64,000 nt of DNA from Andalucia godoyi And28 (taxonomy: Eukaryota > Protista > Jakobida), in NCBI GenBank assembly GCA_009859145.1, contig VRVR01000008.1:195494-259493 (forward strand), in the 5' to 3' direction. Made by a program: the position numbers and the translations under genes. Positions within the stretch are counted from its first letter, which is position 1, and the number at the start of each line of letters is the position of its first letter. Under the pieces are notes generated by a model. That model worked only from the letters and a program-made list of their open reading frames with translations, made no database searches and was not told where the DNA came from. This document shows, one piece after another, positions 1-64,000 of the stretch.

Positions 1-968
1 CAAGGAGGTGAGCAGCGTTATTGCTGAATTGGAGGCGCATGTTCAGCAAGTGCAGCGCAACCAAGCGAACGCCATCCAAGACTCGGAACGTGCTTTGCAC
101 GATGAGCACGAAAAGCACATGGAAGCTGTACAGCGATTGGAGTTGCTCGAAATGCAATTTGCGGAAAAGGTATGCACATCGTTTTTTTCCCCTTCCTTCA
201 CCATATCGCCTTTGTTTTGCTGGCACAGCTCTCTAACGTAGGGATGATTTCATTTTTTTGAGCATATTTTTGCAGAATGCCATTTGGCTTGCCAAAGACG
301 AGGAGATTGAAGAGCTGAAAATGTATGTTGCCTCTCTTCCTATGCAGCCGTCGATGGAATTGAAAGAGAAGGACGCACAGCTGTCTGTATTTCACGAGGA
401 GCTTTCCCGCATGGCCTCCGAATTGGACACTGAACGACGAAAATCCCAAACGGTAGAAGATGAACTGGTATTCCAGAAGTCCGAGAACGAGCGACTTCGA
501 TCGGATCTTTGTGTTTTGCATGACCGAGTTGCAGATATTCAGTCTCGGCTCTTGCGGAAGGCCGAGCTGAGTGCAGATGACAAGGAACTGGCTATCCGCG
601 AGCTCCATTCGCGAGTCGTCGGCCTTGAATCGGAGAATGACCTTCTACGGAAAACACTTGCTGCCCATCTTCCGTCGTCGGCCAAACAGTCGGCCAGTGT
701 CGATGTCCTCAAGGAGCGGGAAGCTCTGCTGTCTTCTGTGAACGACGAGCTTGTGGATGCCTTTAAAGTCGTCGAGCAGATCCTTGGAATGGTCAAAAGC
801 GCCCTTGAAAGTCCCGAGTTCTCGGAAGACATCGCCTTTGACAAGGCCAAACGAGGCGCGGCCATCACGGAGAATGCAAAAGCACTCCGAACCCTGTGTG
901 AAAAACTCCAGGCTTTTCTCGCGCAGAGATATGCCAGCCATCTTGAACAGGGCTGCATAGTCTCATAG
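1..968 (+). CDS. 3' part of a coiled-coil protein with a C-terminal CaaX motif; exons <1-169 and 276-968
   Basis: ORF 8-241 and ORF 258-968 join in frame through a GT-AG intron at 170-275 (AAG|gtatgc...ttgcag|AAT). Heptad-rich E/L/K sequence ending GCIVS*. Confidence 0.75.
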
Positions 969-1174
969 CCGCATTTCGTCAAATTTTTAATTGGTCTTCT
1001 TTATCGTTTTCGAGATCATCGTCCTCTTCACCTCTCATGTATCCGCTCCTTGTCGCAATTCCCATTTCTTGACGTGCGTTGGACATATTCATTGTACTGT
1101 TCCACGTTCTGGAGAAGTTCACACCAAAGCAACGTGACCATGCCGATATTTGGCTTGATCCACATACACATCCC

Positions 1175-1199
1175 AAACGAAACGAAACGAAACGAAACG
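1175..1199 (+). repeat. (AAACG)5 microsatellite
   Basis: Five perfect copies seen directly. Confidence 0.9.
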
Positions 1200-1997
1200 G
1201 AGTTCGGAATTCTTTGTCTATAAGGTGAAAACACTTCACGCCTGCAAGAAACGCCGGGTCAAAAAAAATTTAAATAAATAAATAAAGTAAACGAAGCATT
1301 CGGTGGAATGCGAAACAAAGAAGATTCTGCGAGGAGGCTTTCGTCTGCGGCATGTCGGCATCGCAAACATGCAGGAAGAACCAAAACCAAACAAGAAGAA
1401 AGCAGGGAAAACCCACATTTTAAACGTTTTGAATGTTTTTTGTATGGAGCTTTGTTCAGATTTGTATGTATTTTTGGGAGTCGTTTCTCCGAAGGGCGAG
1501 AACAAGCAACATGCATGAACGTACGCAAACAAGAAGCATACCAAAGGAAAATCCGGTTTTGTTCGCTTAACCAAGTCGTTCACAAGCTAATGCTTGGGGC
1601 ACTATTTAAAGTAGAAACCATAGTCGGTTTACATTTTCATCCTTTGTTCTTCTTCTCCTTATACCACGGGATGCCAGTGTACGTGCACACCCTGCCACGC
1701 TGCACACACCGCTAGGCGAATCCTGTACATATGCAATAAGACATATTGTGGCTTCGTGCTAAGTACCGCTGCCTCTTATTGCGATATGATGAAGCAATCT
1801 AAAGGGCATGTAAACAAAAAACACTGCCACGCGCCATGCCGCATGCGTTTGTTACCTTGGCAACTCCGTCACACGATGCCCGATTCGTTTCGCCCCCCCC
1901 CACCATTTTGATCATGAAATCCCTATACACACGCCGCCGCGTTGCATTCTCGCACAGCGACGCTCATTTCTTATTTTTATTTTTATTGTCCATGCAA

Positions 1998-2143
1998 CGC
2001 AACATCTATCTTGGGAACGTCGCTCATGCCGAGGGGCGTGTTGGGGCCTACCCCCTTCCCAATCATGCTGTGCATGTTGCTGGGTTGCAACATTGATTAT
2101 GGGTGGTCAGCGATGGTTATCCGTGGTTACTGTACAATGTAGG
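1998..2143 (+). mobile_element. Fanzor2/IS607-TnpB 3'-end remnant with putative omegaRNA scaffold (FzA)
   Basis: cgc aac atc tat ctt (RNIYL), then gcgtgttggggcctacccccttccc, hairpins at 2074-2093 and 2094-2109, and terminus TGTACAATGTAGG. Colinear with the 17.25-17.57 kb remnant. Confidence 0.8.
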
Positions 2144-2474
2144 CGTAGTTGTGAAGAGCAGGGCGTTGATGCTGACTGTAAAATAAAAAAAAGCCCCTTT
2201 GCGCCAAATAGTGTTTGCCTTGAAGGGTAATACTTGTTGCTTCGTTTGCTGCTGCTCCTTTCTCCAAACACGTCATTACACACTTTGCGCTTTCACGCTC
2301 AGTGCGATAAATAAAAAAAGACAGGAACGCAGCGGATCGAAGTCTGGCTCTCTGCTAGAGACAGACCGCAGGAAAAAAGAAAGGAAGAATAAAGGCTGCG
2401 AAAAGACTGCGAGAGATAGAGGAAAATAGAGAAACCACAGGCAAGAAGATAGCGCTGAATAAGAAGAGAAAGAG

Positions 2475-4334
2475 ATGCATCTGCAGCCTGCATTCCGTCC
2501 TTTGTTATGTTGTTTGTTGGCAAGTTTGGTAGTTTTGAATGGTGTTTCTCGTGTATGTGCAAATGACGAAGAGTTTGTGGCTGCGATCTGTGCTGAAGAA
2601 GAGCATCTTGAGGCCCGACTAATGCTGATGCTGTTTGGACTTCTTGCGATATCCTTGCTGATTGTCTACTTGCTTATTCGGTTTCATTTCCACTTTCTTC
2701 CAGAGTCGATTGCAATGATTGCCGTAGGTGCGCTTGCTGGACTTTTCGTGAAGCTGTCGAATTCTCACGAGGACATTGGTGCGCTTCGGCTATCTCCAGA
2801 GATATTTTTTATCTTTTTGCTGCCATCCATCATCTTCGAAGCCGGGTATGCGCTGGAAAAGAAGGACTTTTTCGGGAATATCGGGTCCATTGTTGTATAT
2901 GCCGTTTTGGGAACGGTGCTGTCGACCATCGTGATTGCGGTTGGCCTATATGCGTTTGGAACCTTCGGCGCTTCCGCTCCGCTTTCCATGCTGGACTGTT
3001 TGCTCTTTGGAGCCCTCATTTCTGCCGTGGATCCAGTCGCCACACTTGCCATCTTTTCGGCGCTCAATGTGAACCCGACTCTCCATTATCTTGTTTTTGG
3101 AGAATCGGTGGTGAACGATGCGGTGGCAATCGTGCTTTACAAGACGTTCGAGTACTTTGTTGACCACGAATTTTCGGCGCTTTCCATTTTGCTGGGTGTC
3201 TGGCAGTTCATCCTGCTGTTCTTTGGGTCCACCATTCTTGGAATCGCAGTTGGCTTCCTCAGTGCGCTGTTTTTCAAGTACGTTGCGATGAGAGACCACT
3301 TGGTGCTCGCGTTGTCCATGCTGACCGTCCAGGCATACATGGGATATTTGCTCGCGGAGGCAATCTCCCTTTCCGGAATCATGTGTGTGCTGTCGTCGGG
3401 AATTCTCATGTCGTACTATGTGCGACCAAACTTGACTGAAGAGCTGTCTGTGATGTCTGCTCGTGTATTCAAAATGTTCGCGTTCATTTCCGAGTCGTTT
3501 GTTTTCTTGTACCTTGGATTTGCGATCTTCGTTTTTGAACACAAGGTTCACTACGGCCTTATCTTCTGGGGCATCGTATTTTGCTTGCTGGGCCGTGCCG
3601 CAAACATTTATCCGCTTTCGTTGCTTCTTAACAGAGGCCGGACGAACAAAATCTCGGCAAAGAATCAGTTTGTCATGTTCCTTGCTGGCCTTCGTGGCGC
3701 CATCGCATTCGCTCTCGCTATTGGACTCGTGGGGCCGAAATCTCCTGTATCGGATGGCAAAATGATCTTCACAACAACACTGGCCATCGTGATGTTCACG
3801 ATTGTCGTGTTTGGTGGATCCACGCTACCCTTGCTCAAATGGCTCAAGGTTGAGCCCAAGGTGACCATGTCAAAAATGGAAGAGTTTGAAAACGTCACTT
3901 CTGCACAGGAGTACTGGAGTCAGGTCATGCGCAATCGACAGCAGCAGGGGAGAAATTGGCTTGTGCGGCTGGATGAGAAGTATTTGAGACTGTGGTTTTC
4001 GAGATCCGATGCGCTTCCCCCCACTGTTGTCCGCGAACAGACCGAGCTGTCCCGACTGGACTCGTACTGGCATGTGAATGATCCAGAAGATCATGACCAG
4101 GCGAATCTTATCGGCGCATCGGTCGCTACTGCGGATTCCAATCGGGGTGGTAGCATGGCTCCAGGGTCCCCACAACACCACGATGATTCCCCTGTGCACC
4201 GATCGGCCTCGCTGTCCCCAGGTCAGATGGAAGTCGTCCACATCTTGGACGACATGGTTCGCGACCCAATTTATGCATCTAAGCTTGCACAAGCTGTGGA
4301 GCTCTTCAAGAACGTCCATGCCCATGCAAAGTGA
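2475..4334 (+). CDS. SLC9A8: Na+/H+ exchanger, NHE8-like (CPA1 family)
   Basis: 619-aa multi-TM ORF with FFIFLLPSIIFEAGY, FGALISAVDPVATLAIF, LVFGESVVNDAVAIVL and AGLRGAIAFALA motifs. Confidence 0.9.
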   Translation: MHLQPAFRPLLCCLLASLVVLNGVSRVCANDEEFVAAICAEEEHLEARLMLMLFGLLAISLLIVYLLIRFHFHFLPESIAMIAVGALAGLFVKLSNSHEDIGALRLSPEIFFIFLLPSIIFEAGYALEKKDFFGNIGSIVVYAVLGTVLSTIVIAVGLYAFGTFGASAPLSMLDCLLFGALISAVDPVATLAIFSALNVNPTLHYLVFGESVVNDAVAIVLYKTFEYFVDHEFSALSILLGVWQFILLFFGSTILGIAVGFLSALFFKYVAMRDHLVLALSMLTVQAYMGYLLAEAISLSGIMCVLSSGILMSYYVRPNLTEELSVMSARVFKMFAFISESFVFLYLGFAIFVFEHKVHYGLIFWGIVFCLLGRAANIYPLSLLLNRGRTNKISAKNQFVMFLAGLRGAIAFALAIGLVGPKSPVSDGKMIFTTTLAIVMFTIVVFGGSTLPLLKWLKVEPKVTMSKMEEFENVTSAQEYWSQVMRNRQQQGRNWLVRLDEKYLRLWFSRSDALPPTVVREQTELSRLDSYWHVNDPEDHDQANLIGASVATADSNRGGSMAPGSPQHHDDSPVHRSASLSPGQMEVVHILDDMVRDPIYASKLAQAVELFKNVHAHAK

Positions 4335-4535
4335 GAGCACAGGCGCCGAGTTTGGAAGCTGATTGTTCGGTTTTCATGTTTTTATCTTTTCTTGTTTGAT
4401 GAGTTTTTGTTTGGTTTGTCCGCTTCAACCTTGATGAAAATATTCTTAGCCGGGTTGTTTTTTTATTTTTTATTCCTCTTTTTCCCGGATTGCTCGTTCC
4501 AAATATTCTACACCACAACAGTGTTGTGGGAGTGA

Positions 4536-6701
4536 TCATCTGCCAAACAACCGATCCGAGACGTCGCGATCGCAGAACAGACAAAACACTTTCTCATGAT
4601 CTGGGAAAAAAGGATGACGTCTGTTCTCATCCAGACAGATGCGCAAACGCCGTGCGCCGCAGCGCGAACAACCCGCTGGCAAAACTTGCAAGACCTTCAC
4701 AGTCTCTGGGAAGAAGAAGGGTTTTCCAGGACAGTTTGTCCCCGGAGCACACGCAGATATATAAAATTGATTCTTCTTGGACAGCCTTGTTTTGTACGGT
4801 CGATTGCAAGTCGCACAGTTACGATGCAATGAGGACGACACAAATGCATCATGGTCAATTGCAAAGTATCGTGCAAGCACGTCATCCAGCACGCCTTCTT
4901 TCTGGAGAGCCGACAAAAAAGCCGCTTTGTACATTCTGACCGCTTCCGCAAGTGCCACGTCCTTCACCAGCCGTCCCTGCGCGACAAGCCGCATATCGCT
5001 CTCCATTTTGGCTCGCAGAAACGGCTTCCACAACGGCGTCAAGTCCATTTCTCGATAAGCCTCCACCAGCGCTTTTCCTAGAGGTGTCGCTGCAAACGTG
5101 GTGCCATTCTTCGTAACATATCCTCGGTTTTGAACTTGTTGAATATGCGACGCAATGGTGGCATCCGTGCCTATTCCGTTTGAATCCATCGTGGAAATCA
5201 AGTCGGCTTCGGACAAGAGCGGAGGAGGTGCGGTGCGCCCTTCCGTCATCAAAAGATTTGTTGGAGTAAACCGCTGCCCCTGCTCGAAAGCAGGCATGAC
5301 TCGATTGCTCCATGATTCATAGATGTACACTTCGAGAAAGTTTCGCTGCTCAATGATCAGTCCGGAGGCAGAGAATGTCTCGGTATCGGCAACGATGCAC
5401 TGCACAACCGTCTCGCTTCCAATGGCATCTTGTGAACAGCATGCTAGGAAATGCCGAGTGACAAGCTCGTAGACTTTGCGTTCATTATCGTTCTCGAAAT
5501 CCGTTGTGAACTTGGTTGGATGAATCGGAGGATGAGCATTGTCGTTTGAGCGGCCTTCCCGTGGACGAATGAACTTTCCACCGTCCACGAGTCCGGAAGC
5601 ATATCCCCCCCATTGGTCCGATTCGAACTGCAACGCAACGAGGGTCTTGATTTCGTCATCGGAAATAGTATCCCGAACAAACAAATCCGTTTCTGTTCTC
5701 GGATATGACAAAATACCCTTCTGATACAGTGCTTCGGCCACGTGCATCGCATCTTCACCAGACATTTGCAATTTTCTCGAAGCAAGCTTTTGAAATTCGA
5801 CGGTGTTCAGCGGCAGTGGTCTCCATTTTCGAGCCTGTTTCTTGTGGACAGACTGAACAACTGTTTCCGGGGCTCTCATGCAGCGATCATACAGGACAAA
5901 ACACGTGAGGCGGTCGAAGAGCCTACCACGGCTCCATGCAAAATGGACCGTGTCCAACTTCATGTCGATAGAGTAAAATGTTTCTGGTCGAAATGTCTCA
6001 ATCTTATGCTGCCGCTCCACCACAAATCCAAGAGTTGGGAACTGACACGGGCCATAGGAATAAATAACGCGCCGTCCGTTTTCCTCTCTTCGCAACCCAG
6101 GGAACTTTTGCTGCAAATGATCCGTCATCCATCTTGTAAACGCAGCTCCGATTCTCAAATCAACTTCCTGTCGAAACGCTACTGCATCGGCTTCATTCTT
6201 ATTCGGTTGTACCAAATTCAGAAACGCTCGATTGATATCCCGGGGTGTGAACGACGAAAATCGTGCGCGGAGAACATGAAACGGCCGACTTCTGCGTTCC
6301 TTTTGGCAAATTCCGATAATCTCAAATCCTATTGCCTCGCCCTCCCTATCACAATCCGTCCAAATGACAAGCGTGTCCATATCTTTGCATTCCTTTTGCA
6401 GAGTGGTGATGATGTCCCGATGGTCTTCCGCAATAGTCTCCACAACAGGCGCAGAAAACGCTTCTACAGATTCGCATCTTCCCCATCCATATTCATCCGG
6501 GAAATCAAGACCGCAAACGTGACCTCTGACAGAAGTAAACCGCATCGTCACTGATCCAAGCTGCGGATGCGTCGACTCGAATTCCATCGTTGCAACGCGA
6601 CCCACGCTGCGATTTGAAACTCGAGCATTTTGCGATAGAATATTTACAATTTCTCGAGCCGCCGATGGCTTCTCGGCAACATTCAGAACAATTCGCCCCA
6701 T
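4536..6701 (-). CDS. TOP3A: DNA topoisomerase III alpha (type IA)
   Basis: Likely start MGRIVLNVAEKPSAA at 6701. TOPRIM (VAEKPS, WTDCDREGEAIG), SYGPCQFPTLGFVV, catalytic LSYPRTET, GIGTDAT and C-terminal Cys clusters. Confidence 0.93.
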   Translation of the reverse strand: MGRIVLNVAEKPSAAREIVNILSQNARVSNRSVGRVATMEFESTHPQLGSVTMRFTSVRGHVCGLDFPDEYGWGRCESVEAFSAPVVETIAEDHRDIITTLQKECKDMDTLVIWTDCDREGEAIGFEIIGICQKERRSRPFHVLRARFSSFTPRDINRAFLNLVQPNKNEADAVAFRQEVDLRIGAAFTRWMTDHLQQKFPGLRREENGRRVIYSYGPCQFPTLGFVVERQHKIETFRPETFYSIDMKLDTVHFAWSRGRLFDRLTCFVLYDRCMRAPETVVQSVHKKQARKWRPLPLNTVEFQKLASRKLQMSGEDAMHVAEALYQKGILSYPRTETDLFVRDTISDDEIKTLVALQFESDQWGGYASGLVDGGKFIRPREGRSNDNAHPPIHPTKFTTDFENDNERKVYELVTRHFLACCSQDAIGSETVVQCIVADTETFSASGLIIEQRNFLEVYIYESWSNRVMPAFEQGQRFTPTNLLMTEGRTAPPPLLSEADLISTMDSNGIGTDATIASHIQQVQNRGYVTKNGTTFAATPLGKALVEAYREMDLTPLWKPFLRAKMESDMRLVAQGRLVKDVALAEAVRMYKAAFLSALQKEGVLDDVLARYFAIDHDAFVSSSLHRNCATCNRPYKTRLSKKNQFYISACAPGTNCPGKPFFFPETVKVLQVLPAGCSRCGARRLRICLDENRRHPFFPDHEKVFCLFCDRDVSDRLFGR

Positions 6702-7069
6702 AATAATATTCTGCACATCGAACAGCCCCAACTCGTTCACTGACCGCGTATTTTTGTAATGGGGGTTTTCCTTTAAATTATATATATATGCATATATATT
6801 CACACAAATAAAAGACAGACACAGACACAGAGACGCAGTAAAAGAGTGCGACTGTGCGCGTGCGACTGTGCGCGTGTGTGTCGGGGGAGAATATTTGGAG
6901 ATTTTCCCGCGAAATGAAGAACGGCAGGTGAACTGACTGTGTTTTTCGGATGGTCGAGAAAAGAAAGACCCTGTGCACAAACTTCGAGCTGCAGCTTCGC
7001 GCTTCCCCCCACCCCCACCCCATCCCCTGGGAAAGCGACGGATCACGTTCCGCTTGCGAAAATTCGCAG

Positions 7070-7159
7070 ACGCCGAGGGATGGCTTTGAAACGACAAGCG
7101 GCCGACATTGAGGATGCATCCTCAGCCGGTGGCCATGGATAATCTGTGTACAATGCAGG
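7070..7159 (+). mobile_element. Fanzor-type right-end remnant (FzB), internally deleted
   Basis: gccgaggg is shared with FzA, followed by ACATTGA-hairpin-TCAGC (16-bp palindrome TGAGGATGCATCCTCA at 7109-7124) and terminus TGTACAATGCAGG at 7147-7159. Confidence 0.65.
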
Positions 7160-7481
7160 TGATACTCACAGACGGATGTTCTTGGTCTCTCGCGTATAGT
7201 TGGGCACTGTGCATTCCGCAACATTTCTTACCGGACGGCGGGGATCGTGACTGGGACCGGGTGAGAAGTGAGTAGTGCTCGCAGCGTTTTTACTGAAACA
7301 CGATGGTGACAAAAGTGGGCTGCATTTGAAAAATCAAAAACGCAAAACCAATCATCACACCAACAACATCAGTGATGATGATGACGACAATAATAATAAT
7401 AATGGTAGTAATAATCATTCTCATTATCGCAAGAACAAGAACAATGACGATCAGCCGTTTAAAAAAATGATATATATGGAC

Positions 7482-9506
7482 TTAGACTACGGAAATTGCA
7501 GAACTCGACAATGTGATCGACGCGGTGCAAGAACTCGTGCTTGCTCCAAAAAGGAGTTTCGTGTCCGAGGTGAACAGCAACGGGTCAACGTACCGTCGAT
7601 TCAAGAAATAGCGATTGATGAACCGAACCATGCCCAAGGACATGAGAGACCAGAAGAAGAAAAAGAACATCAGCAACAGAAGCAACGATGCATTGTCCAA
7701 TTGGTGTTTTGCAATGCCATAAAACACACCGGATAATACTCCCAGAACAAGCCATCGAACCGCATTATCTTCCGTCGCAGAGAGAGAGAAGCGGATTCCC
7801 AGAAGACATGCGCTGTGATGGGACACCGCAATCCTGTGCATGAAAAACTGATGAACGACAAACGCAAAGAATGCAATGGAGAATGTCCATCCAAAGACGA
7901 CTCCCAGTGTGACGCATATTCCCATTGTGCAGCAAAACGCTAGAAGCGAATAGCACACAATCAAAAAAGACTGCTGCTCCGTCTTGGAATCCATCAATCG
8001 GTGTTCTTTGCCACCAAGGGACACCCGTTCGTGAATTTGATGAACGATCCAATTGAAGAGCGGGCCAACGAGGAACAAGATGTAATCCGAGAAGGACTCT
8101 CGATCTTCCTCGTAATAAGTTGGGAACAAGCGTGTCTTTGAAAAAGGCATTTCCACGCTCTTGTTATGAAGTCGGCGAGAGAGGTCGTCTGGTGCCGAAT
8201 AGAGTGCTGCATACTTGTGCAACTTCTGCGGATCCAGCGCAGGATTCTTCACGACAGGCGGGAGATAAGAATGCGGATCTATACCAAACGAGCAATCCTC
8301 GATACAAAGAACTGCATGTGAGTATCGCAATTTGGGAATCAATCCAAACAGCCGACGAAACAGGCGCTCTAAAACATGCTGCTTCGCAGGAAGGATGTAT
8401 CCAATGGCAAAGTACAGGTCTCGCGGCATGAAGTACGCGTTCAGCAAATCCACGATTTCCTGCAATCGATAGTGCCTCTTTCTGTCCTTCGTTCCGTGAT
8501 ATCGAACACTGATTGCATTTGTCAGTCGCTCCCATTCATAGTCCGTAATTCGGTCCCGAAGGCCGGCGAACGGAACCCTTTGAATTTCCGACTTCCCAGC
8601 AGGAACAGGCCAACAATAGCATGGAAAACTCTGTTGCCCCTCAATGAAAAATTCCATGTAGACACGCGAAATTAAAAGAGACGGTGTATAGCGTGTCTTC
8701 GACCGCACATACGGAGGGAAAAAGTGAGAAGAAAGATGCGAATCCAAAGATTTTAGACGCGAAATCCGGTGAGCCCACAGAGACACTGCCCACAGAGGAA
8801 TGTTCGAGAACCCAATCAAGATACCAACCGCATAAGCCTGAAATGCCAGCGGAAGCACGGTGACGCTCACAGAAACAAGAACCAGACACGCAACGACACG
8901 CAATCGTATTCGCAAATGTTGAGAAACAATTATTTGCATGTCTGAAAACCACTGCGAAGAAAACGTTTGGTCTTCCTCTCGTCCCAAAACTGTTGACAGC
9001 AACGGATACAACTCGGTGGTTCGAAGTCGAAAAGACGAGTCAAAGAAGGCGACAAAGGAACAGAAGGATTGGTGCGCATTTCGAAGAAGAGAATCTCGAA
9101 CGGAACCAGAAGAGACGCCTTGGTGTGGTTGTTCCTGCAATAGCTGAATATCAGCATCATCATAATCCGCAGATCGGTATCGAGAATGCAACCATAAATA
9201 AATGCAAAGCAGCAAGTATAGAGTCAGTGAAATAGACACAAATCCAGCAAACACATATTCCCACTGAACGTTGTGCAGCGAACCAAGGTAGATGAATAAG
9301 TCAACCGTGTCTTCGTTTGAGCCCATTTCTGTCTGCGTTCGGACGCTTTTCTCTGTGTTGTTGTTGTTGCTGCTGGTGTTGTTGTGATTCCTTTGGTTAT
9401 TCGTGCATGACGAGAGAATGTTGGGAGAAGAAATCTCAAAATGAGAAGCACTGCTGGCATGCTTTGGCTGCGGAGAGGTCGGATCCGGAGCATTGCTGAC
9501 ATGCAT
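7482..9506 (-). CDS. Uncharacterised multi-pass membrane protein
   Basis: Long uninterrupted ORF with several hydrophobic segments. First ATG at 9506, alternative start MGSNED at 9326. No family recognised. Confidence 0.75.
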   Translation of the reverse strand: MHVSNAPDPTSPQPKHASSASHFEISSPNILSSCTNNQRNHNNTSSNNNNTEKSVRTQTEMGSNEDTVDLFIYLGSLHNVQWEYVFAGFVSISLTLYLLLCIYLWLHSRYRSADYDDADIQLLQEQPHQGVSSGSVRDSLLRNAHQSFCSFVAFFDSSFRLRTTELYPLLSTVLGREEDQTFSSQWFSDMQIIVSQHLRIRLRVVACLVLVSVSVTVLPLAFQAYAVGILIGFSNIPLWAVSLWAHRISRLKSLDSHLSSHFFPPYVRSKTRYTPSLLISRVYMEFFIEGQQSFPCYCWPVPAGKSEIQRVPFAGLRDRITDYEWERLTNAISVRYHGTKDRKRHYRLQEIVDLLNAYFMPRDLYFAIGYILPAKQHVLERLFRRLFGLIPKLRYSHAVLCIEDCSFGIDPHSYLPPVVKNPALDPQKLHKYAALYSAPDDLSRRLHNKSVEMPFSKTRLFPTYYEEDRESFSDYILFLVGPLFNWIVHQIHERVSLGGKEHRLMDSKTEQQSFLIVCYSLLAFCCTMGICVTLGVVFGWTFSIAFFAFVVHQFFMHRIAVSHHSACLLGIRFSLSATEDNAVRWLVLGVLSGVFYGIAKHQLDNASLLLLLMFFFFFWSLMSLGMVRFINRYFLNRRYVDPLLFTSDTKLLFGASTSSCTASITLSSSAISVV

Positions 9507-9615
9507 CCGTAGTCTGTACAACAAAACGCACAAAACGTACAGTGCATGGGAATATCTAGCAAGGATGGGACATATTTATTTATTTTATTTATTTTTTTAA
9601 TCATTCATTCATCCA

Positions 9616-11193
9616 TTATTCCAAAGAAGTCTCCTTCAGGTTCCTGTACAAGTCTAGGGCGCGCTTTCGCTTCTCTGCGCCAGGAAACGGGGGCGGAGAG
9701 ATCGCTTCCTTCAGAGTAGACGTGATGGTTTTGCGATAGGACCGAAGGTGGCGCAGCTGCTGGCCCTTCCGCTCCATCAGATCAATCACATTCCGGAGTC
9801 GTGACATGAGATCCAGATCGGATGCTTGGAATGAAGATGCGGCTTCCTGTGTCTGTCGCAGAAGCGTCGAGTATTCACGGTTCAGTGTCTCGTACTCTTG
9901 CTCGAGTGAGGAAATGACTTCGTCGATATCCACGTCGGCCCCCATTGCAGAGTTGGCAAGCTTATTCTGCCTTGCAATGATCGACGAGTTCAGGCCACTG
10001 CCAGACAGCGACTCTCTTCGCTGAGAAGACGAAAATGACCCGTTGTTGTTCTTACGGTCCGCTGACTGCTGCTGCGCAGACTCGGGACGAGGGCGATTGG
10101 GAGTTGGTGAAGGTGAGGGCGACGCATTGCGGATCCTATGTCCGTCAATTGCATTTTGCACAACAGCCGTCGTGTGGAACGATGGTCCAGTGTTGGTTCC
10201 AAGGAGGAAAGGAACGTCTTGGTCGAGATTGGCTTGTCTGAGCTTCTCGTGCATATTCCCCAAGTATGTAGAAATGGATGACAAGCTCGGTGGAGGAGGA
10301 CGTGCAGCAACAGCACTGACAGGTCGCTTTTTCGACGCAGCGGAACCGGAGGCCGCAGAGGCTTGAGAGGACGAGCCTGCTCCACCACGCTTCTTAACCG
10401 TCTTCTTTTTCGCTGCCTCCTGCGACTGCTGCTCGAGACTCGTCAATCGATCCACCAGGTGCTCGTTGATGTTGATGATCTCCGTCAAGGCAGTCTCCAA
10501 CTTTGAGTTTCTGGTTTCAAGATCAACACGGTGACTGTGTTCATTGTCGAACGCAGACTGCAAATCCTCGATTTTGTGCTGGCGGTCCTCGACATTCCTC
10601 GTCAGTTCGGAAACTCTGTTCTGCAGTTCACCAACACTGCCTGCTGCAGTCCTTTGTATTGCAGAAAGCTGTGCATCCAGGTCGTCCGATCGAATCTGAT
10701 ACGTCTTCTTTTCACTCTCCAGCGCCCGTGACATATCCTTGTAAAATACAGCATCCTTTTCAAACCCTCGAAGTTGCTCCCGAAGGCTATTCGCAGTTGC
10801 AATCAAGTCGTTTCGCTCACGAGTAAGCACTTCCCGCTCGGAATTCCACGAAGACTGCAACCTCGCGATACGTGACTCGGCCTCTTCACGAGCATCAAAC
10901 GCCGCACGCTTTGTCGACTCGTATGCATCCTTGTAGAACGAGCATTCCGTTTCCAAACGGCGGATCTTGTCCTGGAGAGCGCGGAAAGCGGACGCAACTG
11001 CATGCGAGTTCGAAGCGGATGCGCCGAGATCGATCATGGACCCGCTTGCTCCAAGCTGCGAAGCATTTGGGTTGAACGCCTGCGACTGGCCCGAAGCATG
11101 GTGCGGAAGATCGGCAGTGGAGAGTCTTGAGAGATTGTGCCGAAGCTGGTCAAGTTCATCAGCGGTGTCTCCGCGGTGAATGGAATCTGACAT
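9616..11193 (-). CDS. CEP57: Centrosomal protein CEP57-like
   Basis: Start MSDSIHRG at 11193. AFRALQDKIRRLETE matches the Cep57 centrosome-localisation domain, and IDEVISSLEQEYETL...LIDLMERKGQQL matches the microtubule-binding domain. Confidence 0.75.
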   Translation of the reverse strand: MSDSIHRGDTADELDQLRHNLSRLSTADLPHHASGQSQAFNPNASQLGASGSMIDLGASASNSHAVASAFRALQDKIRRLETECSFYKDAYESTKRAAFDAREEAESRIARLQSSWNSEREVLTRERNDLIATANSLREQLRGFEKDAVFYKDMSRALESEKKTYQIRSDDLDAQLSAIQRTAAGSVGELQNRVSELTRNVEDRQHKIEDLQSAFDNEHSHRVDLETRNSKLETALTEIININEHLVDRLTSLEQQSQEAAKKKTVKKRGGAGSSSQASAASGSAASKKRPVSAVAARPPPPSLSSISTYLGNMHEKLRQANLDQDVPFLLGTNTGPSFHTTAVVQNAIDGHRIRNASPSPSPTPNRPRPESAQQQSADRKNNNGSFSSSQRRESLSGSGLNSSIIARQNKLANSAMGADVDIDEVISSLEQEYETLNREYSTLLRQTQEAASSFQASDLDLMSRLRNVIDLMERKGQQLRHLRSYRKTITSTLKEAISPPPFPGAEKRKRALDLYRNLKETSLE

Positions 11194-11933
11194 TCTGATA
11201 TAACTACACAAAAAGAAAGGCAGGCTCGTTCGCTCGCTTGCACCTTTTTTTTTTCTTTTTCTTTTTCTTTTTTCTTTTTCTTTTTCTTTTTTTTTGAGGG
11301 GGGAGGTGGGGCGCAGAAAAGTGAAATCGAAATGCACTGAGAAAATTGGAAAGGGAAGAAAGTCAGAGAAATACAATCTTTTAATTTAAAAAAACTAAAT
11401 GGAAATACGGAAAGGAAAGGAGGGAAAATAAAAATGGAAGAGTTGAAAAAATAAAACAGTCCGGCGTTGCAGACGGAAATGCAACGGCTGGCAGCTTGGG
11501 TGTTTCAACGATTTTCCTACCGTAGTCAAGTCTAGAAATTTCTTTCATTCTTTCACTTTTTCTTCATTCTATTATTTCTGTATGTTTGTGTTTTTTATAA
11601 TCGAACTCTCAAGCAACACGTTTCATCAAGGACAAGACACATATTTCATGGCTCCAAAGAGGGGTCTTCCTGACAAGCTCAAACTGGCCATGCGCGAAGA
11701 TGCCGAGAGCAAGAAGAAGCGACGGCCCTTTAATGTAAACAAATCTGCATTGAAGAGTTGGTGATCGCCCCCCAATTAAAGAAGCAAAATCAAAACATGT
11801 GGCTTGGACCTGTCTTCGGTGATAGCTTAGCCCGATGGCCAATCATGATTCATGTTTTTGGCGAGCGTCTGCTTCTGTTTTGCTCGTACAACGCTTTAAT
11901 TTGGACAGCGACGAGTCCGCTTGACATGTGTTT

Positions 11934-12001
11934 TGTTCCCCACCGACATCCTCGAATTGAAACAATGTGCAGCAGTTCGCACTTCGCAGGTCCGTCAAGA
12001 G
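11934..12001. repeat. 68-bp dispersed structured repeat, copy 1
   Basis: Reverse complement matches 43437-43504 at 50 of the first 54 nt, with a 29-nt identical core. Confidence 0.9.
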
Positions 12002-12288
12002 CCAGAGCCCAAGAACAAGAAAGGGAATGTTTATTGTTGTTTGTTACCGAGACCTTGGAACTGCGGAACAATCCGTGAACAGACGCGGCAGCTGACAATT
12101 GAAACAAAACAAAAAATAAGAAAGAGAAAACATCGAAGAAGAGTGCAAAAAGCAGAAGAGAGGACGAAGAAGGAAATATAAAGAAGACGTCATCTATACA
12201 ATTAAAATAAAGAGACCGAGCAAAACTATTATTACAGGGTCAAGTAAGACACCGGCAAAGAGAGAAGTACACGGCGAGGACTGCAAGA

Positions 12289-14928
12289 CTACATTGTAGA
12301 AATGATCTTGTCAATCTGCAGACCGACTTCTGGACATTCGACACGCAGCCTTTGAAGCATGGTCTTGATCTTTTGGTTCTTATCTTGCGCCTTTGCAAGT
12401 TCGGAATCGAGAGCGTCTGGAGAAATCTGGCACTGATACTTGCTCTCCTTGATGTCCTGATACTTTTGGATCAAGCGCAGAACGCTGGCCTTTTGTTCAA
12501 TGAGGGCGTACTTGTCAAGACCGAGTCGGTGGACTTGCTGCTCTGCATCCGCCAGCGTTTCGCGCTCCCGATCAACATCCGACGCAAGTGCCGACGCTTG
12601 AGCAGCCAGATCTTGCTGTTGCACATAGGCCTGGCGAATCTGCTGATCGTACTTGGCGGCATTGCTCTTCTCCTTTTCCAGCTCCGAGGCACGCAACGCT
12701 ACATCCCGTTGCAACGAAGCGCGGGTGGCAGCAGCACTGGCTCCACTTTTGGAGGATTGGGTCTGCTTGACAGCGAGCGACGCGCGACCTTTAGTAGCAA
12801 TCATCTCTCGTTTGTAAATCAACTGCTCCATGTCGTCCACCAGCAACTTTTGATCTCGTTGCAACTGTTCGTAACGAACCTGCATGATATGGATTTCTTT
12901 TTTCATCTTTGAAATATCATCCTGTCCGACAGTCGGATCTAAGGCCTCTGCCGTCTCCTTGGACAGGGAAATCTTCTTTTCCCAGAGCATGATCGACCTT
13001 TCCGCTTCGATCAACGAATCCATAATCTGCTTCTTATCCGACCGAATCTGCTCGATTTGCGATCGCAGTCGGATGGATTCATTTTCGAGCTCTCCAAGCT
13101 TCGCTTCAAGAGTGCCTTCCATCTGAAAGTTGACATCTGCGATCGCAGACTGCGTCTTTGCATTGCGCGAGAGTTCTTCGTTCAAGCGTACCATGTCCAA
13201 GTGCATCCGATCCATGTCCTTGGCAAGAACCTTGACATTCTCTTTGTGAGATTCGTGCTCATTCTCCAGACGTGTCCTCTTATGAAGCAACACGTTCTGC
13301 TCAGCTCGCAGAGTCTGCACAGCCTCGGACATTTCGCTGAGTCTGTTGAGGAGCTGAACAAGATCCGTTTGAGCGCGGAGCCACAGGCGCTGTGCGTCGT
13401 CAATTTCCCGTTCAAGGCCTTCAATCTGCCGGCCCATGTTCTTGATGGTTGCTTCCAAAGGACCTGTGTCGGCTTCTTCACCCACTTCTTGCATCCTAGC
13501 GACCAACGCCTCGTATCGTCGATTCAACTTGTCCAACTCTCGCTGCTTCCGTTCCACTTCGTCATTTCGTCGGCGAACCTCAACCTCAAACTTGTCCACG
13601 GAGGCTGCACGCTGCGCCAATTCAGACTCGTATTCCCGAAGAGCGTCCTCAAGAGAATCGTTGTGCGCATGAAGGGTAATGGAGTCCATCCGAATACGAG
13701 CGATCTCATTCTGGACTTGAGCAAGTTCCATTTCTCGGTCGCGCACTTGCTTCTGAATCTTGGACACCTGTCTCATCAGAGAATCTGAGCCCTTCTTGAG
13801 CGCGCTCTCGTCATTAGCAGCCTCTTCAATCTGGGATTGCAAGCCTCGCAACGACGAAGTCTTGAGTTCGATCGACCGCTGTGTTTTGCTGAGCTCCTGC
13901 TGAAGGCGTCGTGCCTCCTGGTCCAATCGCCCCACTTCAGCATCTGTGGATTCAAGCGACCTATGCAGCATCGAGTGTTTGGACGACATTTCTGTACTGG
14001 ACTCTTTGATCTTGGCGATCTGTCCTTCGACGAATTCTTGCTCCGCATGGAGCTTCCGCGACACCTGAACCAGCTGTCCATTTCTTTCCTGCTCCTTCGC
14101 AATTGACCTGTCTAAGCCAACGAGTTCAGATTCCAAGGAAACAACCTGCTCACGTTGCTTTCGAATCGCGTCTTCCGTTGCCCTGAACGCTTCATCTCTG
14201 CGCTGCATTCCAACCAGACTGGATTTCCACTGTCCCATGAGTACCTTCCTGTCGAAGTGGATTGTTGCCATTTCATTCGACGCTTCAGAGAGCGCCTTTC
14301 GTGCAGCATTCGTCTCATTGCGCTGTGCATCCAACTGAGCCTGCAGCGTCGCAAGAGTGTTCTGCTGGTTCTTGATCTGCTCGTGAAGCCCGTCAATTAA
14401 AATGTCCTGTGTCTTCTTTTCCTTTTCCAGCGCACTCACGTCTTGCTCAGCCTTGTACGTCTCTCGCCTCTTGACTGCAATCTGAGAGGCCATTTCAGCA
14501 TTGTATTTTTCAACCTGAACGAGAGTTTCGGCGATACGATCCAGCTCGGATTGGTATCGTTCAAGCTTCCTTTGCTGCTCGTCGCGTTCTCCTTTCTGGG
14601 TCTCATACCGGGACTGAGCTTCCCGGGCCTGCGATTCCACCTCCTCACGAAAACGGATCGCCGCAGAATGTTCCTGATGCAGATTCTCGAGGTTTTCCTG
14701 CAACTTGGCCAACTGCTGCTGAACTCCGTAAAGCTCGGCACCAACAGTGTCCTTCGAAGTCGTCATCCGCTGGAGCTCCGTAGTCTTCTCTCGAAGCTCC
14801 TGTTCAATTCGATCAAGCTCCGTAGACAGCTGCACTTCGACGGTTTTCTGAATCCGCTCAGGAAGGAATGCAAACGGAACATCCGAGCTATCGGAGCCAG
14901 TTGGCGACGACGGTTGATTTCGATCCAT
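12289..14928 (-). CDS. CCDC40: Coiled-coil domain-containing protein 40 (axonemal 96-nm ruler, FAP172)
   Basis: Start MDRNQPSS at 14928. TVGAELYGVQQQLAKLQENLE, LMGQWKSSLVGMQRRDEA, GPLEATIKNM, RSIMLWEKKISLSKET and KKEIHIMQVRYEQL are family-typical blocks. Confidence 0.88.
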   Translation of the reverse strand: MDRNQPSSPTGSDSSDVPFAFLPERIQKTVEVQLSTELDRIEQELREKTTELQRMTTSKDTVGAELYGVQQQLAKLQENLENLHQEHSAAIRFREEVESQAREAQSRYETQKGERDEQQRKLERYQSELDRIAETLVQVEKYNAEMASQIAVKRRETYKAEQDVSALEKEKKTQDILIDGLHEQIKNQQNTLATLQAQLDAQRNETNAARKALSEASNEMATIHFDRKVLMGQWKSSLVGMQRRDEAFRATEDAIRKQREQVVSLESELVGLDRSIAKEQERNGQLVQVSRKLHAEQEFVEGQIAKIKESSTEMSSKHSMLHRSLESTDAEVGRLDQEARRLQQELSKTQRSIELKTSSLRGLQSQIEEAANDESALKKGSDSLMRQVSKIQKQVRDREMELAQVQNEIARIRMDSITLHAHNDSLEDALREYESELAQRAASVDKFEVEVRRRNDEVERKQRELDKLNRRYEALVARMQEVGEEADTGPLEATIKNMGRQIEGLEREIDDAQRLWLRAQTDLVQLLNRLSEMSEAVQTLRAEQNVLLHKRTRLENEHESHKENVKVLAKDMDRMHLDMVRLNEELSRNAKTQSAIADVNFQMEGTLEAKLGELENESIRLRSQIEQIRSDKKQIMDSLIEAERSIMLWEKKISLSKETAEALDPTVGQDDISKMKKEIHIMQVRYEQLQRDQKLLVDDMEQLIYKREMIATKGRASLAVKQTQSSKSGASAAATRASLQRDVALRASELEKEKSNAAKYDQQIRQAYVQQQDLAAQASALASDVDRERETLADAEQQVHRLGLDKYALIEQKASVLRLIQKYQDIKESKYQCQISPDALDSELAKAQDKNQKIKTMLQRLRVECPEVGLQIDKIISTM

Positions 14929-15170
14929 AGTTGCTGCTACTGGATTTGGAAACCTATCGAATGCCAGTGAAAACAAGAAACACACAACAGAAAGAAAATC
15001 AAGAACAAAGAAAGGATTGCTATTCGAAAAAAAGGATAATAATAGTCATAATAATAAAACAAGGAAGAAAGAAAAAGAAAGGGAAAAAGTCTCAAAAAGA
15101 ATCCGAGAAACGAGAATTAAAACGTCACTTTTCCTGTTTCCTTTGTTGATGTTATTGATTGCTTTGGTTT

Positions 15171-15200
<30 letters not shown>
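15171..15200 (+). repeat. (TTG)10 microsatellite
   Basis: Seen directly in the CCDC40/AK divergent intergenic region. Confidence 0.9.
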
Positions 15201-15203
<3 letters not shown>

Positions 15204-15458
15204 TTTGAAGAACGTTGACACTAGATTGGCATCAATTGAGTCCTGATGTGGGAAACAAGGGGCAGTTCAAACGGACGTTGTTTTCTGCAAAATCCTATCT
15301 TTTTCTCAATGTCTCCTTTGTAATGAATGCACCTCTCCGTTTGTTGCTTATGCAATTACTTCTTCTTTTTGTTCTCCTTTTTTTTCTCTTCTCATTCGCC
15401 ACCATTATCATCTTGTTCTGCCCTTCTTGGTATTGTCATCTTGTCGGATCCAGGTACA

Positions 15459-16712
15459 ATGTCCAGCTTACCGCTGTCTGCCGAGGCCAATGGGTACTTG
15501 GAAGCGCATGACATCCGTCCTTTGATGGAACGGATGCTCCGGGAAGTGGTTGTGCACAAGCCGCAAGATCCGATTTCGTTCTTGATTGATCTTCTGCAGC
15601 ACCCTGAGTGCCCTCGAATCATTCTTTCATCGTCGCATCTTGCATCTCCTGTCACAAAAGCAGTCATCGACTTCATTGTGTCTTCCACAAGGGTGTTTCC
15701 TGTTTCACTGGATCAGATCGGAAAGAAGAATGCATCGGACGACCTTGCATTGATGGAATCGACTTCCAACTACATCAAGACGAACAAGGATTGCGCAAAG
15801 TCTGGCTGGCTCTTGATTGGGCTTCCCAAGAATCGAACGCAGGCGCTCAAGTTGCAGGCTCTTGGAGTCCTTCCGACGCATGTCATCAATCTGGATGTGG
15901 CAGGAGAGCAGTCTGTGGAGACACCCGAGGATAACGAAAATCGGAAACAGATGATTGCGTGTTACAAGCCGGAAAGTGTTCGCAATGTCAAGACTGACCA
16001 GAGCACAACCTCAAACAGCAGCGCTGCGGTATTTGAAGAAATCGCAACCTTCGTTCAAAAGCCAGTGAAGCCTCTGCGGACGCAAGGATTGGGAGTCATG
16101 ATTTCTGGTGCGCCTGCTTCTGGGAAGGGTACGCAGTGCGAGCGGATTGTTTCGGAATTCCAGCTGATTCACATCTCCACTGGTGACTTGCTTCGTGACA
16201 ACGTCAAGCGTGGAACCGAACTTGGCGCCAAGGCAAAAGCATTCATGGAAGCCGGCAAGCTGGTTCCCGACCAGATCATCATCGACCTTGTTTTGGATCG
16301 TTTAGCGCAAACCGATTGCAGAAATCAAGGATGGTTGCTGGACGGATTCCCAAGAACACGGAAACAGGCACTGGCTCTTTCTGCTGTTGGTGTATTGCCG
16401 GATCGTTTTGTGCAGCTGGACGTACCGGATTTCTTGCTGGTAGAACGAGTTACTGGTAGAAGGACGGATCCTGCTACTGGGAAGATCTATCACATGAAGT
16501 TCAGCCCTCCAGATTCCAAGGAAGTTGCCGCTAGACTAGTTCAGCGAGCAGATGATAACGAAGAAACGGTGCGCACTCGCCTTCAAGAGTATCACAAGAA
16601 CGCCAAAGAAGTGCTGGAAGAATATGCCGGTCTTGTAAAGCGCTTTGACGGTACTGGCGCTCCAGATGATGTATTCCTGCAAATCAAGGCATACATTCAA
16701 ACTGCAAAGTAG
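15459..16712 (+). CDS. Flagellar-type adenylate kinase with N-terminal Dpy-30/RIIa docking motif, AK8-like
   Basis: YLEAHDIRPLMERMLREVVVHKPQDPISFL docking motif, a degenerate first AK domain, and an intact second domain (GAPASGKGTQC, HISTGDLLR, GWLLDGFPRT, LVQRADD). Confidence 0.88.
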   Translation: MSSLPLSAEANGYLEAHDIRPLMERMLREVVVHKPQDPISFLIDLLQHPECPRIILSSSHLASPVTKAVIDFIVSSTRVFPVSLDQIGKKNASDDLALMESTSNYIKTNKDCAKSGWLLIGLPKNRTQALKLQALGVLPTHVINLDVAGEQSVETPEDNENRKQMIACYKPESVRNVKTDQSTTSNSSAAVFEEIATFVQKPVKPLRTQGLGVMISGAPASGKGTQCERIVSEFQLIHISTGDLLRDNVKRGTELGAKAKAFMEAGKLVPDQIIIDLVLDRLAQTDCRNQGWLLDGFPRTRKQALALSAVGVLPDRFVQLDVPDFLLVERVTGRRTDPATGKIYHMKFSPPDSKEVAARLVQRADDNEETVRTRLQEYHKNAKEVLEEYAGLVKRFDGTGAPDDVFLQIKAYIQTAK

Positions 16713-17185
16713 CGACTGAAGACGACAATTTCTCACTCCTTCTCCTTCTCCTTCTTCTTCTTCTTCTTCTTCTGCTTGCTTTCTTTTCTTTTCTTTTCTT
16801 TCTGTTTTATTTCTTTGTTTCTTTGATTTTTGTGGGGGCTTTCCTCCACTTCTTTTTCCCCCTTTCAGACTTGTGGGATCTGTGACTTTATTCATGTAAA
16901 CCCGCATATTTTCCCCTCGGATTCGGCGATTTCTGCAAGCAACAAGCCCCGCCGTTGGCAATTTTTTTTTTTTGAGTTCTTCTCATCGTGTTTTATCTCG
17001 CTTTCATCATCTTGACAAAAAGCTTTGAAATCCTAACGTAGGATTGTTTCCTGTCCGGTTAGAACAAAATAAAAACGAAATCTGCCTCACTACCACGATT
17101 TTACGTTTTCCTTGTTCTAATATTTCGTTTTGATTTGGCTACTGGTGTCCACAATTCGGATTTGTTGCGAATCGGTCACTCTCAG

Positions 17186-17246
17186 GCCCCCTTAGATGAT
17201 TGACTTTCGTAGGATCGATTATTCATGCAACATTGAATCCACAGCC
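17186..17246 (+). mobile_element. Fanzor-type omegaRNA remnant, second subfamily (FzC), truncated by FzD
   Basis: 17186-17235 is 40/50 identical to 62751-62798, which follows a DRDWNEARN motif. Seven of the eight substitutions are transitions. Confidence 0.7.
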
Positions 17247-17567
17247 CCTACATTATACACTGAGTATGCATATCTACGAATAGACGTGCATATTCAATCT
17301 TGCATCCCGTTGTCGGGAAGCGGATAGGCCCCCAACACGCCTCACGACGCTCTTCAGATAGATGTTCCGCACTCCGTTCCCAATCTCGATCAATCTGCGA
17401 GCTGCACGCGGGACATGCAAAACGCTTTTTTGCTTCCGCCTAAGACGTGCATGGATCTCACCGCAGCGCCCGCACGTTTTGGACGTGTACTCCTCCGTCA
17501 CGATGGCAACATGGCGCTCGCGATACTCGGTCGCCGTATGACACAAACGTTGCAAAAAGTGAAACCA
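17247..17567 (-). pseudogene. Fanzor2/IS607-family TnpB C-terminal pseudogene fragment plus right end (FzD)
   Basis: WFHFLQRLCHTATEY...VAIVTEEYTSKTCGRCGEIHARL. After removing three single bases it reads GGSKKAFACPACSSQIDRDWNGVRNIYLK (RuvC-II Glu, CxxC...CxxC zinc finger, RuvC-III Asp). It is followed by hairpins and terminus TGTATAATGTAGG at 17259-17247. Confidence 0.9.
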
Positions 17568-17896
17568 ACGAATGATAGAATGATAGATGGTTACGGATGT
17601 TGCCTTAAAGGTCGAGCGTGCGTAAGCACGGATTCCTGTGAAGCAAACGTGCTAGTGTCGGCCAGTGTTGATCGTGTCTGTTTATGCATACTTCCGTATG
17701 CATGAAAATGACGGGTTATTATTCAACGGCATGACATGGTGGTGGTGATGAGGGGAGGAAGACAGCGGCAGGACAGACTTTGAAAGACATCATGTACGAC
17801 CCAAAAACAAAAAACAAAAACAGAATTAATTAATTGATAATAAAAATGAAAACAACCTTCGCCATATCTATTACTTTCAGAAGCTCGAGAAGATTT

Positions 17897-20086
17897 CTAG
17901 GATTGCGGTATTCCAAAACCGCAATTAATGTCCGGAATACAATCCTCAGCAGACACTTGGCGAACATCGTGAAAACGAGAAAATATTGAGTTGTCGGTCG
18001 ACATACTCATCTCAAAGAACGATGTCAATGCAGGGTCACTACGTGCATAGTAACGCGCGTCAAACCCGTCAAAATCCGCGATACAAATGTCAGCTCCTGA
18101 GTTCACTAGCGCTGTCACAAAATCGACGCGACCATTCCGCACAGTCAAAATCAAAGCAGTTTCGCCAGTCACTGGCGATCGGAAATTCACATTCATGTGT
18201 GGATGAGAAAGAAGACATCGAGCGACTGCCATGTGACCCGCAGAGCAGGCAAACATGAGTGCATTATGACCCAAAGTCTTTTCGCAAACGGTGACGTCTG
18301 CATTTGCATCAAGTAATTGTTGCACGATTTCGGCATGTCCCAGTCTGCTAGCCTCCAGCAACGCTGTCATGCCACTCGCTGCAGATACGTGATTCACGTC
18401 GGTACCTCGACCCAATGCTGCACAAACAAGGCCAAGATGACCAGCTTTGCATCCTTGCATCAGAACACTCTCCGATGTGCTTTCCAACAAAGAACATCCT
18501 CGCTCGACCAACAACTGAGCAATGTCAAAGTGCTTATTGTCAAGTGCGCACAGAACGGGCATCTTTTTGAATGGGAAATTAACAACAGCCGAAGACAATG
18601 ATTGAGACGATGCATTTGACTTGAGTGCTGGAGAAAGCAGCAACGAACTCACCAGGTCCTTAAACCCATGAGAAGCCGCATACGAAAGAGGGGACATTCC
18701 GTTACACTTGGTGTGAGAAATGTCTGCACCCGCTTCACATAGAATCTGCACTGCTTCAGCGTTGTTCGACACTACACAGAAATCCAGCGCGGTTAAATGA
18801 GTGTTCGGGTCCTCTGCACCAAGATTCGCTCCTGCACGAACGAGAATGCGGATCATGGCAGCATTTCCTTCCTTTGCTGCAATAAGCAAAGCCGTTAGCT
18901 GCTGATCATTCTCCATTTCAAGATCGATAGGAACAGACACCAACTCCTTGGCACATTCTGTGAAACCAAATCTTGCAGCCATACATATGGCTGATCCATC
19001 AGTGCTGGACGCAAAATCTGGTTCCGCGCCGCTTTGCAGCAACAATCGAACCACATCGACTGCGTTGTAGGACACTGCAGAGATGAGTGCTGACCAACCG
19101 TCGCTGCAGCGAGCATTGATGTCAGCGCCACTTCTTATCAGCGCCATTACAGAAGCAACGGACCTGGAGTCGCAAGCAAACATGAGCGCTGTATAATCTT
19201 CTGCACCTTTCGCATTCACATCCGCGCCCATTTCGGCCAACGCCTCGACGGTCAAGGCATTTCCACAGCGGCACGCAATGGACAAGGCGTTTTGGCCTTC
19301 AGGACCCGCAGCTTCAATCTCTGCCCCACGTCTCGCCAGTTCACGAATGAGCTCGGGGTCGTCGTGAATTGCAGCTAGCATCAACGCAGTGAAGCCTCCA
19401 CGGGATACTGCTGTGGGATCCGCACCGACATTCAGCAGCAAGCGCGCAACAGATAACGAGCCGTTTTCACATGCAAAGTGAAGAGCATTTCGACCCACCA
19501 CATCTCTGGCATTCACAAACTGGCGCACCTCCGTGAGGCTTGGCGTCAGTACGGCTTCGTCTCTTGCACTCTCCGGAACAAGACATGGGTCGGAAAAGTA
19601 TCGCAAAATTAACTGAGCACTCGTGGCATCCCCGGCACGACATGCTTCCATCAACGAACTTCGCCCAGTGATATCCACAGACCTAGGATCGGATCCAAGC
19701 TGAAGAAAATCCTTGACTAACTCTGGAATTCCAAGGCCAGACGCAATAATAAGCGGTGTGCGGTCATACTCGTCGATGGATTCTCTTGGAAGCGACGAGT
19801 CGTCTTCCACGATCTTACGAACTGCATCCACTCGACCTGCAAGGAGCTCCCGCCAAAAGATCAACTCGCGATTGTACATTATAATTGGAGAAAGAGGAAT
19901 TGAAATGGCGCTTGAGTGCGAAGCGTTCTGCGTGCTCCAGTTACGAGCGATCGCAGTCGCGTTCACGTCTTCCTGGGCTGCTGCACTTGCAAGAGTCTTC
20001 GAATGCTGCGATCTGCGGCGGCGTTTCTTCTCTGGGGCTGGCAACTCATTCACAGGAGTTCTGGAGGTCCTCTTTGATTTCCTCAT
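17897..20086 (-). CDS. Ankyrin-repeat protein
   Basis: More than 12 repeats of the G.TAL..AA..G....V..LL..GAD.N type. Likely start MRKSKRTS at 20086. Confidence 0.92.
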   Translation of the reverse strand: MRKSKRTSRTPVNELPAPEKKRRRRSQHSKTLASAAAQEDVNATAIARNWSTQNASHSSAISIPLSPIIMYNRELIFWRELLAGRVDAVRKIVEDDSSLPRESIDEYDRTPLIIASGLGIPELVKDFLQLGSDPRSVDITGRSSLMEACRAGDATSAQLILRYFSDPCLVPESARDEAVLTPSLTEVRQFVNARDVVGRNALHFACENGSLSVARLLLNVGADPTAVSRGGFTALMLAAIHDDPELIRELARRGAEIEAAGPEGQNALSIACRCGNALTVEALAEMGADVNAKGAEDYTALMFACDSRSVASVMALIRSGADINARCSDGWSALISAVSYNAVDVVRLLLQSGAEPDFASSTDGSAICMAARFGFTECAKELVSVPIDLEMENDQQLTALLIAAKEGNAAMIRILVRAGANLGAEDPNTHLTALDFCVVSNNAEAVQILCEAGADISHTKCNGMSPLSYAASHGFKDLVSSLLLSPALKSNASSQSLSSAVVNFPFKKMPVLCALDNKHFDIAQLLVERGCSLLESTSESVLMQGCKAGHLGLVCAALGRGTDVNHVSAASGMTALLEASRLGHAEIVQQLLDANADVTVCEKTLGHNALMFACSAGHMAVARCLLSHPHMNVNFRSPVTGETALILTVRNGRVDFVTALVNSGADICIADFDGFDARYYARSDPALTSFFEMSMSTDNSIFSRFHDVRQVSAEDCIPDINCGFGIPQS

Positions 20087-20482
20087 TGTATTTTCCCAAC
20101 AGACTGATTTCAACAATCAATGCGTGTCTTTCAGAAATTGGGAACATATCCAGGAAAACTCTTGAATTGACTTCAAGCGATCCCGTGAGCCGACCGAAGT
20201 CGTACCAATCCCGTTCCCCGCACGCAGGAGCTACGGCCGCCGGGGAACCCTTTCTGCGACTCTCGGAATGGCTGCTCCTCAGTCCTTACTTTCTCAGTTC
20301 CGTCGATTCCTTGCTAGAGACGTTATTCAACAGTCCTCAAATCGGCAGTGCGGACAACGAAATATAATTTTAAATTAATTAAAAATAAATAATAAGAAAC
20401 CACAGGATAGAGGATAGAGCAGCGATGGGATCGAGGTATGCGGTCTGTCCACACTGCTCATGAAAAACAGATCACAATAAAA

Positions 20483-22471
20483 TTACGGTACATGCACAAG
20501 AAGAATGCCGCCGCAGCCCAGACCTGCAAGACACCACGAAGCAGTAAACGGGCACGTAGACATCGATACAGTGTATACAGGGATACTTGTAGACGCCACA
20601 CGAATCGAGTCGTGGATTGCCATGCCAGGAACGGCAGAAGCACGATCCGCAGTCGAAGCAGGACCGACAGGGGCGTCGTCGCTGTGGGCAACGACCTTCG
20701 TTCTTTCCTCATTCACGTACTGCAAGCGCGTTCCCACAAGCCCTACAGACATCCAAGACGTTGCTCTTCTATGGCGAGCAACTGGCTCTTTGAACACTTC
20801 CAACTGCCCATTCGCGGTACAAAAAATGACTCGCGATCCATCCACGGAGACGTCGGAATCCCAGAAAAAATCCACTGCCAGTGAAGGTGAAACTGGCTTC
20901 CGCCGAAGCTGTTTTTTCCCAAACACGTCCAATTCTGTGATCACGAGTTGGTCCATGACACTGTTGGATCCAAAAAGAAACCGACCCCTCGCACTGAATC
21001 CCGACACGATCGGAGGTCGACAGACGCGCGCATCTGCCAAGATACAACAAGGGTCTGCAACGTCAAGAAACACAGGACACCGGTCGACAAAACTTACCAT
21101 AAGGACTCTGCCAAGGTATGGTTCTAAATGCAGGCCAATCACCGGAGAGGCACATACAAACAGTGCCGACTTCAGAATGGCATCTATGCCGTTTTTCCCC
21201 TCAGAAACCTGCAATTGCATGAAAAGGACATGGCCGGAAGAACTTCCCACATAAAGGCCCAAAGTCGCTGGATCAAACTCTACAGATAGAATCCGATCTC
21301 CAATCGACGGAAGCCTCACAGTCGTGACGACCGATTTCAACTCCAATCGACGAAACGGATGTACTCCCTCGTGCTTTGGAACCAGATACAAGTAGGCTTC
21401 TCCCACATCATTCACTACTGCAAGCAAGCCACACCAACGCTCATTCACTGTCAGAAATGGACATACTTTAAAGTCAACAGAGTAGTGTCCTGGAACAGTG
21501 AAATCAAAGCACTTCCTCATCGCATCCAAAATCGCCGAGGCAGACGAGTTCGCTGTGTTCCGCTGTTTGAGGAACGACGCTCTGCAAATTGATACCACAC
21601 ACGCGTCATGTGCATTCGTGCCCAGCGGCCGAAGAGCGTCTGCAAGCGACATGGAACTGCAAGCGAACCAAAGATCGACGCATGATCGGATGTCAGCATC
21701 ATCAGCGGAAGAGGTTGCGTCTGGAAACCACGCACAATGTCGGATAGACTGCCCCGGTCCCGCAACGTTCAAGAACACTGATGCGGGTGACATCTTTCGA
21801 AGACCGCCTTCCTCTAACGGCATACTATCGGCAGATATCCTCGAGTTCATGTCTGGAGACAGGACCGAACTCGCTGAATCGCGTACACGGACCTCCAGTG
21901 ACAGAGGAGGAGACGGAGGCGCGCTTCCAGCCCAAACAGTGAATGACAACGACGGGTCGCCAGGCTCTCCGAATCTAGATACATAATCCGCATTCAACTT
22001 CGTGGATCGCGCTCTGTGGAAAGCATTCACGGCCTCGGAGGTGTGCATGCTTTCTGGAATGCGGTGCAACACGCCCAAGACGGAAGATTCAAAACCAGAC
22101 AAGGACAGTCGGAAACGCTCTTCCATTTGCTGCCGCTCCGTCGTGTTCTTTGTTTCGCCCGTACCATCATCTGCCGCAACATCCACGGACTGCGGAACGT
22201 CCACTGCAGCAGACGGAACGCTTGGTGGCGGTGGGACAACAACGTCGTCTTCAGCAGAACCTTTTCTTTTCTTTTTATGGACTTTTGGAGGCGTTGGTTT
22301 TGCATTGTCAGCAATTGCTTGCGAACTCATCTTTTCTTGGCGCCGAGACATGCTCTGTGCATTCGAATGTGTTTCTGCAAGCTCGTCCTGCTTGTCGTCT
22401 TGAGCATCAACATCATTGAACGCCGGAGTCTTTCGCCGAGTACACTCTCTTCGCGGTCGGCTGGAGCTCAT
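20483..22471 (-). CDS. Beta-propeller (WD40-like) protein, possibly related to TFIIIC subunit 2
   Basis: Start MSSSRPRR at 22471. Disordered basic N-terminus followed by a beta-strand-rich region ending WCLAGLGCGGILLVHVP. The family assignment is tentative. Confidence 0.6.
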   Translation of the reverse strand: MSSSRPRRECTRRKTPAFNDVDAQDDKQDELAETHSNAQSMSRRQEKMSSQAIADNAKPTPPKVHKKKRKGSAEDDVVVPPPPSVPSAAVDVPQSVDVAADDGTGETKNTTERQQMEERFRLSLSGFESSVLGVLHRIPESMHTSEAVNAFHRARSTKLNADYVSRFGEPGDPSLSFTVWAGSAPPSPPLSLEVRVRDSASSVLSPDMNSRISADSMPLEEGGLRKMSPASVFLNVAGPGQSIRHCAWFPDATSSADDADIRSCVDLWFACSSMSLADALRPLGTNAHDACVVSICRASFLKQRNTANSSASAILDAMRKCFDFTVPGHYSVDFKVCPFLTVNERWCGLLAVVNDVGEAYLYLVPKHEGVHPFRRLELKSVVTTVRLPSIGDRILSVEFDPATLGLYVGSSSGHVLFMQLQVSEGKNGIDAILKSALFVCASPVIGLHLEPYLGRVLMVSFVDRCPVFLDVADPCCILADARVCRPPIVSGFSARGRFLFGSNSVMDQLVITELDVFGKKQLRRKPVSPSLAVDFFWDSDVSVDGSRVIFCTANGQLEVFKEPVARHRRATSWMSVGLVGTRLQYVNEERTKVVAHSDDAPVGPASTADRASAVPGMAIHDSIRVASTSIPVYTVSMSTCPFTASWCLAGLGCGGILLVHVP

Positions 22472-22552
22472 CACAGGAACAAAAAGTGCAGATAGAAACT
22501 CTATTTGACTGCGAAACGCCACAACATTCCATACCACGAATAAAAGTAGAGC

Positions 22553-22573
22553 GGGGGGGGGGGGGGGGGGGGG
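22553..22573 (+). repeat. G21 homopolymer in a divergent promoter region
   Basis: Seen directly. Homopolymer length may be affected by sequencing error. Confidence 0.85.
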
Positions 22574-22788
22574 AACAATAAAACAAAATGAAAGGAGAAA
22601 AGGAGAACGGAGAAAAGGAGAAAAGAACACGAATATTCGGGTTTGTCTCCAGCGCCGCGTCACGCTACCACAGGAGAAAACCTCAAGCGGGCTCGACCTC
22701 CATTTGTTGGCGATTGCTTTGCGACAGCGCAGATGGAAAAAAGGTTTTCGATTCAGTCGCAGTGGCCAAAGACGGGAGAAGTGCGGCA

Positions 22789-23916
22789 ATGTTGAAATGC
22801 GTGCTCCAACGAACCTTGCATGGAGGAGGTGGTGGATTCTCCTCCTGTCGACACGCTGTTTGTAAATCGAAGATCCTGCGTACTCCTCCGCCTTGGGCAG
22901 CTCGAAGTTTCAGTTCTGGGAAACCGCCATTGATGTTTGAAGACGATGTGGTCCTTGCCGAACGCGACCCATCATTTGAAACGACTCTGCGGATGGTCGA
23001 ACCTCCATCGCGCACAAAATCTGGAGTACGCTCAAACAAAAGCCATGCTTCGGATAAGCTGCCTGAACCGTCACGGTTTGTGATCCGCCCGGCTGACGGA
23101 CGGACCGATGCTTCTCGACAAGAGATCACGAGCTGGGTTGATAGCATTTGCACACGGGTCTTCGAAGTGTTTTCTGTGGCTGGAAGATATGAGGATCTGC
23201 TCGTCTCTGTTTTTTCTGCTGATGACGATCCGTGCGGATTCACGTTTGACGTGGTTGTTTATGGCGATGACGAGTCCGTAGACCATTTTCGTTCGCTCAC
23301 AATTGCGGAACCACATGCAGGTGCGCCTCGCTGTCAGGCAGCTGCTTGTCGACTCGTATTGGACGGCGATACTTTGCATGCCGAGCTGCAACGTGTGCTG
23401 CCGCGCCCGCCATCGAAGCCGTTGACCGAAGCTCAAAAGAGGGTCTTTCAAGTTCTGATCGCGAGTTGCTTGGAATGGACTGCGAGAATGAAGGGTGTTC
23501 CCATAGGAGACTGCGTTTTAAGAATCGAGGGATTTACAGACTTGGAGCTGCAGTTTTGGAAATCGTTGGGATTTGCGGTTCAGTCATCTCACTCTTTACG
23601 GCACATCCTCGAAGATTTTCAGTTGGGGGCGTCCACAGCGGTGGCAGATGCTTTTTTTGACACGCAAGCTGTACAAAATCATGGAGACCATGTTCATACG
23701 CATCAGCATGGCGAGGATTGCTCGGTTTGCGCCTCACGCGACAAGAACACCTCGGTGGATCCTTTTGCAAGTTTGCGCCCATTTCTGAAACTGGATGCTG
23801 AGACGAACAAGTACCCGTTGCTGAACGAGTCCGTTTGGACCGCAGAATACAGAGATGTCAATCGCTCTCGTTTTCCGAATATTCTTTATCCGTCGATTGT
23901 GAAGTTTTCAAACTAG
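22789..23916 (+). CDS. Uncharacterised protein with a basic presequence-like N-terminus and a weak GNAT-like C-terminal motif
   Basis: ATG at 22789. R/S-rich, acid-poor N-terminus and LELQFWKSLGF resembling the GNAT motif-B F(Y/W)xxLGF. Confidence 0.7.
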   Translation: MLKCVLQRTLHGGGGGFSSCRHAVCKSKILRTPPPWAARSFSSGKPPLMFEDDVVLAERDPSFETTLRMVEPPSRTKSGVRSNKSHASDKLPEPSRFVIRPADGRTDASRQEITSWVDSICTRVFEVFSVAGRYEDLLVSVFSADDDPCGFTFDVVVYGDDESVDHFRSLTIAEPHAGAPRCQAAACRLVLDGDTLHAELQRVLPRPPSKPLTEAQKRVFQVLIASCLEWTARMKGVPIGDCVLRIEGFTDLELQFWKSLGFAVQSSHSLRHILEDFQLGASTAVADAFFDTQAVQNHGDHVHTHQHGEDCSVCASRDKNTSVDPFASLRPFLKLDAETNKYPLLNESVWTAEYRDVNRSRFPNILYPSIVKFSN

Positions 23917-24069
23917 AATTTTTTCATCCGTCACCGTCCAACAGACAACAGCCGAGTCTTTCGGAAACGTTTTTAATGTTGTTTTTTTCTTACTTTTTTT
24001 TCCTTTTTCCTGAACTTATATCGGTGATCATTCGTGTCAGAAAGGGAGAGAGATCTTCCTGCATTATCT

Positions 24070-24453
24070 TTACTGCTGAGAAACGGCTGCAATGGCTTCG
24101 ATTTCAATGCGTGCATCCCGTGGGAGGCCGGCAACTGCAAACGTTGAACGAGCCGGACGATGCGTTCCAAATGCCTCCTCATAGAGCTTGTTAACCGCTG
24201 CAAAATCTGCCATGTCTCTCAGCAGCACAGTGGTTTTCAACACATGAGACATGCTCGATCCAGACGCTTCAAGCACAGCCTTCATATTCGCAAACACTTG
24301 CTTGGCCTGGACGTCGACCGTTGCCCCAACAAGCTGCATGGACTGCGGATCCAGTCCAATGACCCCAGACAAGTAAACAGTATTTCCGTGTTTCACCGCT
24401 TGCGAGTAAGGACCGATCGCAGCCGGTGCATTCGATGTTGACACAAGCTCCAT
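24070..24453 (-). CDS. RIDA: RidA/YjgF/UK114 reactive intermediate deaminase
   Basis: APAAIGPYSQAV, LSGVIGLDP, VLKTTVLLRDMADFAAVNKLY and RPARSTFAVAGLPRDARIEIEAIA. Confidence 0.95.
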   Translation of the reverse strand: MELVSTSNAPAAIGPYSQAVKHGNTVYLSGVIGLDPQSMQLVGATVDVQAKQVFANMKAVLEASGSSMSHVLKTTVLLRDMADFAAVNKLYEEAFGTHRPARSTFAVAGLPRDARIEIEAIAAVSQQ

Positions 24454-24949
24454 CTTGTTGTTGGTGCTCTCCCCTGTTCTTCTTTTCCTTCTTTGTCAGC
24501 AGTATCTGCGTGAAATCTCCATCGTCGCGCAGCACCTCAGCCCGCCAGCGGAACGACCGTCTTGCAGTCGAGTTGGGGGCCGCTTGCCTGCAATACCACA
24601 TCCCAAATCGACGCGTGGCGACTGCATTCCCTCGCTTGCACAAAAAGGATTCTACTGTTTTTGCACCGCTGAGCGACAAAGTCAACAGCCAAAGAAAATA
24701 AGGCGTTTGCTGCGTGTGTCGTTTTGATTCCTTGTCTTTCCACCCACGACACAGCTTGCAAACAAAAGTTTGGGACAATGTATCCTTCAGGTTACTTGGA
24801 ATAGAGCTCGTGTTTCCAGCGGTTTTCTTGTTTTTTGTTTGTTTGTTTTCTTATCACCGGTGCTGCTTTTGTGTGTTTTTGATTGTATTTGCCTTGTGCT
24901 TGTGTGGAGGGTGGTGGTGAAGCGGTGGTGTTTGGTGTTTTTTACGCAA

Positions 24950-25618
24950 ATGAGCAGCGATGTTGGATCGAATGTGAACGCGGATCCCTCGCTCCGGCGA
25001 GTCTCTGCACTTGCGCGACATCTTGCTCCTCGTGTTCTTTCTGTTTCTCAGGTGCTTCCTTCATTCCTGGAACACTTGCGGAGAGAAGCTGGGAGTGCTG
25101 CGCTTCCACGGCAGTCACCTCCTGAATTCACTCCTTCTCGGATTGCATACATCTCACCTCATGAATCGCTGTCTTCTGAAACTCTGCAGGCTGGCGTCGT
25201 TCTTGTTGCTCATCCGAGACCCGATGTTCGCAAAGCATTTATAGACCGTCTTTGTCAAGCTGCTGTGGAGAGATCTCTTTTGGTGTATGCAATCTCTCCA
25301 GAAGGATCAAACACAGTCTCTGTTCCGGGCGTTTTCCGACTGATGACGCATGCCACGCTGTCGCGACGCGCGATTCTGTCGGCGCTGCTGAGACACGGCG
25401 CGCATGTCCTTGTTTTCGGACTCGTTTCCACACGCGATGATGTGTCATTGCTGATGGAAGCAGCTTACACCGGCTATCACACTGTGGCTGAAGTGTTTGG
25501 TGAGTCCCCGCAAGATGTTCTGGCTAGGCTGGAGACGATCGGGGTGGATGCGACCATGCTTCCGAAGAGTCTCCGGGTCATTGTTCCAGTGCACGGAGAC
25601 CAGGACATGAAGGAGTAA
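24950..25618 (+). CDS. GspE/PilB-like secretion ATPase C-terminal domain homolog, catalytically degenerate
   Basis: Colinear with the PilB/GspE consensus: GVVLVAHP (GIILVTGP), VPGV (LPGI), ILSALLRHGAHVLVFG (LRAILRQDPDVIMVG), MEAAYTGY (QAALTGH), LARLETIGV...L..SL (ITRLLEMGV...L..SL). Walker A GKT and Walker B Glu are lost. Confidence 0.7.
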   Translation: MSSDVGSNVNADPSLRRVSALARHLAPRVLSVSQVLPSFLEHLRREAGSAALPRQSPPEFTPSRIAYISPHESLSSETLQAGVVLVAHPRPDVRKAFIDRLCQAAVERSLLVYAISPEGSNTVSVPGVFRLMTHATLSRRAILSALLRHGAHVLVFGLVSTRDDVSLLMEAAYTGYHTVAEVFGESPQDVLARLETIGVDATMLPKSLRVIVPVHGDQDMKE

Positions 25619-25677
25619 TAACCTCCCCGTGACGCAAAACGATTTTTACAAGTGCGCTTCTTCGAGATAACACGAGG

Positions 25678-28600
25678 TTACGCGAGACCGTAAGAACGGA
25701 GTTTTTCAACCGCGCTCTTGTACTTTTCTTTCAAATCAAAAATCTCGTTGAAGAAATCTACATCGAACGCTTCCAATTCTCTCCGCAGATCCTCATTTTC
25801 GGTTTGCAAACGTTGGGCCTCTGCAGTCGACGACTTTAAGGAGGCCTCCATTCTGGCAACACTCTCTTCCAGCGAATTTGACTTCTTGATCGACAGGTCC
25901 AACTGAGAACGGAGTGCTCCAATCTCAGCGACCGCTGCGGCGAGATCAGTTTGCGATGCTTCTGCGATACGCCCTTTATCTTGCCGCAGAGAATCCAGTT
26001 CTGCGGCAGCTTTTTCCAGCTTTGATCGCAAACCCAGTATTTCCGATTCGTTCGACACTTGTTTCTGACCGAACGTCGTAAGTTGTTCCTCCTTGAGAGT
26101 GAGCAGCCGTTGGAGCTTGACAACGTCCTCCTGTAGCTTTGCAGAAGAGAGTCTGTCATCAGTGCGTTGCTTCGCGATTTTGAGTGCCGACGCGGCTTTT
26201 TCCTCGGATTCTTTTAGCTGTCCTTCGAGCTCCAAGCATTTTTTCTTCCAGATCTTAACCTGAGATAAAATTTCCGTGTATTTGAGATTAGAAACAGAAT
26301 GCTGTTTCAATTCTTCGTTCTCCTTCTGCAACTTTTCGACAACCTTCTGCAATGCGACCACGACGTGTTGCATCTCGTGAGGGTCCCGTGATGAAAGAGA
26401 TCCATCGGCAATCCCAGACGCTTTGCTCGAAACCTTTTTCTTCGATTGCTGCGGTAACAAGTCCCGGATGGTGTCAGACAGACTTGGGTAGGCAGAAACA
26501 GTGGAACAAGATTGGACGAACATGTTGTTAAGAGCCTGCAGCTCCTGCACTCGCTGGCGGTACCTTTCGAGGCGCAAGGCGCCCGATTCCTTTTCTAGTC
26601 TTAACTGTAACAGCTCACCGTCAACTGTCAAGCGCAACGAATTGCCATCCGAATTGGGTAGAGCAGCTTCCGAAGTCGCGTGCTCCAAACGAATGTCCCT
26701 CATCCTGATTTCCTCTCTGAGTTTTGATTCCGATTCACGCAATATGAACAATTCCGACTTACACTGAGCTAGTTCTGCAAGAAGATCACCGCTGAAGACA
26801 TGAGTACTAGCCTTCTGCAATTCCGAACGAACCCGATCCAGTTCCGCCGAAGACTCCTTCAGTTTCTTCTCGAGCATGTCCACTTTCCCTTGCAATACCT
26901 CCGACTCCTTTTCTTTGTTGGAACACAACACAGAAGCGTCTTTCAGCTTCTGTTTGAAGCCATCTAGCTGTTTCTGGACTTTCTTCTCTTCCTCCCATCG
27001 AATCCGCGCCAGCAGACTGGCGTTTGGCTTGGAATCCGGCCCATTTGGGTTCTCCGCGAGGCCAGACACAGTATTCGGTCCGGATACTGAAGATGGGGAC
27101 GGCGCACGCACCGAAGCAGGAACAGAAGTAGGAACAGAAGCAGGAAAAGCCTCCATCGCTGCGACAGTCGTTAGCTGTTTTTTCAAATTGGTGACGTCTG
27201 ATTCCAAGGACGAAACACGCTTCTTCAAGTCCTCTCTTTCACGCAGGAGCTTGTCGTTCTCTTGCTTGACACTAATGTACTGAGCTTCCAATTTGCCGTT
27301 TTCGTCTCTTCCAGAAACATCACGTACTGGACGCGGTTCGACATTCGGTGGATCAACAGTCATATTTTGAGCCCCGGTTTCACGTAGTTCACGATTCTGA
27401 TTAGTGACAGCAGCTATCTCCATTGCCAGCTTCGCGTTTTCCTCAGAATACCGTTTGCAGGATTCCTCCAAGAGACGACAGCTAGCACACGCATCGTCTC
27501 GCTCTCGACGCAAAACATCCAGCTCTGCTTTGATCTTCTCCGTACGCTGCTGCAATGCCAAATATTTGTCGGAATCACCACGATTGGGCTGCGAATTTTG
27601 GGACGAAGATGAGACAGCGGCTTCCTTCCTCGCGGTTGCGGACGCCCTCGATGTTAGCATGCTCCGCTTGGCTTCGTCCTCCGCAACCATCACAATTTCC
27701 TTTCTCAGCTGATCCACCGCAGCTTGCAAATTCCTCAATTGCACATTCTTTTCATTCAGCTGCGATTTCAGTACTGACAGTTGTCTCTGCATTGTACGGG
27801 ATGGCATATCCTCGGAAACCTTCTTCAATTGTATTTCCACATCGCATAGCAGTCGATTCTTCTCTTCAAGAGCAGCACGGCATGTATGCAGTTCCTTACG
27901 CAATGTGTCTGCCTCCATCTGGAGCGAAGAAACCTTCTTATCGCGATCCATTAGCATGGCCTCCACTTCCTCGGGTGGAATACCGCGTGAAGGATTGAAG
28001 GCATCCGCGTTGTAAGGACGATCAATGACATTTGTGCCCGGACGATCCGCTGCCGCTCGAAGACGAGAAATAGACTCCTGAGATTCAATATGGACCTTCT
28101 CACAAAACTCCTCCATACGGGACTGCATTTCCTGACGCATGGACAAGTTGTTGTCCCTTTCCAGTTGCAACAGCTCTTGATACCGCAAAATCGCATCGTC
28201 TTTCTTTTGCATCTGCGCCTTCAGGCTTTCGATTGTCATTTGTGCAACGCGGACAACCTTGTGCGCGTCTTCTGCTGTTTCTCCTACAAGATCAGAGTCC
28301 TTTCCCGAGACACCGCCAGATTTGCCCCTTGTAAACTGAAGGATTTCGCGATCTCGTTCTTCCAAGCGTGCCTGAAGATCTGCCGACAACAATTCTGTTC
28401 GGATGAGCTTTTCCTGGATATCTTCAAGCTTCGTTTGCAACATGATGACTGAGGCATCTGCGACTCCGTCATGTGCGGCCGCGGTAGTCGTCGCCGGTCT
28501 CCCTCCGAGTCTTTCCAAAGACAGCGAAAGCTCATTTGATACCAATTCGCTGTGACGTATATCCACTTCCAGAAGCCTCTCTTCTAATTCTGATACTCGC

Positions 28601-31600
28601 TGCTTCAGATCACGGTTCTCTTCTTCCAATGTCGTCTCCACTGAAATCAACTCTTCTTCTGCAGTTCTGAGCGCTTCCGTCGTCTTCTCGAGTTTCATGG
28701 AAGAGAACTTCGCTTCATCTCGCAAAAATTCACATTCCCTGCGGAGCCGCACCTCAGATACTTTGGATTGGGAAAGATGGTCAGACACTTCGACAACCTT
28801 CCGGATAACATCTCGTGTGTCGGTTTTGGCGCTTAAAATCAATTGCAGTTCAGAGAGCGCATTGTACTTCACCGCCCATTCTTCGCATCGAGTGCGGGCT
28901 TCGTGCAGTTCCACTTTCAGCTTATCAAGATTCTCCACATTCTGTCCGTTTTCCAATTTCAACTCATCGTTTCGTCGATGCACGCTCTCCAACTCTATCC
29001 ACCATCTCTGAGAACGTATCGCAGGAGTCTGACCAGGTCGATTGAAAGACCCCGACCTACGAGAAGTTGAACTTGCAAGAGAAGACGCCGAAGAAGGAAC
29101 AAGAAACGCATCACGAAGATCCTGCTCGGCTCGCAGTCGCAAACGCCGCTCATCTCGTAAAGACTGCCGAACACGGAACAACTCGGCACTTTTCTCAGAG
29201 AGCAACTGGAGCAAACGACGCAACGAGGACGCTTGTTGCTGATTTTCAAGAGAAGCACTCTCGAGCTGTCTTGCATTGTCAATCTCAAGTTTCCGAAGCT
29301 GAATTATTTGCAGTTGCAATTTGCCGAGGATTGCTGACGATTCATCCCCAGACTTCGAAGTCTGCTGCAGCTGTCTTACGGTATCATTAAGAGCAACGAT
29401 TTCGATGTCGTACTGCGCACGAAGAGAGTCCAACTGGACAGACATCTGGGCACTCAACTGGGCTAGGTGTTTGTATGTGGCATTCTCTGACGACAGTTCC
29501 AGGATTTTCTTCTCAAGAAGTTCCGTTTTTCTTAAAAGCGCTGCACTTTCCTCTGCCGACAAGCATCCGTTCAACTTTTTCTCCAGCAGGGCCTCTCGTT
29601 CGGCAGTTTCCCGATGCTGCTGAGAGAGTCGAACAATTTGCGATTGCAGCTCCTGACACCTTCGGTCGCCAGCAACAACTTCTTCTCTAGATCGGCTCAA
29701 TCTTTCTTCCACAATTCTCACGTTTTCCTGTTGCTGAGCAAGCTGAACCTGCAAAGCCGTAACAACGGCAATCTGTTGGGGGCCGGAAGCACCAGCAGCA
29801 GCAGCGGCATTGGTGGAAACGCTGGACATCTTCTCCATTGACTGCATGTACCTATCTGCACGTTCTTTCTCTGCGCGAAGCTGCACTCGCAAATCTTCAG
29901 CCTCTTTTTCGGATTTCTTCACGATCAGCACTAAATCATCAATTCGCACTTTCGCATCAAGAAGTTCCGCTTCCTGAGCAGCGGATGTGGCTTGCGATCG
30001 CATCAAGTAGTCTCTTTCAATTCGACATTCTTCGTATTGCAATCTTGGAACACTGCTCTCGATCTGCTTTTCCATTACGACTCCGCGCGCTTCAGTGCTG
30101 TGGAATATTTCCTCCAAAAACACGATTCTCTCTTTCATTTTTCCTTGCTGCTCGGTAAACTTGTGCTTCAGCGAGAGCAACTCCCTTGTCAAGCTCTGGA
30201 ACGATTCGTTCATGTGCACGAACCGCTTCGACATGACGTTTTCGTTGACTTTTAGCAGCGTGATTTTTCGAGACATCTCAGCTATTTTTCGAGTCGTCTC
30301 ATCGGGATTCTTCGACGCATCTTCCAGAAGCACGCACATGTTCTCAAACTCAGAGCTCTTCACTTTGGCAGCCTCAAGAGCCAGCTGCAACTCAAAAATC
30401 TCTCCGGACATCGACTGGAGTCTTTCATCCGTGAGATTCGTAAGATCGCTTATCGCCTGGTCCTTCATGTGAATCAGCTTCTGTAGCCTGGACACCTCGG
30501 ATTCGTATTCTTCGACCTTGGTATGAACGGAAAACAACTCACGTTGCACATCATCAGCCAAAGAGTACTTCTCCCTGTTCTTCAGCGCGGAGAGCTCACG
30601 CGCGGCCGACACCGCAGATTCGACAGCAATTGCAACACCACCGGACTCTATGTTGGAAACAGAACGGCGAAGCTCATGGTTATCCTGCGAGAGCCTTTCC
30701 AGTTGAGCATTCGTCCTGTCTAACATTATCTTCAGTTCGCGGAATTCGTCTTCATTGTGAGATGCCGAAAGATCGGGCAATGAACCATCTCCAGAGCGGG
30801 CGTCTGACATTCGATTCTGCAATGGGGTTCCAGACACGGAGCTTCTGTCCGTCTGATAAGCTGAAACCTTTCTGCTAGACCGAGATTCCGATTTCAGTTC
30901 AGAGACCTTATCAAGAATCGTTCGAAGATTTCGATTTTCCTCTTCCAACTTCGTGATGCGGGACTGGTACTCAACGTCAATATCACGACTGACAACATCC
31001 GGAGGCTGTGATTCTTGCCGGCGAGAAGAAGACTTTGCAAGAACAGCAAGCTGGTTCATTTCTGATTCAACCAACTTCTCATGATCTCGAACAGACATTT
31101 CGTTGGCCTTCTTCAAAAACCCACGAATCCCACTGAGATTACCGTCTCGCATCGCATCTGCCAGATTGTCTAGCAACATAATTTGGTCGCCAGAGAGACC
31201 CAGTTTGACGGCGCGGGACCCAGACTCCCACGCTCGATCTCGTGCGACCGATTTCCAATGCAAAAGCTCTTCATTTGTTCGTTCGATCTCATGCTCCAGT
31301 TGGGATTTTAGAGCCCGCAGTCTTTCAACTTCTATCTGATTTCGTGCTTTGAGCACTTCAGGCTTGAGATCGCTGTCAGGAACATTATACTTGACACGCA
31401 GAACGTGCAATTGCTCGGCGAATTCCTCCAAATCGACTTCCCGAAGATTAAGTTGGGTAGTCAGTTGCGAGATGTCCCGATCGCGGAACACCATCTGACG
31501 TTCTAATTCTCGTATCTCTTCTTGAGCTTCGGTCATGCCATAAATTCCTTTCTCGAACCGGGTCAACTTCTGATTGAGATTTGTCAACCGTTCATCTTTC

Positions 31601-33122
31601 TCTGCTAATTCTTTGTTCAGTCGGTCAATTCTCTTCCTTTCAATCTCAAGATCAACTTTCAGATGAGCAGCCTCTTTCTGGAATTCGGATTGTGCAGCCA
31701 ACGACAAAGACGGTTTTCTTCTCGGGCTCTCGCGTTTGGTGCCGGATCTCTCCATAGTCATCGATGAATTCGGAGAGAGAGACGACGTGCGGATTTGTGC
31801 GTACGCCTGTTCAAGCTCGGCATTCTTCTCGGCCAGCACTCGATCCAGTTGCTCTAATCGAGTGTCGACTTTTGCAGAATGAGACCGTGCATCCTCTTCT
31901 TTAAACCGCACCAATTCCTCACGAAGCTTCGATATCAAGTCCTCTTTTTCCTTCAACTCTTTCTCGTGCATGTCAACGATGGTATGAGCCTCACTGGAGT
32001 ACTGGTCCACTGCTAAGACCAGCTTTTGCTCAGCAGTCTGCAACCTCTTTTCTAGCGACATTGTGCTTTGGATTAACGCAGCTTTGTCCGCTTCAAGATC
32101 CTCAATGCGCTTTTCTGCATCTTGAGCCAACAGCTTCCGCTCCCTGACTTCTTCGGTCAGCCTATCAGCCCGCTCTTCGAAATCGATCAAAGACTGTTGC
32201 ATTGATCGTATTTGCGATTCCAGATCGTTCTTTGACGCTGACAACGCATTGATCTCCTTGAGATACTTGTCAATCTGCTTGTTCTTCAAAGCAAATTGTG
32301 ACTTGATATCCTGTGCTTTCTGCGCTTCCGAGTCGCGAAGGATCCTTATTTTCGCCTCTTGATCTCGAAAAGCAGCAAGCTCTTCTTTCAGGTCAGAACA
32401 CTGCTTGTCTAACTCCAACAGGTCGTGCTTTCGCTTTTCGCTCTGATCCTGGAACTCTCTGTTCGAATTCCTTAGTTGCATGATGGTGGCATCCTTTTCA
32501 GTGCATTCGGCTTCGAGCTTAGCTTTGGATTCCTTCAATTCTTCCAATGCTTGATGAAAATTAGCGTTTCCCTCGTAGTTATCATGCGCCTCTCGCAATC
32601 GAGTAAGTTCTGTTTTCATTGCCGCGACCTCAGAAGTAAGATCTTTGTTCTCCTCTAACTGGCCCTCGAGGTCGAGTGATTTCAACCTAACAGAAAAACA
32701 ACATTAGTTGCGACACAGAAAAATGGACGATAATTAAGCCCGGTGGAAAATAACATACTCTGCTACAAGTTGCGAGACTCGGAACAACTGGATCAGATTC
32801 TCTTTTGTCACCAGATGGGAAGCAGGATCCACATAAGACGATACGATGGGCAGATACAAGTCATCCAGCTCGTCAACGACGCCCTCACCCTGTAAAAACA
32901 AACATGAAACACGTTAATTAGAAGCTCACAATTCACATGTCGCGTATTACACATCATGTGCCACACACTTCACATATCATTCTTGAAGACGAAGCGAATA
33001 TAAAAGCACCATACTCTCAAAAATCGATCCACATCGACGTCAAGGATCCTTTTCCAGTTAAGCCGATTGTCTTTTCGTGTAAACGTGTAATCTACACCTC
33101 CTTCACCTTCTTCGTCGGCCAT
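25678..33122 (-). CDS. CEP290: Centrosomal/transition-zone protein CEP290; exons 33122-33015, 32889-32759, 32686-25678
   Basis: Two GT-AG introns (33014-32890 and 32758-32687) join in frame. N-terminal NWKRILDVDVD and ENLIQLFRVSQ match the CEP290 N-terminus. FEKGIYGMTEA and RIRWEEEKKVQK blocks lie in a coiled coil of about 2400 aa. Confidence 0.88.
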
Positions 33123-33511
33123 GATCTTCAGTCACTTACAATTTCGTTATGATCCTCTTTTTTTTTCTCTCTTTTTTTTTTTTTTATTTAATATATATAT
33201 AAATATATATAAACAGCTACTTCGGTGACGAAACAGGAACGAACGGTGGGATCATTTTGTTCGGCGGGATTTGATTCAGCATCAACTGATTCTACTGAGG
33301 AGAAAAAACGATAAAAAGCAAAGAAAGTCGAAATCGAAACGCCCCCGTCTCCACAGTCCGCGCGCACAACTGCGGTCTTTCTTTGCATCTTTTCATTGGG
33401 ATGTTGCTGTTGTTGTTCTTTGCTTGTTCCTTTGTTTGTTCTTTTGTTTGGATTTGATTTCTTCAAAAAAACCGGCGTTTTCATCAAGGCCTTGCCTGTA
33501 ACGTGTCGTAG

Positions 33512-34042
33512 ATGTTGTTTCTGCGAATTCTGCTAGTGCTCAGTGTTTTTGTTTTCTTCAAAACTGGGGTTTGCAGTGGATTGAGTATTCCATCAAACTC
33601 GACAGGCCTCAACGACTGGCTGAATGTGGTTGATTCTTCATTAGATGCAGGACAAACCAAGAATTATCATACGTCTGTTGAAAGCGGTGACTTTGCGTTT
33701 ACGGTTTCTCTTAGGGGCAGTTCGGTTGTCCGACTATCCGTCTTTGGTCCTGACAGTACTGCTTTGTATTCTGAAGTTCTCGGGTCGACAGAAGTGCTGT
33801 TCTGGTCTCGCGAAGAGGAAACTCTGTCTGACTCTCGTGTGCAGACCGGAAAATATTTGATTGTAGTACAGAACACAGCGGCGACGACGACTGCCTCTTT
33901 TTCGCTGAGAGTCCAAAAATTTGGACGGTGGCGATCGTTGACGGTTGCGTTGTGCTCTGCTCTGGGTCCACTGGTGCTGATCTTTCTTTGTGGATGCATG
34001 TGTTATCCCAGGAGATTTATGAATCGAAAACCTTCGGTTTGA
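33512..34042 (+). CDS. Small type I membrane protein (signal peptide, beta-rich domain, C-terminal TM)
   Basis: 176-aa ORF with hydrophobic N-terminus and a C-terminal TM followed by a Cys/basic tail. Confidence 0.7.
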   Translation: MLFLRILLVLSVFVFFKTGVCSGLSIPSNSTGLNDWLNVVDSSLDAGQTKNYHTSVESGDFAFTVSLRGSSVVRLSVFGPDSTALYSEVLGSTEVLFWSREEETLSDSRVQTGKYLIVVQNTAATTTASFSLRVQKFGRWRSLTVALCSALGPLVLIFLCGCMCYPRRFMNRKPSV

Positions 34043-34061
34043 TTTGCGCCTGTCGTTTTTA

Positions 34062-37000
34062 TTATGACAAGCAATGCTCGATGCATGCACGTGCGAAGCC
34101 TTCTGCAATATATTCCACGAACATTTTGTCGGTTTCAGTGAATGGAAAATGCTGATGCCCTACTCGCGCACGCTTATAAATACCTGGCTTGATGTTGCTG
34201 GACACCAGAGAAGGAGAATCGGAAAAATTTGTGGCAAAAAACACATTAGACTGTGTTGGGTGGCGAATGATGCAAACAGACACATCGTCGAAAACAGTTA
34301 TAAACCCTCCAAATTCGTTGGTCACACTTTTTAGAAGCGAGTGGGTGACACTCGTGTCCATAAGTTGGGTAAGCGACTCGTCGATGGATTCAAGGGCAGT
34401 CCTTTCTGCCTTTGTGCAAAGCATCATTAGCCCATCAATTCCCAAAGAACCTGCGGATAATGCCTCCCATAAACCATCTAAAACCCGATGTTCCTCTGCA
34501 ATCGAAATGGCTTCTGCAAACTGAACTTGCAAATTGTTTTCAATCGTTCGAACTGTCGCACGTAGCAGAGCTTCCGCTTTCTCCGGTGCTATATCTACCT
34601 GTGGAGTGTACTCTTTGATCGATGCGACCACCAGAATCAGCAAATCCAAATGAAGAAGAGAATTCGTAGCCATGGGCTCTCCAGCGCCCTTGCTTTCCGC
34701 TGGTTCGGAACAACTGGCGACGACAGCACACGAGTCTTGGACAAACAACAAGCAATCCCCAACACTCTGAAGACCGTAACGATCCGAATTCTCCAACAGA
34801 TACGAAAAGAACTCTTGGCCGCCAGTCTGTCCTTTCAACGGCATAGATATTCGTGTCGTTGTGATGCCGTTGCGGGCATAGCGTGGGACAATTCCAGAAT
34901 AGAAATCGAGCATTCGGCGAAGGCAATCCACACAATCAAAAAGCGGTAGAGCAGGATCGGGACGGAGGAGCTGTTCTTCAAAAAGACGGACTTGGAAATC
35001 ATACGCGAACGATCGCAAGTGCAATGCTCTTATTAGCCGGCTCAGCTTGTCAGAGAAGTCGGTTGCACTTGGAGAAATTGACGAAATCGGATGTCTGACG
35101 AAAACATTGACGAAAATGTCGGAAGCACGAAACCCCAGCTCAATGAAGCAGCATCCTTGGTCTGGGAACACTTGATAAAAGTACGCAGCGTTCGGAATCA
35201 GAGATACTGAAACAAGGCCAACGGGGCTCCGCAAACTGATGCACGTCGATCCTTGGTATGCGTCCGGATGGCCGAAATAGTGTGGAGAGCTGCAGACAAA
35301 CGGAGAAAACCCGAGATGCTGTTGTATGTACGCCGAATATCGGGCGATAAATCGATCCAAAACGTTTCTGTGGAGTAAAACAGTCCTTCGCACACGCAAG
35401 TACTCATCTTCATCGAAATGAATTCCGACGAATTTATCCAAGCGCTCTTCATCCAAGTGCACCACGCGAGTGCCAGAGGCCACGCGTCCTTGTGTGAACA
35501 ATGGAGAACGAAAGCATGCAGTTGGCACAGACTGTTGCAAGCCGAACCGAAGCAATTCCCAATCGGAAGATAACGAACTTTTTTGCATACGAGACTCCAT
35601 GGATTCCATTCCTGAAAATAATAACTGCAACTGACGGATGTGATGCTCGTTGCCCCCTTCAATCGCACTCGGAGAGCAAAACCTTCCATCAAGCACTTCG
35701 AATATAGACCTATTCATTTGACTTATCTGATCCGGGCTGATTGCCAAAGAAAACCCCGGGTTCATGACTCGTGCAACAGACGGGGGTGTGGCCGACTGCC
35801 ACAGCAGTAGTGATTGACCGACAGAAAAACTTGCATCAGAAGAAGACATGCATGATATGACATTTCGCGTGCTGGAATGTTTCTTCAATCCTATCTTTGC
35901 ATGGACAACAGAATGAATAACATGAGATCGACAAACCGACCAAACAGAAATAGAACACAGAGAGTGCCAGAAAGAATCGAAAAGCGATGCTGAGCAATGA
36001 AACCCGTGCAATTCAATTGCACTGGGACGAAGACACACAAACAGGAATCCAGATTGCTGATGTCGCTTTGATTCCATGACTTCAAAAACCAAGAAACGAC
36101 AATCTGCAGCAGGATCGCAGATTTCGTCCAAGTTCGAAAGATGCCGCGCGACCGTTGCGAGACAGCGAAAGCGAAATCCGAGCGATGATGCAAATTGACA
36201 GACATTGACACAGCAGCCAGCCATGCTCGACGGTGGCAAAAATGAATCCATCTTCGAAAACGAAACCGTACTGCACTGTACATCAACAGCAAAATCGAGG
36301 ACGTACTTCAGTTTCATGAAATGGTCGTGAGACAAAGTATCAGAATCGAATGATTCGACGAAGCGCCGAATCACCGCTCTGATAAGAGCATGTTGGACGA
36401 CTACGAGTAAGGACACAAGGATACCTTTGTGATCAAAGTCCCCGGCAGAGAGAACGTCAGCACGAAGAATTCGGGAATCATTTGGGAACCCCGCATAGGA
36501 ATCAACGAAACGCGCCATATGCAGCTTTCGAAGATCTGCAAATTCCAAAACCTCCTTGAAATCGAAATCCGTTGTTTGTGAATCGAGCTTGCTAGGATAG
36601 ACCACTTCGTTTCCCGTCGAAACACAGGGATGTATGTAAATCAGAGCAAGACCCTTGGAAGAAGGCATGGGGATTTTTGCAGGAATGGCGGATGAACGAT
36701 AAGACGGTTGATCAACACCATTCAAGAGAAAGGTGAAATCTTGAAAAACAAACGGAACGCCATTCACATAGTAACTATCGACAACAGGAATGCAAAGCAA
36801 ATCAGCCCCGTTATACCCATTAATCGGCTGGAACGACCGAGATAACAGCTCCTGTCTCAAAATTGAAAAGAAATCCTGCAGAGGATGAAGGAACTGAGGA
36901 AGCAACACGAATGACGTCGAGTCCTTTCGAGAAGGATGGTTTCGCAGAAAATCGAGATCGTTTTGTTGCATTTTCAAGTTGGGATTTCGAGCAATTAGAG

Positions 37001-40000
37001 TAGACAAACTCGATAGAGCCATGCTTGCGATCTTGCTCACCACAAGATCGTGAAGTTTGTATGTGATGTCTGTGGACGGAGGATCAATACCAAAAACCAA
37101 AAGCAGAAGACTGGAATCAGACTCCGCCAGTGAATTGTCTCTGCGAAACTTTGTAGAATCATGGGCCTTCGACAAACAAAGACGCATGTAGAAGATATGG
37201 CCAAAAGAATCTCTGTATACAAAAAGATTCTTGCGATTGGAAACAGAAAATGCAAGGAATATCGAAGAAATGAGATTCTGGACAGCTAACTGAGAAAAAG
37301 ACAAACGAAATGGCACAACGAACGACAGAGAATGCACAAGCGGGCAACGAAACATTCCAGGGTGATGAGATGGCGGAACAGCAAAGAAAGTTTGGATCGC
37401 TTGCTCGCTTGCAATGTCGTCGTCATAGAAGGATCGGTCAACGGAGAATGCATCTTCATCATCAGAAACGATATCGAATTTGCTGGGAGGAAGGAGTAAA
37501 TCCGAGCAAAGGCGAGAGTCATGCAACTGTGACAGCAAGATCAGCTGGTTCGAGCGATGATTCAAGGATCCAATCCAGTAACAAATGTTATCCAACAGTT
37601 CCGAAACCAAAACGTGCCCAGGAGAGATCCGAGGATGGAATATTGAAATACGAACAGTGCTGAAATGAACTTGGATAAAGCACCAGAAAGAGCTAAAATC
37701 TGAAGAAGCATCTGCAGCTGAAAATATTGAGGAGCTGCGGGAAACGTCCCCGTGATTCTTGACGTCCATGACCACATAAACTTCGTCGACTTTCACCAAC
37801 GTCAGCATGTCAAACTTCTCCAACTCTTCGAAAAACAGAGAGCGGCCCTCCGCTGCATCGACAAAAGTGAGAGGTTGATCCAACTCCACTTTCAATTCTG
37901 CGGGTAACGTGGAGAGAAAACTCCGCACCTGATCAAGTAAAGATCGCGTCAGCTGTTTTCGCAAAAGCAGTCCTGCAAGAACTTGGCGGGAAAATAGTGC
38001 GAATATTCGCTTTGACACCGAAGTCGTTGAAGTCGTCCATCCATCGCTCCATTGGGAGTTGTTATTATGTCGCGTAGCCTCCACATCAGAAGTCAAAAAC
38101 GAATGAAACGCTTGTTGCCTACATTCCAAAGAAGACGATGCATTCAGAAAGCATTTCAGTACTTCATCGAGAGTCCTGTAGACAGTAATCGCCTCGATCT
38201 GGAACCGGATACTACGATCTCCCGACAGAACATCCTGAAATGGGGAGAGCGGCATCCCTGGGAGCACAAGAATTTCCTTCAGCGGCTCCTCACCAGAAGC
38301 AAAGAGCGAGAATCTGAGAAAGTATGGGGATGTCAGCAACTCACTACTCGGCATTTCGGTCTCAATGCCAGCGGCATGAGGAACCCAAATCTGCGGACTG
38401 GTGGAGCATTGGAAAAAGAGAGAAGAAACCGCAGAGAACAGTTCACGCTCCGTTTCCGTATGTGACAAGGGGCTGTAAGCTCCTGCAGGATCCGAAAGAT
38501 TACTACATATCCTGAAATACTCTGATACGTCGAAAGACGTTGAAAAACTGGGCAAAGTCGAAATGACTCGATCAACGACATCGCTTGTAAGGCCAATCCC
38601 ATGTTGAAGAGCACGGCAGGCCACAAGAGACCGGAATGCTGTCACAAGTGAAGTCAAACGCGACAGAAAAGCATCTCGCAGGAGAATTTCTTCTGAAGAG
38701 AGATACTGTGTGGGATCGTGACAATGAAAAACAGACATTGTTCCTACTGTCTCAAAAGCATTATTCAAATTTTCTGCGCCGCTTGAAGACCGTAGATCTG
38801 CATCCACTGTCCAGACACCCTCAGTTGTGGAAAGAGAAATGCCCTGCAACACAACAGACGAAATCGCGGCTGATGGAAGACCGTGCGCTGCCACACTCAC
38901 AAACGGAACCACCAATATCAGAAAGTACGAGGAAGAAATGACCACAGCAAAACACTGGAATGCACCCCGGCCGCAAGCAGTAAACAACGAAGCTCGAGAC
39001 AAATTGATCCTATCTGCAGCAACAGCACTGAGGGTACGTCCGAATGGGGATGTAGAATGTTCAACTTGTGGGCACAGCAAAAAGACGTTGTCATCCTCGT
39101 CATCCGACGTCAAAATGCTGACATCGGCGCAGACCGAAAGCACCGAGGAGAGGAAAGCGACTATGGCATTGTTCAGCGCAACGCAGCACGCAGTAATATC
39201 TGCGTTCACAAGGGCATTATACGCGCCGCGAGTTACAACGGGAATGGACAACATCTCAAACCTCAATTCGGTCAAATTGTATGGAAGGCAAATTGTTTTC
39301 AGCGAAAATTCCAAACCCATCAACTTCGAGAATGCGAGACTCTGGTATCGAGAATGTCGTCCTGACGGCTCTTGTTGAGCCAGACGACTCTGTAACTTTG
39401 ATACGCTCTTCTTGAAAGACCCGTCAGCCGACTTGTCAATAACATACAGATAGCTGTAAAATGCTGTTAAAATATTCTGTAAAATAGACGAAAATTTGGA
39501 ACAAACGACGTCCCAGAGTACTTCTGTGGAACCACATTCAAAGCCAAGATTGAGCACCGCTGGGATTTCCCATTCCCCTGTAAAAGAGTCCATCCACAAA
39601 TCAATGCCGAACGATCCAGATTTTGAAAAATACACCGCCACGAACAGGAAAAGAAACCGATTATCTTCCTCGTGACCTTTGTTCGTTTGAAACTCAAAGA
39701 CGAAAACGCTAGAGTTGCGATCTTCAAACAGAAGATGCCCACCCCGGCTTGACAAGTACCCAACAAAAGTATCAAACAGAGTTTGCCACAATCCTGAGTG
39801 GCTTAGTGCCCACCGAAAATGGGCCTGCCTCATAATACTGGCCACACAAAGGGACCGGAGAGAGAACCAGGACGGAACAGCGCGAGCAACGTTTCCCGGC
39901 CGAGAGTGAACAGCAATCGAAGTCTGGCGATCGACTCTGTTTTTGTTCATTGCTCGCAACACCAACGAAATCCTCGGGTGGTGTATAATCGTGAAACGAA

Positions 40001-42146
40001 AATTGCGATCCGCAGAAACACGGAGAAGATCCAAAAAAGAAGAACGAAGGTAAACACGGTCCGTCGCATTCACAGAAAAATAAAGAAAGCGAAGACGAAT
40101 TAAGTTGCTCTCGGACTCCTTTTGAACGTACAGCATCGCTGAGGAAGCGGTGCGCGACTGATCGAGCCGTTCAAACTCCCCATCATCCTGAGCGCTGACA
40201 TCGGCGGCCGGCGACGCATGCACGGAAGCACTGTTCTTCCGCTCCGCCCAGACAAAAACAGCGTCAGACGAAAACGAAGCGCCCCATGATCGCGACGCCA
40301 TAAGAACAATATTAAAAGCACGCGCAAACACAACTTCTTTGGTCACCGAGATCACCCCCGCGGAGTCGGAAAGCATGGCGTAGGGAACGAGAATCTCTAA
40401 TTCTTCCACAGAAAAGTGCCGTTCCAGCTCTCGCACAGATAGCTCGCCAAGACGGCACACAAACTCAACATCAGAACTCGCCTCGGCTTTCAGCTCCGGC
40501 ACTGTATGCTTTGAGTGGCCCGAAACGCCTTGATTGGAAACAGCAAACCCTCTGGAAAGAGGGTCAGAAACATCCCTACCTCGCAATCCTTCGCCGTTAA
40601 CAATGCTCTGAAAAAGACGATGGATGTAGAGAAAAACTGCGTCAGATTCCTGTAAGGCAGAAAAGAAACCCTTAACGGCCGGATTTGTGTGCGAAAATGT
40701 AAGAGACTCCAAGGTAGAAGAAACAAGCGCAACGATTTCAACATAGCACCTCCGTGGTGCCTGCTTCTTGGCTCGTTTCCTGACATTCCGAGATGGCAGC
40801 GCTGCAAGCTCTTCTTCGCGTTTCTTGAACTTCTTTTCATCAGCAAAAACTTTTGCATTTCTGTCATGCAACGAGACTCGATATACGACTGTCACAAACG
40901 AAGAGAACAGAAATTGAAGTTCAAGCTCCACAAGACGACGATCCGCATCCTCTCCAGACGGCCCATCATACACAAAACGCGACGGCAAAAATCCGTCTCG
41001 TAAACGTCGATCCAGAAAAGAAATGAGGGGACAATACGGAACATCATACGTCACAGACTGAAGATCATAGGGATAAAGGCTCGTAGATTGATTTGTCATG
41101 GGATTGCAATCTCCTAAACCAAAAAGAGAGGACGTGACATGCAACATATGTTGCCAAGCTTGCAACCGTGGAAGTCTGTAGCCGGGTAAGACATCATCTC
41201 GACAATCGTTCAGATCAACAATTGTTCCGCATTCAACGTCATACAAGCCAATCCCTCCAACCGTTTTTGAAGCAACAGAAGTAATTTCATCCCAGTTAGG
41301 AGGCAGCTTGGAAGCACAGCGTGAACCGATGATCAAAAACCACGACGACGCATCAAACCTCCTCATGGCCGTACATGCGCAAATCAAAGGGCTTGAAAGA
41401 CCAGTCGAGCCAAAGAGCATGCCATCTGTTATACAGATGTGAATGGGGGCGGCGTCGGATTCGGAGAACTCAAGCATGAACAGAGAATTTTCTAGCACAT
41501 CTTCCACTGCTGAACCATCAGTGCCATGCTCATGCACATTATTCTGGGAAACGCAGGACGTTTCCACATCCTTAAGACGCTCGCGAATTTGCGAAAGAAG
41601 AAAATCCCGCGAAGACTCCGTCAGTTCGTGCTCTTCAAGCAACAAGCAAATGCGGCGAGAAGATGACAGACTTGCGATGACCGATACAGAAAGAGAGGGG
41701 CGAGAAGATGAAAAGTAAGGATATCGCAGATCAAGTAAATGACGAAATACTGCCTCTACGGCTCCAACATACGAGTCTGCAAGGATGCTGCCGCTTGAAA
41801 CATCAAAAACCCATGTTGACGCGCTCATGTCCAGCGACAACAGGAATGAGTAACGAGCATAACACACGACGACCTCAGAGGATGGCACGAGCAAGGCCTC
41901 TTTCAATGACAATTCCTTGGAAACAGAAATCGGGTCATTTGACAGAAAACCTACTGACACAGGAAATTGTCCAAAAGATTGCAACCGGGTGCTGTCCTCA
42001 GCTATCCACAAGCGAGAATTGCAAAATTCCGAAAACCAAAAGTATCGGTCCAACAGTGAAAATATGTGGTGATCCCTGCTCCACAAAAGCACGGTTCTTG
42101 CAGTTGGAAGATGGTTTCCGTACGCATCTACTGCAAGCACGGACAT
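34062..42146 (-). CDS. SZT2: SZT2-like protein (KICSTOR scaffold)
   Basis: First ATG at 42146. LLVPSSEVVVCYARYSFLLSLDMSASTWVFDVSSGSIL matches the SZT2 N-terminal block, and LNHRSNQLILLSQLHDSRLCSDLLLP and FSVSNRKNLFVYRDSFGHIFYMRL match the central blocks. Confidence 0.82.
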   Translation of the reverse strand: MSVLAVDAYGNHLPTARTVLLWSRDHHIFSLLDRYFWFSEFCNSRLWIAEDSTRLQSFGQFPVSVGFLSNDPISVSKELSLKEALLVPSSEVVVCYARYSFLLSLDMSASTWVFDVSSGSILADSYVGAVEAVFRHLLDLRYPYFSSSRPSLSVSVIASLSSSRRICLLLEEHELTESSRDFLLSQIRERLKDVETSCVSQNNVHEHGTDGSAVEDVLENSLFMLEFSESDAAPIHICITDGMLFGSTGLSSPLICACTAMRRFDASSWFLIIGSRCASKLPPNWDEITSVASKTVGGIGLYDVECGTIVDLNDCRDDVLPGYRLPRLQAWQHMLHVTSSLFGLGDCNPMTNQSTSLYPYDLQSVTYDVPYCPLISFLDRRLRDGFLPSRFVYDGPSGEDADRRLVELELQFLFSSFVTVVYRVSLHDRNAKVFADEKKFKKREEELAALPSRNVRKRAKKQAPRRCYVEIVALVSSTLESLTFSHTNPAVKGFFSALQESDAVFLYIHRLFQSIVNGEGLRGRDVSDPLSRGFAVSNQGVSGHSKHTVPELKAEASSDVEFVCRLGELSVRELERHFSVEELEILVPYAMLSDSAGVISVTKEVVFARAFNIVLMASRSWGASFSSDAVFVWAERKNSASVHASPAADVSAQDDGEFERLDQSRTASSAMLYVQKESESNLIRLRFLYFSVNATDRVYLRSSFLDLLRVSADRNFRFTIIHHPRISLVLRAMNKNRVDRQTSIAVHSRPGNVARAVPSWFSLRSLCVASIMRQAHFRWALSHSGLWQTLFDTFVGYLSSRGGHLLFEDRNSSVFVFEFQTNKGHEEDNRFLFLFVAVYFSKSGSFGIDLWMDSFTGEWEIPAVLNLGFECGSTEVLWDVVCSKFSSILQNILTAFYSYLYVIDKSADGSFKKSVSKLQSRLAQQEPSGRHSRYQSLAFSKLMGLEFSLKTICLPYNLTELRFEMLSIPVVTRGAYNALVNADITACCVALNNAIVAFLSSVLSVCADVSILTSDDEDDNVFLLCPQVEHSTSPFGRTLSAVAADRINLSRASLFTACGRGAFQCFAVVISSSYFLILVVPFVSVAAHGLPSAAISSVVLQGISLSTTEGVWTVDADLRSSSGAENLNNAFETVGTMSVFHCHDPTQYLSSEEILLRDAFLSRLTSLVTAFRSLVACRALQHGIGLTSDVVDRVISTLPSFSTSFDVSEYFRICSNLSDPAGAYSPLSHTETERELFSAVSSLFFQCSTSPQIWVPHAAGIETEMPSSELLTSPYFLRFSLFASGEEPLKEILVLPGMPLSPFQDVLSGDRSIRFQIEAITVYRTLDEVLKCFLNASSSLECRQQAFHSFLTSDVEATRHNNNSQWSDGWTTSTTSVSKRIFALFSRQVLAGLLLRKQLTRSLLDQVRSFLSTLPAELKVELDQPLTFVDAAEGRSLFFEELEKFDMLTLVKVDEVYVVMDVKNHGDVSRSSSIFSAADASSDFSSFWCFIQVHFSTVRISIFHPRISPGHVLVSELLDNICYWIGSLNHRSNQLILLSQLHDSRLCSDLLLPPSKFDIVSDDEDAFSVDRSFYDDDIASEQAIQTFFAVPPSHHPGMFRCPLVHSLSFVVPFRLSFSQLAVQNLISSIFLAFSVSNRKNLFVYRDSFGHIFYMRLCLSKAHDSTKFRRDNSLAESDSSLLLLVFGIDPPSTDITYKLHDLVVSKIASMALSSLSTLIARNPNLKMQQNDLDFLRNHPSRKDSTSFVLLPQFLHPLQDFFSILRQELLSRSFQPINGYNGADLLCIPVVDSYYVNGVPFVFQDFTFLLNGVDQPSYRSSAIPAKIPMPSSKGLALIYIHPCVSTGNEVVYPSKLDSQTTDFDFKEVLEFADLRKLHMARFVDSYAGFPNDSRILRADVLSAGDFDHKGILVSLLVVVQHALIRAVIRRFVESFDSDTLSHDHFMKLKYVLDFAVDVQCSTVSFSKMDSFLPPSSMAGCCVNVCQFASSLGFRFRCLATVARHLSNLDEICDPAADCRFLVFEVMESKRHQQSGFLFVCLRPSAIELHGFHCSASLFDSFWHSLCSISVWSVCRSHVIHSVVHAKIGLKKHSSTRNVISCMSSSDASFSVGQSLLLWQSATPPSVARVMNPGFSLAISPDQISQMNRSIFEVLDGRFCSPSAIEGGNEHHIRQLQLLFSGMESMESRMQKSSLSSDWELLRFGLQQSVPTACFRSPLFTQGRVASGTRVVHLDEERLDKFVGIHFDEDEYLRVRRTVLLHRNVLDRFIARYSAYIQQHLGFSPFVCSSPHYFGHPDAYQGSTCISLRSPVGLVSVSLIPNAAYFYQVFPDQGCCFIELGFRASDIFVNVFVRHPISSISPSATDFSDKLSRLIRALHLRSFAYDFQVRLFEEQLLRPDPALPLFDCVDCLRRMLDFYSGIVPRYARNGITTTRISMPLKGQTGGQEFFSYLLENSDRYGLQSVGDCLLFVQDSCAVVASCSEPAESKGAGEPMATNSLLHLDLLILVVASIKEYTPQVDIAPEKAEALLRATVRTIENNLQVQFAEAISIAEEHRVLDGLWEALSAGSLGIDGLMMLCTKAERTALESIDESLTQLMDTSVTHSLLKSVTNEFGGFITVFDDVSVCIIRHPTQSNVFFATNFSDSPSLVSSNIKPGIYKRARVGHQHFPFTETDKMFVEYIAEGFARACIEHCLS

Positions 42147-42536
42147 TTCCGACCAGCCAGGAAGTACTGCGGTCAACGCTGATCGGTAAGCTTCTCCGCT
42201 TCGTGACCAAATTGCTGCTTGCAAGAATGCTGCTTTTCTCTGGTCCGCCAGAGAGGGGAGGGACTGCTCGCAGAAATCCAAAGAGTTTTATTTCCGCCTC
42301 ATGCACACAATTGAGTCGGGATGGACGGCACCACACACAGCTGTCAGAGTGTCAGAGTGTGGTGACACGTCAGACGAGACTCGCCTATCATCTTGTTTGG
42401 TAAAATGAGTGGAAGCAGTCTCGTTCGTGTTTTCTTTGCTTTCTTCTTTCTTCTTTTGCTTCACGTGCACAGATTGTTGTTATTTACCATCAAACTTCAT
42501 TACTGTTCAATTTTTTTTAACTGTTTCTTTCATTCC

Positions 42537-42869
42537 ATGTCAACAATCACAAATCTTGCAGCAAAGGATCCTTTTGCAGAGGGAGATGACGAACTTGCAG
42601 TCGACGGTGGCAACAAAGTGCACATTCGCATTCAGAAGAGAAATGGTCGGAAATCAGTAACCACTGTTCAAGGACTGCCACAGGGAATTGACTTCAATAG
42701 AATTCTTCGGGTTCTGAAGAAGAATTTAAATTGCAATGGCACGGTAAATGAAGACGAGACAGCAGGAAAAGTTCTTCAGTTACAAGGTGATCAGCGTCAA
42801 TCAATTCTCGATTTTCTCGTGAATGAGGAGATTGTGAAGCGAGAGAATGTTGTTCTTCACGGTTATTAG
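42537..42869 (+). CDS. EIF1: Translation initiation factor eIF1 (SUI1)
   Basis: DPFAE, VHIRIQKRNGRKSVTTVQGL, LKKNLNCNGTV, LQLQGDQR and LHGY*. ATG at 42537. Confidence 0.96.
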   Translation: MSTITNLAAKDPFAEGDDELAVDGGNKVHIRIQKRNGRKSVTTVQGLPQGIDFNRILRVLKKNLNCNGTVNEDETAGKVLQLQGDQRQSILDFLVNEEIVKRENVVLHGY

Positions 42870-42992
42870 AAGGATCCAGGTTTACCAGCTTGATTTCTGT
42901 ACAAAGTTCTTTGTATTTTTCGTGATCAACTGCCCGTTGATTGCTCCGAAAGAATAAAACATCTGCTGAGATTCGTCGCTTTGTTCACCGCG

Positions 42993-43149
42993 CCTATACT
43001 GTACCTGAATCATTGCTCGCCATCCATGTGCAGTCTTGCATCGAAGCCGAATGTGATTTTCAGTGCAGAGAGTGGAAGTAGGCCCAACACGCCGAAGCGT
43101 TCTTCAAACTGATACTGCGCGCACCAATCTAAACTCGATCCACACGCGC
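42993..43149 (-). mobile_element. Fanzor2/TnpB 3'-end remnant with putative omegaRNA (FzE)
   Basis: gtg gat cga gtt tag att ggt gcg cgc agt atc agt ttg aag (VDRV*IGARSISLK, point-mutated DRDWNGARNIYLK), then ggcgtgttgggcctac, gatgcaagactg and terminus GGTACAGTATAGG. Confidence 0.8.
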
Positions 43150-43206
43150 CGGGGGGTTAGAATTGTGAGTGCGAGGACTGAGGAGGGATCATTTTTGTGG
43201 GACCGC

Positions 43207-43228
43207 GGGGGGGGGGGGGGGGGGGGGG
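43207..43228 (+). repeat. G22 homopolymer between two element remnants
   Basis: Seen directly. Confidence 0.85.
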
Positions 43229-43436
43229 TAACCGACTGAACGACGATGGACTGGCGTGCCTGGAGGGGGGAAGATCGAACGGAACAAAGTCGTATTGTCT
43301 GAAATGCATGGGTGGGTGAGGTAAAGAAGAGTTAGTGAGTGGACTACTGCATCCAATTGGACAATGAGGTGTGGTGTTCTTTTTGCTTGTGCGTGCAGCA
43401 CAATGGATGCCAAGGCTCACCTGCATTGCCGGCGGT

Positions 43437-43504
43437 CTCATGACGGACCAGCGAAGTGCGAACTGCTGCACATTGTTTCGATTCAAGGATTGTCAGCGGG
43501 AACA
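43437..43504. repeat. 68-bp dispersed structured repeat, copy 2 (inverted relative to copy 1)
   Basis: Matches the reverse complement of 11934-12001 and lies 6 bp from the PUS10 stop codon. Confidence 0.9.
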
Positions 43505-43509
43505 GACTT

Positions 43510-45273
43510 TTACTCACCGCGGTCGGAATCCGAATCCGCTGCAGCTTCTGGCACATCCTCTACATGAACATTAACCACATCCAGCTGCAAAATCTCCATC
43601 CGGTTCAGCACATCTGTATTATTTTCAAACACCGCGTCTGCAAGGCATGGGGATGTGCGACCCATGTCTCCATGGACAAATTCTTTGATGTACATCCCAG
43701 CAGACGACTCCAGCTCACAAATCAAAAAGTGGTCATTGATTCTCTGAAGAATCGCCAACGAATGAAGTTTCTTGGACCGCTCAACAATCGCACGACGATG
43801 CATCACTCGTACAGGAGTACGTTGATGTACCACAACGGAGTGCGCAGAAAACCGCTGAATGTTCGCAGACAGCATATCCTTGTTTGGAAGAACGCTGCTA
43901 CTCCATACAACGCAACGATAGGTCTTTTTCTTGCTACATTCGGCTAGCTTCAGTGACTGGAAAGCCTGTGCTTGATCACGGGGAATGTGAACATCTACCA
44001 AAGAAACTCTGCCTTCAGAAACATTTTCCAAGTTGGAACAAAAGACATCAAGTTGTTGTTGTGGCCAACATTCAGTTGTTCTCATTTTCCGTGCATTAAT
44101 AAGCTGAAGAATAAATGGGCGACCAGGAGAAAGCATGCGAACGTCAATATCCTCTCGTCCAGCAGATGACAAACGACATTCATCTACATGCCCAACAGTT
44201 TGACGAACCGCCTCGGACATGAGAGAAAGGAGCGAATCGTCTCGCATCAATTTACCGTCAATGACCCAGGGAGTCTGGGACAACTCCCTGGACCACTTGC
44301 AATAGCGGCCGCAAATTACTGACTGGCCAGAATGGCACCCGACAAAACGGACAGACGGAGATCTCGCGTCAAGCGTGGTCAACAGTGTCTTCGCATAATC
44401 GTTACCAAATAACAGGGACAACTTGTAGTTATTCAATTCGCTTAGGCAGCGCTTGACAGCTACGATGGACGGGCCCGAAGACTGAGAGCCAGAGGGGCAC
44501 CCCAGGCCTCTTTGAAAATGCTTCCGTTTGTCTTCAGAGACCGGCACTTGATACGACAGTCCAAGGGGATCGTCCATTCCGCGAGCTCGCTTGGCCACAT
44601 TCTCATTCGACTCTGTCTTCCCTTTGGTGTGATGATGATTATATGGAAGATGAAGCTTTTCATACAAAAACGCGTCGTGGTAGTCTGCGCGATCATTCGT
44701 CAAAAGGGCAATGTCGAAGTTGATGGTGAATTGAGCATCCTGGACAATGAATGATGAAATGTCTCCGGAAAAATCAGGAACTTGGCGACGAATTGCAACC
44801 AGAGCAATTTGCTGGAAAAAATCTTTCAAATCGTACACATGGTGGAAAAAGCTGGAACCAACCGACGCAAACAATATATGCTGTCGAATGACCAGAGAAG
44901 GTGGGAAGGCTACACCAACAGTGCACTTCTCTCCAGGTTCTGGAAACGCGAAATCTTGTAAAGCATTTACAATCTGCTCAATGAGAAAGTCCTGATCGAA
45001 TAACGTCTTTAATACCCCTAGACAAGATATGCAATCCATGAGGGCAGGATTTGACAGATCGGAAGCTGTAAAGCACGATCGGACGTCTTCCACAGAGCAA
45101 CGTCCTGAGAAAATTCTGATACATCCAGGGCAGCAACCAAGGTCCGCAAGGAAGGAGTTAGCATCGACTCGAAACGACATGTTTCCGGGGTTTGACAGAT
45201 CGGCGAAGAATGCTTCAAACAAAGTCCGAATAGGAGACGTTGTGATAATCGGCAGTGGCAGAAATTCGCTCAT
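43510..45273 (-). CDS. PUS10: tRNA pseudouridine synthase Pus10
   Basis: Start MSEFLPLP at 45273. CGRYCKWSRELSQTPW, catalytic SAGREDIDVRML, KKTYRCVVW, QRTPVRVMHRR and AGMYIKEFVHGDMGRTSPCL. Confidence 0.93.
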   Translation of the reverse strand: MSEFLPLPIITTSPIRTLFEAFFADLSNPGNMSFRVDANSFLADLGCCPGCIRIFSGRCSVEDVRSCFTASDLSNPALMDCISCLGVLKTLFDQDFLIEQIVNALQDFAFPEPGEKCTVGVAFPPSLVIRQHILFASVGSSFFHHVYDLKDFFQQIALVAIRRQVPDFSGDISSFIVQDAQFTINFDIALLTNDRADYHDAFLYEKLHLPYNHHHTKGKTESNENVAKRARGMDDPLGLSYQVPVSEDKRKHFQRGLGCPSGSQSSGPSIVAVKRCLSELNNYKLSLLFGNDYAKTLLTTLDARSPSVRFVGCHSGQSVICGRYCKWSRELSQTPWVIDGKLMRDDSLLSLMSEAVRQTVGHVDECRLSSAGREDIDVRMLSPGRPFILQLINARKMRTTECWPQQQLDVFCSNLENVSEGRVSLVDVHIPRDQAQAFQSLKLAECSKKKTYRCVVWSSSVLPNKDMLSANIQRFSAHSVVVHQRTPVRVMHRRAIVERSKKLHSLAILQRINDHFLICELESSAGMYIKEFVHGDMGRTSPCLADAVFENNTDVLNRMEILQLDVVNVHVEDVPEAAADSDSDRGE

Positions 45274-45466
45274 GGCGGGAGGTTCCTTCAGGGAGTGCCT
45301 CCATCGACTGTAGTGAAAACTCGCTTTTCCGTGTTTCAGAGTTTCACGCTTCGGCCCCACCGCTTCTTCGGGTTTGGGTGGGGTTTTTTTTTTTTTTTTT
45401 TGGTTCTCTTGTTTTATTTTTCGCTCATCTCTTTTTTTTTTCCTTGAATCCATCCACTCTCTGAGA

Positions 45467-48400
45467 ATGTCTTCAAAAAAGCGCGATCATCCGGATCAAG
45501 TACAGAAAGTACTTGTGTCGGCCGATGAAGCTCCGAGGCCGCAGAAATTTCCCAGAGGCGGAGGCTCTGTTTTGACTCCGGTCGAGCATCGGCAAGCGAC
45601 TTTGGAAGCGGAGCGAGAGGAGATCTTTCGGCCATCCAACGTGGATCATGCGTCCCGCGGCGCTAAGCCAACGGATTCTACAAAACGGAGAGCGAAAAAG
45701 ACTGCTTCCGAAGATCTTTTTAAAGACATTGCGGACCCAACTGATGGCCCGATCGCTCGTCCACCTTCAGTGGTATTGCTGTCTGCCAAAAATCTGTCTC
45801 CAGGATTTATTTCTGTGGGCTGCATCCGATCCATCTCTCGAGAAGATGTGCAAATCGGTATGCCCAACGGCATTGTGGCTTTTGCTCTGAAAAAGGAGTT
45901 GTCGCGCCTTTCCGACGATGTCAGTCATGTCATCCAAATCGGGCAGTTTGTGAACTGTGTGGTTACTCACGTGGAACATGAAAAGCAGGGAAGGAAGGTG
46001 TTTGTGTCACTGCTTCCGCAGTTGGTCAATTCTGGAATCGACCGTTCTCGCGTTCATGCTGGCTGCGTGTTGTTTTCTTGTATCAAGTCCGTTGAAGAAC
46101 ACGGCTACGTGGTGTCTTTCGGTCTAAAAAATGATGATTGTGTTGGATTTCTCCCAAAGCTGAAAGATTCTGATTTGCGTGTCGGGCAGCTGTTGTTTGT
46201 GGCAGTGACTTCAACGAACGGCCGCGTTGTTGCAGTAACGCGAATGAATGTTGAATCTGCCTGTGTGTCGCCGAAACTACTTCCTGGCAGTTCTTCGTTT
46301 TCTTTCGATTCTATTAAACCGGGATTTCTCGTTGAAGCATCAGTTGAAAAGATGTTCGCACTTGGATGCACTGTTCGTTTTCTGACGGATTTCGTTGGTT
46401 CTGTGGACGTTTTTCATCTGCCTTTTGTTCCTGACACCTTGGATGCTGATGCAATATCCAGAGGAATCAAATCTGGGAATTGTGAAGTTTCTCGAGCTCG
46501 AGTTATGTGGGTTGATGCTGTCAACAAGATTATTGGGCTGTCTCTGCAACAAAATCACGTGATGAACTTCGGTCTTGCTGGCTTACCGTCCCCGCTAGTC
46601 GTTGGAGATATCGCGCGCAATGCGTTGGTGATTGGCAGTGTCGAAAAGGTTGGCACATTTGTTTGTGTTCAGAAGAACAAGACGTCTTACTTATGCTTTT
46701 GCCATGCTTCTCAGTTGCCTTTGTCTGAGGCATCCGGCGGAGAGAAAGCGGCGATTATCCCAGAAGTTGGAACTGCGGTGGAATGTCGTGTCATTGCAAA
46801 CGATGTGGTTGATGGCATTTCAATGGTATCTATGAGGGAATCCGTAATGACAGCGACCTATGTTCGCTACGACGATGTGAAAGTTGGTGAAATGATCGAA
46901 GGAACCGTGTCTTCCATTGAATCGTTCGGGGTGTTGTTTTCTGTTTCGGATACCGTCCAAGGCGTTGTTACACATTTGCATCTTCATGAATCCACAACAG
47001 GCACTGCTGCTTCTTCTTCATCGACCGCGCCCGCTTTCAAAGTCGGCCAGAAGATTAAAGGTCGTGTCATCCAGTGCATTCCTGCAGAAAAGCGTCTCTA
47101 CGTCACATTGAAAAGATCATTGATCAAGTCTTCTCTCCCGAAGATTATGTCCATTGAAGACTGCCGGCCCGGATTGATTTCACATGGTTTCATCACTTCT
47201 ATCCGGGATTTCGGATGCATCGTTCAGTTCTACAATGATGTCCATGGAATTGTGCCGAAGAGACTCATGGGTCTTTCTGAGGGTGAGGCTTCATCTCAAG
47301 CGTATGCACTTGGCCAGGTTGTCAAATGCCGCGTTCTGAGATCGGATGCATCCACAGGTTCATTGGAACTCACTTTCGACACTAATTCTTCAATGGAAGA
47401 TGTGCAGGTCCTGTTAAGTCGCACCGACAGTAAGACTCGAAAGAAAGCCATCGTGGGAACTGTTGTTGCAGGAACTGTTCTATCTGTGAAGGATCAGGGC
47501 TTTCTTTTGGAACTCGAAGAATCCAAGGCGTGGGCGTTGTTGCCGTTTTCGCATTTGTCTGATGTTCTGCCTATATGTGATTTATTGAAGTCTCGGATTG
47601 CAGTTGGAACTCGTGTTGAGAATCTTGTGGTAATCGAAATTTCTGATGATCAGCGTCGAATTGTTGTCTCGCGAAAGCCGATACTTGTTCAGTCAGTTGC
47701 GGATGGGAAAATGCCGTCGTTGAGTGCACAGTTGTCAGAAAACGATATCATTATTGGCTTTGTCCGATCTGTGCAGCCATATGCGATTTATGGAGGATTT
47801 CTTGACGGTTTGATTGGAGCCTGCTTCCAACGTAGCATTCCTCGTTCTCTATCCGCCAACCTCAGTTCTACATATCCTGTGGGATTGACGTTGTCGTTTA
47901 GAGTTGCTGAAAAGGGAGAAAAACTTGTTCTCTCCTTGAAAGACGAACCACGAGAAGAAAGTTCTGTTCTCCGCTCTCTAGCATACGCCAAAGATGCCGA
48001 GTTCTTGTCTGCTTCTGGCACTGCGCCTCCTTTCAAGGTTGGAACTGTTGTAGAGATCTTTGTCAAAGAAGTTCGCGATTTTGGGCTTTTGTTTGATCTG
48101 GATGGAGGATGGAAGGGACTTTCTCTGTTCAACAAGGACGGAAAAGATTCCCGGAAATACACGGTTGGAAAGAAGGTCAATGCTGTGGTCATTGACGTGG
48201 ACCATGTGCACCAAATGGTGGATTTTTCCATCCAGCCAGACATTCTTAATGTATTCAACCGACGGAAAGCAAAAACGCAGGGCTCCGTAAGCATCGGTAG
48301 AACGGTGTCTTGTGAAGTATTGGTAGTGAAGGAGAACGATTGCGTGGTTTGGTGGTCTTTACCGTCACCAGGCGTTGGTAGGCTGGCTGTCCGAGGTTTA

Positions 48401-51043
48401 AATCCTTCTGCTTATGATCTGCATTACAATTTTGCTGCAGGGACGAAGCTCGAAGCAACCGTTCGGTTTGCAGATGAATTGAATCGGCGCTTTCTGCTCA
48501 GCATTTCCGAGGAGGAGTTATCGAGAATTCAGGAGGCTGGTACGGCCTCAAAAGACGTGAATCGCACCGCCGTCGTTGTTGGCGATATGTTTTCCAATGC
48601 GATCGTCAAAACGATTGGTGCGTTCTTTGCGATGGTAGATCTCGGAAACGGCCGATGGGGAAAGCTGCACATTTCTGAGGTCGCGGATAGTATGGTGGGA
48701 GAACTGCCGTTAAGCCGTCTTTCCTCGGGGATGTCTCTGAGTGTGGCTGTTGTCGCAGTTGTTAAATCCGATGACGGTAAGGATGAGATTTTTGTTTCAT
48801 CTCGATCATCAAATGTGAAGTCTTCCTCTCCTCATTTCCGAGTGGAATCATTCGGAGATGTGACGTCACAGTCCGGCGCGATTGGATACGTGACTTCGGT
48901 GAAGGGAAACCACATGTATGTTTCTCTTTCTCCGGTGCTCCATGGTCGAGTCCATGCGATTCATTCGTTGAGTTCTCTGGATGGTGATGCATTCAGTGTT
49001 TCTGATGCATTCTCATCTATTCCTGTTGGATCTGCAGTACGGCTGTTTGTTGTTCAGCATTCAGATCCAAAGAAAGCGGAGCTCTCTATGTTTGACACGA
49101 CTGCAGATCCTGTTCCTGGGGATTACGTCTGGGGCTGTGTGAAGTCCGTGATTGCCGGCTCTCATGCGGCAATTCTCCTTCCTGGCTTTAGAAATGGTCG
49201 ACTGTGTATTGCCGATGTTGAAGACCAGCCCTCGTTGAATCCACTTTCGGAGATTCATGCAGAAAACTTTGTCCGTTGTCGAGTGCTGAAGGTTTCTGAA
49301 AAGAGATTTGATGTCGCCACGAAGTCTCCTGCGAGTGACGTGTCTATCCAGTCATTAGGCGAAGATACCGCGATTACTTGCTATGTGAAGGCCACGTCCT
49401 CTGCTGGTTGTTTCGTTTATATCGGAAACGGCCTTGTTGGAAGAGTCATGCTGAATCAGCTATCCGATACGTACGTCAAGAATCCGGAAAAGAATTTTCC
49501 ACCCGGAAAACTTCTCCACGGCCGTGTCCTACACGTCAACGAATCCACCGGCAATATTGAGATTTCTTGCAGAAGGGATCACCCGATTCGAGAGTCGTCT
49601 CGTGCTGTTGATACGAGTGCCAAGAAGGATCTCGAAAAAGGAGAGGTTTTCCTTGGCAAGATCAAGCAAATTGAGCCATTTGGATTATTCGTCAGTCTTC
49701 CAAATACGAAACGACTGGGTTTGGTTCACATTTCGAAGGTGTCAGACTTGCACGTGGATGATTTATTTTCGATGTTTTCTGCCGGGCAAAGTATCTTAGT
49801 CAAAGTTTTGCATATTGACAAAAAGAAAGTTGTTCTTGGAGCCAAGAGAAGTTATTTTGACAACATAACTCAAGTGCCACAAGAATTTCAGGATGTTTTG
49901 AACTCCACGCACGCTCTTTCTGAGCCTTCTTCGCAACGCATTCGAGTTGCAGAGGACTCCGGCAGTGAATCAGAGCATTCTGATCGTGGCGAGGATCCTG
50001 GTGATGACGCTTCAGACAAGGAATCGGTCCTCGATGCGGATGAAGATGATGACGCTGGTCGATTCTCCTTCTCTGCTGTTGTCAACGACCTGTTCTCGCA
50101 TGATTCTGCACCAGTCCAAGTCCGCACCAAAACGGAAAAGCAGAGCGAGAAGGCTGCCAAAGCTGTGAAAATCTCTGGCGCTGATGAGCGTGTTGTGTCG
50201 CGTATTGAGCGAGAAGTCTTCTCGTCAAAGAAGGCTCCAGAGTCTCCTACGGAGTTTGAGAGATTGCTCGTTGAATCTCCGAACTCGTCTTTTGTGTGGA
50301 TTCACTACATGGCATATTTCATCAACATGTCTGATATTTCGTCTGCGAGAGCAGTGGCGGAAAGAGCGTTATCCTCCATCAACTTCCGCGAGGAATCGGA
50401 AAAGTTTAACGTTTGGGTCGCTCTTCTCAATCTGGAGCAACGCTTTGGGACTACCGATTCTTTCAAAGACCTGTTGAAACGTGCGATTCCTCAGACAAAT
50501 GACAAGCATCTTTGTCTAAGAGCTGCTCAAATCTTAGAAAAATCAGGGGATGGGGAAGGTGCCATCTCGCTGTTCAAGGATTTCCTTTTGAAGAAGCACA
50601 AAGACAGTTGCAAGGTGTGGGCTGCACTTGTCGAACTTTACTTCACGCTGACGAAAGTTGACGAAGGTCGTACTCAAATTGAACGTGCCATTACCTGCCT
50701 GCCTGTTCGAAAGCACGTGAAGCTCACGCTCCGTATCGCACAATTGGAATTCCGCCATCCTAATGGTTCTAAGGACCGAGGGCGCACAATTTTTGAAAAA
50801 CTAGTTGCCTCGCATGAGAAACGGACGGATATCTGGAGCGTATATGTAGACACGGAGCTGTCGGCTGGAAAGGACGTTGGCGTAATTCGAAGATTGCTTG
50901 ACAGATGCCTGGTGTTGAATGTTCCACCCAAAAAAGTCAAATTCTTCTTCAAGAAATATCTTGCCTTTGAAAAAGAGCAAGGAAATGATGAAGGAGTGGA
51001 GTACGTCAAGCAGAAGGCACGAGAATTCATTTCTCGTATTTGA
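45467..51043 (+). CDS. RRP5: rRNA biogenesis protein Rrp5 (multiple S1 domains plus C-terminal TPR/HAT)
   Basis: FPRGGGSVLTPVE N-terminus, tandem S1 repeats, PESPTEFERLLVESPNSSFVWIHYMAY, INFREESEKFNVWVALLNLE and GRTIFEKLV...RTDIWSVY. Confidence 0.95.
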   Translation: MSSKKRDHPDQVQKVLVSADEAPRPQKFPRGGGSVLTPVEHRQATLEAEREEIFRPSNVDHASRGAKPTDSTKRRAKKTASEDLFKDIADPTDGPIARPPSVVLLSAKNLSPGFISVGCIRSISREDVQIGMPNGIVAFALKKELSRLSDDVSHVIQIGQFVNCVVTHVEHEKQGRKVFVSLLPQLVNSGIDRSRVHAGCVLFSCIKSVEEHGYVVSFGLKNDDCVGFLPKLKDSDLRVGQLLFVAVTSTNGRVVAVTRMNVESACVSPKLLPGSSSFSFDSIKPGFLVEASVEKMFALGCTVRFLTDFVGSVDVFHLPFVPDTLDADAISRGIKSGNCEVSRARVMWVDAVNKIIGLSLQQNHVMNFGLAGLPSPLVVGDIARNALVIGSVEKVGTFVCVQKNKTSYLCFCHASQLPLSEASGGEKAAIIPEVGTAVECRVIANDVVDGISMVSMRESVMTATYVRYDDVKVGEMIEGTVSSIESFGVLFSVSDTVQGVVTHLHLHESTTGTAASSSSTAPAFKVGQKIKGRVIQCIPAEKRLYVTLKRSLIKSSLPKIMSIEDCRPGLISHGFITSIRDFGCIVQFYNDVHGIVPKRLMGLSEGEASSQAYALGQVVKCRVLRSDASTGSLELTFDTNSSMEDVQVLLSRTDSKTRKKAIVGTVVAGTVLSVKDQGFLLELEESKAWALLPFSHLSDVLPICDLLKSRIAVGTRVENLVVIEISDDQRRIVVSRKPILVQSVADGKMPSLSAQLSENDIIIGFVRSVQPYAIYGGFLDGLIGACFQRSIPRSLSANLSSTYPVGLTLSFRVAEKGEKLVLSLKDEPREESSVLRSLAYAKDAEFLSASGTAPPFKVGTVVEIFVKEVRDFGLLFDLDGGWKGLSLFNKDGKDSRKYTVGKKVNAVVIDVDHVHQMVDFSIQPDILNVFNRRKAKTQGSVSIGRTVSCEVLVVKENDCVVWWSLPSPGVGRLAVRGLNPSAYDLHYNFAAGTKLEATVRFADELNRRFLLSISEEELSRIQEAGTASKDVNRTAVVVGDMFSNAIVKTIGAFFAMVDLGNGRWGKLHISEVADSMVGELPLSRLSSGMSLSVAVVAVVKSDDGKDEIFVSSRSSNVKSSSPHFRVESFGDVTSQSGAIGYVTSVKGNHMYVSLSPVLHGRVHAIHSLSSLDGDAFSVSDAFSSIPVGSAVRLFVVQHSDPKKAELSMFDTTADPVPGDYVWGCVKSVIAGSHAAILLPGFRNGRLCIADVEDQPSLNPLSEIHAENFVRCRVLKVSEKRFDVATKSPASDVSIQSLGEDTAITCYVKATSSAGCFVYIGNGLVGRVMLNQLSDTYVKNPEKNFPPGKLLHGRVLHVNESTGNIEISCRRDHPIRESSRAVDTSAKKDLEKGEVFLGKIKQIEPFGLFVSLPNTKRLGLVHISKVSDLHVDDLFSMFSAGQSILVKVLHIDKKKVVLGAKRSYFDNITQVPQEFQDVLNSTHALSEPSSQRIRVAEDSGSESEHSDRGEDPGDDASDKESVLDADEDDDAGRFSFSAVVNDLFSHDSAPVQVRTKTEKQSEKAAKAVKISGADERVVSRIEREVFSSKKAPESPTEFERLLVESPNSSFVWIHYMAYFINMSDISSARAVAERALSSINFREESEKFNVWVALLNLEQRFGTTDSFKDLLKRAIPQTNDKHLCLRAAQILEKSGDGEGAISLFKDFLLKKHKDSCKVWAALVELYFTLTKVDEGRTQIERAITCLPVRKHVKLTLRIAQLEFRHPNGSKDRGRTIFEKLVASHEKRTDIWSVYVDTELSAGKDVGVIRRLLDRCLVLNVPPKKVKFFFKKYLAFEKEQGNDEGVEYVKQKAREFISRI

Positions 51044-51068
51044 AGTCGTGATTAATCACTTGCTGAAA

Positions 51069-52565
51069 TCATAAAGAAAATATGTCCAAAATATTCCGCT
51101 CTCTCGTTCTCACAAAGCACTCCAACCACTCATGGAGAAGCAAATACGGATCTTTCAAAACGTCAGGAAACAGCGACGATTTCCTTTCAAACAAGACTCT
51201 AACGTCAGACAACCAACAATTGCATGAAGAAACGTCATCGTCTGCAGTAGACCATTTAAGAGATGTACTGTCCAATGACCCGTCGTCTTCGACATGTACG
51301 CAAATGGCTGGTAAGTCGTCAGCGAGCATTTCACTCTGTCTTGTGATGACCAAGTGAAGCATACAGCGGAAAGGGCGAACAGCCATTTCCTCTAGAACGG
51401 GCTCTTCGACAACCAGTCGGACGATATAAGACACTGCTTGTCTCCTCCAAGAGGGTGCCTCCGCTACAAGCTTGATTCTCGCTTTCTCCGCGATCTGAAC
51501 TGACTTCCTGTACTTGAACTTCGCAGCAGCCAATTGATCCCGGCTCTGCGATTCTGAAACCGCATCCTTCTTGCGCAGTGGATTCGGCTTCATTTCGTAC
51601 TGGCGAACGGAAAGGGGCAAATTTGAACAGTACAGAGCTAACGAAGAAAACGACAGACGACCATACGAAGCAGCTAACGGCTCCCGAAGTTCTCCTTCGG
51701 ACAAGAACTGCAGTTTTGAATTTGAAAATCGATCAAACCAAGAAATGGATGTCACAGCAAGAGGGGTCACAGAAACTGGGGGAAGACTTCGGCGTCGTTT
51801 TGCTCGGTCACGCAAGGTAGCAGTCGCAGCATGTGGAAATAAATCATCAAGGCATTTTCTCTTAACGTGGAACTGGCCACTTTGAAACGACGGATCCTCA
51901 GACAGCTGCAAAAAGAACCGCTGTTCACAGGCAGAGGAGGGAACACAGCGGCGAGTCATCACTGTATCCAGGAATGAAACAGTGTTCTCAAGGATGCTCA
52001 CAACACTGGTGCGCTTCCACTGCTCAAAGGACTCGAAGACATGGGAGACAATTTTGAAATATTGATGAACTTGTTGTGGATCCCGCACGGACACCGGCTC
52101 CTTTGAATTGATCAACTGATTAACAAGCATCAAAAACTTCAGAGACGAAGAATCGTTCCTTATAAAAGACATTTGCTGTTGTTCAATTGCAAATTTGGAG
52201 AACAAAGGATTTTTGGCAAGGTCGGATATCATGCAGTCCAACTTGTAGGAGAAAAGAGAAACATTCACATCACCCTTTTTCAAACGAATGTCGGCAATGT
52301 TTCGTCGAACGTCATCCGAAACAGGAGCGAGATAAGGAAAATGCCCTTTCCATTCCCCAGAGAGGATCCTTTTCAACAGCTCAACAAACGCAATCGAATG
52401 CCGTTGTTGAAAATCGGACTCGGAAGACTCATAAACAGAACTGATTTGCCCTTCCCATCGCACAAGTGCCCCAATTGCTTCATCCTTGTTCGAAATAATC
52501 TGTGAACTTGAGATCTTCGCTTTGGCTAGATCCAAAACGCTGACACGATACCCTTCAATTGACAT
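51069..52565 (-). CDS. Uncharacterised protein (498 aa)
   Basis: Long uninterrupted ATG-initiated ORF filling the gap between RRP5 and C2CD5. No family recognised. Confidence 0.75.
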   Translation of the reverse strand: MSIEGYRVSVLDLAKAKISSSQIISNKDEAIGALVRWEGQISSVYESSESDFQQRHSIAFVELLKRILSGEWKGHFPYLAPVSDDVRRNIADIRLKKGDVNVSLFSYKLDCMISDLAKNPLFSKFAIEQQQMSFIRNDSSSLKFLMLVNQLINSKEPVSVRDPQQVHQYFKIVSHVFESFEQWKRTSVVSILENTVSFLDTVMTRRCVPSSACEQRFFLQLSEDPSFQSGQFHVKRKCLDDLFPHAATATLRDRAKRRRSLPPVSVTPLAVTSISWFDRFSNSKLQFLSEGELREPLAASYGRLSFSSLALYCSNLPLSVRQYEMKPNPLRKKDAVSESQSRDQLAAAKFKYRKSVQIAEKARIKLVAEAPSWRRQAVSYIVRLVVEEPVLEEMAVRPFRCMLHLVITRQSEMLADDLPAICVHVEDDGSLDSTSLKWSTADDDVSSCNCWLSDVRVLFERKSSLFPDVLKDPYLLLHEWLECFVRTRERNILDIFSL

Positions 52566-52868
52566 GGATAATCTGAAAATTGAAGTACTTCGACCATCGT
52601 GATGGGAGAAAATGGAATGGAAAAGAGCGTGTTGTTTCCCCCCGCCACAATCACTTAAGAAGCAAGGCTTTGCAGGTCATCATGTGTGAGTGCATGTTCA
52701 TTGCTCAGCTCAGGCAGCTTGAGTCCGCGCACTGGACATTCTTCGAGGCCCTTCGCCGAAGCCACCACCAGTGAGGCGTGCGTTGCAGCTTTCTTTTTTC
52801 GTTTTTTTGCTTCTCGAACAATCAGGAATTCTGCCATCTTCGCGTAGTCGTGGTGTTGTTGTTCATCG

Positions 52869-55800
52869 ATGGTGGGAATTGTAAAGGTAAGAGTTGTAGC
52901 GGCGAGAGACTTGCCAGTGATGGACCGCGCCAGCAATCTAACTGATGCATATGTTGAAATCCATTTCGTTGACCGGCCCCCTGTCCGGACTGAGATTGCG
53001 TACAAGTCTCTTTCTCCGTTGTGGAATGAAGATTTCAGAGTAGATGTCTCATCTGAGACTGCATTGCATGATTCCCCTCTCCAGTTTCATGTGTATGATC
53101 ATGATGTGCTGAACGATGATTTGATCGGTGTTGTGCTTGTTGACTTGCGTCCTCTGTTGTGCGGTTCGCCGTACGGTTCTGAAATTTCTGGATGGTTTGG
53201 GATATATGATCCCCTCCTGGGTATTCGTGGAGAGTTGTACGTTGTTGTCAAGCTTGTGTTTTTTGGTGATAGCTACACTGTTGGATCCGTGGGACTTCCC
53301 ATTTTTGGATCGGTTTGTGTCCCAGACGGATATTCTCTGTCCAGCGTGTGTGGATTTGTAGAAGAGTTGCTTATTGATGATGATCCGGAACACGGTTGGA
53401 TGGATACGTTTCGTTCATCTAGAGCTTCTAATCTAGCTCGAATGGATGTTCTGTACGGGTTATCTGGCCGCTTGCGTCGCGTGCTGGATCGGAAAGCCCG
53501 TGATATCGGCGCAAATGCAATTGTGGGGTTTCGGCAGTGTTTTGATTTTGAAAAAAAATATGGCATCGTTGTACGAGGATACGGAACGGCTTGTGTGCTT
53601 GTCGAAAGATCGGTAAGTGGAGGACAAGTCATGCCAATAACAGTGTACGGGACCAGTTCAGCACCGAAGCAATTGTCATTTTCACCCAAAACACATCGAT
53701 CTCTTGATAGTGCATTTCTCCCTTCCTCTCCTCAGCCTCAGCCTCTCGGACACTCGCCAGAAATTGCATCCGGTCGTATTTCAATGACAGCGGGATCGGT
53801 TGACTCAGACTCGACTGCAGGCCGAAGACTTCGAAAATCGAATCCGGCAATGAAGACTGTTGAAGTGCAAGACGTTTCGTTGCTCACGATGTCCGCTTTT
53901 CCTCGCTTGGGGGTTCGTAGAATTGGAGGCGTTGTGTGTGCTCGGTCAGTCAAAGTCCTTGGTGAAAGCAGTGGAAAGAAAGAAGCCGTGTTGCAACAGC
54001 ATGATGCTTGGTGGCAGGAACTGCGCCATGAGATCCGCTCTCATGCCAAGAATTTGAACTGTGCTGCTGTTGTTGGCTATCTAGAAGAAGCTACCGTATG
54101 TGATGATATCATCATTTTAAGTGTTTCGGGTACTGCTGCAATGCTAGACCCGGGCGTTGTTCCTGTTGTCGGATTTGCGATTCGAGACACGCTCTTGGCA
54201 GATTCGTCAAGTACTCGATCACCCCGACGATCGACGCCCTCAAAGAGGAGACCTTGCTCTGTTTGCCATTTGCCATTTCAGATTGAAAAGTCACCATTTC
54301 CGTTGAAAAAGTCAGTGTGCGGTTCCTGTGGTTCTGCTTTTGTTCATGATCTGCTCCTGTGCACGTGCGAAGCTCCTCTGGAAGTTCAATCAGCAGGATC
54401 TGCTCGACTTGTTCAAGCTCGCGTTTGCAAAGTTCGTCGCAAGGGGGACTCCGAAATAGGAGCAGTGTTTGTCTCCGAAGTATTGCCATTCCTTGAGTAC
54501 CAGTTGTATCAGCAACTTGTGATGAAAATACGCATGCACGGGCTCAATGCTGCATTCAGTCTGAGAATGCAGATTTCTTTATCTGCAGACTACGTCGCTG
54601 CCACAGCCACCTGCTCCGGATTGTTTGTGGATTGCTTGCCGCTTCCCCCTCCTATTGTTATTAGAAAGACGTTGTCTTCTATTGACCCAGCGATTCTGGG
54701 TGTGAAACGCCAGATCGAAGACTTGTGTTCTGCTAATCGGCACTTATACGTGTCTTACGTCCAACAGAAACGTCTGAAAGATGACAATCGTCGTGTTGCA
54801 GAGGACAATGAAGATGGCGGCTCAGAAGGGGAATACAGTTCTTGTTATTCGTCAGAAGAAGATGCTGATGATCACGATTCCGCAGGATCGTCCGGATCGG
54901 GAGATGAAGTGGAGGATACTGAAAATGACAAAGCCGTCAAAAGAAGAACATCGAGTTGGCGAAACCAGCAATTGCTCAGTTCTGAAACAGAAGTTGAGCC
55001 TTTGGTTATGGACGTAGACGATGAGATTGAACAAGATATGATGCTTTCGCTTCTCGAACCACCGCTGCCGTCAGGCGTGCGTACGTGTGCATCCTCCGCT
55101 GGATACAGCTCATTGTTCCCAAATGATTCTTTGGCACATCTTCAGCATGTTTTCGTCATCCGTCGGTTTCAATGGGCTTTTGTTGATGCAGATCGATTAA
55201 ATCAGTTCTATTCGGCGGCACATCACGAGGCACTGACCAGTTTGTGCAATTCGATCATCTTTTTCCAACCGTGCAGAGTTGTTGGATTTGAGTCTCAGTC
55301 GTCGTTCCTCAATGAAAGAGGAGAACTGCAGATTGTGACTTCGGCTACCGTCGAAGCAGAAAGTGCGGCAATGGATGTGCCGGCTTCTCGACGGCCATCT
55401 TCGAAGTCCACCGATTCCAGCGTTGGTATTCGGGGACATTCCTCGGGCCTTGGCGGTGCATACAACAGAGATAGCGAAGAGGACTTGCTGTTTCTAATGG
55501 ATCATGATTCAGGAACTGCTTCACTAACGGACAAGCCGCAGGAAGCAGATTCTCCTGAGTCGCGGACAGATACATTGGCGAAAACTATCTCGGCAGAGTC
55601 TGTCATCTTGAGCTCGACTGACAGTCTTCCGTATGCCACTGTTTTGCGGAACGTGGGTCACATTTCGGTGCATGTCGTACGAGAATCCTCAGATGTAGAG
55701 AAAACAAGTTCCACTTTGTCTAACTTTACATATCAAGCGATGGCTGATGTAGAATCATTAATACGATCCCATGTTGCTTCCTTGGGAGGAAATGCTCTCC

Positions 55801-55982
55801 TTCATGTTCGGATCGACAAGTTCATGTTCGAAGACAACGAAACCAATCATGAAGCATACTGTTTTGTCTCGATCAGCGGAGACGTTGCGTTCGCAGACCT
55901 TCGAAATTCAGACCGCGAACGCGATGACATTTCTTGTCGTATCTGGCTCCATGGTTCTCGATCCCCTGCATTTGGGAAATGA
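52869..55982 (+). CDS. C2CD5: C2 domain-containing protein 5-like (C2 plus YbjQ-like domains)
   Basis: MVGIVKVRVVAARDLPVMDRASNLTDAYVEI, GANAIVGFRQCFDFE, IGGVVCARSVK, WWQELRHEIRSHAKNLNCAAVVGYLE and LPFLEYQLYQQL. Confidence 0.88.
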   Translation: MVGIVKVRVVAARDLPVMDRASNLTDAYVEIHFVDRPPVRTEIAYKSLSPLWNEDFRVDVSSETALHDSPLQFHVYDHDVLNDDLIGVVLVDLRPLLCGSPYGSEISGWFGIYDPLLGIRGELYVVVKLVFFGDSYTVGSVGLPIFGSVCVPDGYSLSSVCGFVEELLIDDDPEHGWMDTFRSSRASNLARMDVLYGLSGRLRRVLDRKARDIGANAIVGFRQCFDFEKKYGIVVRGYGTACVLVERSVSGGQVMPITVYGTSSAPKQLSFSPKTHRSLDSAFLPSSPQPQPLGHSPEIASGRISMTAGSVDSDSTAGRRLRKSNPAMKTVEVQDVSLLTMSAFPRLGVRRIGGVVCARSVKVLGESSGKKEAVLQQHDAWWQELRHEIRSHAKNLNCAAVVGYLEEATVCDDIIILSVSGTAAMLDPGVVPVVGFAIRDTLLADSSSTRSPRRSTPSKRRPCSVCHLPFQIEKSPFPLKKSVCGSCGSAFVHDLLLCTCEAPLEVQSAGSARLVQARVCKVRRKGDSEIGAVFVSEVLPFLEYQLYQQLVMKIRMHGLNAAFSLRMQISLSADYVAATATCSGLFVDCLPLPPPIVIRKTLSSIDPAILGVKRQIEDLCSANRHLYVSYVQQKRLKDDNRRVAEDNEDGGSEGEYSSCYSSEEDADDHDSAGSSGSGDEVEDTENDKAVKRRTSSWRNQQLLSSETEVEPLVMDVDDEIEQDMMLSLLEPPLPSGVRTCASSAGYSSLFPNDSLAHLQHVFVIRRFQWAFVDADRLNQFYSAAHHEALTSLCNSIIFFQPCRVVGFESQSSFLNERGELQIVTSATVEAESAAMDVPASRRPSSKSTDSSVGIRGHSSGLGGAYNRDSEEDLLFLMDHDSGTASLTDKPQEADSPESRTDTLAKTISAESVILSSTDSLPYATVLRNVGHISVHVVRESSDVEKTSSTLSNFTYQAMADVESLIRSHVASLGGNALLHVRIDKFMFEDNETNHEAYCFVSISGDVAFADLRNSDRERDDISCRIWLHGSRSPAFGK

Positions 55983-58656
55983 CCAGCGTTATATCGTTTT
56001 GTTGCATGAAGAGCTGATTGTGCAAATGACAGTACGCGATATTATGAGGCACTTTATCCAATTATAAAAACTCACGCTGCGACTTCGCTGGATGCGCTTC
56101 CAACACTGCAAATCCGGCCATTCGCAGAGGGAACGATGGAATTCGGTTACCGGGACATAAGCAACAGCAAACACAAGATGTAAACCAGAAAAAGACTCTG
56201 TGACCCCAGAATCAGATGGCAATACCAGCAAACAAACCAATGCATCACACCTACTCCACGAACATAGAGACCATTCCCAATATGTGCAGCTTCACCAATG
56301 CGCTGACCGAATGCACAACAGCACGATTTGCGTTCTTGAACTGCGAATGGTTCGACGAAAAAGACTTCAGTCTGGAGAGACAGAAGCGGTGAGAAATGTT
56401 CACGTGATTCAAAAGAAGATGCTGGCCTTCGGTAGATGGAGTCTCTCAGACACTAGCCGGTTTCCAACATGCCAGCCGCACTTCTGCACAGAGGACACTC
56501 CAAAGAATTTGGCTTCTGCTCGTGAAGCTGTGCACGGCGGGAATGTCAGTTTCCTGGGATTCAGCAGATGAAAGAAGCGACAAGTATAAGAATGATGCAT
56601 TCAGCTGCATGCATTACAACATGGAAAGTCGGAAATCAGTATCCAGCCTGGAAGAAGTCTTCAAGTTTCTACAGAAGTGTCTGACAGTGAATTCTCGTTC
56701 TGAAACATGTAATCACATCAGCTCAAAAAGATAGAGATCAGTATGTGACGTCGTCAGTGGAGATTGGTTTGCGGATCTCCGCCGGAAAAGTATGACGCTG
56801 CTGAGGATGCCAGTCCCGTATGGCAAGAGAAACTGTCTCGATAGTTCGGACAGCGGTTTGCTACCGGAATAGAATCGCGATTGATCTTGGACTCTCTGTG
56901 CCGCATCATTTCAATAACTGACAATGAAACTCGTCGGAGATGAGCGGTTTCTTTACAGATTCGTTTGGAAACTCGCGGTTCGCGGTCTTCTGCATTTCGG
57001 ATTCAACGATACTCAGGAGCTGCAGAATTCCGACGAAGATGCGCGGGCTGTCGGATCCGGGTTGTGTTTATCAAGTAAACATACAAAATAACCGGGCCTT
57101 AAAGACGAAAGGAGGTGAACTGAACTATCCAGCAAACAATCAGGTTTGAATTCGACAACGATAATTTACGGTCCTACAGTGTCCGATTCGAAGCCGCAGG
57201 ATACTAATAATTCCGTGCGTGTTGGTCAGTATTCGTCTAGCACTCGCCAAATAGATTGGATTTCTGTTTTAACGGATAGAAACTGGCGTGTCCGTCAACT
57301 CGCTTGGACGAACCCAGTTTGTAAAACCAAAAAAATATTTCGGAATCATTCGCGGAGTGTTGGGACTGTGCCCAGTTTCAAACTCGTAAAACATTCATTC
57401 ATATCTACCTTGTAAAGGCCGGGAGGGACAGAAACTGAATACGCAATCTAGCAACTGTGTTTCTGATTAGAATAAATCGCACTCGTTGAGTAGACAATAC
57501 TGTTATAAAGAAATAGTCGGGAGGCGGGGCACTGTGTCATTCTGCACTGATCATCGTGTCCTCCCCGCCTGCAACGTCTTGAATAGGTTATTCGTCCTGG
57601 GCATCATTCGTTTCCTTTACGGGAAGTTATTTCGGATCGCGCACCTACCTCCCGGCATGCGCAAGTCAGCGACGTTAAAAGCGCCTGACTTTAAAGATAT
57701 TTCAGTATTCCCCGAGACGTGGTTTCCGTCCTGGGATGCTCACAGACTGCATCGAGAAAAAAATCAAACAAACACACACACCAAAAGAGGGAGCGGAAGT
57801 CCAGGCACTAATCGGGTGCAGGAGAAGGGAGTGAGAGCGCAGACACAAAATGAAGGAGGAAACCGGAAAATCGGAAGAAATGCCGTAGTTTCCAATTATT
57901 TTTTTTTGGAAACGCCCTTTCCAGTCTAAAATTTCCGACTGCTCGAATCGGACGAGGCGTCCAGTCTCTCGGTAGTATGTGTCTAAGCAGGCGCTCATAT
58001 GATGCACTCGGTTCCGGTGAGTCTACTGATGTGTTATGCAGCCACTTCCGCATTGACAGTCCGTTAGAACTTGAGATTTATCGTGAAGCGAGGTTTCGTT
58101 CAAGACGTGGTTCCCGGACTTGAGTGCCGCAAGCGGCATGTCTGACCATCTGTCGAAGGAGTTTCTGGTTTTCTCGGAGTGCCATTCCAAACTGTGTAAG
58201 ACCGTGGTCCGTCACGATGATCAGCATTTATACAATGTCGCCTCATTTCTGAGCCTGAAACCGCGCCATCAAGGAGTTCCTGCAGTGATGCCTTTCTCGG
58301 ATGCTTGTGGTGGAGGCTTCTTCACAATGGTGGTGAGGCAACGAGTCTGGAACAGCACTGATTGGAGAACCCCGTTGTTGCTTCTTTTTCATTTTGGGAC
58401 TGGGTGGGCGGGGGCAGGTGCATGAGACGCGGATTTCAAATCCGGATTTTTGATTTTGTTCGAAATGCGCCTTTAGCACTCAACCCCATTGTTCGGTGGC
58501 GAACCTTTTGGCGGAGTTCGTTGCTTTCTCGTATTTGGACACCCAATATTAAACAAAGGAACTCACGAAAATGAAAACACAGAAAATGGGTATATTGTTT
58601 TATCAAGTTGAAGTAGCGAAATGTTCAAGACTGATACTGAGGCAGGGAAACGGTTG

Positions 58657-60246
58657 TCAGTGTCGCTTGCCGCTGGTGGAAGCCAGAACTTGTTGGCAGA
58701 GGGCAACCAATGACGAGTCTCGTAGTCCAAGGTCAACAGCCCAATCGTACACCATATTTTGCACGGCTCGGACTGAGGAACGCACGTTTTCGGGAGCAAA
58801 GATTGCTCGCAAAATCGGAAGCACTTTGTGAGAAGTGAATCGAGTTGCCCAGTACGCATCGTTCACCGGATCCTGAAAAAGATCCACCCAGGCCTGGGGG
58901 TGCTGTCGGAGACGGAAACCCAACAAACGCAGAAGGACCGTGCCAGCAGACCACAGGTCGGCGGCTGTTCCACTGTGCGCCAAACCGGCGAGTGCCTCTG
59001 GGGGAGCGTAGTCGTTTGTGCCACAGATTCCATCAGTAAGATGCCCTTCCTCCATGACTGCAGGCGTGTTGGGTCCAGCCGAAACTGAAACAAAGGGAAT
59101 TGCAACCGCATGGCCAAAATCAAAGACCTTGACATTCCAGTGCTCGTCAAGTCCAATATTATCAGGTTTCACGTCTCGATGACAAACCTTGACGTCATTA
59201 TGCAGGAAGTCTAGAGCTTCAAGAATCTGTGAGAACAAAATACACGCGACCTGGTCCATGTACTGCAGCGCAGGATGCCGCTTCCACACAGATCCATGAG
59301 CTTTTCGAATGCCGTCTATTCGCTCTGTGTACTCGCACAAATCTCCATTTGGGACGCATTCCAAACACATGACCATCAGGCGAGACGTGGTGGGAATGTG
59401 CTCCTTCTTGTGTTGTGAGCAGACACCACAGTAATCTCTGTACATTGGCTGCGCATGAGGCGTGAAGTGCAGGCAACAGAGTCCATGTTCCGCTCCTTTG
59501 CATGCAATATCGGAAGATATAACAGAAGAGTATGCAGGTCCCATGGATCTGACCACACGAATTGCAGACCTTCGGTAGGAAGCAGAATTGTGCGCGATCG
59601 CTGTGATGCGCTCGAGAATCGCACATTCTGTGCGGAAGGCAGACTGCAATGTGTGAATTGACGACGATTTTCGGCCGGGCTGATCGACGGGGACTGCTTT
59701 CAAAGCCACCATGCATCCGTCATATGTAGAGCAGAGTACAACTTCAGAGTGTCCACCAACGTTCGCACGTCGTACCATCCGAAGATGAGTTGAGAACGGA
59801 GCGGCACGAATCAGGGGACCATAGATTGCAGAAAAGGGATCCACCACTGGGGCTTGGTCATGTTGATGATACTGTTGTTGCAGATGCTGGGGAGTTTGTA
59901 CCACAATAGCCGGAGTTGAGAACATCTGTGGAGGGCAGTGATTGCTGCTGATGATACTATTTCCGTTGCTGCTATTATGCAGCTGTTGCACCTGAGAGTT
60001 TGCCAGTGGGGAGACCGAAGCTGAGCATGATGGCGTAGCAGTTGCGGACGATTCCCAGGAACCCGATCTCGATGAAACAAGAGAAGCGTTGCCGGAAATC
60101 GAAACAGGACTTTCCGGTCCACTAATCATGAGATGTGGCAGGGACATTGGCATCAAGGAATGTGATGTTGTCTGACATTGGGAACGAAAACACGCACTGT
60201 TCGAAGTGCCGTCATTCAACAGGACATTCTGGTTCAGAGAATACAT
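58657..60246 (-). CDS. Ser/Thr protein kinase with low-complexity N-terminus and a Cys/His insert
   Basis: GGHSEV, VALK, CHRDVKPDN, DFG, CGTNDYAPPE and DLWSAG. Confidence 0.9.
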   Translation of the reverse strand: MYSLNQNVLLNDGTSNSACFRSQCQTTSHSLMPMSLPHLMISGPESPVSISGNASLVSSRSGSWESSATATPSCSASVSPLANSQVQQLHNSSNGNSIISSNHCPPQMFSTPAIVVQTPQHLQQQYHQHDQAPVVDPFSAIYGPLIRAAPFSTHLRMVRRANVGGHSEVVLCSTYDGCMVALKAVPVDQPGRKSSSIHTLQSAFRTECAILERITAIAHNSASYRRSAIRVVRSMGPAYSSVISSDIACKGAEHGLCCLHFTPHAQPMYRDYCGVCSQHKKEHIPTTSRLMVMCLECVPNGDLCEYTERIDGIRKAHGSVWKRHPALQYMDQVACILFSQILEALDFLHNDVKVCHRDVKPDNIGLDEHWNVKVFDFGHAVAIPFVSVSAGPNTPAVMEEGHLTDGICGTNDYAPPEALAGLAHSGTAADLWSAGTVLLRLLGFRLRQHPQAWVDLFQDPVNDAYWATRFTSHKVLPILRAIFAPENVRSSVRAVQNMVYDWAVDLGLRDSSLVALCQQVLASTSGKRH

Positions 60247-60312
60247 TGGCTAAATCTATCTAGAGGCAAGTATCGAAGAGATATATATGTGTATATAAAG
60301 AACGATAAACAC

Positions 60313-60336
60313 GATCACACGATCACACGATCACAC
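60313..60336 (+). repeat. (GATCACAC)3 tandem repeat upstream of the kinase
   Basis: Three perfect copies. Confidence 0.8.
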
Positions 60337-61711
60337 GAGACAAAATAAAACAGGATCGATCCGGGCAAGGTTGAAGGGATGTGCAGACTGTGTGAGCAGA
60401 CAGGAATCACCAAAAATCGTTCGCGGATGGATAGGAAACTAGTGCTTTCGCAGACCTTGAGAAAGATAATAGCAGTGCACGGCGGTGGATCAGGCACAAA
60501 AAAAATACTATTCACCAACAAGAGAAGAAAAAAGGAAGAAAAAGAAAAAGACAGGAAACGAAAAAGCGAGTCGCCCACGCCACACACATAAAGAGCACCA
60601 AAAAGAAAAACAACGAAAGGCCCCCACGGAGAAAAAGCAGCACTGGTTCGGAGGGAAACCGAAGATGTGGGGTGATCAATCCCACAGCATTTCTCCGATC
60701 GGGGGCTTCTGATTGCCTCGATTCCTTTTCGGTGCTGCATTCGGTGCCCCGTTGTCGGCGGTCGACTGTGTTTGTGTGACAAATCCTTCCTTTTTTAGCA
60801 CGCAAATCGCCGTGCCACCGGCGAAACCACGGCCATCCCCCGTTGCTTATTGACAGCGCCGCCGACGATGCCCGCCTCTGCTGAGGATACTGCCTGGAAA
60901 GGAAGGTGCACTCGATGTGTCGGCGGTTAATTTCGTCTGTTTTCGAACAATTCAACGGCTTTGCTCGTATTTGACCGCCCGTGTGTGGCCAGCATCGGAA
61001 CTGCTACAGATCAGACGCTAGGATCGTCTGCGAAACATCTTGACGGACACTTCGGCTTCGATGAAGAGGAATTGAAGACTGCAGCGCCCACCTGCTTTCA
61101 ACAAGCCGCAAGCACCGTCCGAGCAGTTCGGGAACTTCCTGTTCGTTCCATCTGTCGAGCACTTCCATTTTTGTTTTTGGCGTGCTGTCTCTTGTGTCTC
61201 TCCGCCCGCTAGCAGCCCAGTACAGAAAAAATGCTTTGAGCACCGCGGTTACACAAATTTCTGTTTCGATTTTATTTTTACCGGTCCACTGGTACCCAGA
61301 TCCTTCTTGACGGAGATGCTGTCATGCGGGGATCAACTTTTCTTGTTCTTACGGAGAAGATTCTCGGTCGAAATTGGGTTGTTTGATTGGTTGTTGATCT
61401 TTCACCAGGACTCGCGTTCTGCCTGCTCGTCGCTGATTCGAGCCGTGGGAGGTCGTCCCCGCCGTTTTTTTGTGCTCCGTTGTGCTGCGCGCTCGTGCGG
61501 TTTCAACTGGAATTTGTTTACAGTCGCCAGAAATTGGATGGAAAAGCTTGTTGAATTGATGACGATTCCTTCTTTGTTTTTATTCCCTCACGACACGGAG
61601 GATGCACACTCTCGGACGGACCCCCCTCCCGTACCCAAGCAGTCTTTGTGGTTGGCTCAAGCAGGAGATTCATCCCAAAAAACCAAAAAAACAACAACCC
61701 CCAATCCAAAA

Positions 61712-62377
61712 TCATCGTTTTGGCCGGGCAGTCGACTTGGCAGAGGACGCTCTGCTTGGAGTTGCTGATTTGGAGCTCGATGCCTTTTTCTGGGGCGAAG
61801 CTCCCGGCACTGGACTGGCGGTAGTCGCCGGTGGGGGAGGGTTTGTTGCTGGTTTTGATTGCGCAGCAGCACCGGTGTGCGGATCCACTTCTCGCATCAT
61901 GCTGGCGAATTCCTCGAAGTCAATGTACCCAGACTTGTCTTCGTCGATTTCTGCAACCAAATCTTCAATCTTGATCGTGAGTCCCAAGTCCGCAACAGTT
62001 TGAATCAGCGTTTCGTTGCTAATGCATCCTGTGCGATCGGGATTTCCACCCAGAGCAACAAACGCTGCAACGAGGTCCATGTCAATGTCGATGCCTTTGA
62101 ACCGTTTCTTGTAAATGCGCTGCATTTGAAGAAAGGTCTCCCACGACAGTTCTGCATCATTGGTTGCATCCACTTCCCCAAGTAGTTGCATAATATCTTC
62201 CGCAGAAAGCACAGATGCACCCATTTCATGAAACACCTCCTTCAACTCGAAAATAGATATCCCACCCGACTTGTCGGAATCATGCTCATCAAACAGTCGA
62301 CGGGCTTCTGCGATTTCCAGCGGGGTTAAGATCTCATACACCTGTTCCTCTTCGTCTTGTTCGTTACTCGCCGTCAT
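61712..62377 (-). CDS. EF-hand Ca-binding protein resembling outer-arm dynein light chain LC4
   Basis: DSDKSGGISIFE and DEDKSGYIDFEE loops, plus the LC4-like AAFVALGGNPDRTG...LGLTIKIEDLV segment and a Pro/Ala/Ser tail. Confidence 0.8.
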   Translation of the reverse strand: MTASNEQDEEEQVYEILTPLEIAEARRLFDEHDSDKSGGISIFELKEVFHEMGASVLSAEDIMQLLGEVDATNDAELSWETFLQMQRIYKKRFKGIDIDMDLVAAFVALGGNPDRTGCISNETLIQTVADLGLTIKIEDLVAEIDEDKSGYIDFEEFASMMREVDPHTGAAAQSKPATNPPPPATTASPVPGASPQKKASSSKSATPSRASSAKSTARPKR

Positions 62378-62675
62378 ATTTCTATACTATATAAACGAGG
62401 AACACACGCAGTTCGATATTCTGGTTTCGTTTTTTTTTTGTTTTCGGTTTTTTTTTTTTTTTTGGGGTTTGTCAGCATCCCGAGACTGTTCCGAGTTGCT
62501 GATCTCATCCGAAAAGGCGGGTCCTTCTGTGCCTTTGACGTTTGCCAATCAGCCTTCTCGTGGTCCACGTCACTGCACATCAGAGTCCGATCTGCTGCTG
62601 CACGGTTTCCCCAGTTCTCCTTTGATCTCGCAGCCTGTGAACAGCATGCAGAACCCATGCATGTCTGTCCTTTTT

Positions 62676-62846
62676 GATCGAGACTGGAATGAAGCACGCA
62701 ATGTCTGTCTTGAAGAACACGGTGCGCACGCACTTGTGCGCCTGTAGCCTGCCCCCTTGACGGCTGGTTTTCGTAGAATCGATTGTTATGCAACTTTGCA
62801 ACAATACAAATCAGAGCCAACTGGCATTGATGCAGCGTATCGCAGG
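62676..62846 (+). mobile_element. Fanzor2/TnpB 3'-end remnant with putative omegaRNA (FzF)
   Basis: gat cga gac tgg aat gaa gca cgc aat gtc tgt ctt (DRDWNEARNVCL, three single-base changes from DRDWNGARNIYL). It is followed by agcctgccccctt, a block shared with 17186-17235, and a degenerate end GCGTATCGCAGG. Confidence 0.75.
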
Positions 62847-63092
62847 TGTTCTGCTGTGAAGTGTTTTTGTAAATAATTCCAGCGAGAATCCGACGTCGTT
62901 CAAAGACGAGAAACTAACCGCAGGGCGCGGTGCGGGACGCTAGAATTCCGAGAAAAGAAAAAAGGATGGAAGTGGAGAATTGTGTTTTAAAAACAAAGCA
63001 AAAAACATAAAAAACATAATAACAACACAGAGAAATCGTACTTTGGAGGAATTGGAATTGAGAGCCCATCTGAACAAAAGACGGCATCACCA

Positions 63093-63857
63093 TCACTTCT
63101 TCTTTCCAGCCTTTCCCTTTCCCTTTGCCGCAGGTTCCTCTGTTGTTGCCATCGCCGCCTGTGCGCCTAAAATTTCAAAGTTAAAGTCTCCTTTTGTGAC
63201 TCGGGCCAGTTGAACAGAAAGATCATCATAGTCTCCTGGAGTGAGACTGATCTCCATGGTGCATCCACTTCCGTCGTATTTTTGAGATGAGATTTGGCAA
63301 AGCTTCGCAATAATTCCCTGGGCCTGACCAAGATGCGCATGCGGAACATACAGCGTTCCTGTAATTTCTGTTCGCTTCAAGGGAATTACTTCCACAAGCT
63401 TTGAAATGAGATCCTGCGCCTGTCGCTCTGGTTCCTTGTCCATGTCTATTCTTGCTTTGATGCTGTCCAATGCCTGCTCAATACGAAGAACTGGGTGTGG
63501 CTTCTTGGTGCTCGGATCCGCATAGTACTTGTGAATGTAGTTCACAATCTGTTTTCTCTTTTGGTCCATCCGCTCCTGGCGCTCAGAAGAACTAAGCTGG
63601 AACTCTCCGTGGTCCAAGACCTCCCTGATACGGTCGACGTTCTTGGGCTTATCGGGAAATGCTGCTGCAAGCTCTGCTTCCGGAGCAACCTCGCCCTTCG
63701 AGGAAGACTTGAAAATAACATCGTGCGCAACGACGTTGTCAATCCCAATCTTGCCTTCGCGGTACAAGGCCATTGTATTGGGCTTCGCGAGAACTTCAAA
63801 CTGGTGCTTTCCAGATTTGAACTTCACCACGCAGAAATTCTGTCCTGAAGAGCTCAT
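63093..63857 (-). CDS. SBDS: SBDS/Sdo1 family ribosome maturation protein
   Basis: Start MSSSGQNF at 63857. VVKFKSGKHQFEV, IFKSSSKGEVA, ILDHGEF-type block, KRKQIVNYIH, DPSTKKPHPVLRIEQAL and IPLKR. Confidence 0.88.
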   Translation of the reverse strand: MSSSGQNFCVVKFKSGKHQFEVLAKPNTMALYREGKIGIDNVVAHDVIFKSSSKGEVAPEAELAAAFPDKPKNVDRIREVLDHGEFQLSSSERQERMDQKRKQIVNYIHKYYADPSTKKPHPVLRIEQALDSIKARIDMDKEPERQAQDLISKLVEVIPLKRTEITGTLYVPHAHLGQAQGIIAKLCQISSQKYDGSGCTMEISLTPGDYDDLSVQLARVTKGDFNFEILGAQAAMATTEEPAAKGKGKAGKKK

Positions 63858-64000
63858 TTCAAAGCATAAGAAGAATTTACAGACACGGGCAGAGGACGAT
63901 GCTTGCACTTTGCAGAAAGAGACAGAGAGAGAAAAACTGAAAATAATAAAACGGAATCGCGAATGAGGAGGAGGGAAAGGTCGAGCTTGTTGAACCTGAA

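Follow-up and report, generated by a model that had tools for sequence, protein, structure and literature searches.

Six right-end fragments in the intergenic regions

The window, that is, the whole 64-kb stretch of Andalucia godoyi DNA that was analyzed, contained six fragments of one transposon family in its intergenic regions, and these were named copies A to F (Table 1). All six remnants described in the initial annotation were present at or near the positions given there, and their kinship was beyond chance; the loci themselves were real, although copy B was found to begin near 7041 and not at 7070.

Table 1. Positions of the six transposon fragments and their recognizable parts in the window
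Feature	Position	Strand	Description
Copy A	1997..2143	+	5′-truncated right-end unit; last ~33 Fanzor2-like codons and complete omegaRNA-type scaffold
A stem-loop 1 loop CCTAC	2047..2051	+	Pseudoknot 5′ strand; pairs with GTAGG 2139-2143
A long hairpin (stem-loop 3)	2094..2129	+	16 pairs, 8 of them G.U
A terminal GTAGG	2139..2143	+	Pseudoknot 3′ strand and element end
Copy B	7041..7159	+	Eroded right-end unit from the GATC boundary to GCAGG
Copy C	17186..17246	+	F-type right-end fragment; hairpin and terminus absent; abuts the D terminus
Copy D	17247..17598	-	Fanzor2-like gene, broken and reduced to its 3′ part; complete right end
D long hairpin (stem-loop 3)	17261..17296	-	14 of 16 pairs; fold z = -3.6; equally stable shuffles 0/200
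D stem-loop 1 loop CCTAT (minus-strand reading)	17324..17328	-	Pseudoknot with terminal GTAGG 17247-17251
Copy E	42993..43149	-	Right-end unit from the GATC boundary; ~25-codon coding remnant
Copy F	62655..62846	+	Right-end unit of a divergent subfamily; sharp homology boundary at 62676

The nhmmer profile built from copies A and D alone recovered copies E (E = 5e-7), F (4e-3), and B (6e-3) and gave no further match anywhere in the 64-kb window. An nhmmer profile of the coding 3′ end, made from copy D and the foreign relatives L001 and L002, found copies A (1.4e-7), F (1e-6), and E (5e-6), while the intact relative L068 as a single nhmmer query found copies D (8e-29), A (1e-12), and E (9e-7). 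The profiles that recovered A, E, F, and B were built without the copies under test, and these independent profiles ruled out chance similarity. Copy C was joined to the family solely through copy F, with which it shared 80% identity over 50 nt (blastn, E = 6e-6). Pairwise DNA similarity among the copies was weak, with unit identities of 35-76%, and a self-BLAST of the whole window did not detect the family; together, these two results indicate that the family is old or diverse. With regard to a subfamily relationship of A and B, their pairwise alignment was ambiguous. The identity to L068 was 76% for D, 72% for A, 64% for E, 56% for B, and 47% for F.

The scaffold was complete in copies A and D and apparently in F. 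Copy A was the best preserved orphan (tblastn, 2e-4), and its retained codons were unbroken. RuvC-III codons alone survived in A, E, and F. In copy D, about 95 codons were present, comprising RuvC-II, the zinc ribbon, and RuvC-III, and approximately the first three quarters of the gene were absent; the retained coding part contained at least two, and probably three, frame shifts. Copy E was eroded: a single in-frame stop and one or more frame shifts interrupted its coding remnant, and its hairpin was partly deleted (fold z = +0.6). A neighboring gene was only about 350 nt away from this copy. In copy B, the alignment revealed that the stem-loop 1 region had been lost through internal deletions; 26 of the 55 reference pairs were missing, and the remainder were paired at chance rate. 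Copy C is truncated ahead of its hairpin and terminus by the insertion of copy D. We also observed that all recognizable fragments kept the right end and that there were no internal pieces; this right-end-only survival is in part explicable by a detection bias, as the 3′ region is the conserved one.

Relationship to IS607-type TnpB and Fanzor2

The TnpB/Fanzor origin of IS607/Fanzor2 type that had been proposed for these fragments was borne out by the domain in copy D, by the intact relatives, and by the match to PDB entry 9b0l. In particular, copy D contained the Cas12f1-like TNB domain (Pfam PF07282, E = 1.4e-6; tblastn, 3e-20) and matched the relatives P0001-P0003. The best PDB match of P0002 was the mimivirus 'TnpB-like protein L79' (9b0l) with E = 2e-13, above Cas12f and ISDra2 TnpB, and the placement with Fanzor2 among the other TnpB and Cas12 proteins was made on this relative and not on the window fragments. 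L068 was found to be an intact environmental element that encodes a 437-aa protein and has a right end like those of the window copies. L002 was likewise an intact environmental element, and in it, a TnpA with a MerR-HTH and a resolvase-type domain (IS607-type serine recombinase) was located upstream of an intron-split TnpB-like gene. Relatives were encoded at 65 giant-virus loci. One metagenome DNA scan identified L071 as a true relative, along with two matches that were probably due to chance, and another found nothing. The nearest named protein was ANDGO_01483 from Andalucia godoyi itself, a broken fragment of 82 aa.

Scaffold anatomy and pseudoknot

The copies had a common block order of RuvC-III codons, stem-loop 1, long hairpin, and AGG terminus, in agreement with the earlier view of an ORF tail followed by an omegaRNA-like scaffold that runs up to the right end at GG. 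The ordered blocks were therefore present, but their labels needed revision: the block described as 'GCGTGTTGGGGCCTAC' is actually a stem-loop, and its loop forms base pairs with the 13-nt terminus. The base of the long hairpin is made up of 'GCAA(C/G)ATTGA', which includes the stop codon only in some copies. Mere protein-coding conservation was rejected as an explanation of the blocks on two grounds: the GCAACATTGA frame differed between copy A and L068, and in the viral relatives the stem-loop 1 block lay 3′ of the stop codon.

A pseudoknot was formed between the stem-loop 1 loop and the five terminal nucleotides of the element, and it matches the reRNA pseudoknot of IS607 TnpB and Fanzor2 (PMC10711439). 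In the pseudoknot test, 97% of the cells were paired, compensatory changes were present at three of the five pairs, and none of 500 shuffles matched the score; two of the seven 3′ partners (L012 and L014) were located by complement search and hence weigh less. The covariation that had been named beforehand as a mark of such an RNA was thus present in the pseudoknot, and it was also found in stem-loop 1. Copy F paired CCTGC (62748-62752) with GCAGG (62842-62846) through a compensatory change, and copy E had four of the five pairs left (loop 43078-43082, terminus 42993-42997). This covariation attests no more than the importance of the scaffold to the active parents and is silent on the present-day orphans.

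The predicted folding of the window copies gave z-scores of -1.3 to +0.6, compared with -4.4 for the unit of the intact relative L068. Since half of its pairs are G.U, the long hairpin of copy A could be formed only in RNA of the plus strand; the fold of 2060-2143 had a z-score of -2.4, and a by-hand comparison of this hairpin with that of copy D revealed three compensatory, five one-sided, and two broken pairs. Copy A kept 85% of the L068 reference pairs, many of them as G.U, compared with an expected 63%, and none of 1000 random draws was as high. This retention above expectation suggests some constraint on RNA structure along the lineage of copy A, possibly after truncation. The structure-retention test against L068 has little power for divergent members, as the true elements L071 and L002 were also at chance. 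RNAalifold on a plain MAFFT alignment yielded no consensus structure, and the named-pair test was used instead; the Rfam search revealed no family match in the window.

Right terminus and common 5′ boundary

The terminus was found as originally described: the homology of every copy ended at AGG, and the 150 nt downstream were without similarity. The right ends had a fixed GG dinucleotide within this AGG, which places the element boundary as judged from the right end alone and agrees with the IS607/Fanzor2 type of boundary, at which inverted repeats and target duplications are absent. At the other side, three copies had been proposed to start at nearly the same RuvC-III point, and this was found to be the case for copies B, E, and F, but not for copy A. 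The anchored upstream extension of B, E, and F ended 0-4 nt from the first base of GATCG.GA, and that of copy D ran 119-156 nt on; weak protein similarity suggests that copy F may reach about 20 nt further upstream. Copies B, E, and F belonged to three different sublineages. The position of their boundary indicates that the retained piece corresponds to the guide-RNA unit of roughly 150 nt. Independent random truncation would not yield such a common boundary, and this sharp 5′ limit is the sole feature that simple decay leaves unexplained.

A sharp boundary at unit length would also be expected if the units were retro-copies, i.e., DNA copies of processed omegaRNAs whose 5′ end is the start of the RNA itself. 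We consider this origin highly improbable, as the copies have no A-rich tail or target duplication in common, copy D carries 150 nt of extra coding sequence and lies exactly end to end with copy C, as for a DNA insertion, and the window is without evidence of a reverse transcriptase.

Search for the nuclease, the transposase, and the left end

We found no N-terminal part of Fanzor, no TnpA remnant, and no recognizable left end in the 64-kb window, and the association with a serine-recombinase TnpA was found only in the relative L002. Among the protein matches listed (one listing being the best 120 of 1061), the 82-aa fragment was the sole ANDGO protein, and there was no full-length ANDGO homologue. 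The published assembly leaves out subtelomeric scaffolds with transposon-like or viral-like content (PMC7050145). Upstream exons hidden behind an intron were considered and rejected, as no Fanzor-like coding sequence was present upstream of copies A, B, E, and F. Left-end matches noted by eye were not significant.

These results bear on whether the units are non-autonomous mini-elements, each composed of a short left end and the omegaRNA/right-end unit, which an IS607-type TnpA produced at another location would have mobilized and which would have multiplied following a single internal deletion in their founder. Such an origin, which we regard as rather unlikely, would account for the sharp boundary common to B, E, and F and for the density of six fragments in 64 kb. 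It is also consistent with the frame shifts common to copy D and ANDGO_01483, in both of which the same shifted frame is read through and which indicate that broken copies did multiply. Upstream of A, B, E, and F, the motif CGnTTnC(4+) was present at 35-100 nt in the element orientation, although it was a post hoc motif, defined only once the data had been seen; the upstream regions of B and F gave a 40-nt local alignment that none of 200 shuffles equaled. However, the leave-one-out upstream profiles for a common left end failed to recover the omitted copy, the right-end tail of each copy had no significant match in its own upstream region, and the window contained no TnpA remnant. A precedent is found in the bacterial palindrome-associated transposable elements (PATEs) of Geobacillus, which carry omegaRNAs (Meers et al., 2023, preprint). 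Similar to the window copies, PATEs are without proteins but still contain the guide-RNA region, and they would depend on TnpB and TnpA supplied in trans. In contrast, they are both-ended, near-identical, young, and of the IS200/IS605 (Y1 transposase) type, whereas the window copies are highly diverged and their left end was not found.

Putative guides

The initial annotation envisaged a large repertoire of stand-alone guide RNA loci that form a CRISPR-like guide library. The first part was not supported, as the scaffolds of B, C, and E were broken, the folding was weak, and the nuclease was absent from the window. The library was not supported either, because the putative guides were simply the DNA that flanks each copy, and none of those searched had a credible match among viral contigs. 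The guides of copies A, B, E, and F, with that of D left out, were searched as exact 20-mers in IMG/VR; no match was found for A, B, and E, and the guide of F had one 20-nt match with no extension and no adjoining GG motif, which is at chance level.

Copies A, D, and F could nevertheless be orphan guide RNAs still in use, with Fanzor2 provided in trans by unassembled autonomous copies or by an infecting giant virus, and could function either as homing loci of minimal size or as a set of dispersed guides. The length of the retained unit, the structure-preserving substitutions in A, the intact pseudoknots of A, D, and F, and a T5 run 18 nt past the F terminus are in line with this use. For Chlamydomonas reinhardtii, extra stand-alone fRNA copies have also been reported (Jiang et al., 2023; PMC10530073), and there nuclease-less guide-RNA regions are likewise dispersed in a eukaryotic genome. 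The Chlamydomonas copies, however, are highly conserved, lie beside six intact Fanzor1c genes, and are located in Helitron2 elements, whereas the window copies are eroded, and no intact nuclease gene was found in the window or among the protein matches listed (one listing being the best 120 of 1061). Moreover, the structures of copies B, C, and E are disrupted, the copies have neither a promoter nor a terminator pattern in common, the guides have the local and unmatched character described above, and the scaffolds differ by 25-55% between copies, which would be difficult to explain if one protein served them all. Present use in trans is therefore improbable.

Discussion

The window copies were compared with known systems. 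In IS607-family TnpB, e.g., ISXfa1, the reRNA or omegaRNA (Yoon et al., 2023; PMC10711439) is similarly an RNA of ~150 nt that extends over the 3′ end of the nuclease ORF to the right end, has several stem-loops and a pseudoknot of an apical loop with the guide-adjacent nucleotides, and ends in a fixed dinucleotide for the serine recombinase. The window copies differ in that they reside in a eukaryote, are without ORF, TnpA, and left end, and are known here from DNA alone. The giant-virus Fanzor2 (mimivirus L79/ApmFanzor, PDB 9b0l; Bao and Jurka, 2013; PMC3627910; Jiang et al., 2023; PMC10530073) is likewise associated with IS607, and its non-coding 3′ region is structured, conserved, and extends as far as the right end. 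The differences are that the window copies are fragments and that the ORF of the window family and its closest relatives reads through stem-loop 1, whereas in most viral elements this stem-loop comes after the stop codon. Solo LTRs and other one-ended relics are comparable as recurrent short end remnants left after loss of the element body, although the window elements have no terminal direct repeat for recombination.

The six fragments, whose family identity, scaffold anatomy, terminus, and common 5′ boundary are evident, are probably non-coding, inert relics in a compact nuclear genome that derive from right ends of IS607-type Fanzor2 (TnpB-like) transposons, and the inertness of the present copies is what we infer. 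In the intact parent, the final ~150 nt, which begin in the RuvC-III codons and include the terminal AGG, would have been transcribed as an omegaRNA scaffold with several stem-loops and the pseudoknot between the stem-loop 1 loop and the last five nucleotides. The DNA immediately outside the element would have served as the guide, with which the nuclease would have cleaved the unoccupied site, leading to the element being copied back. The genes for the nuclease and the transposase as well as the left end would then have disappeared from the copies, which would have eroded at different rates, D and A the least, E more, and B and C the most. The common 5′ limit may have arisen because already truncated copies multiplied or because truncation recurred at one internal site.

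We give little credence to a further reading, according to which the units are minimal RNA-guided selfish loci that were deleted down to the omegaRNA unit; a Fanzor2 from unassembled subtelomeres or a giant virus would act in trans, and, guided by the RNA of each unit, would cut the empty allele of that unit's own site, into which the unit would be copied. It is kept under consideration because of the sharp common 5′ boundary and the structure-preserving substitutions in copy A.

Our literature search found no paper naming Fanzor together with Andalucia. As relics, the fragments now place Fanzor2/IS607-type elements in a jakobid-like genome, and they reveal that the guide-RNA pseudoknot of IS607/Fanzor2 can be read straight from genomic relics through covariation. 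They also identify ANDGO_01483, annotated as 'hypothetical protein', as a transposon fragment, so that there is at least one such case. If the common 5′ limit is genome-wide, it would bear on how the elements shrink or on the persistence of guide-only units, and if the units were selfish loci, guide-RNA-only loci would persist and spread in a eukaryote without a nuclease or transposase of their own.

Identity of the family

Translation of copy D, the sole sizeable coding remnant, yielded the RuvC-II, zinc-ribbon and RuvC-III portion of a TnpB-like protein (Pfam PF07282; tblastn 3e-20). The closest named relative of D was the eukprot entry ANDGO_01483 from the jakobid Andalucia godoyi, an 82-aa "hypothetical protein" encoded outside the window, which belongs, as a fragment, to this Fanzor2-like family. 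Public data contained more than 1000 intact relatives, fungi and amoebae included, as well as 65 giant-virus loci encoding relatives, and the relatives' best match to a solved structure was the mimivirus "TnpB-like protein L79" (PDB 9b0l). The JGI metagenome contig L068 carried an intact 437-aa Fanzor2-like gene (L068:406-1756) with HTH_OrfB, OrfB_IS605 and zinc-ribbon domains, and its right end was 72-76% identical to those of A and D; the 21-nt core of the stem-loop 1 block, GGCGTGTTGGGGCCTACCCCC, was identical in L068 and copy A and was also found in the foreign locus L001. Another member, L071, had the same right-end layout. The ENA metagenome contig L002 encoded a MerR-HTH plus resolvase-type recombinase, followed by a TnpB-like gene with GT..AG introns, and represents a eukaryotic IS607-type unit. 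Taken together, the domains, the L002 recombinase unit, L068, the viral relatives and the L79 match make it very probable that these are omegaRNA-bearing right ends of Fanzor2/IS607 type, in agreement with the initial annotation.

We also observed that the left flank of the L002 unit (L002:590-610, ..GTGTAGG/CG) was similar to the right-end junction (..CCAGG/CG; slashes mark the junction), which hints at insertion beside end-like sites; a profile search to the left of this unit revealed no second right end.

Six related right ends

The observation of a right-end family was confirmed. Pairwise BLAST among the copies was weak (A-D, E-value 8e-4; C-F, 6e-6) and gave no match for copies B or E, and self-BLAST of the window did not detect the family. 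Profiles built without the copies under test nevertheless recovered them: with the A+D profile, hits in the 64-kb window were confined to copies E (5e-7), F (4e-3) and B (6e-3), and a coding-tail profile (D plus two foreign relatives) matched A (1.4e-7), F (1e-6) and E (5e-6). The intact L068, used as a query, retrieved D (8e-29), A (1e-12) and E (9e-7). Copy C joins the family through its BLAST match to F only, and the profile searches of the 64-kb window found no copy beyond the six. No similarity between any copies was present 3' of the AGG, indicating that the terminus at which homology had been reported to stop is real.

Right-end copies in the window and the foreign relatives compared with them
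Copy	Position (strand)	State	Loop	Terminus	Whole-unit folding z
A	1997-2143 (+)	about 33 tail codons, unbroken; scaffold full	CCUAC	GUAGG	-0.8
B	7041-7159 (+)	stem-loop 1 region lost; 26/55 reference pairs absent, remainder pairing at chance			-0.1
C	17186-17246 (+)	60-nt piece of an F-type end, interrupted by D insertion			
D	17247-17598 (-)	gene fragment lacking about 3/4 of the gene; scaffold full	CCUAU	GUAGG	-1.3
E	42993-43149 (-)	about 25 codons with one in-frame stop, at least one frame shift; hairpin partly lost; pseudoknot 4/5 pairs	CCUAC	AUAGG	+0.6
F	62655-62846 (+)	divergent subfamily, 47% identity to L068; pseudoknot intact; predicted structure only modest	CCUGC	GCAGG	-1.0
L002			CCUGG	CCAGG	
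L012		located by complement search	CCUAG	CUAGG	
L014		located by complement search	CUUAC	GUAAG	
L068		intact			-4.4

Scaffold and pseudoknot

The anatomy of the copies matched that of IS607 TnpB and Fanzor2 guide-RNA regions. The intact L068 unit, which begins at the RuvC-III codons and ends at the AGG, was predicted to form several stem-loops, with the last ~12 nt single-stranded. In the GGGGCCTACCCC stem-loop (stem-loop 1), the loop was complementary to the final five nucleotides of the element, and both co-varied. In an alignment of seven sequences (A, D, E, F, L002, L012 and L014, the termini of the last two having been picked by complementarity), 97% of the pseudoknot cells were paired and compensatory changes occurred at 3/5 pairs; the covariation score was reached by 0/500 shuffles, and slid controls collapsed. 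Earlier work described the same pseudoknot in IS607 TnpB and predicted it in Fanzor2 reRNAs, with an RNA of ~150 nt (PMC10711439). Covariation, proposed initially as a test of function, was present, but the constraint that it reflects is that on the active parents, and it does not discriminate on present function.

The GCAACATTGA block formed the foot of a long hairpin, and its reading frame differed between A and L068; stem-loop 1 was located 3' of the stop codon in viral relatives. These features ruled out conservation at the protein level and indicated that the blocks are conserved as nucleotide (RNA). The long hairpin of A contained 16 pairs (predicted fold z=-2.4), eight of them G.U, and is therefore RNA-strand specific; that of D was likewise strong (z=-3.6). 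Copy A retained 85% of the L068 base pairs compared with 63% expected.

The 5' limit

Anchored extension 5' of the first base of GATCG.GA covered 0-4 nt in B, E and F, which did not exceed the shuffled controls, and 119-156 nt in D. A weak protein match suggests that F may have kept ~20 nt more. The claim that copies start at nearly one RuvC-III point therefore held for B, E and F but not for A, which starts ~25 nt inside the unit. These three sublineages ended upstream at one point and were left with the guide-RNA unit (119-171 nt), an outcome that truncations occurring independently and at random are unlikely to produce. The limit could stem from a copy that was already truncated when it multiplied, from truncation recurring at a single site, or from retention of the functional RNA unit. 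Detection was also biased, since no part other than the 3' region is sufficiently conserved between subfamilies to be recognised; short relics from elsewhere in the element would be missed.

A left end was sought with a leave-one-out upstream profile and by searching upstream for the right-end motif, and was not found. The motif CGnTTnC(4+), defined post hoc after the data were seen, occurred 35-100 nt upstream of A, B, E and F in element orientation (4/7 window occurrences), and the leave-one-out profile did not support it; together with a single, marginal B-F upstream alignment, it gives a hint of a left end. Non-autonomous mini-elements are a rather unlikely reading of the copies, and retro-copies of the RNA are scarcely credible.

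Guides and nuclease

The initial annotation had raised the possibility of a dispersed CRISPR-like guide library; nothing supports a working one today. Required scaffold parts were missing in half of the copies, scaffolds diverged by 25-55%, and the window contained no N-terminal part of a nuclease gene and no transposase remnant. A full-length A. godoyi homologue was absent from two protein searches, the second among the best 120 of 1061 matches. The putative guides were local flanks, as they are for all TnpB and Fanzor elements. Of the five flanks, four (A, B, E and F) were searched in IMG/VR as exact 20-mers. Those of A, B and E had no match, and the 20 nt after the F terminus had one, in a 4.5-kb contig (L069:800-819). 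This match showed no extension and no adjacent GG motif, at about the number expected by chance, and was rejected as a viral target. Guides served in trans are accordingly improbable.

PATEs, bacterial protein-less units carrying omegaRNAs (Meers et al. 2023 preprint), and additional stand-alone fRNA copies noted in Chlamydomonas (PMC10530073) are precedents for such units; our literature search found no paper connecting Fanzor with Andalucia.

Genomic setting and present status

The DNA of the window is eukaryotic and nuclear, compact and poor in introns, and carries housekeeping genes (Rrp5, Pus10, SBDS, topoisomerase III, a Na/H exchanger and a Cep57-like protein); this fits the published A. 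godoyi genome of ~20 Mb, dense and nearly without introns, from whose assembly subtelomeric transposon/viral-like scaffolds were left out (PMC7050145). The sole repeat recovered by self-BLAST was a ~69-nt inverted pair (11934-12001 and 43437-43504; identity 88-93%), each copy within ~300 nt downstream of a minus-strand gene's stop, and perhaps represents a regulatory element or a gene for a small RNA. Very long homopolymers were also present (21 G at 22553-22573, 22 G at 43207-43228 and 9 C at 1893-1901).

The reading frame in the retained coding part of D was shifted at least twice and probably three times. Both D and ANDGO_01483 read through the same shifted frame, so two shifts are evidently common to them, and broken copies were therefore duplicated. 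D adjoins C tail to tail (17186-17598); here a D-type element inserted into an F-type right end, and the intergenic gap has thus received two or more insertions. Overall, the copies are probably inert relics, and L068, with its intact gene and a 154-nt unit folding at z=-4.4, is useful as a reference for the family.

What the first reader, a model, noticed from the sequence alone, without database searches (positions are those of the whole stretch)
24950..25618. Eukaryotic nuclear gene for a catalytically dead bacterial type II secretion/type IV pilus ATPase domain
Seen: a 222-aa intronless ORF among typical eukaryotic genes, colinear with the GspE/PilB ATPase core but with Walker A (AHPRPDVRK) and Walker B (VFGL instead of VGE) destroyed. 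Known: a T2SS-derived mitochondrial system with split and divergent GspE homologs has been described in jakobids, heteroloboseans, malawimonads and hemimastigotes. Inference: this is either one of those divergent GspE-like components or an additional unrecognised one, and it hints at the host lineage.
Basis: partly seen in the sequence, partly recalled or inferred. Interest (0 to 1): 0.72.

Follow-up and report, generated by a model that had tools for sequence, protein, structure and literature searches.

The report
Known dead secretion-ATPase gene of a jakobid
The ORF is real but already published: it is GspEL of the protist Andalucia godoyi, a catalytically dead copy of the bacterial secretion ATPase GspE from the mitochondrial secretion system, and the only possibly new point is a peroxisome-type targeting motif at its start that five other families of that system share.

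Summary
Window 24950-25618 (+) is an intronless 222-aa ORF among ordinary eukaryotic genes. It matches Pfam T2SSE above the curated cut-off, and its model folds like PilB/PilF/GspE. It lacks Walker A, the Asp box, the Walker B glutamate and both His-box histidines.

It is not new. The protein is identical, residue for residue, to "GspEL, Andalucia godoyi, KAF0852954.1" in Supplementary Data 1 of Horváthová et al. 2021 (PMC8134430). That paper describes GspEL as a divergent C1E-domain homologue of GspE with these motifs abrogated.

The most likely role is a conserved non-catalytic GspE paralogue that partners or regulates the active GspE/GspEN2A motor. This is inferred, not shown.

One thing looks unreported. 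Residues 17-25 (RVSALARHL) fit the peroxisomal PTS2 consensus. A PTS2-like nonapeptide lies near the N-terminus of 46 of 52 GspE, GspEL, GspEN2A, GspEN2B, GspF and GspG sequences, against 3-4% expected by chance. The system also co-occurs with three WD40 proteins that the paper relates to the PTS2 receptor Pex7. I could not reproduce that Pex7 affinity.

The parts
24950..25618 (+). GspEL coding sequence (222 aa plus stop), intronless; identical to A. godoyi KAF0852954.1
24998..25024 (+). aa 17-25, RVSALARHL: N-terminal nonapeptide that fits the canonical PTS2 consensus [RK]-[LVI]-x5-[HQ]-[LAF] with Leu at position 5. It lies in a predicted helix (aa 13-25) and is followed by A-P
25187..25588 (+). 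aa 80-213: RecA-like core equivalent to the C1E (nucleotide-binding) subdomain of GspE/PilB. It ends just before the point where bacterial proteins carry the tetracysteine CM subdomain
25208..25234 (+). aa 87-95, AHPRPDVRK: degenerate Walker A. All three glycines are lost, and the P-loop Lys position holds Arg94, which is invariant in the family
25289..25315 (+). aa 114-122, AISPEGSNT: degenerate Asp box. The acidic residues of EDPVE are not conserved in the family
25403..25423 (+). aa 152-158, HVLVFGL: degenerate Walker B. Gly157 is kept, and the catalytic Glu is replaced by Leu158 (Thr/Val/Ile/Ala/Gln in relatives)
25469..25498 (+). aa 174-183, TGYHTVAEVF: degenerate His box. The first His is replaced by the invariant Tyr176, the second by Phe183
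24454..24949 (.). 496-bp divergent intergenic region between the RidA/L-PSP gene (24070-24453, minus strand) and GspEL, with a T-rich tract just upstream of the ATG. Presumed promoter and 5' UTR; not tested

Best explanation
The ORF is the nuclear gene for GspEL of the jakobid Andalucia godoyi. GspEL is a stand-alone copy of the nucleotide-binding (C1E) subdomain of the bacterial T2SS/T4P assembly ATPase GspE that keeps the RecA-like fold but has lost every catalytic motif. It belongs to the gene set that always co-occurs with the mitochondrial T2SS-derived system (miT2SS) in jakobids, heteroloboseans, malawimonads and hemimastigotes. Shown here: its identity, fold, motif loss, strong conservation and eukaryotic genomic context. 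Inferred: it acts as a non-catalytic (pseudo-ATPase) subunit or regulator. The published proposal is that it pairs with the divergent N2E-like protein GspEN2B to form an inactive GspE-like protomer, which joins or controls the active GspE/GspEN2A hexamer on the GspF platform. Also inferred: its N-terminal PTS2-like helix (aa 17-25) is the element that directs or docks it.
For: Identity: the sequence is identical over all 222 residues to GspEL KAF0852954.1 in Suppl. Data 1 of PMC8134430. A. godoyi has a compact, about 20 Mb, mostly intronless genome (PMC7050145), which fits the window. Fold: Pfam T2SSE above cut-off; hhalign 98.8% against bacterial ATPases; Foldseek top hits PilB, PilF, GspE and BfpD. 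Motif loss; the substitutions are shared by all relatives. Selection: 54 invariant columns among 22 family members. The A. godoyi protein is 48-57% identical to heterolobosean members, similar to the 53-58% seen for the active GspE. That level of conservation argues against a decaying gene. The family is sharply delimited. Among 1.84 billion representative proteins, 14 score E<=2e-10 and the next hit is at 5e-6. The named relatives are all heteroloboseans. The published description and the GspEN2B-pairing proposal are, and the 2023 review repeats the regulator idea.
Against: No experiment addresses GspEL function. In N. gruberi proteomics GspEL fell in the putative peroxisomal cluster rather than the mitochondrial one. 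Targeting predictions for the A. godoyi protein disagree: TargetP 1.1 gives mitochondrial at 0.79, while TargetP 2.0 and MitoFates are negative. Pairing with GspEN2B and entry into a hexamer are untested. I could not model complexes with these tools. The invariant Arg at the P-loop Lys position leaves open some residual phosphate or nucleotide binding.
Confidence: 0.85

Rival explanations
1. GspEL works mainly outside the mitochondrial motor. Its N-terminal PTS2-type signal sends it, wholly or partly, to peroxisomes through Pex7, where it acts in the proposed mitochondrion-to-peroxisome branch of the pathway.
For: RVSALARHL (aa 17-25) fits the canonical PTS2 motif and sits within the first 40 residues. 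[quoted passage not shown] The species with miT2SS also keep Pex7 itself.
Against: The same motif is present in GspE, GspEN2A/B, GspF and GspG. Those proteins were found in the mitochondrial proteome or localised to mitochondria. The authors say the peroxisomal fraction was contaminated with mitochondrial proteins. A dead ATPase domain has no obvious solo role in peroxisomes.
Confidence: 0.2
2. GspEL still binds nucleotide or phosphate through a non-canonical pocket (for example the invariant Arg94) and acts as a sensor or allosteric subunit rather than an inert scaffold.
For: An invariant Arg occupies the Walker A Lys position, followed by a basic residue. The RecA-like core is modelled with high confidence.
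Against: All three P-loop glycines, the Asp-box acids, the Walker B Glu and both His-box histidines are gone. In the model the helix starts three residues earlier than it would in a canonical P-loop.
Confidence: 0.15
3. The ORF is bacterial contamination or a recent isolated horizontal transfer.
For: The domain is of bacterial type.
Against: It sits between eukaryotic genes on both sides on a 424-kb contig. The best bacterial-type hits reach only about 42 bits, against more than 250 bits for the complete family members. An orthologue at 74% identity keeps the same neighbouring gene in a separate assembly.
Confidence: 0.01
4. The ORF is a decaying pseudogene of GspE.
For: All catalytic motifs are lost.
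Against: The reading frame is intact. The same substitutions are fixed across four deep eukaryotic lineages, there are 54 invariant columns, and the protein was detected by proteomics in N. gruberi.
Confidence: 0.01

Closest known systems
GspEL (GspE-like) of the mitochondrial T2SS-derived system, Horváthová et al. 2021, Nat Commun 12:2947 (PMC8134430)
   Same: This is the same protein: the sequence equals the published A. godoyi GspEL (KAF0852954.1). It has the C1E-only architecture, abrogated Walker A, Asp box and Walker B, and orthologues in Reclinomonas, Malawimonas, Gefionella, Naegleria, Neovahlkampfia, Pharyngomonas, Hemimastix and Spironema.
   Different: Nothing differs in the gene. 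Two points are additions to the texts I could search: both His-box histidines are also lost, and an N-terminal PTS2-like nonapeptide is shared with five other Gsp families.
Bacterial GspE/PilB/PilF assembly ATPases (Pfam PF00437; e.g. PDB 4KSR, 1P9R, 5TSG, 5IT5)
   Same: The RecA-like C1E fold is shared. The sequence is collinear from the Walker A strand to the helix after the His box, and the LSxxAIL-ALLRH...G...TG...RL-xxG signature is conserved.
   Different: GspEL has no N1E or N2E domains and no CM zinc subdomain or C2E. All catalytic motifs are replaced. It carries a eukaryote-specific N-terminal extension.
Eukaryotic (mitochondrial) GspE
   Same: It has the same bacterial ancestry, the same taxa, and the same N-terminal R-[LIV]-x5-[HQ]-[LIVM]-x-P motif.
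   Different: GspE keeps GPTGSGKS, the Walker B GE and the C-terminal Cys motif. By profile comparison GspEL is nearer to bacterial ATPases (score 125) than to eukaryotic GspE (score 74).
Catalytically inactive paralogous subunits in ATPase rings (for example the non-catalytic subunits of F/V-type ATPases)
   Same: This is the analogy the authors proposed: active and inactive RecA-like subunits mixed in one ring.
   Different: No evidence yet shows that GspEL enters a ring. It is a truncated single subdomain rather than a full-length subunit.
PTS2 peroxisomal targeting signal and its receptor Pex7
   Same: The nonapeptide fits [RK]-[LVI]-x5-[HQ]-[LAF], has a hydrophobic residue at position 5, lies near the N-terminus and is predicted helical.
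   Different: Most carriers were found in mitochondria. About half of the family motifs have I, V or M at position 9 or M at position 2, and a conserved Pro follows two residues later. Recognition by Pex7 or by Gcp1-3 is untested.

Membership tests
GspEL (miT2SS-associated GspE-like protein) | Orthology to the published GspEL sequences | tested here: met
   100% identical to A. godoyi GspEL KAF0852954.1. It is 47-74% identical by BLASTP local alignment to the other full-length family members, or 48-73% in the 22-sequence alignment.
GspEL (miT2SS-associated GspE-like protein) | Homologous to the C1E nucleotide-binding subdomain of GspE only | tested here: met
   The Pfam, hhalign and Foldseek matches cover aa about 83-212. 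The protein ends before the tetracysteine CM region. No N1E or N2E match was found.
GspEL (miT2SS-associated GspE-like protein) | Walker A, Asp box and Walker B abrogated | tested here: met
   The replacements are HPRPDVRK, SPEGSNT and VFGL, and they are conserved across the family.
GspEL (miT2SS-associated GspE-like protein) | Occurs in a genome that also encodes GspD, GspE, GspF and GspG | not testable with these tools
   No other Gsp gene lies in the 64-kb window. The paper lists A. godoyi GspD, GspE, GspF and GspG elsewhere in the genome.
Functional T2SS/T4P assembly ATPase (GspE/PilB, PF00437) | Walker A GxxxxGK[ST] | tested here: not met
   aa 88-95 read HPRPDVRK, with no glycines and Arg in place of Lys.
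Functional T2SS/T4P assembly ATPase (GspE/PilB, PF00437) | Asp box, the Walker B catalytic Glu and the His-box histidines | tested here: not met
   The Walker B Glu is replaced by Leu158 and the two His-box histidines by Tyr176 and Phe183. The Asp-box acids are not conserved.
Functional T2SS/T4P assembly ATPase (GspE/PilB, PF00437) | RecA-like C-terminal domain fold | tested here: met
   The AF2 core has pLDDT 83-92. The Foldseek top hits are PilB, PilF and GspE.
Functional T2SS/T4P assembly ATPase (GspE/PilB, PF00437) | Hexamer formation | not testable with these tools
   No multimer prediction or experiment was available.
PTS2-bearing protein | [RK]-[LVI]-x5-[HQ]-[LAF] within about the first 40 residues, with a hydrophobic residue at position 5 (definition from PMC7710942) | tested here: met
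   RVSALARHL at aa 17-25.
PTS2-bearing protein | Recognised by Pex7 and imported into peroxisomes | not testable with these tools
   The only indirect evidence is that NgGspEL fell in the putative peroxisomal proteome cluster.

The most novel reading that the evidence does not exclude
The N-terminal nonapeptide R-[LIVM]-x-x-[LIV]-x-x-[HQ]-[LIVMAF], usually followed by x-P, is a dedicated PTS2-derived signal of the miT2SS. It is shared by the six matrix and inner-membrane-side families: GspE, GspEL, GspEN2A, GspEN2B, GspF and GspG. It would be read by Pex7 or by the co-occurring WD40 proteins Gcp1-3, which the 2021 paper relates to Pex7. That would explain how heterolobosean Gsp proteins without a recognisable presequence are targeted or assembled, and what Gcp1-3 do. 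That the motif is shared is well supported: 46 of 52 sequences against a 3-4% background, 0 of 26 bacterial ATPases, 1 of 16 GspD and GspDN3 sequences. The receptor link is only a hypothesis. I found no mention of it in the 2021 paper, its supplement as held, the 2023 review or the searchable library.
Probability: 0.3. Interest if true: 0.75.

Novelty: already known. Interest (0 to 1): 0.3.

Why it matters
The gene itself adds nothing new. It is the published A. godoyi GspEL, so the value of this check is to close the finding and name the source organism. The shared PTS2-like N-terminal motif, if it holds up, would matter more. The function of the miT2SS, the import route of its heterolobosean components and the role of the Gcp1-3 WD40 proteins are all open questions. 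A short, mutable signal present on six component families turns them into simple binding and localisation experiments.

Tried and rejected
1. Physical clustering of miT2SS genes. The A. godoyi accession numbers for GspDL, GspEL, GspF and GspG are close together. However, all 27 A. godoyi Gsp/Gcp accessions fall in KAF0852xxx-KAF0853xxx, and the genome paper characterised only 864 candidate mitochondrial-protein genes. I take it that only this curated set was annotated, so accession proximity says nothing about linkage. No other Gsp gene lies in the window. Peptides from six unassigned window ORFs are absent from the paper's tables.

2. A family profile searched against PDB sequences was weaker than the single sequence: E 0.01, and only the Walker B to His box stretch aligned. 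The Walker A correspondence therefore rests on collinearity, the MAFFT alignment and the predicted strand-loop-helix, not on a significant local alignment.

3. GspEL as a recent offshoot of eukaryotic GspE is not supported. The profile score to bacterial ATPases (125) exceeds the score to eukaryotic GspE (74). No tree was built.

4. An independent check of the Pex7 affinity of Gcp1-3 failed. A. godoyi Gcp1 and N. gruberi Gcp2 searched against PDB sequences return generic WD40 proteins (WDR24, HAT2/RBBP4/CAF1-p55, Sec31, WDR5), and Pex7 is not among the best 60. The Pex7 link therefore rests on the published tree alone.

5. Gcp8 has no such motif, and Gcp9 and Gcp10 show only partial resemblance.

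6. The two giant neighbouring ORFs have no Pfam match.

Full report
**Observation**

Window 24950-25618 (+) holds an uninterrupted 222-codon ORF. The frame is open upstream to 24770 but has no earlier ATG. The product matches Pfam PF00437 (T2SSE) at 28.3 bits, E 8.8e-7, above the curated cut-off of 24.9. The best solved-structure sequence match is Thermus PilF.

The flanks are ordinary eukaryotic genes. They include a Na+/H+ exchanger, topoisomerase III, Cep57, a BRE1-like protein, adenylate kinase, an ankyrin-repeat protein and RidA, then Pus10, Rrp5, C2CD5, a kinase, an EF-hand protein and SBDS. Nearly all are single long ORFs.

**Identity**

A search of 5.8 billion proteins returned 27 relatives. 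Every one that carries a name is from a heterolobosean (Naegleria gruberi, N. fowleri, N. lovaniensis, Willaertia, Acrasis), at 54-68% local identity. Two unnamed sequences reach 72% and 74%.

Horváthová et al. 2021 (PMC8134430) describe "GspEL" as a divergent homologue of the C1E nucleotide-binding domain of GspE. They report Walker A, the Asp box and Walker B as abrogated. Their Supplementary Data 1 prints "GspEL, Andalucia godoyi, KAF0852954.1" with exactly the 222-residue sequence of this ORF.

The window is therefore from the nuclear genome of the jakobid A. godoyi. That genome is about 20 Mb, compact and mostly intronless (PMC7050145). The gene is already published and named.

**Fold and motifs**

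An AlphaFold2 model built on 22 family members has mean pLDDT 72.5, with 83-92 over residues 81-210. It shows alternating strands and helices. Foldseek against the PDB ranks PilB, PilF, GspE/EpsE and BfpD first, at E about 2e-7 to 1e-6, about 125 aligned columns and rmsd 2.3-3.0 Å.

A profile-profile comparison with eight bacterial-type ATPases gives 98.8% probability, E 6e-17, over 105 columns. A MAFFT alignment with those ATPases and with eukaryotic GspE is collinear from the Walker A strand to the helix after the His box.

| Motif | Canonical form | GspEL residues | Change |
|---|---|---|---|
| Walker A | GPTGSGK[ST] | HPRPDVRK, aa 88-95 | Three glycines lost; Lys replaced by Arg94, invariant in the family |
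| Asp box | EDPVE | SPEGSNT | Acidic residues not conserved |
| Walker B | GE | GL, aa 157-158 | Catalytic Glu replaced by Leu158 |
| His box | TGH...H | TGY...F, aa 174-183 | Both histidines lost |

The protein stops just before the point where bacterial proteins carry the tetracysteine CM subdomain. Coordinates were checked.

[quoted passage not shown] The loss of both His-box histidines is a small addition.

**Conservation and limits of the family**

Among 22 members, 54 columns are invariant. The A. godoyi protein is 48-57% identical to heterolobosean members. The active GspE shows a similar 53-58% across the same span. The dead paralogue is therefore under selection comparable to the live one.

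A profile search of 1.84 billion representative proteins found 14 at E<=2e-10. The next hit is at 5e-6. Eight of these weaker hits were read and are bacterial-type ATPases with intact catalytic motifs, and all of them align only over roughly the second half of the core.

By profile score GspEL is nearer to bacterial ATPases (125) than to eukaryotic GspE (74). That does not look like a recent duplication of the eukaryotic GspE. I built no tree.

An orthologue at 74% identity on a 3.3-kb contig from run SRR28285705 keeps the same convergent neighbour, the orthologue of the 2335-aa coiled-coil protein.

**Mechanism**

Shown: the RecA-like fold is retained, every catalytic motif is lost, and purifying selection is strong.

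Inferred: GspEL is a non-catalytic subunit or regulator. The authors propose that GspEL pairs with GspEN2B to form an inactive GspE-like unit. That unit may mix with active GspE/GspEN2A in a ring. The 2023 review repeats the regulator idea.

Against a simple mitochondrial picture, NgGspEL fell in the putative peroxisomal proteome cluster. Targeting predictors also disagree for the A. godoyi protein.

**A motif noticed on the way**

All GspEL N-termini share a short motif, LRRVSALARHLAP in this window. An HMM built only from the N-termini of seven eukaryotic GspE proteins ranks GspEL members above 2,004 decoys, and always hits near their N-terminus.

Reading the supplement showed the same element in GspEN2A, GspEN2B, GspF and GspG. 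It fits the PTS2 peroxisomal signal, defined as [RK]-[LVI]-x5-[HQ]-[LAF] with a hydrophobic residue at position 5 within about 40 residues of the N-terminus (PMC7710942). The window's RVSALARHL (aa 17-25) is a canonical match and lies in a predicted helix.

Counts over the first 80 residues:

| Set | Canonical motif | Relaxed motif (M allowed at position 2; I/V/M at position 9) |
|---|---|---|
| GspE, GspEL, GspEN2A, GspEN2B, GspF, GspG | 26 of 52 | 46 of 52 |
| Shuffled versions of the same N-termini | 1.3% | 2.6% |
| Other proteins of this window | 2.5% | 4% |
| GspD | 0 of 9 | 1 of 9 |
| GspDN3 | 0 of 7 | 0 of 7 |
| Bacterial-type ATPases | 0 of 26 | 0 of 26 |
| Database GspEL members with an N-terminal region | 13 of 24 | 17 of 24 |

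GspDN2 matches the pattern in 4 of 5 sequences, but inside its folded domain. Sequences within a family are not independent. The stronger argument is that six families with unrelated N-terminal extensions each conserve the motif.

The miT2SS co-occurs with three WD40 proteins, Gcp1-3, which the paper's tree places next to the PTS2 receptor Pex7. The same species also keep Pex7 itself. This suggests that Pex7 or Gcp1-3 read the motif.

I found no mention of this in the paper, its supplement as held, the review or the library.

Three cautions apply:
- Gcp1 and Gcp2 searched against PDB sequences give generic WD40 hits with no Pex7 among the best 60.
- Most carriers of the motif are experimentally mitochondrial.
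- The motif could simply be a conserved part of a presequence.

**Verdict**

The gene is already known. The PTS2-like signal is a lead worth testing, but it is separate from the finding.

Noticed in passing
window 24998-25024 (aa 17-25 of GspEL); also the GspE, GspEN2A, GspEN2B, GspF and GspG sequences in Suppl. Data 1 of PMC8134430: A PTS2-like nonapeptide, R-[LIVM]-x-x-[LIV]-x-x-[HQ]-[LIVMAF] and often x-P after it, lies near the N-terminus of 46 of 52 sequences from six miT2SS families. The chance background is 3-4%. It is absent from the GspD and GspDN3 N-termini apart from one relaxed-pattern hit in 16, and from all 26 bacterial ATPases. The 2021 paper relates the co-occurring WD40 proteins Gcp1-3 to the PTS2 receptor Pex7. 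I found no report of this motif in the searchable literature.
   Followed up: partly
GspDN2 sequences in the supplement to PMC8134430 (for example Reclinomonas RLVAFLRHF, Malawimonas KLVAFLKHF): GspDN2 also matches the canonical PTS2 pattern in 4 of 5 sequences, but at positions 28-48 inside its conserved Secretin_N-like half-domain. The A. godoyi protein does not match. This may be a coincidence of an amphipathic helix.
   Followed up: no
Gcp9 and Gcp10 sequences in the supplement to PMC8134430: Gcp9 N-termini carry '...[IL][VM]FP[RK][VIL]' (for example Malawimonas RRISRIVFPHV, Naegleria VMNIMFPRVI), and A. godoyi Gcp10 has YRLLQILRP. Both resemble the tail of the shared motif but lack the H/Q-L pair. 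Gcp8 has nothing similar.
   Followed up: no
window 24950-25618 compared with alignments A2 and A3: By profile-profile score the GspEL core is closer to bacterial PilB/GspE-type ATPases (score 125, E 6e-17) than to the eukaryotic GspE of the same organisms (score 74, E 6e-10). Eukaryotic GspE has itself replaced the first His-box histidine (SGV...H).
   Followed up: partly
L001 (Logan SRR28285705, 3281 bp) versus window 24950-27600: An unnamed relative has a 74%-identical GspEL followed by the convergent orthologue of the 2335-aa coiled-coil gene. The local gene order is therefore conserved in what is probably another Andalucia-like jakobid.
   Followed up: partly
window 25678-32685 (-) and 34062-42281 (-): Two giant intronless ORFs of 2335 aa (coiled-coil-rich) and 2739 aa have no Pfam family at E<=0.001. 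The first ends 59 bp from the GspEL stop codon, in convergent orientation.
   Followed up: partly
window 24070-24453 (-): A RidA/L-PSP (YjgF-family) gene is transcribed divergently from GspEL across a 496-bp spacer that ends in a T-rich tract just before the GspEL ATG.
   Followed up: no
window 15327-16712 (+): An adenylate kinase has its ADK domain only in residues 259-434, preceded by a roughly 258-aa N-terminal extension with no Pfam match.
   Followed up: no
P0013 (N. gruberi database model, 265 aa): The public N. gruberi GspEL model lacks the N-terminal motif. The paper's corrected sequence, repaired from raw reads, restores RRLTSLLSHL. Database gene models understate how often the motif occurs.
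   Followed up: partly
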